Shown one piece after another: positions 1 through 64,000 of a stretch of DNA of 64,000 nt (position 1 is the stretch's first letter; every line of letters starts with the position of its first letter). The notes beneath the pieces are model-generated. The model worked only from the letters and a program-made list of their open reading frames with translations. It ran no database searches and was not told where the DNA came from. Source of the DNA: Phallusia mammillata (Eukaryota); assembly GCA_965637545.1 (NCBI GenBank), contig OZ281496.1, positions 29,078,001-29,142,000 of the forward strand, written 5' to 3'. A program made the translations under genes and the position numbers.

Positions 1-761
1 AGTGACCTCGTCAGCCACGGAGTATTGGTTGTGAGTAAAATCTGGTATAATAGTTTTTCACTTTGTGTGACACCGGTAAGGAAGGATTATCCTAATCCAC
101 AAATGGTAAGCCCACCTACCAACTATTAAAGTCTATGGCTATATACTTCAAGCGAAACACGATCCTTTGATTTTTAATCAATTTGGACTTTTGACTCTTA
201 CTTATTCACACATGCTGACAAAAATGAAACTTTACCAGATTATAGTGGGTTTGGCAACATACCGTGATGACAAAACAACAGTAGGCCTAAATCACAGTAA
301 AATAACCGAAGGGCCAAAACTTTGGTAGTCCATGGTAGCCTTATAGCAAATCTCCACAGCTTTAAGTGTGTTTATTTCCAGCCGTGGAATATTAGACGTG
401 TCGCCAGCAATCGAGGTTTCTGGCAGTTTTCGTCCAGATCTCGTAATTTGCCTCATAGCGGTTTGGATCCTGGCTTATTTGGCAACATTTAAGGGCATCA
501 AGTGGACGGCTAAGGTGCTCTAATTCACAAGTTTTTATTTTGCGTGATAACTTGTCTTGATCTAGAAATAATTTCAATCATACGTTCTGCTTAAAATCAT
601 TTAAGTTCAGTAATGAATAAATAAACAAGTAGCAACAACGATCTTTTCGTTTGTAATAAAACATAAGCCCCATCACAAAAAACAACCTTCATCAACATGA
701 AATAATCAACTGGAACAAATAACAAGTATTGCTTCCAGCGGACATATATTGAAAAGCAAGT

Positions 762-1154
762 TTTTGTTTTAAAGTTTCAGATGTAAAGAAATTGATTTAT
801 ATCATATAATATACCATCTCTTGACGCCCCAAATGCCCAGATTAATTTCCAACTTGATGCATAGTTAGTCTTAACTGCTTAAGATGTCATTCTCTAAATA
901 GTGACGCTTGTGGTAACTGTTTTTAGCATTATTTGCACGCAATAGTCGTTTCTATTAGTATCGTTTCTATCTACGACACATGATTTTTTTTGTTTATAAA
1001 ATTTTCTGTTTCTGTAAATATGTATTTAAATGATAGCTTTCACTTTGAAAAGTAAGAAAAAGTTGTTATGATTAGATATAAATCTGACAAAACACCACAA
1101 TTGTTGTTGAGTGTTCGTTGGCCGCATTGGAGGGCCGCGAGTTTGACACCCCTG
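762..1154. mobile_element. Left-truncated hAT-type MITE (CAGGGGTGTCAAACTCG family)
   Basis: Matches the complete copy at 43514-44084 from about 43668 onward, including the right TIR CGAGTTTGACACCCCTG. The left ~155 bp is absent. Confidence 0.85.
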
Positions 1155-1380
1155 TTCTAAGTGAAACAATAGTGGAGACGCAGTTCAAAAGGCCTTCTTA
1201 GGTTACTATGTAAGGCAGTGTTTTACACCTAAATCATAATAGGGGAAAGTTTTTCACAATTTTAAGATTTTTGTAGCACCTTTTATTATCTTTCATTTTT
1301 AAGCGACTCTTGATTCGCATCTTTTTATCAATCTTTCACGTAATTTAAGTGGGTACATGCGGGTGTAACTGATGTGGCCC

Positions 1381-1430
1381 TTCATATTACTGATGATGGC
1401 ATGAGTATTTGCCGAAACGTTTGAACAATA
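1381..1430 (+). ncRNA. Minimal hammerhead ribozyme, family B
   Basis: CUGAUGA 1390-1396, extra U, stem II GGCA(1398-1401)/UGCC(1410-1413), GAAAC 1414-1418, GUU, then UGA able to form a weak 3-bp stem I. Lies in a dispersed repeat at about 1260-1480. Confidence 0.6.
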
Positions 1431-2307
1431 AAGTATTACGTCTATTTACGTCTATTTGGGCTGTTATTTCACTCATTAAACCTTAAAAACTGTTCTGAGA
1501 CAGATTTTTCTTCAGTGTGAAACTTGCTGAAAATTAAACTCAGTCAAATAGATCTCTAAAAACATCAAGCATGATTGATCGAGAACCAGGATTTTAACGT
1601 TTTCCCCTAGCTCCGTGGCCTATTTTAGAAGCATCGGTGTAGAAAACTCACATGAATGCACAATTCGACATTGGCAGGCTTGTGCAAAATACCGATAAGT
1701 AGAACATTAGCTGAATTTCAAAACGCCACACGATGAGACCAGCTAAACAAACATCCTCGAGGAAGTCCTCATTCCAGCTGTTATGCATACATTACACAGC
1801 ATGTTTTTGCGTTTTTAACATGCAAATATCAAAGAAAATATTGGTAATGCATATAGGGGTTGTCCTTTGTATACTGCCCTTTAAAGTAATATGCTTAATT
1901 GTGTAAAAGTCATACCATCATCAATGATATCACAAACACGGATTTCGAATGTAAAAATTAAACAAGCTTGAGAACAAATAAATAAAAACTGCAATTATTG
2001 TTACAGAGATGCAACTGTTTTCTCAATATTCAACGCCATGACGAGTTTCGTTAGTGGCCTTGCTGTATTCTCCACACTTGGATTTATGGCGAACTATCAG
2101 GTATTTAGGGCAAAAACACAAGAGTTGGACTTTAACATTGTGGTGTTCAAAAAACGCAAACTTGGTGGTTATATTTTACGTGCGAACGCAAGATGTGCGT
2201 GACCTTTTACCAAATATATAAAAACAAGCAACGGAGGCCACTAGAGATTAATGACATTTGAAGAGTACGGTTCCTGTTGATTTGGCACTTTAACTGCAAT
2301 TATGAAA

Positions 2308-2499
2308 GCATCAAGCCAATAAAGTATAAGTAAGCTGCAGACAGTGCACACTGTTTCGATCGTTAAGGTCTCATTCTTATTAGCGCAGCTGGTGACAAGA
2401 CATAGACCGGGTCGAATTGGCTAGTGTAGCCATTTAACAGCACTCGGTTTGTTGGGAGTAACAGGCTAAAAAGTCATGCCTCATCTATTCTGTTCGATG
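2308..2499 (+). repeat. Dispersed ~190-bp repeat, also present at 10001-10179 and about 20416-20567
   Basis: Shared blocks GCATCAAGCCAA, AAGCTGCAGACAGTGCAC, ATTGGCTAGTGT, TTTGTTG(G/A)GAGTAAC, CTATTCTGTTCGATG. Confidence 0.7.
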
Positions 2500-3234
2500 A
2501 CACAACTAGGCATAAACCACAGAGGAAACTGCTTCACAATGGCTAAGCAATGAGATCATTCTGCAGCGTAACTGTAACTACTGTTCTTACTGCTGACACT
2601 GACTCTTGAACGAATTTTCCAAAAGACTTAAATGATATGTTGCAAAATATATACTGTTCTGTAATGAAACTATCGCAGAACACCACAGTGGAGAAGGTTG
2701 CAAGTTCGGGGCCAGGGCTGGTTTTCATTGCCTACCCAGAAGTATTGTCGCTTTTGCCGTTACCTCAGTTGTGGAGCACCCTGTTCTTTCTCATGATTAT
2801 TTTGATTGGCTTTGACTCAATGGTAAGGACTTTGGTAACGGCAAGGACGTAAATTTCATGTAAAAACTATGAAAATCATAAATGTTTGAAAAATCGAAGC
2901 AATGTTTTCCAAGTACATGAACATATTCGGCGTTGAATCAACTATTTTTTTCAGTTTATCGCGCAAGAAGTCATAACGGCGATTCTGTTTGACATCGTTC
3001 CAGCTTTGCGCAAGAGAAAGGAACTCTACCATGCTATTGTGTGCTTCATATTCGGTTGTGCTGGACTGTCAATGGTCACACAGGTAAGATACACCCATTT
3101 TTGAGGTGAAATACATAGCTAATGTTTCAACAGACTTAACCCAAAAGACCAATGGCGTTAGCGGATACAATGGCAAGGGAAGAGACAAAAATATGATGGC
3201 ATGTTTAACTTGATAAGCAGTAGAAAATATTCAA

Positions 3235-3290
3235 GATATGCCATTTTTCGTGATGAAAGCATCTTGTATGGGACGTCGAAACGTCGATTT
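3235..3290 (+). repeat. Decayed hammerhead unit, family A'
   Basis: CGTGATGAAAGCATCTTGTATGGGACGTCGAAACGTCGATT versus intact 29778-29819; the core reads GUGAUGA. Confidence 0.65.
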
Positions 3291-5286
3291 TCGTTAAGTC
3301 AAGTCAATTCACTTTCTTATCACATTTCCATTGTTGAACGGTTACGTAAACAGCAATTGTTGAACGGTTACGTAAACAGCAAGGATACCGACAAAACCCA
3401 TGGGTTATCCAGTCAAGTGTCCTGGCAAAAATTCTCTGATGGCATGTTAATCTTTATATTTGTTTAACTTTAGTATGCATTACAGGGTGGAGTATACGTG
3501 TTTGAGATATACAACAATTATGGAACAGCGGGTTGGTGTATGTTCCTCATTGCTGGAACGGAATGTGTGGCAATTGCTTGGGTGTTCGGCTTCGAACGTT
3601 ACTGGGTGGAAATCAAGAATATGATCGGGAAACAAAGAGGGAAATATTGGTTGCTGGTATCTTGGAAATTTGTGGCGCCTATTATATGCATTGTAATTAA
3701 TGTGGTTTTGGTAGGGAAAGTGTACTTGTCATGTATAGATGAATTCGGATATACGCGAAAACAGTTTAGTTGCATATGAATTGTGAAACCGTTGCCGAAC
3801 ACTTGTTAAGAAAGTCGCCTGGTTAATAAACAAAGGCAGTTGACTATGCCATTAACCGGATTCGCCTGTAATATATTATAATATGAATTTGAACGCAAAG
3901 TTTGACATGTCAAAAATGTATCACGTTAAGGAAGATATCGGAGTAAAGCGTGGAGAATCTCGTAGAGGATTAATGCAAAACATACCCATTTGCTGATGTT
4001 TTTGTTTGAACATTTTTTGGTGTTTTGAACATAAGAAATTGATTGATACTAATCACGTAATGATCGACATATTCTAGTGCAAGTGATCTCTGGGGCATTA
4101 GAACCAACAGAACAAAAACTTTTTCAATTGTACAAGTTTGTCGAGTACATGTATTGTTTCAGGACTTGCATTTACCAGTTTAACAAGTGCTTCGATTTAT
4201 AGATAATAGCGGGATACTACGTGACAATGCATAAACCACTACGTTATCGGGACTATGTATATCCACCATGGGCACAAACTATCGACCATCTAATGAGCTT
4301 CAGTTCAGTTATAACGATCCCGGCATATGCGATCTACAACACCTATACCACGTGGAAGAACGGAGGAAGCTTCCGAAAGGTAAGACAAGGATGTCTTAAT
4401 GCTTTCAATTACAAGTCACCCGATTGAAAACAATCATAAGGTTTTGGATAAATACGTTTTAAGTTCAATAAGAAAAGATCCTTACAATCATACCTGTACA
4501 TAATTAGTATTACTTTTCTCCTACAAACACTTTACATATGCAACATTCATATACCGCACAGTTTACAACAAGCAACAAACCCCGCTAGTCTTAAGAACAA
4601 GTTCAGCCACGAATGATTTTCACGGAATGAAACACCTCTAAGCTTTGTTGTTGGATAAAATAAAAATAAACTTTAATTTTGTGTTTCAGCTGCTGGGACA
4701 ACCGCTTACAGAAATTGTCAAGGAAGGGGAGCCTATGGTAGACATATCCACGCCAGTGTAATATTTTCATTTTGTGAAAGGAAGCAAGTGTATCTTTTTA
4801 ATTGCTCTTGCGTCGCACTGTGTATATTATTAAAGGGCCCCTTGATGATCCTGCAAATTAACATTTCTTCGAACAGTTTTTAATGTTATGTAGCAAATTG
4901 TATGAGAGAGTCCATGTGTTTCTTATATTAAGAAAACACGTTCGGCAAATTGTTTGATTTTGCTAGGATCAAATTTTATTGCATCAAGATATAAACTTCC
5001 TGAAACACAAAGACAAGTTTAATTGTTCATGTGGTATTTTTGTGAACAAAACGACTTTTGGTAGTGAGCATCAAATAAAATAAAAACCATTCAAGCACCA
5101 CATAATTTTTCCTGCTAATGTCTGTTGAGGCCATGGCGTGTTTACTGGTTGAAGTAACTTGCCTTTTGCGGGTCTGTATTGAACTGTTTTGACGTTTAAG
5201 TGACAAGTGAAATGTTTGCTATTACATGATGTGACCTTGGAAAACTCGTGTGCTTCAAAGTGTCTGACAAAAGTAAAAGGACTAAT

Positions 5287-5780
5287 GTCACCAAGTACCT
5301 TGGACTTCAAATAGATGATAAGCATACATGGAAAAATCATATATCATGATATGATCATCAAAAATAGATAGGTCAATTGGTAGAACTACTAACACTGGAA
5401 TTTGGCTGGCGCCCGGTTGAAAATTGTTCGATAAGTGGCGCAACGGAGCATAGGCGTTTATGGTGCTGACTCGGCAATGGTAAAAATGATTGCTGAGTCA
5501 GCACAATAAACCCCTATGCTCCGTTGCGCCACCTATCGAACAATTTTCAACCAGGCGCCAGCCAAATTCCAGTGTTAGTAGCTCTACCAGGTCAATTGGG
5601 ATAATTGCTAAAAAATGTCAACAAACCTACACTTTTAACTCTTTACTATGCGTTGGTTTATCTACATCTTCAACGCTGTGTGTTAAACTGGGGACGTGCT
5701 TACTTCACCCATTTGGCCCATATTCAAGTACTGCAAAATAAGGCAATAACACTAACTTCAGAATAGGCCTACATCTGCAG
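5287..5780 (+). mobile_element. Decayed non-LTR retrotransposon RT C-terminal fragment (CR1/L2-group-like)
   Basis: Translates VTKYLGLQIDDKHTWKNHI..RSIGIIAKK..TLYYALVYLHLQRCVLNWG, resembling the KYLG..ID..L.W..HI / LYYS..YP.L.Y....WG tail of CR1/L2-type RTs. Contains stops and frameshifts and is split by the foldback at 5379-5588. Confidence 0.6.
5379..5588. mobile_element. 210-bp foldback element, Mutator-like MITE
   Basis: About 100-bp near-perfect inverted arms around a 10-nt loop; 9-bp TSD AGGTCAATT at 5370-5378 and 5589-5597. Confidence 0.85.
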
Positions 5781-6439
5781 TCAATACATAAAGACCCACG
5801 CATAGTTGAAATTAATGACACGCTTCAGCTGGAAAGATATAAATTGATGCACAAGTTCGATAAACACCGTCTGCCGGGTGTTACCAAATACCGCATGTAA
5901 ACACATGATGCCGCATGCTCTTTCGCCTAAAATACTGCATGGTATGTGAAATGTGAAAATACAAGTCCCAACAAGGATTAATTAGACTAGATCGTGGTAT
6001 TATTTTAATTGCAAACCCTCACCCAACCCGAATAGCTGTAACCGTTACCGCTTTCACAAGTCCGCAAAATCATATTTTCGTGAAAGCATATTCAAGTCCT
6101 TTACAACATCCTGTGGTGTGATAACATGCGGTAAACCACGCGGTCACAGGCGGTAACATGCAGTTTTAGTACCACCGCCTTCTGTGTCCAACCAATATTT
6201 CACACCAACATCCCATGTCTAAGATCACAACACCAGGCACACTAAATTCGAGGTACAAACAAACTCAGGAAATGCCTGCAATACTTTGCATTTAACGTTT
6301 GGGCCCAAGCTCCAAATTCCGCAAAAACAATTATCTACTCCAAATTCGGCTTCAATGTAAAGCGCAGTATCATACAATAAAGTTGTTGACAAATACGCCC
6401 TTGTCCGATCACATGTTGTTTTGAAAAAAAATCCTGTTG

Positions 6440-6690
6440 CGACATCGTTTTCCTGTTTTTCCACACGTATTTTCGGTTTGTTTAGTATTGATCCACCCGC
6501 TCTCTTTTTTCTGTTTACATTTCGCTTATTTTAGTTCGCTGCTGCAATGCATCTTTTTTCTTTTCATCTGTTCTCTCGACATCGTTTTCCTGTTTTTCCT
6601 CACGTATTTTTGGTCTGTTTACTATACTTTTCCACCCGCTTTATATTTTTGTTTACATTTTGCTTATTTCAGTTCGCTGTTGCAATGTTG
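6440..6690. repeat. Tandem repeat, period 137 bp, within a pyrimidine-rich tract extending to about 7130
   Basis: CGACATCGTTTTCCTGTTTTTCC...GTTCGCTG(C/T)TGCAATG starts at 6440 and 6577; partial third copy near 6772. Confidence 0.75.
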
Positions 6691-7395
6691 TTTTTCAATC
6701 CGTCGTTTGAAGTTACGGTTGGCATTTGTTTCGATTTTTTCCTGTTTCATCATTCTGTTCTCCTTTTTCATTTCCTCACATGTTTTCGGTTTGTTTACCA
6801 TTTTTCAACCTGTATTTCTCCGCTTAATCAAGCCTTGTTCAAACACTATTTTTTCCTTTTAATGCGTATTCTTTCATTTCCATCATTACCGGTTTTTGTT
6901 ACTGTAGTTCATTGTTAGCTGATACGTTTTATTCTGGGTTTCCCACCACAATGACCTTTTTTGTTTCGTGCCCTTTGCTTTGTTTCTTCTGTATAAATTG
7001 TAGTACACTTGCTTGTCGATCCATCTCTTTTTCGATTTCGTTCTTTGCTTAAATGCAAATCTGCTTATTTTCCGCAGGGTGATTCTTTTTCTAATATTTG
7101 CATGTTTTTTGTTCGGTTCTTCAATCTATTACTAGTATTAAAATCGAGGGTGGCTGAATAGGTGACCTTAGGGTCTTTCGCCATCCAGCGGATTAAACCA
7201 GGCCCAAATAAACTTACTTACTTGTGCGTTCGCTTGCAACCTCACCACAGAACGTACCCAGTATACTTCATCATTAAAATATCAGAACACTTCTCGATGA
7301 GATTAAAGGTAAAAATAACGGCCCAGCTATAGACGTAAAAAGCGACATTCTTTTGTTTCAAACGTTTCGGCAAATGCTCATGCCATCATCTAGGA

Positions 7396-8316
7396 CAGTG
7401 GTTCTCAAAGTATGGGTCGCGACCCAAACGTGGGTCGCGCAGGTTCAAAAAATGGGTCGCGCTATGGTGGTTCAATTCTACCCAAACGAACTATTACTTT
7501 GGAACACTATATACGGATCTGTTCATAAGTTTAATGGTGAAAATAACGGCCCAAATAGACGTTAAAAGCGACATGCTTTATTGGTCAGACGCACACATTT
7601 GCAGGTGGCTTACACCTCGCTTCTGCGCACCTTTTTATCTATCGTTTTTATGCGACGCTTGTTTCGCACCTTTTTATCATTCTTTTATGCGACTAAAGTG
7701 TATATAACTGGGTGCAATTGATGTGGCCTTCATATCACTGATGATGGCATGAGCATTTGCCGAAACGTTTGAACAATAAAGCATGTCGCTTTTAACGTCT
7801 ATTTGGGCCGTTATTTTCACCATTGAACTATTACTGCATTAATAAAAACAAACGAATTTACTTAATGTAGTAGTAGTAAAGTCCACTCATTGACCACGTT
7901 ACAGTAAAACGAACTAATCAATGGAAAATACTGACAATAGCCTTCCAATTGTACTGTTACGCACATGGCGATTGTTACGTCATAGCACGGGGAATAAAAG
8001 TTAATCATGCGAAACTGAACGTGGGGATGTAACAGTTACCGTTTAAGGATTAGTAAGTATTCGTACAAGGAACCTTTTTTAGATTTGGGATTCACTTCTA
8101 TCAATGATCATGGTGCTGCAAAGCCACAATGTGTGTTGTGTTATGTAGTATTGTCGAATCGAACTCGTTAAACCTGCAGCCATTTTGACATGGCAAGACA
8201 GTGCGGCCACGACGTGGTCTCGAAATTGTTACATTTTTTTATGTTTGAGGCTTGGGTCGTGAGATGTTCATAATACTCAGATTTGGGTCGCGGTCAAAAA
8301 AGTTTGAGAACCACTG
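7396..8316. mobile_element. hAT-type MITE (CAGTGGTTCTCAAA family) containing a nested family B unit at about 7500-7830
   Basis: TIRs CAGTGGTTCTCAAA / TTTGAGAACCACTG; TSD ATCTAGGA at 7388-7395 and 8317-8324. Sister copy at 12627-13146 lacks the internal insert. Confidence 0.9.
7729..7780 (+). ncRNA. Minimal hammerhead ribozyme, family B
   Basis: UCA-CUGAUGA(7738-7744)-U-GGCA ugagcauu UGCC-GAAAC(7762-7766)-GUU-UGA. Confidence 0.65.
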
Positions 8317-10322
8317 ATCTAGGATATGAAGGCCACATAAGTTACACCCGTTTATAAACACTTGAGTCACGTGAAGGAATGAAATACTTCACGATAAGAC
8401 ATGGAATATTTGTATCCATACCGTTACGCGAAACCGTTCAACCATGACATATTGATGACAAAGCAAATTAAATTTGATTTAACTTGTATTCCAACAGTAA
8501 TGACCTTTTCTGAGTAAAAAATCAAAGACAGAAATGAGTATTTAGTTTTACAGTTGTGAACGCACCACGTTTTGTTTCGTATTTATTATCATATTTCATT
8601 CCCGCGCAGAAGTTGAGTGCCTTTTTTGAGCTCGGGCAATTAGCCTAACCAAAGTAAATACTGCGACACTTCTATCGTTAGCTGGATTATGAGAATAAAT
8701 GGCTGCTGTTGTATTCTTCAAGTTGTTGTATTTACGACACCAAGTAAACGGAAATAAAATAGAATGATTAAACTCAACATGCGCAGCATTATATAGGCAA
8801 CGATTATCCATTTACATTCCACGGAAAACACGCCAGATTAGGAATAGTGTGCTTGCGGACCATACTTGAAATGTAAGGAATGCTGCACTGCGCTAAAGGC
8901 ATACAAGGCTCGAAATGAGGTGCTAATTAAAACACAACGTTCGAAATTACAACGCAACAATAGAAATCCTTAACAGCTGCCAAAAAAAGTATGTAGCCTA
9001 TGCGTGAGTCTCTAAAACTTCAATCCATCATTTGTCTTTGGAGTTTGTTTGCACGACGCCAGCAGGATGTGGATAATGCCTTTCCTGTGTTGTGAATGCA
9101 ACCGCGTCACGTCCTCGGACCAACTGGCATTCATTTTTTCGCCTTGTTTACCATGCCTGTTGCAGAAGGGCAGGCGTTTGTTCATTTCACTGCGGCTTAA
9201 GGCGGATATATGGGTCTTTTAATTAAAAACTGCGTTATGATATAACCAGTTTAGTCTGGGTAGCAGCGTTAGTCATAAAATAGCAAACCTCATGCGTTAT
9301 GAACAATTTTGCCGAAAACGCGATTTTAATTTACCGTTAGGAACGCTATACACGGATTAAAAAAGTAGTTTAGTCAAAAACATAAATGTCAGGGAGCTCG
9401 TGTGCAGAAAACATCTTAGTAAAGACGTTTCAATAATCGCTGTTTTCATCAAGTGAAGGTTGTCAACTGTGTTTGCGAATTTTAATATAAAAGCACTGTT
9501 GCCTCGAGCCTAAAAATGCCGAAGAATATAACCTTAACCAGTAAGTCGACTCAACTTGTCCCCGCGGGGTATTTTCATTGCAGATTATGATCATAACTTC
9601 CAATTGCAACATGTTGCATAAGGGCTAGACTAAAATGTTAAAAGGTTTATCATTTAAACTTAAATTTTATCAGTCAAATCGTATTAAGCAAAAAATCGCT
9701 TGATTTGAAAGCCATAGCGATGTCAAAAGACAGAATGAGACAGTACATCACAAGAATGTCTCCCGACCACTATTTTGTGAAAAATCATTAAAGCGGAAAG
9801 ACAAAGTTATAACTGGGCTTTTCAACCGTGCAGTGATTTTTTCTGAACGGTGTAGACGGCTGTGGCCGCACGCCGTTCATATGCGCTGTACGTAGATAAT
9901 ATAGTTTCAAACGTTATAACTTGGCCAGGGTTTAGTTTAAATCCTTGAGTTTATAAACGTTTTTAATACGTAAAGGCAGATCTTTTGTATTCGTGTAAAA
10001 GCATCAAGCCAACAGATGATAAGCTGCAGACAGTGCACGCTGTTGCAAGCTATAAGGTACCATCAGTATAGCTGTTGACGAGAAATAGCCCGTATTGGCT
10101 AGTGTTGCCATGCAACGGGACTCCAGTTTGTTGAGAGTAACATGCCGGAAAGCCTAGCCTCACCTATTCTGTTCGATGCCATAATTCGAATCATTAAGAA
10201 AAACAGCAAACATTACTTACATACTTTCTGATATTACGTTGCAGTTCATTAAGGTAGAGTAAGTAATTCCACATATTGTAGAACAGTAGAAACGTTTCCC
10301 TGGGAACACTGTGGCCAATTCG

Positions 10323-13300
10323 ATGTTGGAGGAAAAGACGAAAAGCTCCAAAACCAAGAGAGAGAGCTGGAATAAATCATGGGACTTTGTACTTGCACTT
10401 CTCGGTGGTTCAATAGGACTCGGTAATGTGTGGAGATTTCCATATCTCTGCTTCAAAAATGGTGGAGGTAAGTGGGAGAGTTATATATGGGTTGGTGTTT
10501 GTGCGATATAACTAGTAGGAAAGCTATTGCTGACAGGCAGAACATCAAATTCATTGATCTCTTCAGGCAATTGTATTTTTTACCGATGTTTGGACGTCCT
10601 ATTCAGGTCGCCTTCATTAGGATAAATAACAATAAATGTGCGTTGTATACAGAGGTAGAAGATAATTATGATTATAATCAAAGAAAGGAAAAAGATAATT
10701 AAACGCAAGCACGTCACAACGTAACGATAATACTGTGCGATAACGAATGCTTGATTGGGCCTAATGAAGGCAGCCTGTATAGGACGTCGAAATGTCGGTG
10801 TATAAATACAAAGGTCGAAACGCATTTAAAGGTTTCAAAGTATCCTACTTCAAATATTGTACCGAACCACAGGCGTTAAATGCAGACATCAATTTTCCTG
10901 CAAACGTTACAACTGTAAATAAATGCATGCTTCATTTACTCTATGGTTTGTACATCTAATGTCAAACATTAATCATGAAAACAATGTATCATGCTAGCTG
11001 TTTGTTTTTGCTCATGGTTCATCATAAAGCTAGCAACGACCTTACAACAGCTAGCATCATACGGCATATAAGTTTGCATGGTGAAAAAGTAAGAATTGTT
11101 TTGTGAAATTTAGGTGCTTTTCTGTTCCCTTACCTTTTCTTCGTCATGGTGTTAGCAATTCCTCTGGTGATGCTGGAGACTTCAATGGGACAAAGGGTGA
11201 GGCGGGGAGTCGTACAAAGCTGGGCGATCGTTCCTGTGTTTAAAGGTACAACATAAATCAGAATAGATTGTAAGGTTTGTTATTTATTGCTGACATATAA
11301 AATGAAATCAAAATCCCTAATCAAGACAACAGTTTTAGGAATGACATAAACAAGGTCCGCAATATCTAAACCAGTGGTTCCCAACCTTTTTGTAGTCACG
11401 GACCCCTTTTATAAATTTTACACGTCCGCGGACCCCCAAAGTAATTAAGCCGTGATATTCGTTTCCTGCATTATACGTTATTATACTTTTGCTTTTGGGG
11501 GCAGATCTTTAATCAACCTTCACAGTCCTTAAATCTCAATAACATTCTGTACTGTACCGGCCAATGCAACAAAGAAATAAGTTTTCTGCTGTACAATACT
11601 TGAAACAAGCCACTATAAAGTCTATTGTTCATGTGTGTTGTACAATGGAGGTAACAATCACACAAAAAGCAAGTTTTCTTGATCCAAAGATTTGATAAAC
11701 GGTTAGCACTGGTATGCAGGATTGTAAAGACGGTTTGGAAACTTAAAAATATTGTATACTGTTGGGTAGGGATGGCCCGATAGTACTGTATCGGCGCCGA
11801 TACTCGATGCTTCGAGCAGTATCGGTACTCGTCCGATACTTTAGCGGTATCGGTACAAGTACCGATACTTTTTTTGAGACTTTATCATGTGTAAAATTGA
11901 AAATGAAAGGAGGCAAAAAAACAACAATCATCGGCTGTGACAAAATATTTATGGGACTACATTTAAAAAACGCGTTCGTTTTGGATTTAATGAAATAATA
12001 TGACCTAATTCGCTACAGCGACTTAATGCCGACTTAATTGGAAGGTTAACAAAGCAAATTTTCCTGCATTATTTGATTTAGCAAAATGTTTTTTAGGCCT
12101 GCCATCCAGTAGTGTTGCTTGTGAGCGATTATTTTCTGTTGCTGGTAATATTGTGTCTCCTTTAAAAAACGTTTGTCACCAGAAAATGTAAACAAACTTA
12201 TTGTCATCAAGCACAATGTGTGAAATGATAACTGATTACTCATTTCAATTTCTGATTACTGTAAAAAAATGTTTAGTGCCAGTAGTTTAGTGTTGTTTCT
12301 TGGTGATAAGACTTAAATGGTGAAGTGTTTTGTTTAGGTGATTTATTAGACTGTGTGCGTTGTTAAATTATCTGTGATGGTAAAAAAGCAGTTAATGTGT
12401 TAGACTCAGTGTGTTGTTATATTAACTGTGATGGGAAAACACATTACAAATACATCAGTTTGAAAATGTTGTTGCTTGTTTGCAAAGTATCGGGTATCGG
12501 TATCGGATCGCAGTACTTTTGCGGTAAAATATCGGGTATCGGTATCGGTTCAAAATATTGGTATCGGGCCAACCCTACTGTTGGGTAATGGCATTTAGAA
12601 TGTTTGCCTCCACGGACCCCCTAAAACAGTGGTTCTCAAAGAATGGGTCGCGCAGGGTCGAAAAATGGGTCGCGCTATGGTGATTCAATTCTGCCCAAAC
12701 CAACTTTTTTATTTCATTTTTAAAGTATTTTTAATTCTCCATCATGACTGAATTGTGGCTTCATCTTAGTAACCTAGAGTATTGCATCATAAGTGGTTTT
12801 CTGAAAGTTTTTATGGCAGTCAGATACAGTATAGCCGTATCTAACTACAGCCTCACTCGACCACGTTGCTTAGTAAGATGAACCAATCATTACAGATTAC
12901 AACATACAACAATAGCCTTCCAATTTTACAGTTACGCATATGACGATTGTGACGTCAATAACGCGCGGAATAATAGGACAAGTTAATCATGCGAAACTGA
13001 ACAAGGATATGTAACAGTTAGCGTTTAAGAATGAGTAAGTATTCGTACAAGAAAAAAAATACATTTCATTGATGTTTGAGGCTTGGGTCGTGAGATGTTC
13101 ATAAAACTCAAATTTGGGTCGCGTTCAAAAAGTTTGAGAACCACTGCCCTAAAACCATCTCTACGACCCCTTGAGGGTCCGCGAACCCCAGGTTGGGAAC
13201 CACTGATCTAGACTTATGTTCAGTTTACCATTTATCTTTAAAGGATGCAAAAGCAATAGGCGTTAGTAATTATAAAATAGTGTTTTGTAGCCATTTCACT

Positions 13301-16300
13301 GAATTCGTTATTATTTCATAGTGCCTATTTATGAAACTACTTAATTTTAGTAGGTAAAGGGGTTAAAAACATCCATTTCAGTGAAATGGGATATCAGCAA
13401 ATTGGCAAACAACCACCATTTTAAAACTACTGGGGTTAAAACTTATCAAAACAAAACAATACTTTGTATGAAGTATATTTTGCCTGTTGGACATCATTGG
13501 TGCCTAATTGAAAATGAATCTTATTGCAATGGAAAAGATATGAGACACACGTAGTTAAAGCTACACAAGGTTTGAACATCATTTCACCCCTTTTAGGTTT
13601 GGCCGTCGCCCAAATAATGGTCAGCTTCTATTTCAATGTTTGCTACGCGGTGATTATGGCGTGGTGCTTCAAGTATTTTCAAGTCAGCTTTATGTCTCCA
13701 CTGCCCTGGTCGACTTGTGGAAACCCGTGGAACACAAACCGCTGCGTGACGGCCAAGAAGAACATTGAATCGTCGATTAATATTACAACATTCGAAAATT
13801 CATCCGATACCGATGTAACCTCACACGCGATAAACGGTTCCCACAACGCAACAACCTCAATAGGAGTTACCTCATCAGCAACGGAGTATTGGTTGTGAGT
13901 AAATCATATTAGTAACCCGAAAGTGGGTGGTGACAAAAGGTTGATAAAACATTGCAAGTGTGTTAATTCCACACATAAAACATTATAGTCCTTGTTACAA
14001 ACTATATTTGTTGAGTCTTGGTAGTTTAGTTGTAAGTTCAAACTTAGGTTATGGACTCTTAAGTGTGATTATTTCCAGCCGTGGAATATTGGACGTGTCC
14101 CCAGCAATCGAGGTTTCTGGCAGTTTTCGTTGGGATCTCGTAATTTGCCTCATAGCGGTTTGGATCCTGGCTTATTTGGCAACATTTAAGGGCATCAAGT
14201 GGACGGCCAAGGTGTTTCACTTATCTTATAATTTTTACTCTTTGGCGCCTCAACAGATGTAAAGATAAAATTTAATTGAAACAGCACATGCTAAAATGTG
14301 TGTATGAAACCGTAAGCCAATGGTTCCGAACCTTTCATAGCTCGTGGCCGCCTTTAAGTAACCCTCGGAACCCGTGACCCTGCTCTTTACAAACTGCTGA
14401 TGAAAAACTAACTAAACTAAATAGTAGATGCTAAACATAATTGGGTCTTTTATCACCTTCACTGATCATATTCCCACAGCTTAAGTGTCTATTTGCAAAA
14501 AAAAATGATTACAGTAAATTCCTCCCTGGTTGAGTACCACAGACATAATGTCTTTTAGCGGATGTTTTTAGAGAGTCTACGAGCATGGTCGCCCAGAATA
14601 CAGCTCGTGCCCCCCTTATGGGCTCTGGGCTAGTGATGGGACGATACCAGGTTTTGAAGCGAGTACCGATACCGAGTACGAGTACCACATGTATACACCT
14701 TCGATACCGAGTACCGAGTGCGATTACCGAGTACTTAAGTGTAGTGTTGTACTTAGTTGTATATCACTGGCTAATTTATCTGCCATGGTCGGGGTACAGG
14801 CGTGCACACACGCACATGCCGAAAAATGTAATCTCCACCTGATAGCGAAAAAAATATAAGTAACCTGGCGGAACTTTTTCCAATTTTGTGCTGTCCGAAG
14901 CAAATATTGGCATAAAGTTGCCCGCATTCTTATGGTGTAATTCGGCCTTCGGTACTCGCACGTTGGTATCGAAAACTGAGCCAAAATATTTCGATACCGA
15001 GTACGAGTATCGATACCACTGAAATCGTTCGATACCGTCGATACCGAGTACCGGGTACTCGTCCCATCACTACTCTGGGCCCTGGTTAAGAACATCAATA
15101 CGAGTGTGCCGTGACCGCTAGCCTGCAAAGACAATTTAGGGTTTTAGGGCAGATTTATATAATTTATGTTCATCTTAAGTCAACATGTTTTTTCTGTTAG
15201 ATTGTATACGTAACAGCCACACTTCCATTCTTATTGATTATCGTCATTTTGATTCGCGGGCTAACTCTGCAGGGTGCATCACTCGGCTTAAGGTACTACG
15301 TCATTCCTGACATGAAAAAGATTGCTAATCCGGAGGTAAGATTGCTGTTTTAGTTTCTTAAGGTAAAAATGTTAAACGGTTATGTTTGGATTTACCGGAA
15401 ACAATCAGATGTTATTTCTCGTGTTTAAGTTTAATAGTTTTATAATAAGTCTTTTTGAGGGAATTTTCAAACGCGTTTTAGCAATTGTAGCGGCCCAAGT
15501 AGACGTAAAAAGCGACGCACAAAAGCGACGCGCTTTATTAGTTAAAGGTTTCGGCAAATTTCCATGCCACAACAGTATTACACCCAATAATATCCGCTTG
15601 AGTTACATAAAGTCCAACAAAACTACATTGAATTTTAATAAAATCAATTTATAAACTGCAATTTTTATCTTTAACTTATATTTCACGTTACAGGTTTGGG
15701 TTGCAGCAGCTACTCAGGTACTTTATTCCTATGCCGTCGGAACAGGTGTGCTCACAACGCTAGGAAGCTACAACAAATACCACCATAATTTCTGGAGGTA
15801 ATTCCTTCCTTTAAAGTAAAGTGCAACTTTCATTTTTGTAGTCTACACTTTGTCATATGGGTGTGCTTAGGAGACCGGCTTGATTCAGTGCAATGCCCTC
15901 AATAGACGTAGTGTAGTGTGATTTTTCATTTTACATTCATTTCGCATGATTATTTAAAATAAATACTGACGATGCTTTAGAAGCAGAGTACATTTGCCTT
16001 AGTCAAAAAGCTAGCAATCTTTTTTTTCTGGGAACAAACGCTCTTATGCTTGTGGCACAGAAAGAGGAGTTTTAAGTCACGCCGGGCTTTTGGCGCCTAG
16101 GATTAACTAAAACGGCCTAACTTTATTCTCATCATCACTTGGCCGCAATTGCGCCAACTTTCGGGCCTAATATGGGCGCTTATACAACTCTGGTACATAA
16201 GCAAATGCAGTACTTTATTCTTGCTGTTGCTGGTCAGCGGTTTTAGTTTACTCTATATTTAAGATTACAAAAAATTCAACGTTTGCAATTACAGGGACGC

Positions 16301-19249
16301 AGCTACATTCTCCATATTTAACACTCTGACGAGTTTTGTGAGTGGACTGGCGATCTTTTCCACCTTAGGGTTCATGGCAAACTACCAGGTATTTCAGCAG
16401 CTTACCATAAAGACACTTAGAAGAAACAACGTCAAATGCTATTTCTGTACAACAATCAAACAATAAAAAAAACTAACCACCGTTCTCTGATTTGATTAAA
16501 TCTACAAGTTAAAACGAGAAACAAACAATTCGGTATATTTGAATAGAACATGACGTTGACCAAAACTCGACCACCCTCCCCCTCTGTACTAATGTTTTGA
16601 CACCTGACCTTTCAATCTCTTTTCGTTTTTATCTGCACACGGTTTTACGAGCTGCTTGACATTCATTTCATTTGAAACGTCATGTTATATACAAATGTAT
16701 TGACTTGTTTGTTTCTCGTTAGAATCTTTGAAGCCGTGAGCTGTGTACCTAAGTTACAAGTTAAGACTTACGCAAAATAGGCCTTGCGCTTCCTTCTGGA
16801 CAGAATGCTACGCCTTTTTGTCAAAATGATCTATCCAATTTAACGCTACAGAACACTACGGTGGAAAAGGTTGCAAGCTCCGGACCAGGGCTTGCGTTTA
16901 TCGCCTACCCCGAAGCATTGTCACTCTTACCACTACCTCAACTGTGGAGCGTCGTATTCTTTCTCATGATTATTTTCATCGGCTTTGACTCAATGGTAAG
17001 GACAGGGACAAAACAGTACAAACACTTGCCCACAATTGTGACACAGCAGTAAAAATGTATGAAACCAAAATGTCACACTGGACACAAAGTCGAAGATTAT
17101 ACTGACCCAAAATAACTCTCTCAGAGACTGTTTGTATATTGAACATCCGAAAGAATCAAGTCTGAAACACCGACCCGAAGGGCCAAAAGTTGAGGAAATT
17201 TTGACACAAATGAGATTGTGAAGTCAGCCCCGACAATGCATTCAAAACAGAAACGCACTAAATCGACCATTTTTACAGTTTATTTCACAAGAGGCCATAA
17301 TGGCAATTCTGTTTGACAACATCCCAGTCTTGCGCAAGAGAAAAGAACTCTACCATGCCATTGTGTGCTTCTTAATGGGGTGTGTCGGACTCTCAATGGT
17401 TACGCAGGTAAGACGCCAGCGAACAGACGTGTTATCGTAAGCAAACTTTACAAAACTAAAATTGTCTCAAGAGCACCACATAGCGTGTGTGATGTTGAGT
17501 ATATTTCGCTTGGTGAAACACACTATTGCACTAAAACAACCACCAAGCCGGAAACAGCTGCGCAACGAGGGGCCCCTAACAACTAACAGTTCTATATAAT
17601 TAATTTTGGTAAACCAGAATAAAATGCATTTGATACTGTAAGCAACTTTCCTTATCGAAACAATAGTCATATGGAATTTCGTAAGCTTAAACACTTTGTT
17701 AAAATAGTCTGCATGATCATTTGCTTATTGATTCAATCTTATTATAACATCAGGTCATGACTTCAGGATATATATACAATATATGTACATATATATATAT
17801 ATATATATATATTGCTTTGCGGTATCGTCGGTATCTATAAGCAAGCACAAAGGTATATCTTTTAAATTCATGCGGATGAATGACTTGATGTTGTAATAAA
17901 TTTGAAACAATAGGAATAAGGGTAATTGTGGTTTTCATCAACGACTTGGAAGATTTTAGTTTAACGTTTAAAGCATATAGTGTTGATGCATTTGATCTTT
18001 CAAGGAACTTTACTTGTCAACAGCCATATTGGAAGACCAATCTTTTAGTTAAAAAAGTTTGAATGAACATTTGTGAGTCAAATTTTTATGCGTTAATTAA
18101 CACAGGGTGGAGTTTATGTGTTCGAGATCTTCAACAATTACGGTGCTTCAGGCTGGTGCATGTTCCTTATTGCTGGAACCGAATGTGTGGCAATTGCTTG
18201 GGTGTTCGGCTTCGAACGTTACTGGGAGGAAATCAAGAATATGATCGGGAAAAGAAGAGGGAAATATTGGCTGCTGGTGTCTTGGAAATTTGTGGCGCCT
18301 ACCATATGTATTGTAAGTACCTCATGCCAAATTTTACTTGCAGTTAGAGCGACTTTGTTTAACGTGTACTTGTTAATCCTTTCTTGGCCTACACGTGATT
18401 GGTTGCATCACCAGTGTGGCGTCATGTTAAAGCACTGGTTCAAACCTTTTAACGAGTTCCTTCCTAGACAATATAAAACATATTCATTCCACCCTAAGAA
18501 ACTACACAGTAGATACTAAACCATACAACGATAATTTAAAATCAGGTCCTTTATATCAACTTCACAGGTCTTATTCCCAGAGTGTAGGTGTCTTTTTACA
18601 AACCACATGTACAACTTAAAGTGAATCCTTGACCTATTCCTCCCTGGATAGAAACCACTGTGTTATATGGTGTGTAGTGATCGTGAACCTAGTCTATTTT
18701 AAGAAGTGGGCTGTCCTGTTACGGGCGTTGTAGAGTTTCACACTTGGGATTTCACACACACAACTCGTTCAAAAAATTGGTACCAAACAGTCAATTTGTT
18801 GCGTATACCTGATACGTCGCTTTTAACAAGCTCCAGCTATTTAGGTTTAGCATGATATTTGTTTCTCAGATTATAGCGGGTTACTACGTGACAATGCATA
18901 AACCACTACGTTATCGGGATTACGTATATCCACCATGGGCACAAGCAATCGCCCACCTCATGAGCTTCAGTTCAGTTATAATGATCCCGGCATATGCGAT
19001 ATACAGCACTTATACCACGTGGAAGAACGGAGGAAGTTTTCGAAAGGTAAACGGAGTTAAGCAACCTTGACCATATGCATACAAGCTTAATGATGAAATG
19101 TGAAATCACACTAGTATATACAACACCCAAGGTCGCCATTGAGCAGTGCAGACAAAACTAATACGATTTTTATGTTCTAGTTGCTTGGACAACAACCGAA
19201 CGAAATTGTGAAGGAGGCGGAACCACTTGCCACCTCAACAGCAATTTAA
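10323..19249 (+). CDS. SLC6 (neurotransmitter:sodium symporter family) paralog 2, 12 exons, 588 aa
   Basis: Exons 10323-10467, 11114-11245, 13597-13894, 14079-14211, 15201-15335, 15694-15797, 16295-16388, 16852-16995, 17279-17407, 18106-18312, 18870-19046, 19181-19249. All GT-AG, phases consistent, total 1767 nt. Motifs [52 protein letters not shown]. Non-monoamine type (Gly, not Asp, in TM1). The ATG used by copy 3 is GTG here, so the start is assumed at 10323. Confidence 0.9.
10515..10830. repeat. Decayed inverted double-hammerhead unit, family A, in intron 1 of paralog 2
   Basis: Minus arm core TCATTAG at 10614-10620 and plus arm CTAATGA at 10761-10767, each followed by the ...AGGACGTC stem. 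Shared tail AAGCTATTGCTG.CAGGCA. Confidence 0.75.
11767..12577. mobile_element. hAT-type MITE (TAGGGATGGCCCGATA) with GATAC/GGTATC subterminal repeats
   Basis: TIRs TAGGGATGGCCCGATA / TATCGGGCCAACCCTA; TSD CTGTTGGG at 11759-11766 and 12578-12585. Confidence 0.9.
12627..13146. mobile_element. hAT-type MITE (CAGTGGTTCTCAAA family)
   Basis: TIRs as in 7396-8316; TSD CCCTAAAA at 12619-12626 and 13147-13154. Confidence 0.9.
14631..15072. mobile_element. hAT-type MITE (TAGTGATGGGACGA)
   Basis: TIRs TAGTGATGGGACGA / TCGTCCCATCACTA; TSD CTCTGGGC on both sides; CGATACCGAGTA subterminal repeats. The paralogous site in copy 3 (about 24330) is empty. Confidence 0.9.
15488..15590 (-). repeat. Decayed family B hammerhead unit; paralogous remnant at about 24716-24795
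   Basis: GCGGCCCAA.TAGACG.AAAAAGCGAC...GGTTTCGGCAAAT..CATGCCA in intron 5 of both paralogs, so the insertion predates the gene duplication. Confidence 0.6.
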
Positions 19250-20706
19250 ATATTCCAGCAGAGGAAAAAATGTTTTGTGCATTTTTGTAATCGTTAGTTT
19301 TTTTTCGACAATTTTACTGCAAACGCCACCAAAAGACAAAACCATGACGCATAAGAGCAAAGTGTTACCTATATTACCTACAATAGGGCTTACCATATCG
19401 TCTTTATTTCTGAGATTTGTCCTTATTTTGAAGGGCAACGTCTTAGAAAATTGTAGTGTCTTTGTTATTAAGAAGTGTCCTTCTTTTTGACTCACGTCTT
19501 ATTTTCGACAATTACAAGTTAAATCCCTGCTACAGACAAAAGGAAACCTAGACCTAAGTTTAGTGCCTTTTTTTAACTCGGGCACTGTGCCTAACTAAAG
19601 TAAATACTGTGGCACGTTTTAGCAAACCCTGTTTGCACGACGCTAGCAGGATGTCGATAATGCTATTCATGTGTTGTGAATGCAATTGCGCCACGTCCTC
19701 CGATTCATTTTTTCACCTTGTTTACCATGTTGTAGCGGGGTTGGCGTTTAAACATTTTAATTACCAGCCGTTTAATTAAAAACTGCGTTATGAGTTTAAT
19801 TCGGGTAGATGAGTTCAGTTGTTAGTCACAAACGTCATGTATTTTTGCAAAATTTTGCCGAATGCGCGATTTTAATCTACGTTAGAAACACTATGTAAGG
19901 ATTAGAAAGAAGTTTAATCAAAAACATAAATGCCAGAAAATTTGTGTACACAGATTACAAGTTAGTACAGACGTTTCCACTGTTTTGTGCAGTGCAGGTT
20001 GTCAACTGTGCTTGAGAAGTTTAATATAAAAACCACTACTGCATCGAGCCTAAAAACGCCGCAGAATATAACCTTAACCAGTAAGTCAACTCAACAAAAG
20101 TCATTGCGGTATTAAAAGACAGAAGTAGACAGCATAGAACAAGAATGTCAACCGACCAAACTAGTTTTTGAACAATCACAAATGCAGAAACACAAAGTTG
20201 TAACCGCGCTTTTAAGCCGTGCGTTTATCTTTTTTTCTGAAACGGTGTGGACGGGTGTGGCCGCGCGCCGTTCATACACGGCTGTGGGCCCATAATATAG
20301 TTTTAAAAGTTAAATCTTGACCAGGGTTTAATTCAAACCCTTGAGTTCACAAAACTTTTCAATACGTGAAAGACAGTTGGACAAAAACCAGAAAGTTTAA
20401 TGTATTCGTGTAAGAGCAGACAGTGCCCGCTGTTTCTATCTATAAGGTCCCATCAGTATAGTAGGTGACGAGAAATAGCCCGTATTGGCTATTGTAGTCA
20501 CCCAACTGGACTCCAGTTTGTTGGGAGTAACAAGCTAGAAACCGATGCATCACCTACTCTGTTGGATGCTAACACTTATGTATTCGAACTATTAAAGAAA
20601 ACAGCAAACACTACTTACATACTTTCTTATACGATGTTGCTTCATAAAGGCAGAGCAAGTAACTCCACATATTGTAGAGCAGTAGAAACATTTCCCTGGG
20701 AACACC

Positions 20707-23700
20707 ATGAGCAATCCGAATGTGTTGGAGAAAATGTCTTCGACGAGAAGCTCCAAAACCAAGAGAGAAAGCTGGAATAAATCATGGGACTTTGTACTTG
20801 CACTTCTCGGTGGTTCAATAGGACTTGGTAATGTGTGGAGATTTCCATATCTCTGCTTCAAGAATGGCGGGGGTAAGTGGAAAAATTTGCACACTGTATG
20901 GGTTGGTGTTTGTGCGATATAACTTGCTGTTTTTTTGTTTGTTTGTTTCGGGCCATAGTTTACCATGGAGCTTAAGCAACGTGCTTACAACAGCTAGCAT
21001 CATATGGCACATGTAAATAAGCTATTGCTGCCAGGCATAGTATCAACTTTAAAGAGCTCTTCTGGCAAATGTATTTTTATTCCGACGTTTCGACGTCCTA
21101 TACAGGTCGTCTTCATCAGGGTAAATAACACTGAATGCGTCTAGTACAGTGCACGATAAACAAAGGAAAAAAGGAATAAAACGCAAGCACGTCACAACGA
21201 AACGAAACTTTTTTCCTTTGTTTATCGTGCACTGTACTAGTCGCATTCAGTGTTATTTAACCTGATGAAGACGACCTGTATAGGACGTCGAAACTAGGGT
21301 TGAATTATCCGGATATCGGATAACCGGTTAACCGATTAACCGAAGGATTTTTTGTTATCCGATATCCGGATATTTTTGTGTCGGTTAACCGGATAACAAA
21401 AGAACAGTGCCGCGTCAGCGTTTTATGCATTTTAACATAATTTTAGAAAACACGCAGTTAATGTGCAGTGGTGGATGCAACGAACGACTTTATGTTTATC
21501 CTACATATTCCCTACCAATGTTCAAATTCACAAGAAAATTTACGTCACACTAATGAAACGGTAAATACATCTATTGTAAGGTGATTGGCTCGGAGGGATA
21601 AATTTTTAGATACGTAAAAAAATGTTCGTTTAGTAACAATGTTTGCGGCCCGGTGCATTGTGGGACATCTCCATACATTTTGATATGAATTTCCCACAAT
21701 GCACCGGGTAACTTGCAACGAAACATAGCGAACTTGAACGCAAGTAACTAAGTTGCCGCAAGTTAGCTATCTTGCAAGTTTTTTGTTTGTTTTCGAAACG
21801 GCGTCCCATAATGCTTAAGCAGTAAATGCGTAAATTTAATATATGCTGGACAATTATGAACAAAAAAACGAAATCGGCGCCACAATTGAATGATGTTGGA
21901 ATAGACTTATTATTATCCGGTTAAACGGATAGCTAAATTCAAAATATCCGTATATATCCGTTATCCGGATAGTGGAAATTATTGATATCCGAACCAACCC
22001 TAGTCGAAACGTCAGAATAAAAATATATTTGCCAGAAGAGCTCTATAAACTTGATATGGCACATATGTTTGCATGCTTGATAAGTAAGAGTGTAAGAATT
22101 GTTTTGTGAAATTTAGGTGCTTTTCTGTTCCCTTACCTTTTCTTCGTCATGGTGTTGGCGATTCCTATGGTGATGCTGGAGACTTCAATGGGACAAAGGG
22201 TGAGGCGGGGATTGGTACAGAGCTGGGAGATCGTTCCTGTGTTCAAAGGTATAACATCAATCTGATTAAATTGTTGTTGTTTGCGGCCGACATGTAACAT
22301 TTGAAGAATGGTTTTGCATAGGAAACAAACAGGAACAAAGGATTTTTATATCGATTTATATTTCGATTTCCACGAACTGATGATGCCACATCGGCGATAA
22401 GTTATATATTGCTTTATTTGAACCGACAGACTCTGTTTCACCAAGGATTTTGTCGTCCATTGGTTTTACTGTATTATAGTAAAAAGGCCAAACAGTGATC
22501 GTCAGTTTAAGTCATGCTGTTGATGGTTTTGATCTATTACTAAAGTTGTCATTTTGTTCTACACAAATCTATTAGCTTGTTTGTTATAAATTTAAAAGAA
22601 TTCCGAAATTCACAAAAAGCAACAACCTTTGACAACAAAATGACAACTTCTTTAGAAAAAATTAGGCGGTCCATCAAATTATCGAAACCGAATTGTCAAC
22701 GTTGCCAATCCTCAACACGCACAAGATGCCATAATAGAAGGAAAGAGAAACATACACTTTATATGAAGTGTATTTTGCCTTTTATACATTATTATTGAAA
22801 CTGAATCTGATTGCAATGAAAAAGATATTAGACTCACGCAGTTCAAACTGCAAAAAGGTTTGGGTAATAAATTGACGCAGCAACATTTCTCCCTATTTCA
22901 CAGGTCTGGCCGTCGCCCAAATAATGGTCAGCTTCTATTACAATGTTTGCTACGCGGTGATTATGGCGTGGTGCTTTAAGTATTTTCAAGTCAGCTTTAT
23001 GTCTCCCTTGCCCTGGTCGACTTGTGGAAACCCGTGGAACACAAACCGCTGCGTGATGGCCAAGAAGAACATTGAATCGTCGATTAATATTACAACATTC
23101 GAAAATTCATCTCATACCGATGCAACCTCACACGCGATAAACAGTTCCCACAACGCAACAACCACAATAGGAGTTACCTCATCAGCAACGGAGTATTGGT
23201 TGTAAGTAAAACCTATACCCTGAACAGTCGTAACCTAAGACAATTTAGAAATAGTCAAACATATTATGTATTTTTAAACGACATTTCGGATTTTCGGATC
23301 ATTACAACTTGAATGATTGTCCAAATTAAGGTGGTGACAAAAGGTTGATAAAACATTACAAGTGTGGTAATTCCACACATAAAACATTATAGTCCTTGTT
23401 GCAAAAGATACTTGTTAATTTTTTTTAGTTTAGTTGCAAGTTCAAATTTAGTTATGGACTGCACACACCGTAACTGCTCTATATACCCATACTGTTAAAG
23501 AAACCTGCGAAAGGCTTTTGATCCGTTCATCAGAAAAAAGTGTTAGCAAAACAATTTGGAGTGTAACAAATGTGGCCACAGCTTTAAGTGTGATTGTTTT
23601 AGGTCTTAAAATAATGTACATACTGACGAAAACAAAAAGTTACCTGATAAAGCTCGAGATTCAAATCAGTTTTGGAAGAAAGTATCAGGCAAAACAACAA

Positions 23701-26700
23701 ATTGAAGTAAAATAACCGAAGGGCTTTAATAGATTTTTGTATAGTGCTTGGTACATTTCCAAACAGCTAAGTGTGATTATTTTCAGTCGTGGAATATTGG
23801 ACGTGTCCCCAGCAATCGAGGTTTCTGGCAGTTTTCGTTCAAATCTCGTAATTTGCCTCATAGCGGTTTGGATCCTGGCTTATTTAGCCACGTTCAAGGG
23901 CATCAAGTGGACGGCTAAGGTGTTTCATTTCTCTTGCTTATGATTTTTCCCCTGTGGTGCCTCGACAATGTACAGATAAAACTTAATTGAAACAGCACAT
24001 GCCAAAATGTGTGTTTGCACCCGTAAGCCAATGGGTCTGAACCTTTCATAGATCGTGGACCCCTTTAAATAACCCTCGGTAGCCGTGACCCCTGCTCATC
24101 ACAAATTGCAGATGAAAAACTTACCAAACTACATAGTAGACGCTATACAATGTAAACTTTGTTCAAAAATAGGTCTTTTATGATCTTTACTGGTCATATT
24201 CCCACAGCTTAATGGTCATTTCCCACCTGGTTGGGAACCACTGACTTAGTATCATTTGGCGGATGTTTTTAGTGATATTTCACCCCTGGTCGCTCAGAAT
24301 ACAGGGCGTGGGCCCACTGGTGGGCCAAGGGCTCTGGATTAGGACATTAATATGAGTGTACCGTGATCGCTGGTCTGCAAAGACGCTTGTGGGCTGATTC
24401 CAGTTATGAATTTATGTGCATCTTAACTTAACATGTTTTGTTTCTATTAGATCGTATACGTAACAGCCACATTTCCTTTCTTACTGATTATCGTCATTTT
24501 GATTCGCGGGCTAACACTAGAGGGCGAATCACTCGGCTTAAGGTACTACGTCATTCCTGACATGACAAAGATTGCTAATCCGGAGGTAAGGTTGTTGTTT
24601 TCGTTTGTTAAGGCAAAAATATGAAACGTTTAATAGTTTTATCTAGTTTAATAGTTTTATAAAAAGTGTTTTTCAAAAAGTGACAAAATTTTGTGTAACG
24701 TGTTTTAGCAATTAGAGCGGCCCAATGGACGGAAAAAGCGACGAGCTTTAATAGTCAACGGTTTTGAAAAATGATCATGCCATCAACAGTAATATGGGGG
24801 GGGGGGGGGGGGGGGCTTCATCACCCGTTTATTTCATCACGAGGGGCTTCATCACCCGTTTATGACCACGGGGGACCTAATACAAAAACTAAGAACGCAA
24901 TTTTTAGCTTTAACTTATATTTCACATAACAGGTATGGGTTGCAGCAGCTACTCAGGTAATTTATTCTTATTCCGTCGGATCGGGAATCCTAACAACACT
25001 TGGAAGCTACAACAAATGCCACCATAATTTCTGGAGGTAAGTTCTTCTTCAAAACTACAGTGCAAGTCTTTTCAATTTTTATTTTACGTCTTGCTTAGGA
25101 GACTGACTTGATTAGGTCGTGGCGTAGTATGATTTATCATTTTAAATTCTTTTTGCATTAGTATTTAAAATAGACGTTGACAATGCAGTAACAGAGTATA
25201 TTGGTCTTAGTCAAAAAGCTAGCAATCTTTTCATCTAGGGAACAAACGCATTGATATTTGTGTTACAGAAAGAGAAGTTGTATGTCAGGCCGGGCTTTTC
25301 GCGCCTAGGTTTAATTAAAACGGCCTGACATTACTCTCATCATCACTTGGCCGCAATCGCACCAACTTTCAAGCCTAAAATGGGCCCTTCTACAACTCTG
25401 GCACATGAGCAAATGTAGTGCTTTATTCTTGCTGGTTTTTACCAGCGACTGTTTTTTTACTGTATATTTCAAGACACCAAATTGTTTTTGCAAACGTTTG
25501 CAATTACAGGGACGCAGCTATATTCTCCATATTTAACACTATGACAAGTTTTGTGAGTGGACTGGCGATCTTCTCCACTCTCGGGTTTATGGCAAACTAC
25601 CAGGTATTTGAGCAGCTTACTATAAAGACACTTAGTAGAAACAGTAATGTCAACAATAAATAAACCAACCACTGTTTGGTTATTTCATCGAACTTACAAG
25701 TTTAAAAGAGAAACAATCAAGCCAGCATATTTGAATGGAACATGACGTAAAAGTCCCGAGCTAAAGATGGACCAAAATTCGACCATCTGAGCTTATTCAA
25801 CACCTGACCTTATAATCTCTTTTTGTTTTTACCTGTACGTGGTTTCATGTTGTTTTCATGCTGTTTTTTCTGCTTTTACTGGTTTTACGTGCTGCTTGGT
25901 TTTTACAATCATTTCATTTGAAAGTTGCCGTCGAAACGCCATGTTCTTTACAAATGTATTGGCTTGTTGGTTTCTTGTTAAAATTGTCAAAACCGTGAAT
26001 TGTGTAAATTACAAGTTAAGATTTTTTTTCTTTTTCTTTCTGGACACACTTTTCATTCGTTTTTACCTAAATTACTTTTTCAATTTAACGCTACAGAACA
26101 CAACAGTCGAGAAAGTTGCAAGCTCCGGACCAGGGCTTGCGTTTATCGCCTACCCAGAAGCATTGTCACTCTTACCACTACCCCAACCGTGGAGCACCCT
26201 GTTCTTTCTCATGATTATTTTCATCGGCTTTGACTCAATGGTAAGGACAGGGACAAAACAGTACAAACACTTGCCCACAATCGTACCAGAGCAGTAAAAA
26301 TGTATGAAATCAAAATGTCACACTGGACACAACGTTGAAAATGATCCTGGCCGAAAACAACACTGTCAGAACACAACAGAGTTGTAAGTGGGGCCGACGT
26401 CCGGACTTGATGTAACAAGTTAGAGGCCCGAAATTATCAGAAATTTCGACACGATTGAGCCTAACTGTGTTAAGTAAGGTTGGAATCGTTAGATTCAAGT
26501 TTAATCAAACACGATACAAAAATCCCGGCCTCACTTACAACTCTGGTAAAGAGTAAGTGTTCTTATAAAAAATGTTCAAGCCAAAATCTAAAAAGCTTAA
26601 ATTATAACCCTACAATACACTCAAATTTGTAGAGCTCTTCTGGCAAATGTAATTTGATTCCGACGTTTCGACGTCCTATACAGGTCGTCTTCATCAGGGA

Positions 26701-28731
26701 AACAATACACTATTGTGAAACAATATGTTCAAGATCTCTCCTCTATATTTATTTGTTTTTAAAGCGACATTTGTGGACATTGCCATGCAACGCACTGATT
26801 TGACCATTTTTACAGTTTATTGCCCAAGAGACCATCATGGCAATTTTATTTGACAACATCCTAGTCTTGCGCAAGAGAAAAGAACTCTACCATGCTATTG
26901 TGTGCTTCTTAATGGGATGTATCGGACTTACAATGGTAACGCAGGTAAGACGCCAGCCAACGGTTATCGTCAGCAAACTTCACAAGAGCAAATTTGCCTC
27001 GGTAGCAGAAAAGAGTCTGAATGAATATTTGCTTACTGATTCAAATCTTTCAAAAACATCACGTAACGCATCCTTATGAATTTAAGATATATAAATATTT
27101 CGCCTATGCGGCATCATTGGTAGTATAAGCAAGCACAAAGATATATATCTTGAATCTATACGGATGAAAGACTTGATGTTAAATAAATTTGAATCAATAA
27201 GCATAAGGTTCATTGCAATCTTTGGTCACAAAGCAATGAGCTGAGAGGCTCTAGTTAAAAGTTTGAAGTATACAGTATCGATACTTCAAGGAACTTCACT
27301 TTATAACAGTCATATACAATTTTGCAAGATCAATCTCTTAGTTACAAAAATTCTGCATGATCATTAGCTGGGTCAAACTTTTATTCATTATTTTAAACAG
27401 GGTGGAGTTTATGTGTTCGAGATCTTTAACAACTACGGTACTTCAGGCTGGTGTATGTTCCTTATTACTGCAACAGAATGTGTGGCAATTGATTGGGTGT
27501 TCGGCTTCGAACGTTACTGGGTGGAAATAAAGAACATGATCGGGGAACAAAGAGGGAAATATTGGCTACTGGTATCTTGGAAATTTGTGGCACCTATCAT
27601 ATGCATTGTAAGTACCTGATGCTAAAGTTTTACTTGCAGTTACAGCGACTTTGTTGTACTTGCTAATCCGTACTTGGCCTACGCGTAATTGGTTGCGTCA
27701 CCAGCCTGGCGTCATACAAGTGTATGGTCATGTTATAGGATCAAATTCATAAAACTCTTCCGGCAATTGTACTTTTATACCGACGTTTCGACTTCCTGTA
27801 AAGATTACTTCATCAGGGCAAACAACACTGAGTGTGCGCATATGTACTTAATATTTTGCCTGACAGCAACAACTTGTATATGTTTTGAGTGTTTTGTAAT
27901 CGTGGACCTAGTTTTCAAAAGTGGCTTGTCTTGTTATGGACGTTGTGGTTTTCGGACAAGTTTTATACTTGAAGTTTTACATAATAAACATGTGAAGAAA
28001 CAAAATTTGGTATCAAAAGTGCCTGATACGTCGCTTTTATCAAACTCCAGCTATTTAGGTTTAACGTTTTATTTGCTTTTTAGATTATAGCGGGTTACTA
28101 CGTGACAATGCATAAACCACTACGTTATCGAGATTACGTATATCCACCATGGGCACAAGCAATCGCCCATCTCATGAGCTTCAGTTCAGTTATAATGATC
28201 CCGACATATGCGATCTACAGCACCTACACCACGTGGAAGAACGGAGGAAGCTTCCGAAAGGTAAAACGAAGTTAGGCAACCTTGACCATGCAAACTTAAT
28301 GAATAAGTTCACGAAAAAACACGAATTTCGACAAGAAACGATTGATAAAACGCTGCGACGAATCTATTCACTATATACAAGTTATCTGAAATTTGTTTCT
28401 ATAAATCACGTGGTACCGAATCTAGCCGGTCTCCCTAGCATTCTTAAATAACAAGGCATGGACTAGAAAAAACTAATCACCGGTCTGCTTGTACGCTTTC
28501 GGGCTGATCGTAACTGTTTCTATAAGAAATAAGACCCAGACTTGGAACAACAAAATATAAAACGACGGCATATAGCCACATTGTAAACAAACCATTAAAA
28601 ACACACAGTACTATATATAACACGCAAAGTTTCCATTGACCAGTGCAGACAAAACTAATACGATTTTTATGTTCTAGTTGCTTGGACAACAACCTAACGA
28701 AATTGTGAAGGAATCTAGAAGGGTGGTTTAG
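20707..28731 (+). CDS. SLC6 paralog 3, 12 exons, 590 aa
   Basis: Exons 20707-20872, 22117-22248, 22904-23201, 23787-23919, 24451-24585, 24933-25036, 25510-25603, 26097-26240, 26816-26944, 27401-27607, 28084-28260, 28678-28731. Exons 2-11 have the same sizes as paralog 2; total 1773 nt; no stops. Confidence 0.9.
21077..21128 (-). ncRNA. Minimal type I hammerhead ribozyme, family A (intact)
   Basis: Minus strand UUAUUUACC-CUGAUGA-A-GACGACCU guau AGGACGUC-GAAAC-GUC/GGAAUAA. Predicted cleavage between 21084 and 21083; stem III is the loopless palindrome ACGU. Confidence 0.85.
21295..22002. mobile_element. hAT-type MITE (TAGGGTTG) inserted in a hammerhead core
   Basis: TIRs TAGGGTTG / CAACCCTA; TSD GTCGAAAC at 21287-21294 and 22003-22010; TTATCCGGATA/TTAACCG subterminal repeats. 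Confidence 0.9.
22320..22560 (+). mobile_element. Diverged solo terminal repeat of the Penelope family found at 53897-55833, with decayed hammerhead
   Basis: GAACTGATGATGCCACATCGGCGATAAG..CCAAGGATTT..GGTTTTACTGTATT..AAACAGTGATCGTCAGTTTAAG.CATGCTGTTGATGGTTTTGATCTATTACTAAAGTT matches the reverse complement of about 53897-54120; GAAA has become GAUA. Confidence 0.85.
26622..26701 (-). mobile_element. 80-bp ribozyme-only family A insertion
   Basis: 10-bp TSD ACAATACACT at 26612-26621 and 26702-26711 around the family A core and a short tail. Confidence 0.75.
26654..26705 (-). ncRNA. Minimal type I hammerhead ribozyme, family A (intact)
   Basis: Minus strand UUGUUUCC-CUGAUGA-A-GACGACCU guau AGGACGUC-GAAAC-GUC/GGAAUCAA. 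Predicted cleavage between 26662 and 26661. Confidence 0.85.
27745..27830 (-). repeat. Family A hammerhead unit with intact core nucleotides but decayed stem II
   Basis: Minus strand CCCUGAUGAAGUAAUCUUUACAGGAAGUCGAAACGUCGG; not seen in the paralogous intron 10 of copy 2. Confidence 0.7.
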
Positions 28732-29681
28732 CACATATTGCCCTTGAATATACACTATAACCTATTTTCAAACATTAATATATATGTCCTACCGTTATTT
28801 TATATTGGGTCCCTTATCATGCACTGTATTTTATAATCTTGGTTGTTTCTGCAAGCAGAAACGCATGGGTCCTCACACAAGCAAAGTTGTTTGATATTGT
28901 AACGTCAAACACAGTAATTGGTACTGTACATCAATTATTATGCTATATGGAATACTACCTATTTAAATTCATTCCATTCACATAATATTAAAGGTTTATC
29001 CATTTTATGGTATATCTGAGAAGAGTTAAATAGCGAGAAAATAGGCTAAAACACAACAATTAGCTCCTATTAATGGCAAATTGCACAGGATTGTAGGAGG
29101 CTAACAATCGACACCTGTACATGGTATACTCTACAACAGGGGTGGGCAACCTGCGGCCCTTTTTTAAAGGTTGTGCGGCCGGCAGAGACGCTTGGATTTC
29201 AAATGTACTGGCAAACGAGATTCGAACTATTATATATTTTTGAGCTGATTAATACGCCCGATGCTATTTTTCTGCGACCTGGCATTATGAAGCTAGAATC
29301 AAATACGAATTATGCCTGTAGTTAAGCATATTTGGCACGCAACAAAGCAAAATCACTTTGTGTTATACCAGGGGTCGCCAACCCGCGGCTCCGGAGCCGC
29401 ATGCGGCTCTTTGATCCCTCTGATGCGGCTCAGTTTTTGAATTTACCAAATGTTGTACATTTGAATAAAAATTATGTGACGATTATTCCGAACACAAAAG
29501 TCGAACACGAAAATTCCCATCTCTATACCATCAAACGTGAAGTCTGAAAGAGGCAAACTGGCGGCGCGCAGGTTAATACGCAATATGAGACAATACTGTT
29601 TTTGTTTACAGTGTGTGTGCGCGCGTAACAATAGCTGTTTGTTAATTGTTACGTAACAAACGCGTTAACAAAGGAATACAA

Positions 29682-29854
29682 GTTTGCAGCCGCGCGATCT
29701 TGTTATCGCTGTTTTACATGTGTGTGTTTTGCATTTTGTCGCTTTAAAAGAAATTGTCTTGCAAGTTATGTCATTATCCTGATGAAGGCGTCTTGTATAG
29801 GACGTCGAAACGTCGATTGTTTACAATAAAACTGCTGGATGAGCAATACTTGGT
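29682..29854 (+). mobile_element. 173-bp family A' hammerhead-bearing insertion
   Basis: 13-bp TSD CAAAGGAATACAA at 29669-29681 and 29855-29867. Confidence 0.75.
29771..29822 (+). ncRNA. Minimal type I hammerhead ribozyme, family A' (intact)
   Basis: AUUAUC-CUGAUGA(29779-29785)-A-GGCGUCUU guau AGGACGUC (8 paired positions)-GAAAC-GUC(29812-29814)/GAUUGU. Confidence 0.85.
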
Positions 29855-30963
29855 CAAAGGAATACAAATCTGCAAAAAAAGAATATGCAACGCTACGTAA
29901 AGTTGTTTTCTCTGCTGACGAGACTAGTATACCAGTGTGTCTAATATGCAATGAAACACTAGCTAACAACAAAAAGTCGAATGTCATACGACTAAAAACG
30001 TTTTGCATTTTATTTTAAATTTTAAAACGACTTTGTGGCTCCCAGTGTTTTTTACTACGTGAAACTGGTCCGAGTGGCTCTTTGAGTAGTAAAGGTTGGC
30101 GACCCCTGTGTTATACATATGCAGGTGCGGCCCGCGATCCAATTTTGACATTTGTAATTGGCCCCACAGAATAACAAAGGTTGCCCGCCCCTGCTCTACA
30201 AGCTGGCCAAATTTCATTCAATTCAGACATTGTTTGAAAACTTGACCCTTTTTAGGGGGCTAGAGGTGTAAATATTGGGGCCACAGGGTTAAATACAACC
30301 ATTAACACTATAAATGATAAATTCTACAAACTGTCCAAACGTCATTTAATTTCAACACCGTTTAAAAAACTCAGACATTTTAGGGGTTTAGTGGGGTAAC
30401 TGATGGGGTTCAACACCCAAAAGTATAATATATAAAACTACAATGACCCAATCAATAGATATGTACAATTTTATCCAAATCGGAAAACGTAAAATTCTGG
30501 GGACCCATAATACTTCAGCGGAATATAAAATCTTTTGAAACTTTTTCAACAATTTTTCTGCACAGTGAATAGGTAATTGTAAACGCCATCAAAAGACAAA
30601 ACCATGGCACATATGAGCGAAGTGTTACCCATATTATTTTAATCAGGGTTGCCACATCGTCTTAATTTCTAAGATTTGTCCTTATTTTGAAGGGCAACGC
30701 GTCTTAGAAAAATATAGTGTCCCTATTTCCAGGAAATGTGCATTTTTGACTTACGTCTTATTTTGTCTTATTTTCGACAATTACAAGTCAAATTCCTGCC
30801 ACAAGTGAAAGCAAACCTATAAACCTGAGCTGTCGTGAGATGCACGAAGTATTTTCTATAAACAAGGAGTTGCTGGAACAGATTTCATGACCAAAATATT
30901 GCAAATTATATGTCATGGCTCGTATAAATGCAAAGATTTATTCAAAAACGTTTGTTTCAGCTG

Positions 30964-31460
30964 AGTTGTGTTGTTTCACAGCAGGCCTGAGGGCGGCCCG
31001 CGTAGTCCTAAGGGCGAGTTGGTATAGGTGACCCCTGTGACCTTGTATATTTTTTTAAATATACGTGAACTGTAAATAAGATACACCGCTTCAGTGGTCA
31101 GTTAAACCAAGTAAGCCAAAGTTTGAAAGTTATTTTAATCAAGAGCGATTGAAGCGTGTAAAAGTATATAGCACATCACACTAAAACAGTCTTTGATTTA
31201 CAGGTGCACTTTTCGTGCTATGTTTATGACAACAATACAAGTGTTTATAACTACACACTTTATGACAACACTACAAGTTGTGTTGTACTTTCAATGCAGG
31301 CCTGAGGGCGACTCGCTCTGTCCTAAAGAGATGTTTGTATAGGTGGCCGCGAATATATATATATAGACGTGAATGCTAAATAAGGTACAACGCTTTAGCG
31401 GTCAGTTGAAACAAGTCAGCAAAGTTTTGGAAGTTGTTTTAACCAAAAGCGATTCAGAGG
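30964..31460 (+). promoter_or_regulatory. Tandemly duplicated proximal upstream region (period about 315 bp) of the first LU-sushi-VWA gene
   Basis: GCAGGCCTGAGGGCG..GTATAGGTG..ACGTGAA..AAATAAG.TACA.CGCTT.AG.GGTCAGTT.AA.CAAGT.AGC.AAG at 30981 and 31296; the second copy runs into the ATG. Regulatory role is inferred from position only. Confidence 0.45.
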
Positions 31461-31469
31461 TCAGAAATT

Positions 31470-34400
31470 ATGAGGCAGTTGTTTATTGCGTTGCTTCTTG
31501 CAATGTGTGTCGGCTATTCATACGGTAAGTTTGAATACATCGTGTCATAGCATAAAGTGTTAATACAAGCCGTTATTGCAAAAAAGATCTTGCCTTAAAT
31601 ATTTCTAATCGTGTGTTGTGTGAATATTAGCCTGTCAAGAACAAAAACAACGGCCTCTTTTATACCAACTCGTATTTGCGAGAATTTATTATACAACAGC
31701 TTTTAACCTGAGCAAAAAAACAAAACCAAAACAACGAAATGTTATCCAGGTCTACTTTGCTTGAAATGCACGAACGCAGCTAGCTTGGCTGAGTGTGAAG
31801 CCAAAGGATCAATGGTTCAATGCACCAATCAACAGGTAAAACACCAAAATTGGTTTTAACTTAAAAAATAGTGTGAGAAATCCTGAAAAAATAACATTTC
31901 CCAACCCCAACTCAGTTAAAACAATAAAACTTTGCAACAATCTGAATTAGATGTGTATCTAAAATCGCATTTTCTTCAACAGTCGTGCCAAAGCGTTGTC
32001 CGAAAACACAACGGCAAAACTTTGATCACCAAACGCTGCAAACAGACGACCGCTTGCTTAAACAACATGAAACAGGTATTTATTTTTAGCCAATGCGGCC
32101 TATGTCTCGTAGCCAACTGAACTTATGAGGCTTTATACGTCCTAACACTGTCTGCAGCTTACTTATTATTCATCGACTGTTTTATGTCAGTATAAAACAA
32201 TTCATGTGTTTTCTTACCTTGTTAAAACAAACAAAAAACAGATTTGAAACGTTAATTGATACTTCTTGCAAAAATTAAGCAACCAACTTCATTCGTACGG
32301 AGTTCAAAAGCTGGACGCTCCATATACTTTGCCTTAATGAGATTTTATGTATCCGCGCAGACCATTCGGTCAAAAAGGACAACAACGCTTCATCATTTAT
32401 TGCAACAAAAAACCGTTAACATTTTTTAGAATCTCAGACCATTTGGAAAATCAACCCAATGTAATGACGATGAGATTAACTCAGTTTGCACATGCTGCTG
32501 CGATAAGGATAATTGCAACAAAGGACCGTTAGACTGTGTCAAAGAACAAGACACAAAACCAATCAAGGGTGAGTATTATGAAGGAGTGCACAAATACAAC
32601 TTTTATATTACAAAAGGTCTTCGCTTTTATTAGACCTTTTTTAAATACTTTATGAACCATAAACCCCTACCGATCTGGAACTGTTGATTGTTTGGGTTAT
32701 AGTTTGTGCTGATACATCCATGTAGGAATTGGATATAAAGCACATGTGTCAAATCATAAGGCGTAATTTTGCTTGTGTCACAAAATTACCATCATTACAA
32801 TATTAAGTTCTTGAAGAAAAAAAGTTTAACTATCTTGTTATGCAGCGGCTAACGACGTGACGTGCCAACAACAAGGTGTGCTTCCTCACGGCGAAGCGAG
32901 TTGCTCGGATGAAAACAAACAAGGCTCAACTTGCGAGTTTCGTTGCACTTCACCCAACTATTCTATATACCCGTCTGGTGCGGATAAAAACCAGTGTGGA
33001 GCCAATGGACAGTGGAGTCAACCAAAACCCTGTTGCGCCAGTGAGTGTTTTCTATTTTCTGTTGCAGTTCTGCTTACTACATTCGTTTGTTTTTTAAAGC
33101 AGAATTGTAAAACGGGCCGGATTTTTACAGTCAGGTTCGGTTTCGAGTTTAAATTCAAACTAAACGGGCTTGATAAGAGCCTGAATTCGTATTTGGCATC
33201 AAATGTGACTTATTATCACTTTCGGGTCTTGTTATAAAAGGCCAGGGTTTGGGCTTGCATTTTCGGGTTTTGGTCAATTTTAAGTCAGCTTACACCTATG
33301 CAAGGTTAATGCAACAAAGAAAAGGACACATGGAAACCAAACAAACTTTATGCTGAATTCCAATGCAAACTTTAACGCAGACATCGTTATAATCTACAAA
33401 ACCGATGGACAGGTTATTATAACAATGTCAAGTGTCATACAAAACTTTGCGTAAACATTTTCGCGCCTAGCGTAAACATTTATCCTAACTTACAAGCTAA
33501 AACAAACCGGAATGGAAGTTTACAATATCGACGTGTTTAACTTAAACATCATCAAGTTGTTTTTTACTCGTTACTTTTAGGGCCGTGTCCACCGTTTTTC
33601 CTGTTCGACGCTGCAATACTTCACCACGTTTCGGATAAAAGAAGTTATCCAGTCGTTCAAGCTATTCGCATTAACGTGGTAAGGTGAGTAAATCGCTAAG
33701 ACCGGCATTATATTAACTCCAGCGTTAAGCAACATCGCTATCGATGAACAAAATCACAGTTGGAACTTCCTACACCAGGTTATGAAACGGCGTCAGCGTT
33801 TTCATACGTCATAAAAGGTGAACAAAGCGTGTTTGTAGTATGATAAAAAATCACACTAGTTGTTATATGGTACATACAGAAGGTATACGTGTTTGCCTTG
33901 AACCAAAACCATCATTAAACACAAGGTTTATCAAACTTTTTCACCCAAAAGTAAACTTCTAAATTAAAATAACCAACATCTTCTTGCACACCATAATATG
34001 AATGTAAACAAAAATTACTTATGAAATGATCTCATTAAACAAATAGGTTTCGTTATCTTGTGGCGCGTTTGCACCAGTAAGTCCTTGCGCACTATTTAAA
34101 AACTACTGATATAATACGTTCAATTTCGTAGGCCTGTTTAAATATAAATAAAACTCATCTTCTACTAAACCTCAACTTAACTGTGTGTAGTATATTATAA
34201 ATCACGAGTCACCAGAGCCTCAGTACGACAGATGGAGACAACAGGCGCGTATAATAACAGATTGAAAACTTTCATAAGTCTGAAGTTGTCCACCGTTTTT
34301 TTATGTTTAGCTATACATAATTCACTTAAGTAATAGGCATCATCAGTATCTAAAAACAACCTCAACTTAGAAACATAATTTTAACACATTACTTTATGCA

Positions 34401-35901
34401 AAGAGACAACATGGACATCAACTATGACACTGGAAAACTTGCTGGGTTATTCTACAACAGCGAACCCGTTCTTGAGACGCAATACAACTATAATGAATAC
34501 AACGACAAGACGCAGCTAATCCAGTTGGCTGTTGAACGGGTCAAACCAACTAATTCAGGTTTGTCCAGTCCATATTTGAGTAGAAACTTAAATTACTGCA
34601 AAGTTCATTTGGGTTTTAGTCAGAAATGCAAACTTTACAAAACTAAATCAACCCTTTTAAGTAGTAATATTAAACGCGTTAATATCCTGCAACAATTAAC
34701 ATTGTCTCGAATACTAGACAGTCAAACGCCACACCAAAATACCTACATTATTTTACAATATTTTAATACCTACAATTTAAAAAAATCTTAATTACCCATG
34801 TACTTTAAAAACGCAGTCAAAAACATATCAATAGCGAAATAAAACAACTCTTATTAAACAAGTTCTGAATCAAATTCTGAATTACCTTAAACTTGCTCTG
34901 TTGCGACATCAAGAGGATGCAATCGTGAACACCGGACGGGCGATGAAGTACGCCATCAATAACATGTACCTGGCAGAGATGGGGGCAAGAGATTCAAGAG
35001 TTCCAAAGATTATGGTGATCATCACCGATTCAAACTCAGATGACAATGTTAAAGAAGCAAGCGATGCAGCAATTCAGGCTGGAATTACGGTTAGTGTTGC
35101 TTTCTGTATTAAAAAGGGGTTAAACAATTCGAGATCATCAAAAGATAGACCTTCACAGTGCTCTAATAATGCAATATCACAAAGCATATATGTGAAGGCT
35201 ACTTGTAATAACGCATTTTAAAGAATGCTAACATTTTATTACATTCATGATTGCAGCGGTGACGTGGTTTTAAACCATCGTTTTGGAACATTGGTTTAGC
35301 TAAGCACAAAGTAATGGAAAAATTACTTCCTATAATTTTGTGTGATAAGACAAACGTAAAACTGAGGTATAGTGTTCTAGTAATGCAATATCAACATAAA
35401 TATTGTTAAAATTTGCCAAATCCTGTCCGTACAACAAACCCCGCCATATGCGGAAAGTGTAAAAAAGTTTAAGATGTGCGGAGATGATCCTGCAAATTGA
35501 CACGGTATTTGACTCCACACTTTATAACATATTTATCACAGTTTCTGAACAATAAAGTGTTGAGTATGGTTTATTTATTATAAACAATCGAAGTTTCGAC
35601 GTCCTATACAAGACGCAATAATCAGGATAAAACTGCTGGATGAGCAATACTTGCTTATACATTATGACTGGCAGCAGTAGCCTATTTAACAAAGTATTGT
35701 TCTTTACAGCCCTACATTTTTGCCATCGAACATCCCGACTGGCCATTGAACAGAACACAAATGATAGAAGTTGCTGGAACTGCAGACAGAACCTACTTTC
35801 TTGCTGGAGAGGACGCGAATATGATGAAATTTGTTGATGATTTGACAGCTTCATTCTGCGAAAATCCATGTGACCACGTGCTTCATGAACACGAGAAATA
35901 A
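31470..35901 (+). CDS. Secreted Cys-rich (Ly6/three-finger-like) + sushi/CCP + VWA protein, paralog A, 9 exons, 397 aa
   Basis: Exons 31470-31524, 31750-31835, 31983-32075, 32430-32568, 32846-33040, 33581-33683, 34404-34558, 34914-35089, 35710-35901 (1194 nt, phases consistent). Signal peptide MRQLFIALLLAMCVGYSYG; ..VCTCCCDKDNCN; CCP CSDENKQGSTCEFRC..W..PKPCC; VWA NTGRAM..GARDSRVPKIMVIITD. Confidence 0.88.
35575..35695. repeat. Decayed family A' unit (inverted ribozyme half + tail)
   Basis: GTTTCGACGTCCTATACAAGACGC (minus arm) abutting AAAACTGCTGGATGAGCAATACTTG..TATG.CTGGCAGCA.TAGC.TAT (plus tail). Confidence 0.7.
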
Positions 35902-37019
35902 ATCTAAAACGAAATATGCATTTTTATTTAGAAATATTAAGTAAACGCTAAAAAGTTTTTAATTAATCAACTAAATTCCCAAAGTTGTACTTTGTCGTGT
36001 ATGCATTATGTAATCTTTAGCGGGTGGTTTTACGTAATAAAAGCATGGAAACATTAAAGTTTACTGGTGAATCCCACATTTGACATTAGTCTAGGAAAAG
36101 GGAACGTCAATGCAAAATGTAAGTGGAAAAGGTTTCGTGGAAAAAAGGTTATCAATAACGTAACATAGATAGAGCAAAAACTGCTGACTAAATGAAAAAA
36201 ACAATAACATGAAGTAGCGTAGAAACAATGATGAGTATAGAAGGATTACCAGGGATTTTATGATAGATACAAAAAATTATTGTCATTATTCTAGGTTTGA
36301 AAAAGACAATTTATTCAATTCTAGACTAACAAAGAGATAAATTATCTTTGTTGCCGTAGAAGAGCGTCATAATAAAATTAATTAATTGGAAAAATGTTTT
36401 AACACTTGTCTGTTTATACAGTATCCAGAAAATGGTGACTTTTATCGGGACAAAAGGCATGGCAATTTGCGTATAACCCGATACGTACGTACGTATGTAT
36501 TTTTGAGGCCATAATAATTGCTAATAACTATTAGGAACATGTACAAAAACTGGCTGTACATATTTTCAATGCAAATACATTTTGTTGTAAAATATCAATT
36601 ATTCAAAACATGTGTTGAAGAAAGGCTAATGAGAGAAATGAATTAAATTGCAACGAATCAAAACTACAGGTTTAACAAATGGACAATTTCTTGGTGATTA
36701 CTCGTAATGCAAAAGTTGTCTGCATTTCTGTCTGTATTAATGTTTCTCAGACTTTAAATATTTGTTTTTTATGGTCATTCGCATTATCCTTGAGCACTAG
36801 CGGTTCAAGCCTAACACGTTGCTTCAACCTCAATATACAACCCAAGAAACCAAAGGTGATGTTAGAAGCAACAGCAAATTTACTCCTGCCAAAAAAATGT
36901 TCACAAAAACACGATGAATTCACCTAGCTTCCCCTAGCTTAGTGTCTTTAAGAAGCCAAGATAGTTACGTCACAAACAAGACAAACACAATGATATGATT
37001 GCCCAGAGCGGTTGTTTTT

Positions 37020-37225
37020 ATGTAACTTGTAATGAAATACAGAAGCGTTAATAAACACAGGATAAATCACAGTACGCCAGGCCCATTGAAGGCGCCATAC
37101 CGAATCAGCCGGTCACCAAGCATTCACCACCATATGGCAAGGCGTAGGCTAAAAAAATCTAGCTTGCGAACCCACGACAGGAGTCTTTCCGGGACTCGCG
37201 CTCTACCAACTGAGCTACGCAGGCT
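37020..37225 (-). mobile_element. tRNA-derived SINE
   Basis: Minus strand GCCTGCG-TA-GCTC AGTTGGTA GAGC-G-C-GAGTC CCGGAAA GACTC-..GGTTCGCAAG. A box, D arm and anticodon arm are perfect; B box is degenerate; there is no T-stem or acceptor pairing. The 3' boundary is approximate. Confidence 0.6.
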
Positions 37226-38832
37226 CAGTGGGGAATCCGCCGAAAGTCGAATCACAAGCACCGTTACCTGCCTCGTATGCTGCACATGTCAGCTTCATAG
37301 TAGGGGATCGCCAGATTTATATATGAGTGTGTCGTGATCGCTGGTCTGCATAGACACTTCAGGGCTGATCCCAGTTATGAATTTATGTTCATCTTAATAA
37401 ACACTGGAGACTTATGCATATTCCATGTCAGTTTAGACCAGGGGTGCACAACCTTTTCGCTACAACAGCCGCATCGTATATCCTTAATACACCAACAGTC
37501 GACAATTACCTGATTGTTTTTGTTTTTAAAATACTATGATGTAAAGAAATTGGTTTATATCATATATACACCATCCACTTGCTCCTGAAAAGGCCAGATT
37601 AAATGTATTGTGACAATTGTGGTGACTATTTTTTGCATTGTTTGTACACAATAGATGTACAACAAGTCTGGCGGGTATGGCTGGTAATACTTGTTCCAGT
37701 CCCTTAAAATCAGTTTATAGCAGTTTGAAAATCAAATTATTTAACAAACGAGATAAATTTACGTCCAGGGCGCCAGTACACATGTTTTAATATACATGAT
37801 CACAGCCGCAAAAACTCGTCTCTGCAGCCACATGTGGCTGTACGGTTGCAGATTGTGTATTACTGTTTCGCAAAAAAGTAAATAAACGATTAACATATTT
37901 GAGTTTATAATCCTAAGCTAAAATAGTTTGCAGGAAAAGCAATGTTGATACCTGTACAGCAAAACTAAGTGAGACGAAATGAAGTCAATCATTACTTTTA
38001 AGACACTAAAGAACAATAATAGAAATAAGGACGGCATGGAAATCCTGCCGAAACAATGCGTAACGTAGAACGTCGAGCACTTTGTGGTACTGTCAAAATC
38101 GCTCCACCAAAGTTTTAAAGCCGCGGGTTTACGCAGTCAATGATAGAAATACTATGACATACTATTTCTACATGCAAAGCGTACAACGGGTTTAAGAACC
38201 ACCGGTTTTAGTTGTTTGTGATGTATATTAATACATCCAATGCTATATTTCTAATTGCAACGGTTATAGCAAACAGCATCAAGTACGTTAAAACCCGGAC
38301 GTGCATTTTAAATCATGGTAATTGGAAGCACTGGACTGACATTATATACATAAACCATAAAGGTAACAAAATAAGCACGTACACAAATATGTTACACATA
38401 ATACTATTCAGGTGGATCAAAATGAATCTTTATTCAACTGACAGGTTACAATGTTTAAAGGTTGCCGTATAATCTTAATTTACAGCACTGAAAGCTATCT
38501 AGCGCGCTAGGTAGGTGGTTAAATCGTCCCAGTGACACAATAAACTAAAACAGCGTTGACCTATACTAAATAACTCAGCTACTGCCTGTCTAACTTCACG
38601 GGGATTAAACTTCCCTTGTCATTTTTACGACCATAGCCTGCCAGCAATTTGACAGGCATCTGACACTAATGTAGTTAGAATGACATGATGGCTTAGTGTT
38701 AGAAACTTTTTATCCATATATAAAGAGACAATTTCTATAGTTAAGTAACACTGGTTGAGTGATCATTAAGAGCAAGTCAGCCCAGGTATCAAAGTTGTTT
38801 CAACACAGAGTGTTTCAAATTTTTGATACAAA

Positions 38833-41800
38833 ATGAGACTGTCGTTCGTCGCGTTGGTTCTTGCAATATGTTTCAGCTATTCCTACGGTAAGTTAACAAG
38901 GTAAAAGTGTTTATTTAGCAAGATACGGCCTTCGTAGTGTGTATAACCAGCGAAAACATGCACACACTTGTTTTATTTAGGTATACGTTATTACAACTTT
39001 CAACATAACTTGGAAACTATTACTGCTGGATTATCTTCGTGTTTTTTTCTGCGTAAACGTATGAATTTTGTGTTTCAGGCCTATCTTGCTGGAAATGCAC
39101 AAACGCAGCTAGTTTGGCTGAATGCGAATCTAAAGGGCAGATGGTTCAATGCAACAATCAACAGGTAAGTACAAGTAAGAAGTACATCTTATGTGTATAG
39201 TAACAAACCAATGCGGTTCAATCCAAAAGCGAAAATGTATCTCTTAACATATATTCGCATTGATTATGTATCATTTGCAATGCAACACACAATGCACGCT
39301 TTATATATTTGATTATTATTTTAACAGTCGTGTCAAAGCATTTTTCGAACACACAACGGCCGAACTTCGATCACCAAACGCTGCAAACAGACGGCTGCTT
39401 GCTTGAACAACATGAAACAGGTAGGAAATAAGCTATTGCTGCCAGGCATAATGTATGACCAAGTATTGCTCATCCAGTAGTTTATTATAAACAACCGACG
39501 TTTCGACGTCCTATACAAGACGCCTTGCAAGACAAGACATGCCATTTATCCTGATGAAGGCGTCTTGTACAACGTCGATTGTTTATAATAAAACTGCTGG
39601 ATGAGCAATACTTGGTTATTAAACAGGCATTTACCTCAAAAGCATTTTGAGTTATTGTAAAAAAAATAAGACTGAGTGAAACACCTCGACACGTGGCTGA
39701 ACAAATCCATAAACTACACAAAATTTTAGCTGCTTATCCTTTTTAAGTTTGTTTGAAAACTGAACTGCCATTAGCGTTTTTATACCCTATAATGAAGTCG
39801 CACGTTACACTAACGTTTGTAGAATATAAGATCATCTGGGAAATCTTTCCAGTGTAATGGAGAACAAACCAACTCAGTATGCACATGCTGCTGCAAAGAG
39901 GACAATTGCAACAAAGGATCAATAGACTGCATCAAAGTACAACAAGCTACAGTGGCGGCACCAAAACCAACCAAGCCGGGTAAGCGTTAAATGATTTATG
40001 CTGTAAAACTGTAAAAAGATGGGTAGCACGACATCAAGTTCAAAATCGCTGTCTGGTGACAACCTATAAGCGAATAAAATCAGAACAAGTTGATTAGTTT
40101 TTTTATTTAACAAATAAAAACGTTTTTCCATGCACTTGCTATTTTTGTTCTCTATATTTACGTAACTGTAAGGGATACCTTATAGGTGCTGACTTTTTTG
40201 GATATGCAGCACATATACCTAAAAGCATCAACCCGAACTATATTGTTATGTAGCGATTAAGGCAACGACGTGCCCGAAGCAAGGCGCGCTACCTCACGGC
40301 GAAGCGAGTTGCTCGGATGAAAACAAACAAGGTTCAACTTGCGAGTTCCGTTGCACTTCACCGAACTATACCATCTACCCGTCTGGTGCGGATAAAAACC
40401 AGTGTGGAGCGGATGGACAGTGGAGTCAACCAAAACCCTGTTGCGCCAGTGAGTGGCTCCTTTTTAGATTTCAGTTTTTGTCTTCGTGTCATTTTGTTTT
40501 TTACTCGGTATAAAAACGGCAAAGGAAAGCAACAGTAAAATACAACGCGTTCTAAATTCACGCTACTAACATGATGCAGTAATACATCTTGAATTGAAAT
40601 ATTGTTACTTTTAGGACCTTGCCCTCCATTTCTCCTATTCGACGCCGCCATTCTCTACCACGCTTCGGACAGGCGAAGTTTGCCAATCATCAAAAATATC
40701 CGCAACAACATCGTTAGGTAGGTGCCTTACCAAAGCTAGCGACTTCTTAACTTTACAGCGTGAACCCTAACGTGTATTGTCTGTATGATAACGAATTTCT
40801 CAAATCGCTGCGTTAAAAGACGTAGTGTATCTTTGATCAAAAATACATTGTTTTCACGGTCGCTTACAAAATCTGGTTATTTTTAAACTATGTCAGCATA
40901 CAAAACACTAAAAACTAAAATAAAACACAATCATTTTCAAAGGGATAACATGGACATTAACTATGACACTGGTAAACTTGCTGGAATATATTACAACAAC
41001 AAACCTGTAGTTGAGACTCGATACAACTACAGTGAGTACAACGACAACAAAACGCAACTCCTGCAGTTGATTGGTGAAAGAATCAAACCGACCAAGACAG
41101 GTTTGTACACATTCAAATAGTAACAGTTATTAGCATGTAGATTTCTTTTTAACGCGCAACTGTGAATACGTGAATCCAATCTTTGTATGACCTTACGTTA
41201 GCTCCTATGTGAAACCAAGAAAGTCTGTGTTCGTAACATTTTTTCGGCTGTATACCATTTGAACATTTAACCACAAATGATGATCATAATTAATCCTGAA
41301 GCAACGATCACGGCACTAAGTCATGGTACACTATTAGGCATATTAAAGGCACACTGTCATGCCTATTGAAGGCTTAATGCAGAATTGAGCCTGCCGTGCA
41401 TGCCTATGTACCAGTTAAGTAGAGCATCTGCCCAAAATAGGCTCCTGTCGCAAGTTTAAATCCTTACGCAGGGTAGATTTTGCTAGTGTATGGAAAATTA
41501 TGGGAATGATAGGTTCTTGAACAGGTCTAAGTAAGCAAAACCACTATGTTAAAAAACAATAAAATCACCATTAACCTGATCTATTGTGTTCTGAAGTGGG
41601 GGGGTTCGTGAACACAGGCAGAGCGATGTGGTATGCTGTGAACTACTTGTACCGACCCGAAATGGGAGCGAGAGATTCCAGAGTTCCAAAGATTCTTGTC
41701 GTCATCACCGACTCAAACTCAACCGACAACGTTCAAGCACCAAGCAACGCTGCTATTCGCGACGGAATTACGGTACGTCCTGCAATAAAAATAGGTTGTT

Positions 41801-42343
41801 CAAGTTTTGTGTGTGAGTACAAGGAGCATTCTAATAATGCTGTAGCTTCGGATAATTGCACTATTTCACTGACAAACATTTTCTCCTCTTTTCCTTTTGA
41901 CTAGAGTTTAATTGTACATTTACATTTTTATTGCGTAATTGAACTCACACATAAATGGTATATAATGCTTATGTTACGGTCACAATAAAAAAATATTACG
42001 GTCACGATAAAAAATATTATGGTTACGATAAAAAAGTCTGCCATGTCAGGAAAATGTAAGATATCGTTAAGATACCGATAACTCTTGTTGCATTTGGTTT
42101 TAGTTTTTAAGCAATATTTATAAGCGTCCAAAACAATTTTGTTTACAACAGCCGTACATCTTTGCAATCGAACACCCCGACCGGCCATTGAACAGAAAAC
42201 AAATGGAACAAGTTGCTGGAACTCCAGACAGAACTTACTTTCTTGCCGGCGAAAACGCGAATATGATGAAATTTATTGATGATCTGAAAGCTTCATTCTG
42301 CGAAAATCCATGCGACCACGTGCTTCATGAACACGAGAAATAA
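38833..42343 (+). CDS. Secreted Cys-rich (Ly6-like) + sushi + VWA protein, paralog B, 9 exons, 404 aa
   Basis: Exons 38833-38887, 39079-39164, 39328-39420, 39823-39979, 40254-40448, 40615-40717, 40943-41100, 41597-41772, 42152-42343 (1215 nt). Colinear with paralog A; identical C-terminus SFCENPCDHVLHEHEK*. Confidence 0.88.
39421..39620. mobile_element. Family A' inverted double-ribozyme insertion at the exon 3 splice donor of paralog B (both cores broken)
   Basis: Minus arm 39421-39526 ends before the CUGAUGA complement. Plus arm has CUGAUGA at 39551-39557 with a ~10-nt deletion through GAAA. AAACAG is duplicated at 39415-39420 and 39621-39626. Confidence 0.8.
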
Positions 42344-42953
42344 ACCTGAAACGAAATATGCATTTTTATATTAAGTAAATGAGCTTTTTAAAAACTGATA
42401 AATAAACCGACCGTGAAAAGATTGTTGCCTCGTCGAAAATGTAATTATACTTGCATTTGAATTTTTAGTAAATGTGTACATTATGATGATTTGCTGTGAT
42501 CATAAAAAATAAACACAAACTTTTAAGAAATGAACACCAATAACTCATAAAGGTAGCCACGTATTTCAACATTATTAACTTAAGTCTAATTTAGCTTAAA
42601 AGTCTAATGAAAAGCAGGTGAGGAAAAAAGGTCAACAAAAGTTTGCCTAACCAATACATATCTTCTGGAAATCACACATGAGTCAAAAACGTTTTTGAAA
42701 ATTTGAGGTTTTTAAAGTTTGGCGCAGACACATCTAGCAACCATATTTGTTTTATAAACATGACAGGATAGTTACACGTTTGCGTGTACGTCCCATTGTC
42801 TTTTAACATCTATCACACGTCAGTCGCCGCAGGGATTAGATGCGACACGTCATTAGACGTTAGTATTTATACAGCTATAAATCGACTTGTTAACGTCTGT
42901 CGGTTGCACATATTTCTTTGTGATTTGTAGTCAACAGTAAATTGCTTTGAAGA

Positions 42954-45900
42954 ATGAAGTCGACGCTCGTATTCTTTGCTTTGATTGGAATGGCAATCGG
43001 TAAGTTGTTTTGCTAACTTTAAAAGTTTTTGATAGTGCGGTTTAGTGTTAATCAAAACGTTTGCCACTTTTAAAACTACCATTTTTGGAGGATTTAATTT
43101 GCTTTTTTAAGACCAAAAATCGTACAATTCAATTTGAGTAAGGTTTATGTAAATTTGGCAGGCGAAAACCTCCCGCATTTTCCACATGACTTCGCTATTC
43201 TCTACCATTCTTCAAATGACACCAACGCGATGATGATGGCCACTGCTGCCACAATAATTCACAGGTAAGGTGTTTTGTAAAGTGCGGTATGTTTGTTTTT
43301 ATGTTCCAGTGCAAAACCTTAACTAATAGCATGACCTAAACTCTGTCAAGCTTTTTACTTCAGAATCAATACATTTTTTGTTAAATTACTTTTTGTCTCG
43401 GTGTTTTCGTTGCGTTGTGGCGTGCTTGCGCTCCACTCTTTTTTCATTTGTTCATCGTGCACTGTGCTAGTCGCATTCAGTGTTATTTACCCTGATGAAG
43501 ACGACGTGTATAGCAGGGGTGTCAAACTCGTGGGGTTCAGGGGCCACATTGCAGTTTGTAAATTATGCCAAGGGCCGCATTTGAGTTTTAATGTAGATCA
43601 CTTAAACAACCTCTTCGCCGCATTGTAGATCCTTATTTCACCAATAGCCGCCAATTACCTGCTGGTCTTTGTTTCAAAATTCCAGATGTAAAGAAATTGA
43701 TTTATATCATATCATATACCATCTATTGACGCCCCCAATGCCCAGATTAATTTCCAACTTGATGCATAGTTAGTCTTAACTGTTTATGATGTCATAATCT
43801 AAATAGTGACGCTTGTGGTAACTGTTTTAGCATTATTTGTACGCAATAGTCGTTCCTATTACTATCGTTTCTATCTACGACACATGGCTTTTTTGTTTAT
43901 AAATTTTTCTGTTTCTGTAAATATGTATTTAAATGATAGCTTTCACTTTGAAAAGTAAGAAAAAGTTGTTATGATTAGATATAAATCTGACAAAACACTA
44001 CAATTGTTGTTGAGTGTTCGTTGGCCGCATTGGAGGGCTTCGTGGGCCAAATGCGGCCCGCGGGCCGCGAGTTTGACACCCCTGCTGTGTAGGACGTCGA
44101 AACGTCGGAATAAAATTACATTTGCCGGAAGAGCTCTACAAACTTGATATTATGCCTGGCAGAAATAGCTTATATACTTTTTTCTCGTTGTCATGGAATT
44201 TATAATTAAATTACCGAAAAATCTATTCGGGCCGTTATCTTCTATTTGGGCCGTTATCTTCACGATTAAACTTATAAACAGATCCGTATATGGTGTTCCG
44301 ACAATTCCATTTAACAAATAATCGCATCACTATTGAGTTACTTTACAGTCAATATTTTCGCTTCTAATCCAAAAAATTTTCAGCATTTACATTTTGTTTG
44401 CCCTCATGCAAAAATACATTGAATAGCCGGAGTTAACTATTCTTGAATATCTCTAAGGACGCTCAAACAAACACCAGACGACGGCGCCAACTTCGCCGAA
44501 ATCTATTTCAACGATTTTCCCGTAGAAGAATCGAGAATCAACTTTGCCGAATCCGCAAATGCAGAGGACGAACTGGAATTATTCATGCAGCGAATTTGGC
44601 CGGAAATGAACGCTACTGGTACTGGTCAGTGACTAATAAGCCTCTTTAGTAATATGCGCGATTGTGCAACGCTTGTTAAGAAAAAGGGTTAATGCGAAAA
44701 AAATCTCAACACGCTTTACTGTTTAAACGTTTCGGAGAATACTCTTGCTATCATAAGCAACTAACTATAGACATCGTTTCAGATTCGCACAAAATCAAAC
44801 TTTAGGAATCTACACAAAGTGCGTTTCCATCTAAAAAACAAAGCCCTTAATAGATGTTTTCATATTTCGAAAAGGTAACCAGACTGCTGTTGCCAGTAAA
44901 GCGATAATATTCGCAATGCAACACATGCTGACGGAGGAAGCCGGCGCCAGAAAGACCAAGGGTGTGGAAGAAACAATTTTAATCGTCACCGACAGCAACT
45001 TAGACAACGATTCTATTATTGCGGCAAATGACGCCAGAGACGCTGACATTTCGGTGCGGGATTTTATGACAAATATTACTAATCGGATTTTATATGATAT
45101 CGGGTTTTATATTATATGGTGGTTCTCAACCGGATTCGGGCAACAGAGTCCAATTAAATAAGTATAGTGGATCAGTCCATCGGTAATAGGATTAAAAACG
45201 TATCTACAACAAGCATGTTGGCTTAAAATATATTCCTCATAGTTTAATTTAATGAGAGACAGATAACAACAAATGGCCAATAATTTGGATAAGCGTTTCG
45301 TACTGATATTTGGTACTTAATATAATATTTATTGAATTACATACCATTAGCCCCTATCCAATTTAACTCAAAATACAATTAACGGTCTGTGGACCACCCG
45401 AAAAGTCATCATGGACAACTAGCGGTTCATGGATCTGTAGTTGAGAACTACTGATATAAGAGAAAGCAGTCTAGAACCAATTATTTGTTCGTTATTAACT
45501 TACATGGACATTAAAGCTACAGCATGTTTTCAAAAAATGTGCGCGCGTTTACGCTTGCACGCACATTGTGCAAAAAGCGCGCGTCTGGTCTAAAAAGCGC
45601 GCCGATTTTCGCAATACGTGTTTTTCTAAAGCTGTAGTGTTATTGAACCTACTAAAAAGCAGTTGATAAAAGGCTGTTTCTTTGATGGTTTTACATGTTC
45701 TTGGCAAAAATAGGACTCGCTTACTAAGTCGGTACAACATATTTTTAAGACAAAGTTCTAAATATTCGCAAATTAACATTTCAGGTATACGTCATCGTTA
45801 TCAAGTCAAGAGATACGGATTTGAACAAAACACGTTTAGTGGAAGTAGCCGGCAACGAAACCAACGTTCTCCACGTGTCTGAAGAAGCAGGGAACATTTC

Positions 45901-45973
45901 TACATTCGCTCTGGCCCTAATTGACAACTTCTGTAGAAACCAATGTTTGACAAAAACGCCGAAAGAACCATGA
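42954..45973 (+). CDS. Secreted stand-alone VWA-domain protein (paralog C), 5 exons, about 227 aa
   Basis: Exons 42954-42999, 43162-43264, 44458-44624 (alternative donor 44618), 44875-45053, 45785-45973. Signal MKSTLVFFALIGMAIG. VWA exons have the same phases as exons 6-9 of A/B (the first is 103 nt in all three); GARKTKGVEETILIVTDS. Confidence 0.78.
43407..44173 (+). mobile_element. Full-length (~190 nt) family A hammerhead unit split by a MITE in stem-loop II
   Basis: TCGTTGCGTTGTGGCGTGCTTGCG..TTATTTACC-CTGATGA(43492-43498)-AGACGAC..[MITE]..AGGACGTCGAAACGTCGGAATAA..TATGCCTGGCAGAAATAGCTTAT. Confidence 0.85.
43514..44084. mobile_element. hAT-type MITE (CAGGGGTGTCAAACTCG)
   Basis: 17-bp perfect TIRs; TSD GTGTATAG / CTGTGTAG, each one mismatch from the ribozyme sequence CTGTATAG. 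Confidence 0.9.
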
Positions 45974-46774
45974 TGCCTGTTTCAACTTTTGTTTTAACAT
46001 ACGTGATTGAGTTTAATGAGAAAAGTGTTATATCAAATAAACAGATAAAAATCAAGGTACAAGTGCAAATGTGTTTTCAAGCAATAAATAATATACAAGC
46101 ACTGCGTTCAAGAGTCACAAACTCAAAGACCATGTCAGGACCAAATTAATATATCTTGCTAACAGATATAATTTTTTATTAAATTAATCTATTCACTGAG
46201 AATTAAAAGCATTTAGATAAGACTAATAAAGTGAGCTTTATAACTTACCTTTAAAACCAAAGTTCATTTCAATCTGCAGTTGTCAGGTAGCCACGCCTGC
46301 CATGACCGCTACATCAGCAAAGCAGCGACATAAAATAACAATTTTTAAAAATCTTCAGTTTACTTTTTTGTTATACTTATAACAGAGAGATCTGAATGGT
46401 CAATAAGATATGTAAAACTACTTCAAAAAAGCAAACGACACCGAAGTCACAAATGTAAACAAGAACAAAATGCGTCGAGAAACGTTTTGGCAAAAATAAA
46501 ATGGATGCGAGATAACTATTTTTACGACAACAAGAAAATTAATTGTTTTTTGGTTTGCGTATACAATGTCAAGAATTTTTTACCTGAAACATCTTGCTAA
46601 TAAAATGTAATTTTTTTTGAAAAAATCTACGGCTTTACAATATAAATAATTACCGTAAAGTACCAAAAAGTTCGGTTTGATTGAAACATACCAATACTTT
46701 GCTAGTATCCGACAAACCGAAATTCCAATCTGAAAATTGTGACACTGCTGGTTGTTAAGAACGGTAAGCTAATT

Positions 46775-47231
46775 CAGTGTGGTCCAACTTTATTTTGTTG
46801 CGGGCCATTCAAAATCGTTAACTTACTACACGGGCCAAGGTTTAAATGTTTGCTGGAAAGACTTTTTTTCTAGGTCAAACTCTAGGGTAACTTTACATCT
46901 TTTTTATCAAAAGATCAGTTTATTTTTATATTTTATAGTTTTACTGAGTAGAAGCTGTCAAAAACATTTTAAACACAGTTTCCACTCTAGCGCAAAAATG
47001 CCTCTGAACGGTTTATAGAAGCAGAACCCTTTATTACATAACAATGCCTTGTCATGCGTCACAATATGAGATTTAGCAGTATTTAGTATGTGGTAATCCT
47101 CACATTTTGAAAAGATTGAATTATTGAAAACAAAACTTATAGTTGTCATTAAAATGTTGGGACTTTCGCGGGCCAACAAAATAATCTCGAGGGCCAAAAT
47201 TGGCCCGCGGGCCTGCAGTTGGACCACGCTG
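46775..47231. mobile_element. hAT-type MITE (CAGTGTGGTCCAACT)
   Basis: TIRs CAGTGTGGTCCAACT / AGTTGGACCACGCTG; TSD AGCTAATT on both sides. Confidence 0.9.
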
Positions 47232-47641
47232 AGCTAATTCATAAGTAATGCTGGAAATAAAGCATTAGCTTTGTTTTTTCAGCACTATATATGAAATGTA
47301 AGATTTTCTTGAATTTTCAGATTAAAACCCCTTTAAACGTTTTGTTATGTGGGTAAGATTTCGAGGATTTTTAAAACATAGAGTAGAGATGTCAGTTTAA
47401 AAAATTTCCATAAAAACGTCAATTGTCACTGTTCAAGCAAACTGCCTGTAAACCCAATTAGTTTTTTAAATGACAAAGCTATTTAAAGTTTGATTTAATT
47501 TGTGCTTCAGAACTTGGACAATATGTTTAATGTGCCCTTAAAACATTAACATTGTTCTTATCAATACATAGGAACAGGTTTTATTTGCGAAACAGGGTTT
47601 TGTACTAACTTTTGACTGTAAAATTTTGTGAAACAACAAAA

Positions 47642-49270
47642 ATGGATCCAAAAATAATTAAAAAGACCCAAGACACTCTTGGCAAGATCATTAAAAAGCC
47701 TCCGTTGACTGAAAAACTATTAAGCAAGCCACCATTCAGGTTTCTACATGATATTGTAACAGAGGTTATTAAGACCACTGGATTTTGCAAAGGCCTGTAT
47801 ACAGCCAGTGAAATGGATTCGAAAAATGTCACAGCGAAAGATGACAAATTGCTTTTTCTTCAAAAACTCATCGACTGTGTTTCATTTGCTAGTGGAAGTA
47901 CAATCTCTGCACGGCCTTCTAAAATAATTGCCGGCCATGAACCTGACAAAACTAATGAGCTTTTGCAGGTTATTGCAAGGTGTATTAAAAAAAATATCTC
48001 CTCTGCGGAGGCTATTGAAAAGGTCAACAAGGGTAAAACAACAAAAAGTTCCAAGCCAAAAGACAAATCTGAATCCAAGCAAGAATCTGGCTCTAAAGAA
48101 GATAATAAGGAGTCTGAAAAGAAAAGTAGACATGATCGTGGTGGGGAACCTTCTGAGAGAAAACGTGAAGCAAGTGCTGACAAACGACGTCGATCTTCCG
48201 ACAGACGTAAAGAATCAGAATTAGAGCAAAGGAATGCTGGGGAAAAACACGAAGAGCGAGAAGAACGTAAGAGAAACAGAAGCAGGAAGCGCCATGAAGA
48301 AAGACCAGAGGAAGACACTAGTTCACCAAGCGTTCAACAGGAAGATGCTGAAATGGATGCAGGTGTACAACCTGATGGAAGAGAAGCTAGCGATGGCGCT
48401 GAACAAAGTGCTCCCAGTAGATCATTGCGACCAGCTTCAGCTAAAGGTCAACGCAGAAGGCCACCTGGTGGTCGCAGTGCAATTCCAGATGGTCAAGCTG
48501 ATTCTCCTGAAGAGCCACCAGCGGCACCAAGAAAACTGGTTAGACCACCAAGTGCCAGGCCGGCAGCACCAAGGGTTAGGCAAAAGCGTGATCCAGCGGA
48601 GGAAGAAATCGCACGGATTGATAGTGGTGGGCAGCAGAGGACTGCTCCAGTGATTATTGACAATGGTTTGAATCAGATGGACTCAGATGATGACGATGAA
48701 CAGTTTGTAGTTGAAGAAGATGACAACACAACCTTGCAATTTGAGCAACCGATGGAATCTCAAAGAAACGGAGAGAACGAAGAAGACGATGGTGAGCATG
48801 GTGGCCTTGTTCGCAAAATTCTTGAAACTAAGAAAGAACTTGAACATTCTGGAGGAAAGCATGCAGGACAAAAACACACTGAAATTCAACGTAGCAACGT
48901 CGCCACAGCCCAGCAGCAAAAGGAGAGACAGCTTGTAGTTAAGGAAATTGATCGCTTGCGTGACTCTGTGCAGAAACTCTGTCAAAGTGCTACTCCACTA
49001 GCAAAAATTATTGACTACATACAAGAAGATATGGATGCCATGCAAACTGAATTACAGTTATGGCAAAAAGAAAACAAAGAACATGCATTAAGACTCAAAG
49101 AGGAGGAAAGTGTAACCACAAGGGGAATGGAACCACTTAAGCTTGAACTTGAAGCAGCAGAACAGGAGATAATATCATACAAAAATCAAACAGCTGCAAC
49201 AAAAGCCAACATAATTCGAAATCAGGACAAAATCAACAAAATGATAATGGCTGTAGCAACTAGGTCTTAA
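47642..49270 (+). CDS. TRAF3IP1: TRAF3-interacting protein 1 / IFT54 (MIP-T3), intronless, 542 aa
   Basis: N-terminal CH-like domain TQDTLGKIIKKPPLTEKLLSKPPFRFLHDIVTEVIKTTGF..SRPSKIIAGHEPDKTNELLQ; charged linker with RPASA/RPPSARPAAP; C-terminal coiled coil HGGLVRKILE..LCQSATPLAKIIDYIQEDMDAMQTEL..KANIIRN. The first ATG is 47642 (the track start 47612 is TTG). Confidence 0.96.
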   Translation: MDPKIIKKTQDTLGKIIKKPPLTEKLLSKPPFRFLHDIVTEVIKTTGFCKGLYTASEMDSKNVTAKDDKLLFLQKLIDCVSFASGSTISARPSKIIAGHEPDKTNELLQVIARCIKKNISSAEAIEKVNKGKTTKSSKPKDKSESKQESGSKEDNKESEKKSRHDRGGEPSERKREASADKRRRSSDRRKESELEQRNAGEKHEEREERKRNRSRKRHEERPEEDTSSPSVQQEDAEMDAGVQPDGREASDGAEQSAPSRSLRPASAKGQRRRPPGGRSAIPDGQADSPEEPPAAPRKLVRPPSARPAAPRVRQKRDPAEEEIARIDSGGQQRTAPVIIDNGLNQMDSDDDDEQFVVEEDDNTTLQFEQPMESQRNGENEEDDGEHGGLVRKILETKKELEHSGGKHAGQKHTEIQRSNVATAQQQKERQLVVKEIDRLRDSVQKLCQSATPLAKIIDYIQEDMDAMQTELQLWQKENKEHALRLKEEESVTTRGMEPLKLELEAAEQEIISYKNQTAATKANIIRNQDKINKMIMAVATRS

Positions 49271-49768
49271 ATCTTGGTGTATTTTTCATTTGAGAGGACA
49301 CTTGAAAATAAGTTTCATTCTTGCTTTGTTTTACTGGCAATTGCCGTTATTTAATGTTATTATTCATATCTGTAAGTTTATTAAATAAAGCTAAAACCTA
49401 TCAAGAACTTTTTTTAACCCAAAATTGAAGCAAATTTGTTAGTTATCTTGATTTATATTTGAGCTGGTAAATAAAGCACTCAAACCCCTGTCATATTGTT
49501 TTTGCACTGTGAAGCTTTTATAAGTCAAGACGGCGGTAAATATTCTTCTTTATGGTTTATGTGTATTTGTTATACAATAACCTGGTTCTTTATTTTAACC
49601 ACCGTCTTGACTTATAAAAGCTTCACAGTGCACACCAAAAATTGTTGTTTTTTATTCATTTACTATGTATGTAAATTTGTGTAAATAAGAAGATGTTAGA
49701 TTTTATTTGTGAAAATAAACGCTTCAGTGAATGGAATGGTTTATTTGGTCAAGGATTTTGTGCTAATG

Positions 49769-49972
49769 CAGTGGCTCCCAACCTTTATTCCTCCTTAATA
49801 GACTACACAGTAGATGGTAAACTGTACAAAGATCATTTTAGACTGGGTCATGTATCAACTTTACAGGTTCTATTCCCAGAGCTTAAGTGTTTATTTACAA
49901 AAACATGACATAAAAAAGAGAAGCAATTTATCCAATGAAGTTTTAAGATTCCTCCCTGGTTGGGAACCACTG
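49769..49972. mobile_element. Short hAT-type MITE (CAGTGG(C/T)TCCCAACC)
   Basis: TIRs CAGTGGCTCCCAACC / GGTTGGGAACCACTG; imperfect TSD TGCTAATG / TAATAATG. Related remnants near 14320-14540 and 24030-24245. Confidence 0.65.
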
Positions 49973-51951
49973 TAATAATGTATAACAAGAGTAAGTGGAT
50001 GTAAGTTGTATGAAAAAATGCCTTATAATATCTTATAACCAACGTGAAAGTTTTATAATATCTTATAACCAAACCATTTGTTTTTAATTTTAGGACGGAC
50101 TACTAGAAACGAAGTATTTCGGTTTTTAACTGGGTACCGGGTATGCCATAAAAAAAGTTGCACGTATGTGTCTGCATTAGGCAACAAATGATATTTTCCA
50201 TGTTGTGTAACTTATTCAGTTGAAATAGGCGATTTGCTTGATAGTTTTTGTACAAATATTTGATTTTTTACAAAAACTTGATCCTGGCGTCTTTGAAACA
50301 AAAACGTCGCACATAGCGGACATTTAGGTAATTAGCGGGAAAGTTGCGCTGTGTATGTAGTATCTATGCGCTGTCTTCTGTAAAATTCTCTTGGAAGTTT
50401 GGGTTTTTTAAGCTACTCGGTCGCTGGTTGTGACAAAAATGAAGGTAAGTTCACCAATAAAACTGATTACATTTGTTAATGTTTGTCTACCTATTTACTT
50501 TTGAAACGTTTATGGACTAAATTGTCTTATTTTGCGTCTTTTATTTTGTTATTTGACCCTCAATCAAATATGAGCATTTTTATATGCATCATTCTAATGT
50601 ACCTGAGATCAACAATAACTTACATATCCATGTAGATGTAAACACAGCTTTATTTCCACTGGCAACTTTGGATTTATGTATGTGTAATAAGAAAATTTTA
50701 ACATTAAAGACTGTAAATATTAAATAAGAGAGGATTTTTTTGTCAATATTTAGGAATAGAAAACCATATGCTACAATAAACCTGCTTCAAACTTTATGTT
50801 AAATTTTTGGAAAGCCTGGAAAATTTCAGAAGCATTTTTGGAATCAAATACATGGATTTACAATCAATCCAATTCATGGTATTATATGCTCATTGTACAA
50901 GGCAATTTATATATATATTATGTATGTAATGTTTTTACCATAGTTTTTATTATATGCAAGCTCAAATTTTGACTGCTAAAGGTTGTAGTTTGGTCTTTTA
51001 AAATTTATAAGAGTTGCATTGTTTTGCTTTTCAAACTGCATTTACTGATAGTATTATGTTTTATCAATCGCACACCTAAAATTTGCTTGCACTTGACATA
51101 TTGTACATTTCAACTGTGCACTTTAGCCAATATTGGAAAATTGAATGTCAATCAAACAACAAATGGGATGCAATTGATAATGTATAAATTCGAATTCTAA
51201 ACAAGTTTATTCAGTGAAAAATGAAACAGGTAATTATCACACCGTTTTTGGATTGATTAGAAGCAATTTATTCTAACATTTTTGTCTTACCAAGGCTAAT
51301 AACAGCTTTGTTTCACATAATGTACTTTGGAAAAATAGTCATGGTAAGTATTTGACACATCCAAAAGTGTTATGGGTGTCAAGCATAATGCTTTGGAATT
51401 TGATTCGAGGTTGCTCATATTTTAAAGATTACTTTGCACAACAACTTTGGTAAGTTACTATTACAACCTTGTGCTGCAAGGAATGAATTAGCCTACAGCA
51501 GGTAAGAAAAGGCAAATGATGAAGTATTAGTAGAGAATGTGGTGGAAGAAGAAAATTTTGTTGGGAAGAAAACAGTTTTGTAGCTGCTTCGTTTTTTGCA
51601 ATTGAGTTTTTGGAGAAAGTTGAAACCACTTTGTAAAAAAAGTATAACAAATGTTTTGTATTGATCATGCCCTGAAAAAATGAAAAAGGTAAGTGTATGT
51701 TTGACAAACCGGAATACAACCAGGAATAGGAAATAATGGGCTGCTGGCGCCATCTTATGATACCAACTCCCCAAGGAATTCTAGACGTAGCAACAAAGGG
51801 TGTTGGATTTTTCTTTCTGCATTCTCCACTTATATTGTAGTATATGTAGTGTTTTATAATGTGCCGGTTACCATCGTGTGTCGTCTGTTGCATGGACCGT
51901 TGTGTGCATGGTTATTCTACCTAGCGTGTGCTGATGGTGTGCTGCGTATTG

Positions 51952-52609
51952 CAGGGGTGTCAAACTCGTTGAGTTCAGGGGCCACATTGTAGTTTGGAAA
52001 TTATGCCGAGGGCCGCATGTGATTTTTTATCCAGTTTAAACAACCTTTTCGCTACGATCCTTATTACACCAACAGCCGCCAATTACCTACTGGATATATG
52101 TATATATATATATACCATTTATTGACGCCACAAAATCCCTGATTAATCTCTAACATGATAAACAGATTGAGCTGCACAGTGTGAAGATCAGTTTTAACTG
52201 TTTATTACGTCATAATCTATAGTGTGACGCTTTTGGTACCTGTTTTTTCGCATTGTTTGCACACAATAGGCCTACAAAAGTCTGACGCATATGGCTGCTA
52301 GGCTGGTAATACTATTTCCAGTAACACAAAATCTGTTTAGAGCAGTTGATTTTTAATTACATAGCCGCTACATATATTTTAATTAACAAGTTCACGGCCG
52401 CACAAAACCTCTCCGCGGTCGCATGTGACCTTAAGGCCCTATTCATACCACATGAATTTTTATGTATTAATTAAATGTCTGTTTGAATACCAGCTTTCAC
52501 TTCGAAAATTGAGAAAAAAATATTATAATTAGATAAAAATCTGACAAAATACTACAATTGTTGTTAAGTGTTCGTGGGCCGCATGCGGGCCGCGAGTTTG
52601 ACACCCCTG
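51952..52609. mobile_element. hAT-type MITE (CAGGGGTGTCAAACTCG) inside the 5' LTR
   Basis: TIRs as in 43514-44084; perfect TSD GCGTATTG at 51944-51951 and 52610-52617; absent from the 3' LTR. Confidence 0.95.
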
Positions 52610-52674
52610 GCGTATTGGACAGCAACATAATAAATCTGGTATAATCCCGCAAAGCGTGAGTGAGACGCTACATT

Positions 52675-52687
52675 TGGCGACGAGGAT
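52675..52687 (+). promoter_or_regulatory. Primer-binding site complementary to the tRNA-Ser(GCU) 3' end
   Basis: TGGCGACGAGGAT, 2 nt after the 5' LTR; complements ..AUCCUCGUCG-CCA of eukaryotic tRNA-Ser(GCU), recalled from memory. Confidence 0.8.
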
Positions 52688-52745
52688 CTGTTTTACGTTT
52701 GGGTTGATTGTGCATCTTCCGGAAGGAAATCCTGACCTCGTGGGA

Positions 52746-53896
52746 ATGTCAAACAGTGATGTCGGTGCACTGAAACCATTTGATGTTCAAGACGGTGCAC
52801 ATGGTTTATCTCAACGCTGGAAACGTTGGAAACGAGCTTTCAATATATTCTTGGTGGGAAAGGGAATCACGAGTAGCGTTCAGAAAAAGGCACTGTTGCT
52901 ACATACTGCAGGTATGAATGTGCAGGAAATTTACTATACACTAGTAAACGAGGAAGATGACAACAAGACCTATGATGAAACTTTAACTGTTTTAAATGAG
53001 TATTTTATATCAAAGTGCAACATACCTTTTGAAAGACATTTGTTTCGTCAATTGCATCAAACAAATGACGAATCAGTTGATCAGTTTGTATGTCGATTAA
53101 GGCAAAGTGCAGCTACTTGCAATTTCGGAAATGAAGCAGATGACCAAATTCGTGATCAAGTAATTGATAAATGTCACTCAAATGCACTACGAAGAAAGTT
53201 TCTGGAAAAGGATACACTTACCCTTAAAGATGTGTTGTCAATGTCCAAAGCATTTGAAGCTGTGAATTCCCAAGCAAAAGTGATGGAGGGAAGCCAGGCA
53301 GTCAACTACATTGAAAAGTCTGGAAAACGTCAGGTTGCTTCGACATCAAGAAAAGAGGGAAAAACCTGTTTTGCTTGTGGCCAAAAGGGACATTTTAAGA
53401 AAGATATGATATGTCCAGCTAGAAGAAAAGCTTGTGCTAAATGTGGTAGAGTGGGACACTTCAAATTAAAGTGTTGGTCCAATGGTTTCAAGCCATCAAA
53501 ATATAATGGTGAAGAGGGACATCGTCCATTGGGAAGGCGATCGAATAATAACACTGTTCAAAATGGAATAGAGAATGAAGATGGTGATGGATTTGTTTTC
53601 GGTCTGAAACCTTTAACAGAGTTTTATACAGTGACACTGGTAATTGGTGGTGTTACATTGCCAAATATTTTGGTTGATTCAGGGGCATCAGCAAATATTG
53701 TTGACAAGGATACATGGGAATGGCTGAAGAAGCAGAAACCAGAAAGTCTGCAAAGACCCTGTATGCATATGGAAGTAAAGGGCCTCTTGCTACCTTGGGC
53801 ACTTTTACAGCTCAGGTGAAGTCTAAAGACAGTCTTCATGAGTGCAAGGCAGATTTCATTGTTACAGAAAGAAAAGGTCACACCTTGTTGGGAAAG
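52746..53896 (+). pseudogene. Gypsy gag + aspartic protease (frameshift near 53730)
   Basis: Double Zn knuckle CFACGQKGH..CPARRKACAKCGRVGHFKLKC; protease ILVDSGASANIV; continues in another frame as KSAKTLYAYGSKGPL..HTLLGK up to the Penelope insertion. Confidence 0.9.
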
Positions 53897-54029
53897 ATCA
53901 AAACGATAACTTTAGTAATAGATCAAAACCATCAACAGCATGTCTTAAACTGACGATCACTGTTTGCCTTTTGAACTTTAATACAGTAAAACCGAAAGAC
54001 TGTAAATCCTTGGTTTAAACAGAATCAGT

Positions 54030-54088
54030 CGGTTTTAAATGAAGGAATATATATTTCGCCTATGTGGCATCATCAGTTCCTGTAACCG
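54030..54088 (-). ncRNA. Type I hammerhead ribozyme, family C, in the Penelope 3' repeat
   Basis: CGGUUacaGGAA-CUGAUGA-U-GCC acaua GGC-GAAA-UAUA-UA/UUCC uucauuuaa AACCG; predicted cleavage after AUA between 54048 and 54047. Confidence 0.88.
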
Positions 54089-54339
54089 AAATACAATACG
54101 ATATAAAAATGATTGCTGAAACAAACACGATAAAATAAATAAAAGCAGTAAAACACTAAAACAAGATTTTGCTGTTTCAAACTGTCAACGCTGTCTGAGC
54201 CAACCTCAAACACAAACAGAACAAGCGAAAACTCCGGGCACTGAATCAAGGGAGAAAAAAATGAAAATACAGATAAGAAAAGTAGGGCAGGCACGCGCAT
54301 GCAGGGATAAACCAACGGTGGTGGGTACCGATGGAATTT

Positions 54340-55422
54340 CTAACGTATACGAGGCAGGACCATTTCTTGAATATTGATTGTAACGTCCAATATTTTCTGC
54401 CATTTGGCCTCGCACAAGTCTAAATTTTCTTTATTAGGTCTTTCAACAAAAGTAATGTAGAAACATGTAGCGATGTCGGGTTTCTGTTTTAAAATATCAG
54501 TGTGGTTGCTGGCGTAATGCCGTAATAGAGCTGCTTTGTCATTTTTTTCCTTGAAGTTGAAAGTTTTCCACACCGCTCTGTGTCCGCGCCACCGTACAGC
54601 AAATGGGTTCTTTGTTTGGCCAACATAACAAGCATTGCATTTTATGCATTTAGCCACATAAATACCGTAGTCGCGGCAACAAAGGGTTTGTTTGAGACGC
54701 ATTTCTCCAGCGGGTGTATAAATTGTGGTAGTATTGGGCACCATTGATTTATAGTTGCCGTAATGCCCACAAAGGCCGCAGTGTTGACATGGATGGGATC
54801 TGCCTGCTGTGCTTGATTTACGCTCTTCACACGCAATGCGCCTGTAGTTTGTCAGTAATCCTCCCAGTGTAGCTGGCCGTTTGTAAACCACGCAAACATT
54901 GGGTTGCAGGTTCCTTTCTTTTCCTGAAATCTGTAGCGACTTAGGAAAAGCCGTTGGCCAGACAAGTCTTGTGGTGTTGTTCTTTTTTGACTTTTTTGAC
55001 TCTGTTGCCGTTGTGCTGTCCCAGGTCCAGGTTTTGGCAACTTTAAGGTTGTGCATTACTAGATTTTTTGGAAAATGCGATCGCAAACATTTCTGCTGCA
55101 GTCTTTCCAGGCTGGTATTATAGCGCTCGTCATTTTCGTTAAGTCTCCGCAATCGCCTTGCCTCCCCAACAACAATGGACTTAAATATGCTGAGTGGGTG
55201 GTGTGATGTTCCGTGTAAAAAAAGGCGATTGATTGCAGTTGGCTTAACGAAATCAGTCAAAATAAAACCGAAAGGATTTTGGGGAAAACATACATGCAGC
55301 ACGTCCAGAAATTCCACCTGATCATCTTTCTTTGCAGTGCAGAGGCTGCGAAACGTCAGTTGAAGATTGTATATCTCCAGTCCCGTAGTCAGTGCCGCCT
55401 GTATCTGTCTATTTGAAGCAGG
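54340..55422 (-). CDS. Penelope ORF remnant: RT C-terminus/thumb + GIY-YIG endonuclease, 360 open codons, no start
   Basis: VEFLDV (RT7), FVKPT..LHGTSHHP..FKSIVVGEARRLRR (PLE thumb), CQHCGLC, GIYVAKCIKCNACYVGQT..RWRGH..E (GIY-YIG). Open from the inversion junction to the stop. Confidence 0.9.
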   Translation of the reverse strand, partial: PASNRQIQAALTTGLEIYNLQLTFRSLCTAKKDDQVEFLDVLHVCFPQNPFGFILTDFVKPTAINRLFLHGTSHHPLSIFKSIVVGEARRLRRLNENDERYNTSLERLQQKCLRSHFPKNLVMHNLKVAKTWTWDSTTATESKKSKKNNTTRLVWPTAFPKSLQISGKERNLQPNVCVVYKRPATLGGLLTNYRRIACEERKSSTAGRSHPCQHCGLCGHYGNYKSMVPNTTTIYTPAGEMRLKQTLCCRDYGIYVAKCIKCNACYVGQTKNPFAVRWRGHRAVWKTFNFKEKNDKAALLRHYASNHTDILKQKPDIATCFYITFVERPNKENLDLCEAKWQKILDVTINIQEMVLPRIR

Positions 55423-55726
55423 TATTGGACGCTACAATCAATATTCAAGAAATGGTCCTGCCTCGTATACGTTAGAAATTCCATCGGTACCCACCACCGT
55501 TGGTTTATCCCTGCATGCGCGTGCCTGCCCTACTTTTCTTATCTGTATTTTCATTTTTTTCTCCCTTGATTCAGTGCCCGGAGTTTTCGCTTGTTCTGTT
55601 TGTGTTTGAGGTTGGTTTAGACAGCGTTGACAGTTTGAAACAGCAAAATCTTGTTTTAGTGTTTTACTGCTTTTATTTATTTTATCGTGTTTGTTTCAGC
55701 AATCATTTTTATATCGTATTGTATTT

Positions 55727-55785
55727 CGGTTACAGGAACTGATGATGCCACATAGGCGAAATATATATTCCTTCATTTAAAACCG
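55727..55785 (+). ncRNA. Type I hammerhead ribozyme, family C, in the inverted repeat
   Basis: GGAA 55735-55738, CUGAUGA 55739-55745, GCC/GGC stem II, GAAA 55758-55761, AUA 55765-55767, UUCC 55768-55771; distal CGGUU/AACCG pairing. Confidence 0.88.
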
Positions 55786-55845
55786 ACTGATTCTGTTTAA
55801 ACCAAGGATTTACAGTCTTTCGGTTTTACAGTATTGTTGGGAAAG

Positions 55846-58587
55846 CGTACTGCAGAAGTGTTAGGATTACTACACTTGGGGCCAAGTTGTGTGAACTCTG
55901 TGTATGATGATGTTTTGTCCAGATATCCAAAACTGTTTTCTGGAATTGGTCTGTTGAAAGACTACAAGTTGAAGTTGCACATCAATGATAAAGTTCAACC
56001 TGTGGCACAGCCTGTGAGAAGAATTCCATTTCAGCTGAGAGAAAAAGTGGAATTAAAACTTGAAGAGCTGTTGAAGGAGGGGATAATCGAAGAAGCACCT
56101 GAAGGGCCTACTGGTTGGATTTCTCCATTGGTGGTTATTCCTAAACCTGATGGTGACATTAGAGTGTGTGTGGATATGCGACAGGCTAATACAGCTATCG
56201 TGAGGGAAAGACATCCAATACCCACAGTGGAAGAGTTGCTTTATGAGCTTAACGGAAGTACTGTTTTCAGTAAATTGGACTTAAAGTGGGGATTTCATCA
56301 AATTTTACTTGATGAACACAGCAGGCATATCACTACATTTAATACACACAAGGGATTGTACAGGTATACTAGACTAATGTTTGGTCTAAACTCTGCCCCA
56401 GAGAAATACCAGAAGATTATATGGGATGTTTTGAAAGGATGTCAAGGAACTGCAAACATTGCAGATGATGTGATTATACATGGGCGTACAAGGAAAGAGC
56501 ATGATCAGAGGTTGTTTGCTGTGTTGGATAAAATGTCTCAGTGTGGTCTGACACTGAATGCTAAAAAGTGCAAATTTCGTATGGCTAAACTTACCTTTTT
56601 TGGACATGATTTGAGCAAGCAAGGGATTAATCCAAGTGAAGAGAAAATAGCAGCAATCAAGAATGCTCAACCTCCCAAAACTGCCAGTGAAGCAAGATCT
56701 TTTATGGGATTGGTGCAGTATTCTGCAAGGTTTATTCCCAATTTATCTTCAATTGCAAGACCCATTTTGGATTTAACAAAGAAAACTGTCAAGTTTACAT
56801 GGGGCAAGGCCCAGGACATTGCATTTGTAAGACTGAAGGATTTAATTGTGAAAGCAGATACACTTGCCTATTTTCGTAATGACTGCACAACAAGAGTAAT
56901 TGCAGATGCTTCTCCATATGGATTGGGTGCAGTTCTGACTCAGTGGCAATGTGGTCAATGGAGAGTTATATCTTATGCATCAAGGAGTCTTACTGATGTT
57001 GAATAAAGATACAGCCAAACAGAACGAGAGGCATTGCCTCTAGTTTGGGCTTGTGAGAGGTTTAATTTGTACCTGTTTGGAAAGAAGTTTGAATTAGAGA
57101 CTGACCATAAACCATCTAAACCTCCAGCACGTATTGAACGTTGGGTGCTGAGACTGCAAGGGTATGATTTTCAAGTTGTTTACAGACCAGGCAAAACTAA
57201 TATTGCCGATGCATTGTCAAGACTTAATTTAGCATGCTGTATTGACAACAGTGTTTCTGAGGACTTCATTGGTCAAGTTGTGGAATACAGTACACCTGTT
57301 GCTATGTCATCAAAAGAAGTGGAAAGAGAATCTGAAAATGATGAAGAACTAAGAATGGTCAGACATTGTGTGAAAACAGGTGATTGGTCAAAATGTGTGA
57401 ATCCAAGCTACCTACATGTGAAAAATGAACTCAGTATATATGGAAACCTGATACTTAGAGGCACTCGACTTGTAATTCCGGGTAGTTTGCGCCAAGCTGT
57501 GTTGAAACTTGCTCATGAGGGACACCAGGGTATTGTGAAAACAAAGAACAGGCTTCGTTGTAAAGTTTGGTGGCCAAAGATGGATAGAGATGCAGAAACC
57601 CTGTGTAAGAAGTGTCATGGATGCCAAGTAACCAGTGAGTACAGCAGGCCAGAACCAATTGCAAGAGTTCTACCTCCAAGTCAACCATGGCAGGATTGTG
57701 CAGCTGATATACTGGGACCTTTACCAAGTGGAGACAACATATTGGTGTTGGTGGATTACTATAGCAGGTTCTATGAAGTAGTAATTATGAGGTAAATTAC
57801 AAGTTCCTGTGTAATACAAGCGCTAAGCAAAATATTTGCACGATTTGGTATGCCTTACTCACTTCGGACTGATAATGGTCCACAGTTCATTTCTAAAGAA
57901 TTTGAAGATTTTCTAAAAGAAAATGGTATTGAACATGTTCATACAACTCCACTTTGGCCTCAAGCTAATGGGGAAGTGGAGAGACAGAACAGAACTCGAA
58001 TGAAGGCAATTCATGTGGCTCATTTGGAACACAAAGATTGGAAGGCTGAGATTAACAATTTTTTAATGGCGTACAGATCAACACCACAGTCAACAACTGG
58101 AGCTTCTCCATATTATTTAATGTTTGGTCGTGAAATGCGAACAAAGCTTCCGGAGCTTTGTCAAGAACCAAATGTGACTGAAGAAGAGTTTCATGACAGA
58201 GACTGGAGCAACAAGTTGAAAGGAAAACTATACACTGATGAGAAAAGAAGAGCAATTTCCTCCGGAATGAAAGTTGGTGATCAAGTTTTGGTGAAGCAGC
58301 CCAAAACTAACAAGCTTTCTACAAATTTTGATCCGGAACCTAAAAAAGTTGTCGGTGAAGAAAGTGGTGAAGTTACAATTCAGAATAAGGAGGGGGTGGA
58401 AATGAAAAGAAATTCATCATTTCTGCGAAAGTATGTCAATGACGAAAGTATATCAGAGGATGTTCCCCATGTACCACCATTGGTCGATGTGGAAGCCTCA
58501 TCCCCAAATTCTGATGTGACAAATGGAACGCGAAGTCGCTCTGGACGACAAATTACAACGCCAATACGGTTTCGTGATTTTGTGTAG
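55846..58587 (+). pseudogene. Gypsy pol (RT, RNase H, integrase) with two in-frame stops
   Basis: WISPLVVIPKPDG..VCVDMR, FSKLDL..GFHQ, ANIADDVII, DASPYGLGAVL, ETDHKP, HHCC zinc finger, DILGP, DNGPQF, NGEVERQNR, SPYYLMFGR. Stops at 57004-57006 and 57793-57795; short deletion after TDHKP. Confidence 0.95.
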
Positions 58588-59259
58588 CATTGTTATGCAC
58601 ATGTGTTTTAGTTTCTTTGTTGTGATGTTTAAAGTAAAAGGGGAGGGATGTAGTGTTTTATAATGTGCCGGTTACCATCGTGTGTCGTCTGTTGCATGAA
58701 CCGTTGTGTACATGGTTATTCTACCTAACGTGTGCTGATGGTGTGCTGCGTATTGGACAGCAACATAATAAATCTGATATAATCCCGCAAAGCGTGAGTG
58801 AGACGCTACAGTATAGCTATCACTAATTTCAAATGTATGCTGAATCTTTTACTATGCATTTTAGTTGGTCACGAGTGTAGGCACGCCTGCCTCAATGACG
58901 ACTTGTTAAAGGCGGCTACAGTGCAAACTATAATGTTCATTGCAAATTGTTTGGTAAGTCTGATCTTTGCATCTCAATAACAGCTGACTGATTAACAGCC
59001 CCACAGAGTGTCTCTTATTTCTTTGTATTCTTGAGTAAACGTTTCAAAGGCGAACGATTAAATCAGCTTCCACATCCCCAAAGGGAGAAAAATAGACTAA
59101 TAGAAGACTCAAAATTAGACTACTAGAAGACTAAAAAAAGTCTAAGAATGGACTCAGAATAAACCGAGAATCGACCGGCGACAAAGTCGAAAACAAGCTA
59201 TTTATAGAAATGCGAAAACTTGGGTATACAGTAAAACTTTTTTCCTTGAAGTTAAAGAA

Positions 59260-60560
59260 TTTATTTTATGGCAAAGGTGCGATTTATAATGTCATAGCGC
59301 CCTCTAACCGAGCTGCTATGCTTCTCAAGTACGAGCGGTTGTGTTGTACTTGAAGCGGGAACGACAGTATAAACAAGAGGAAGTATGCGTAATGATAAAC
59401 GAACACCTTGTGTTTGTGCAGAACATTCTAGAATAACAAAATGACTCAAAATATCTTACGACTTGCATGAGAACGGAAATACCAACACTTACATCCAGTC
59501 ATAAAGAGGTTAAACACTTCCCCTACACGCTGTGCAACATTATTGCAAACAACATGCTAACGTTAAACATAAACTTTGTGCACATTAATATCATGACCGC
59601 TACACGAGTTACGCAATGATTTCACAAGTTCATTGGGAGACCCGCCAAGTGTGGAATTTGTTTAAAGCGTGTTGCTTCGTGGTATTCATATGCAGACAAG
59701 TTTATTTAGCGTCTGCCGACGTTATATTACCACAATGTGTGGCTTCAGTAATCTGATCATTCAATATCCAGACCAAGCTAATGCCTTTAGCTTGATGTGT
59801 GTCTAAATTTGTCTAACAGAGACCAGATTACGAAGACAGTTTTCTATGTGATTAAATTTATGACTTCTCTGAAGGCTAGCCTTCACATTTGGAAAGTTAA
59901 GTTTGTCAGTTGGAATGTGCTTCAGTTTCACCGAAAGTCGTACGTCACTACTGCAAGTATTTTTAAACTAACTTTCGTTAGTCCCAGTTGAACCGTCTGT
60001 TGTGTGGTTAATACCTATAGTTGTGGCATCAAATTGGTTTGTAAGGCATGGATTTTCAGTCTGTTACTCCCAACATACTGGGGTGTCGTAAGGTGCCTAC
60101 ATTAAGTCATATTCTCTTGTCATCAGTGGCACTGATGAATTCTTGCCACAAATACTGAAAAAAAGAAACTACTGAAAACTCTGAACAGGGTAAGCTACAA
60201 CTTTTGCAATCCGAATTGAGTGAATTTGTACTTTAGTCTTTTCTTTGTTGTTTAATGCGGCGTGTTTTGTGGCTTTTGCGCTTTTTGTGGCAATACGTAT
60301 TGACAAGGGTGGAAATCAAAACCTGCTTTTTATGTAGCCATTCCAGTAAACTCACAAATAGCTTGTGTTCTCACTGACATTTTGCCGGCTAGGGTGTCAA
60401 AAACACGGTTTCGGTCGAGCATTTGCATTGTTTTGCCTGATAATAGTTTGCATTACTACCAGCCTCCAATCATAGAACTAACCTGGACGTATGGCGTTTT
60501 AGATTTGACTTAGATTCGCCTCATAATTTTAACAACAGAGATTTGCCACATATTTTTAGC
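59260..60560 (-). mobile_element. Possible highly decayed hAT transposase remnant
   Basis: Minus-strand fragments LRILPLVYTVVPASS (hATC-like, about 59345-59390) and SNLKRH (BED-like, about 60495-60515); heavily interrupted. Confidence 0.22.
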
Positions 60561-62493
60561 AACAAAGTTACAAAGGCTTGCAAGTTTTTGTCAAATAATG
60601 AAAAGGTTCTACACGCTTCAGCCGAGTTTAGGCCTACTTTTCTGCCTTGATTGTTGAGAACTGCTGTATAACCTCATGTAGACCTACTGCTACACACCAG
60701 TGTTTTCCGAAATTGCCCGCCCACCATTTTAGAAAAAAAGTCCTTTTCTGAAAGATGAACTAGGCTACTTCCAGTTGTTATTGTTACTTTCTTTCATGCG
60801 CTGGTGAAGCCACCAGTCGTGCTGTGACCGAGGTATATAGAACTAATAGAAAGAAAATCATTATTTTCGAGATTGGTGTCAAATTGAAGATCATATTTAT
60901 TGTTTTCTGAAGAAGCATTGAGCAAACGTGAAGCGAGTTTAAGGCATTGTAGAAACTAAAAGCAGGTGCTGGACTAGGTGTGAAAGATTGCGTTTGACTG
61001 TTAGGCTATTGGGAACTGGAAACAGAACCGAGCCCTTTACGTAAACTACCCCGCCCATTTTTTTATTTGTGGTTGGCCTAAGCAAACAAGTTGACCAACG
61101 AACAACAAGCCTCGGTACATTGGCTTGTTCCCGGTGGACTGTGGCAATATGGTGTGTGTGTGTGTGTGTGTAGCCTACTGTTATTCAGATACGCTTAAAT
61201 GGAAAACATATGTAAGCAAGGCTAGGAAACAAATTTGTAACTGGAAGCAGTGTGTATGTCCACCAGTAAAAACTTTTAACTGCCAGACATATGGTATTTT
61301 AAATCAGTACAGGAAAAGTTTGGCTCTGTAGCATCTCGCCTATAGACCGCACGATTTTCAATAGTTGAAAGCATGTGAGAATTTATCAGCTCCAGAAAGA
61401 CATCTATAACATCAGGTTGTAACACGATTTAAATTACAATTCTCCTGCCGGAATTGCCCTAATCGTCAGCATTTTCAAAAGTACGTGTACTATTTGGTAA
61501 CATATTCGATACCCTGCTATGTTTAGCACCATTGGGTCTAAAGCAGTGGTTCTCAAACTTTTTTTGTTGCGACGCCCCTGGACAAGTTTTTCTGCACTTG
61601 CGACGCACTAGCAAATAAAAGTTAATGAGGAAACTTATTATTAAAGTTGGGTTTATTGATACAACAACAAAAAGCCACGAAACAAATGTTTTTATCAGTT
61701 TTTCTTTTTTATGCTACAAACTAGATGTGAAAAAATATTGGTTTACACATTAAACTGGTTAAGAATGTTTCTTTGCATCCAAATTATACATATCCTGTGA
61801 AAAGTTGCATATGAAAACAACATTTCCATCAATATTTACTAAAATAAAATTTGTTCTGTTTCATCCACGTTTGCAATGAAGCCGTCATCCGCGCCGTTCA
61901 GTTGAAACATTTCAACTCTGCCGCCAGCCGCCGTAACCACAGTTTTTTTGCCGCCAAGCGACAACCGCACCTTGTGTTACATGGCAACCGCAACACGCTA
62001 TCCGTCGAACTCCGCAGTTACGCGCTAACTGCGTCATGTGTGAACCGGCCTTTAGTCTTTTCTGTGTTGTTTAATGCGGCTTGTTTTTTGGCTTTTGCAC
62101 TTTTTGTGGCAAATGATTTGATAAGGGTGGGAATTAAACTCCGCTTTCATGTAGCCATTATTCCTGAGTCGTAACAAATAGCTCTAAAAAGCCGTAACAG
62201 TTCTACACGCTTCAGACTAGTTTACTTTTCTGTTGAGATTGTTGAACACGCTAAATAACCTCCTGCGGACTGTTGGCTACCGGTGTTTTCCGGATATTTA
62301 CGCCCACCATTTTTTTAACATGAACTAGGCTACTTTCAGGTGTGAAAGATTGCGTTTAACTGTTAGGCTATTGGGAACTGGAAACAGAACCGAGCCCTAT
62401 ACCTAAGCTACCCCGCCCATTTTTTTATTTGTGGTTCGCCTAAGCAAACAAGTTGACCAACGAACAACAAGCCTCGGTACATTGGCTTGTTGC
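60232..62493. repeat. Diverged direct duplication: 60232-61129 versus 62051-62493 (second copy has internal deletions and runs into the gap)
   Basis: Shared blocks TTTAGTCTTT..GTTGTTTAATGCGGC, TTCTACACGCTTCAG, GATGAACTAGGCTACTT, TGTGAAAGATTGCGTTT..AAGCAAACAAGTTGACCAACGAACAACAAGCCTCGGTACATTGGCTTGTT. Confidence 0.8.
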
Positions 62494-62723
62494 NNNNNNN
62501 NNNNNNNNNNNNNNNNNNNNNNNNNNNNNNNNNNNNNNNNNNNNNNNNNNNNNNNNNNNNNNNNNNNNNNNNNNNNNNNNNNNNNNNNNNNNNNNNNNNN
62601 NNNNNNNNNNNNNNNNNNNNNNNNNNNNNNNNNNNNNNNNNNNNNNNNNNNNNNNNNNNNNNNNNNNNNNNNNNNNNNNNNNNNNNNNNNNNNNNNNNNN
62701 NNNNNNNNNNNNNNNNNNNNNNN
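62494..62723. other. Assembly gap (230 N)
   Basis: Run of N. Confidence 1.
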
Positions 62724-62899
62724 AGAAACTGCACCCAAAAATCCATTGTTACGTCATTCTCCTGTAGAAATGGTTTCGGACACGGTCACGCTTCGATGCA
62801 TGACAAGAAAGGTCGTCTGCTTGTATTCACTCTGTCAGGTATACAGGTGGAAAATACGAATTTGGAGCTGTGCGCATATTTTAGCTTGTCTGGTTCTCT

Positions 62900-63368
62900 T
62901 TATATGTGTGACATAATTCTTGTCACGTACTCAATTGACGTAAAAAAATCATCATTTGTCAATTCACTTAAAATCAACAATTCATTTTCAGACAGACGTT
63001 TTTTTAGTTTTTGTAATATATAGCCAGCAATATATTGTATAATCGTTTCATCATCCTTGCTTAAATCCTCAAATTGATGCAACTTGGAAAGGTTTGATTT
63101 TTGGGAGAGATAATTTATGTATTAATCAAACATTTTTCTTGCTAAACCTAATGATAATGTTCGTTGGATTATAAACAGACTTGGAATTATTGATATAGGC
63201 TACCATCACATGCAAATTTATGAAACAAGGTATCTGGTGCTGTAATCGTTAAAAAGGTTTCCAAAAAGTATTTAATGGCATTTGGTTGTAGGTCATTTTC
63301 ACTGCCACCAACTTCTATCCACCATGTTTTAATTTTGTTTTCACCAATATCATTGGATTTTCTTTCAG
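62900..63368 (-). other. Possible decayed transposase-like coding remnant (YIAGY motif)
   Basis: EDLSKDDETIIQYIAGYILQKLKK resembles the C-terminal YIAGY segment of P-element/THAP9-related proteins. The upstream piece begins after a minus-strand TTTCTTTAG acceptor; the frame is broken. Confidence 0.3.
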
Positions 63369-64000
63369 CTAAAGAAAACAACAACAACATCTGGGATGTG
63401 CAGTAAAATAAAATAAATTGAAATTAGGAAAGTACCAACTATAAATTTGTACAAAACAATTACAAAATAATAATGTTTACTCATATACATATTTACAGTT
63501 ATTACCATGGCGGTCTTTTTCATGCCATAGAAGACCTCTCTTCGTAGAAAATTTTTTTTTACATTTTTTACACCTACAAAACCAAAAATATGTTGACAAA
63601 TTCTTAACAGCAAAACAAGTTCTTACCTTTTGATGTCCAAGGAATCCAAATCCTCACAATCAATAACAATTTCAATATTTAAGTTACAATTCATTTTATT
63701 GAGGTAAAAATCCTAAATATTTTGTTAATATTAGTACATAAAATGAGTCAGCATACCTAATTTCGTAACTGTCCTGATGTTCCGGGAAACGTTTTTCTAA
63801 TTAAAAAGCGTAGATGTGAGCATACAACGAACTTCGCAAGCCAAAATTAAGATTTCCCGCTTGCCCAAGGTAGAGCTACTAACACGATACGTTACGCCTG
63901 ATCCAAAAGTGCTTAATTTTCAAAACGGTATATCTGAAAAAATGCTAACGGTTAGGGCTATTAGGGTTGGGGTAAGGTATTAGCACTTAAAATTCAATAA

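What the first reader, a model, noticed from the sequence alone, without database searches (positions are those of the whole stretch)
21013..44173. Non-coding mobile units built around a hammerhead ribozyme (family A/A'), spread through the window
Seen: at least 12 intact or broken cores (3250, 10614, 10761, 21113, 21262, 26691, 27810, 29779, 35600, 39500, 39551, 43492) of CUGAUGA-A-stem II-GAAAC-GUC with a shared tail ..TATGCCTGGCAGCAATAGCTTAT. Three family A copies share the same 5' boundary (TCGTT.CGTTGTG.CGTGCTTGCG at about 10727-, 21205- and 43407+), defining a ~190-nt unit. Several have 10-13 bp TSDs (21002/22054, 26612/26702, 29669/29855), like the 12-bp TSD of the bona fide Penelope element. 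None encodes protein. Established: Penelope-like elements carry minimal type I hammerheads with a palindromic stem III thought to work as dimers; an extra nucleotide between A9 and G10.1 occurs in the chrysanthemum chlorotic mottle viroid hammerhead; ORF-less ribozyme retroelements (retrozymes) exist. Inference: these are ribozyme-defined SINE/retrozyme-like units or solo pLTRs mobilised in trans by a Penelope RT/GIY-YIG; no autonomous parent of this family is in the window.
Basis: partly seen in the sequence, partly recalled or inferred. Interest (0 to 1): 0.85.

Follow-up and report, generated by a model that had tools for sequence, protein, structure and literature searches.

The report
Truncated Penelope retrotransposon ends with hammerheads
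The hammerhead-bearing repeats are real, but they are broken-off 3' ends of two ordinary Penelope-like retrotransposon families whose full-length, protein-coding parents sit elsewhere in this genome; they are not a new kind of non-coding mobile ribozyme unit.

Summary

The proposed discrete ~190-nt unit does not hold. In most genomic copies of family A, homology runs upstream of the supposed 5' boundary, through a TAG stop codon, into an ORF ending in a GIY-YIG nuclease domain with a reverse-transcriptase match upstream. Family A' behaves the same way, with a parent whose protein is about 63% identical to the family-A one.

In an unselected sample, the 5' ends are scattered. The 3' ends fall at two fixed sites, about 27 nt apart: with or without the tail. 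About half the copies carry an inverted 5' arm, and 23 of 24 head-to-head pairs have the tail on exactly one arm.

The genome holds about 1,180 family-A 3' ends but only 5 junctions between the terminal repeat (pLTR) and the ORF.

Every feature is already published for Penelope-like elements: the minimal hammerhead in the terminal repeat with an extra base between positions 9 and 10.1, a G10.1-C11.1 pair, a palindromic ACGU stem III, heavy 5' truncation, inverted arms and a one-sided tail.

Interest is low.

The parts
21013..21215 (-). Family A direct copy. It is the 3' UTR of the Penelope-like element (PLE), running from just after the ORF stop region to the tail. It has an intact minimal hammerhead at 21084-21119 and the tail at 21017-21039. 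An 11-bp target-site duplication lies at 21002-21012.
21208..22053 (+). Inverted 5' arm of the same insertion. It covers unit positions about 43-175 and has no tail. A 708-bp MITE at 21295-22002 splits its hammerhead. The second copy of the target-site duplication lies at 22054-22064.
26622..26701 (-). Short solo family A copy of 80 nt. It runs from 3 nt before CUGAUGA to the proximal (no-tail) 3' end. A 10-bp target-site duplication flanks it at 26612-26621 and 26702-26711.
27735..27834 (-). Diverged relative of family A, about 80% identical. The core boxes are intact but stem II no longer pairs, and it has no tail.
29682..29854 (+). Family A' copy, 99% identical to the genomic copies. It is 5'-truncated 9 nt upstream of the CCGCGCG motif, within the 3' UTR. 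It ends at the proximal (no-tail) site. A 13-bp target-site duplication flanks it at 29669-29681 and 29855-29867.
35589..35688 (.). Family A' composite. An inverted arm carrying a mutated hammerhead (35593-35625, minus strand) is joined to the last ~55 nt of a direct copy that has the tail (35663-35685, plus strand).
39426..39610 (.). Family A' head-to-head insertion. The direct arm on the minus strand carries the tail (39428-39450) and has lost CUGAUGA by deletion. The inverted arm on the plus strand (from 39544) has a broken core and no tail.
43401..44175 (+). Family A direct copy, 5'-truncated at the start of the UTR and carrying the tail (44151-44173). A 571-bp MITE at 43514-44084 splits the hammerhead. 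A 12-13 bp target-site duplication lies at 43388-43400 and 44176-44187.
10521..10825 (.). Old family A insertion, about 73% identical. The direct copy on the minus strand spans 10521-10759 and starts just after the ORF stop region. The inverted arm on the plus strand spans 10760 to about 10825. Both hammerheads are mutated.
3243..3286 (+). Isolated degenerate family A-like core in which C3 is replaced by G.

Best explanation
Families A and A' are the 3' untranslated ends (the pLTR part plus the tail) of two autonomous Penelope-like retrotransposon (PLE) families in this genome. Each parent encodes one ORF of about 790-815 aa. It gives a reverse-transcriptase match in the middle and ends in a GIY-YIG nuclease domain. 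About 225 nt of UTR follow the ORF, carrying a minimal type I hammerhead.

The tail is the first ~27 nt of the next unit in a tandem. It holds an ATG in frame with the ORF.

New copies are made by target-primed reverse transcription. This part is inferred from the published in vitro work on an Anolis PLE:
- Both target strands are nicked 10-13 bp apart and both are extended, which gives the target-site duplication and the head-to-head inverted arm.
- Reverse transcription starts at one of two fixed internal sites, which gives the 'tail' or 'no tail' 3' end.
- Synthesis usually aborts early, which gives scattered 5' ends.

The window copies are therefore dead-on-arrival 3' fragments. The hammerhead rides along passively in them. 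As a monomer it has no stem III, so it could cut only when paired with a second sense copy.
For: Shown:
- A 681-aa open frame in L033 hits Pfam RVT_1 and GIY-YIG. Its nearest Atlas clusters carry HTH_animal, DUF8422, RVT_1 and GIY-YIG.
- 73 genomic matches to that protein include open frames of about 800 aa.
- Five junctions exist between the terminal repeat and the ORF. Two independent copies read MPGSNSL(Y/F)IELKGLYGPDV... from the tail's ATG.
- A family A' unit lies 45 nt downstream of an ORF whose protein is 63% identical. A' copies also run into coding sequence.
- In the unselected sample of the first 20 pattern hits on one chromosome, 5' ends fall at reference positions <=456, <=468, 720, 720, 806, 821, 824, 839, 851, 871, 877, 878, 893, 899, 899, 905 and 908. 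The 3' ends fall only at about 972-978 or about 996-1004.
- Neighbouring cores are head-to-head in 12 cases, tail-to-tail in 0 and tandem in 1, p=0.0005.
- Exactly one arm carries the tail in 23 of 24 real head-to-head pairs.

Published matches:
- The minimal hammerhead in PLE terminal repeats, with a base between positions 9 and 10.1, a G10.1-C11.1 pair and a palindromic 15.2-16.2 (PMC4209133).
- 5' truncation, an inverted 5' copy, and a 30-40 bp tail at one end (PMC8557442).
- Cleavage and extension of both strands, two adjacent internal start sites that define the tail, and a hammerhead that is dispensable for insertion in vitro (PMC11167929).
Against: - The Pfam scores for RVT_1 (24.6 bits) and GIY-YIG (18.6 bits) lie below the curated cut-offs.
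- There is no sequence match to any solved structure.
- No Rfam hammerhead model matches.
- No copy that I could read has an ORF shown to be open end to end without an N run or a stop, so current autonomy is inferred.
- The mechanism is transferred from one lizard element studied in vitro. That study saw no strand difference in start-site choice, whereas here the tail is strictly one-sided.
- No RNA evidence was obtainable.
Confidence: 0.88

Rival explanations
1. One reading: a discrete, non-coding, ribozyme-defined mobile unit of about 190 nt, like a SINE or a retrozyme. It would have its own 5' end and be copied in trans by a Penelope enzyme.
For: Three window copies end within about 25 nt of each other near TTTCGTTGCGTTGTG. 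The top 40 genomic matches to the 216-nt query all start at query position 9. Copy number is high and no window copy has an ORF.
Against: - The start at position 9 comes from the query itself, which diverges there at an inversion junction. The flanks upstream of it are conserved and coding.
- 5' ends in the unselected sample are scattered.
- Tandem neighbours are rare, 1 of 13.
- A recurring 80-nt form (L063, L065, L066) has identical flanks, so it is one insertion duplicated along with its surroundings.
Confidence: 0.04
2. Many of the short copies are not aborted copies of full-length RNA. They would be made in trans from short transcripts that start in a terminal repeat and run across the repeat-ORF junction of the few full-length or tandem copies. 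That is non-autonomous behaviour without a discrete element.
For: Only 5 repeat-ORF junctions exist against about 1,180 3' ends. In the Anolis element the RNA needed for insertion is the junction plus the first 172 nt of the ORF (PMC11167929). Non-autonomous PLE derivatives are reported (PMC8557442; bioRxiv 10.64898/2026.07.22.740005).
Against: Copies of every length, up to more than 2 kb of ORF, form a continuum, as expected from simple 5' truncation. Nothing here separates cis from trans copying.
Confidence: 0.08

Closest known systems
Canonical endonuclease-bearing Penelope-like elements (Penelope/Poseidon-type), as described by Arkhipova and colleagues and by Craig et al. 2021 (PMC8557442)
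   Same: [quoted passage not shown]
- Partial tandems that form pLTRs.
- Heavy 5' truncation.
- An adjacent inverted 5'-truncated copy.
- A short tail at one end only.
- A hammerhead in the terminal repeat.
- Target-site duplications of 10-13 bp.
   Different: Nothing structural. The tail here is about 27 nt, slightly under the quoted 30-40 bp. The clade within PLEs was not determined.
Minimal PLE hammerheads (min-HHR) of Cervera and de la Pena 2014 (PMC4209133)
   Same: - CUGAUGA and GAAA boxes.
- One extra base between A9 and G10.1.
- A G10.1-C11.1 pair.
- A long helix II (7 positions).
- No helix III hairpin, but a palindromic ACGU that can pair between two copies.
- Large numbers of copies per genome.
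   Different: That paper does not mention tunicates (0 occurrences of 'Ciona' or 'tunicate'). Cleavage was not tested here.
Poseidon element of Anolis carolinensis, PAc (Frangieh et al. 2024, PMC11167929)
   Same: - Two alternative 3' ends that bracket the tail.
- The tail lies at the junction of terminal repeat and ORF.
- The AUG inside CUGAUGA is in frame with the ORF in family A.
- Insertions that imply extension of both target strands.
   Different: Here the two 3' ends lie about 4 nt before and about 25 nt after the tail's ATG, against 111-118 nt into the ORF in PAc. The tail is strictly on one arm (23 of 24 pairs), whereas the in vitro work saw no strand difference. In family A' the CUGAUGA AUG runs into a stop codon.
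Animal non-LTR retrozymes (Cervera and de la Pena 2020; Li et al. 2026 preprint, 10.64898/2026.07.22.740005)
   Same: Short ORF-less sequences with type I hammerheads, related to PLE terminal repeats.
   Different: Retrozymes are tandem arrays of unit-length repeats that give circular RNA. These copies are dispersed, solo or head-to-head, have scattered 5' ends, and are continuous with an ORF in longer copies.

Membership tests
Penelope-like element (EN+) | One ORF with a reverse transcriptase followed by a C-terminal GIY-YIG nuclease | tested here: met
   Pfam RVT_1 matches residues 263-408 and GIY-YIG matches residues 577-616 of the 681-aa frame in L033. Both scores are under the curated cut-offs. 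The nearest Atlas clusters carry HTH_animal, DUF8422, RVT_1 and GIY-YIG. The GIY-YIG motif can be read directly in 14 copies.
Penelope-like element (EN+) | Partial tandem copies that form pLTRs upstream of the ORF | tested here: met
   Upstream pLTR lengths are 110 nt in L050, 76 nt in L048 and 39 nt in L080. In L078 and L079 the upstream copy runs back into the preceding ORF for more than 360 nt.
Penelope-like element (EN+) | Frequent 5' truncation, with an adjacent inverted 5'-truncated copy | tested here: met
   5' ends are scattered. Neighbouring cores are head-to-head 12 times, tail-to-tail 0 times and tandem once.
Penelope-like element (EN+) | A short tail extension at only one end of the insertion | tested here: met
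   23 of 24 real head-to-head pairs have the tail on exactly one arm, and none has two. The tail is about 27 nt.
Penelope-like element (EN+) | Clade assignment (Penelope/Poseidon, Neptune or Nematis) | not tested
   No phylogeny or linker-motif analysis was done.
Minimal PLE hammerhead (min-HHR) | Core boxes CUGAUGA and GAAA, a base between positions 9 and 10.1, a G10.1-C11.1 pair, and a palindromic 15.2-16.2 | tested here: met
   Read directly from the matches and compared with the feature list in PMC4209133. Stem II variants GACGACC, GGCGACC and GGCGUCU all face an unchanged GGACGUC and keep or improve pairing.
Minimal PLE hammerhead (min-HHR) | Self-cleavage at GUC, as a dimer | not testable with these tools
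   Only assembled contigs of uncertain kind were available, so no read starts or ends could be seen. The upstream ends of the five full-length copies are not anchored at the cut site.
Rfam hammerhead families | A match to a curated covariance model | tested here: not met
   No hit at gathering score or at E<=10. This is expected for a motif without a helix III hairpin.
Animal non-LTR retrozyme | Tandem arrays of ORF-less unit-length repeats, each with a hammerhead | tested here: not met
   Only 1 of 13 close neighbour pairs is in tandem. Longer copies are continuous with the ORF.
SINE-like non-autonomous retroelement | A fixed 5' end shared by independent copies | tested here: not met
   5' ends are scattered in the unselected sample. 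The apparent common start came from the query itself.

The most novel reading that the evidence does not exclude
The two reverse-transcription start sites may be used in a coordinated, strand-specific way in vivo. In 23 of 24 head-to-head insertions exactly one arm carries the ~27-nt tail and never both. The in vitro study of the Anolis element saw no strand difference. If the rule is real, one protomer of a dimeric enzyme would start at the distal site and the other at the proximal site. That would explain the long-noted one-sided tail. The tail also holds the ORF's start codon and is conserved between two families whose proteins are only about 60% identical.
Probability: 0.3. Interest if true: 0.4.

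Novelty: new member of a known kind. Interest (0 to 1): 0.17.

Why it matters
It removes a candidate new class of ribozyme-defined mobile RNA: these are ordinary scars of Penelope-like elements. There are two small positive results:
- Genomic data from a second, distant chordate fit the two-start-site explanation of the PLE tail.
- The tail is strikingly one-sided in inverted insertions. This is a concrete number that an in vitro system could be asked to reproduce.

Tried and rejected
- Rfam, at gathering score and at E<=10, gave no hammerhead.
- Minimum-free-energy folds of monomer and dimer recover stem II and the outer part of stem I. They pair CUGAUG with CGUCGG instead of forming the catalytic core, so they say nothing about activity.
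- The search for RNA runs found only Logan contigs whose kind is a guess. Laying them showed that the element is present but gave no molecule starts or ends. I drew no conclusion on expression or cleavage. The 3'-biased word depth is not usable, by the tool's own warning.
- I asked whether full-length copies begin at the GUC cut site, which would indicate cleavage in vivo. The five junction copies have upstream repeats of 110, 76, 39, >360 and >360 nt, so they do not.
- A possible discrete 80-nt mini-unit (three identical-length copies in the sample plus 26622-26701) was rejected. The three share their flanks and are one insertion duplicated with its surroundings.
The only match has 2 mismatches, lies at 43127-43142, and has no hammerhead next to it.
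- The sequence search against solved structures found nothing.
I ran it one place shorter instead.
The unselected sample was therefore limited to 20 short stretches.
Full report
**Observation**

The repeated hammerhead-like cores are real.
- An exact search for CTGATGA, 8-30 bases, then GAAACGTC finds four sites in the window and none in 100 shuffles.
They are intact, mutated or split.
- The 23-nt tail is found four times, against zero expected.
- The target-site duplications lie at exactly the coordinates given: 21002/22054, 26612/26702 and 29669/29855. A fourth lies at 43388/44176.
- Rfam reports no hammerhead, at gathering score or at E<=10. The call therefore rests on the motif.
- Two copies are interrupted by small DNA transposons, at 21295-22002 and 43514-44084, each with 8-bp duplications. 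That is why their cores look broken.

**The unit boundary fails**

The window is part of a 240-Mb assembly.
- A search of that genome with the 216-nt copy gave 2,360 first-look candidates. The 40 that were scored are 92-96% identical.
- Nearly all start at query position 9, which at first looks like a discrete unit.
- The 40 nt upstream of that point are conserved among the genomic copies. Homology continues for hundreds of bases.
- The upstream sequence reads through a TAG stop into coding sequence with the GIY-YIG signature (G-V-V-Y-x-I-P-C ... Y-I-G-E-T-G-R) in at least 14 loci.
- The common start was therefore an artefact of the query, because the window copy diverges there at the junction with its inverted arm.
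- In the window, the three 'shared' boundaries are three different things. One is a true truncation beside a target-site duplication (43401). One is an inversion junction (21208-21215). The third is a copy that continues about 33 nt further, to the junction with its inverted arm.

**The parent element**

- The 681-aa frame matches Pfam RVT_1 and GIY-YIG in that order. Both scores are below the curated cut-offs.
- Its nearest Atlas clusters are animal proteins of 730-800 aa carrying HTH_animal, DUF8422, RVT_1 and GIY-YIG.
- A protein search of the genome gives 73 matches, some with open frames of about 800 aa, plus a set of families about 60% identical.
- In locus L050 the element reads, 5' to 3':
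  - an inverted arm;
  - a 110-nt upstream copy of the UTR end with the hammerhead and the tail;
  - the ORF;
  - the full 225-nt UTR with the hammerhead and the tail.
- The tail carries an ATG in frame with the ORF. Two independent loci read M-P-G-S-N-S-L-(Y/F)-I-E-L-K-G-L-Y-G-P-D-V from it.
- Only five such repeat-ORF junctions exist in the genome. In two of them the upstream copy runs back into a preceding ORF, which is a true tandem.
- I did not verify any ORF as open from end to end. The longest frames contain an assembly N run or one stop codon.

**Family A'**

- The 29690-29860 copy has genomic relatives at 98-99% identity.
- Some of them extend upstream into coding sequence that ends like the family A ORF.
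- One lies 45 nt downstream of an ORF whose protein is 63% identical to the family A one.
- A' copies occur with or without the same tail. One head-to-head pair has a 12-bp target-site duplication and the tail on one arm only.

**Unselected sample**

To avoid the query bias I took the first 20 places on one chromosome that match a 24-nt piece of the hammerhead's 3' half. I aligned each to the last 1,004 nt of a full-length copy.
- Three places share their flanks, and one repeats a locus already seen. This leaves 17 insertion events (18 independent places, since two are the two arms of one insertion).
- Their 5' ends lie at reference positions <=456, <=468, 720, 720, 806, 821, 824, 839, 851, 871, 877, 878, 893, 899, 899, 905 and 908.
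- Their 3' ends fall in only two places: about 972-978 (no tail) or about 996-1004 (tail).
- About half carry an inverted arm.
- Among 88 exact cores on that chromosome, neighbours within 5 kb are head-to-head 12 times, tail-to-tail never and tandem once.
- Across all loci held, 23 of 24 real head-to-head pairs have the tail on exactly one arm, and none has it on both.

**Comparison with the literature**

- Cervera and de la Pena 2014 describe minimal hammerheads in the terminal repeats of Penelope-like elements. [quoted passage not shown] The window's motif has every one of these: CUGAUGA-A-GACGACC-UGUAUA-GGACGUC-GAAAC-GUC.
- The extra base is therefore the rule for this class, not a peculiarity shared with a viroid.
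- Craig et al. 2021 describe heavy 5' truncation, partial tandems, an adjacent inverted 5'-truncated copy, and a 30-40 bp tail often at one end only.
- Frangieh et al. 2024 worked with purified Anolis PLE protein. They report that:
  - both target strands are cut and extended;
  - reverse transcription starts at two adjacent internal sites whose spacing is the tail;
  - the tail region sits at the junction of terminal repeat and ORF;
  - the hammerhead is not needed for insertion.
[quoted passage not shown] Those are tandem arrays, which these copies are not.

**Mechanism**

Shown here: the copies are 3' fragments of elements whose ORF carries a reverse-transcriptase match and a GIY-YIG domain. 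They have two fixed 3' ends, scattered 5' ends, inverted arms and target-site duplications.

Inferred from the Anolis work:
- Staggered nicks on both strands.
- Priming on both strands at one of the two internal start sites.
- Early abortion of synthesis.

If the Anolis requirement for ORF sequence downstream of the start site holds here, the short copies lack the enzyme's binding site and cannot be copied again.

The hammerhead's own role stays open. In a solo or head-to-head fragment there is no second sense copy to form stem III. The upstream ends of the five full-length copies are not anchored at the cut site. No usable RNA reads were available.

**Verdict**

The sequence features are confirmed and the family is large and young. 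I checked it independently here.

What remains of modest interest:
- The strict one-sidedness of the tail.
- The tail contains the ORF's start codon.
- The tail is conserved between two families whose proteins are only about 60% identical.

Noticed in passing
all loci held; window 21013-22053 and 39426-39610: In 23 of 24 real head-to-head PLE insertions exactly one arm carries the ~27-nt tail, and none carries two. Published in vitro work on an Anolis element reported no strand difference in start-site choice.
   Followed up: partly
L050:4085-4205(-), L048, L078, L079: The tail contains an ATG in frame with the PLE ORF (MPGSNSL...). In family A the AUG inside the hammerhead's CUGAUGA box is also in frame, 75 nt upstream. 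In family A' that upstream frame hits a stop codon (A' read directly).
   Followed up: partly
window 21295-22002: A 708-bp non-coding DNA transposon (MITE) with terminal inverted repeats TAGGGTTG/CAACCCTA and an 8-bp duplication GTCGAAAC. It is inserted inside a hammerhead. The 8-bp duplication is of the hAT type.
   Followed up: partly
window 43514-44084; also 51952-52611 and an end near 1141: A second MITE family with terminal repeat CAGGGGTGTCAAACTC and an 8-bp duplication. One copy splits the hammerhead of the 43401 copy.
   Followed up: partly
window 53980-55835: A different, distantly related PLE. It is a 5'-truncated direct copy with a 325-aa ORF fragment carrying GIY-YIG (54340-55317, minus strand). 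It also has a 413-bp inverted arm that is 99% identical, its own hammerhead type (CTGATGATGCCACATAGGCGAAAT) and its own tail. It sits inside a Gypsy-type LTR retrotransposon (gag, RT, RNase H and integrase ORFs at 52656-58587).
   Followed up: partly
window 1390, 7738 (+); 7355, 15548, 24761, 44721 (-); 22377 (+): Further minimal-hammerhead families (for example CTGATGATGGCATGAG.ATTTGCCGAAACGTT). All have one extra base after A9, so they are probably the ends of other PLE families.
   Followed up: no
window 47612-49270 (+): An uninterrupted 552-aa ORF with both MIP-T3 (TRAF3IP1) domains. A single-exon copy of a ciliary gene amid retroelements could be a retrocopy.
   Followed up: no
window 49502-49633: A ~130-nt near-perfect hairpin that gives sub-threshold matches to two plant microRNA families on both strands. 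It is most likely a small inverted-repeat transposon.
   Followed up: no
L063/L065/L066 and L022/L064 (chromosome C1): Identical PLE fragments with identical flanks recur at distant places. Some copies were therefore multiplied by duplication of the surrounding DNA, which inflates copy counts.
   Followed up: partly
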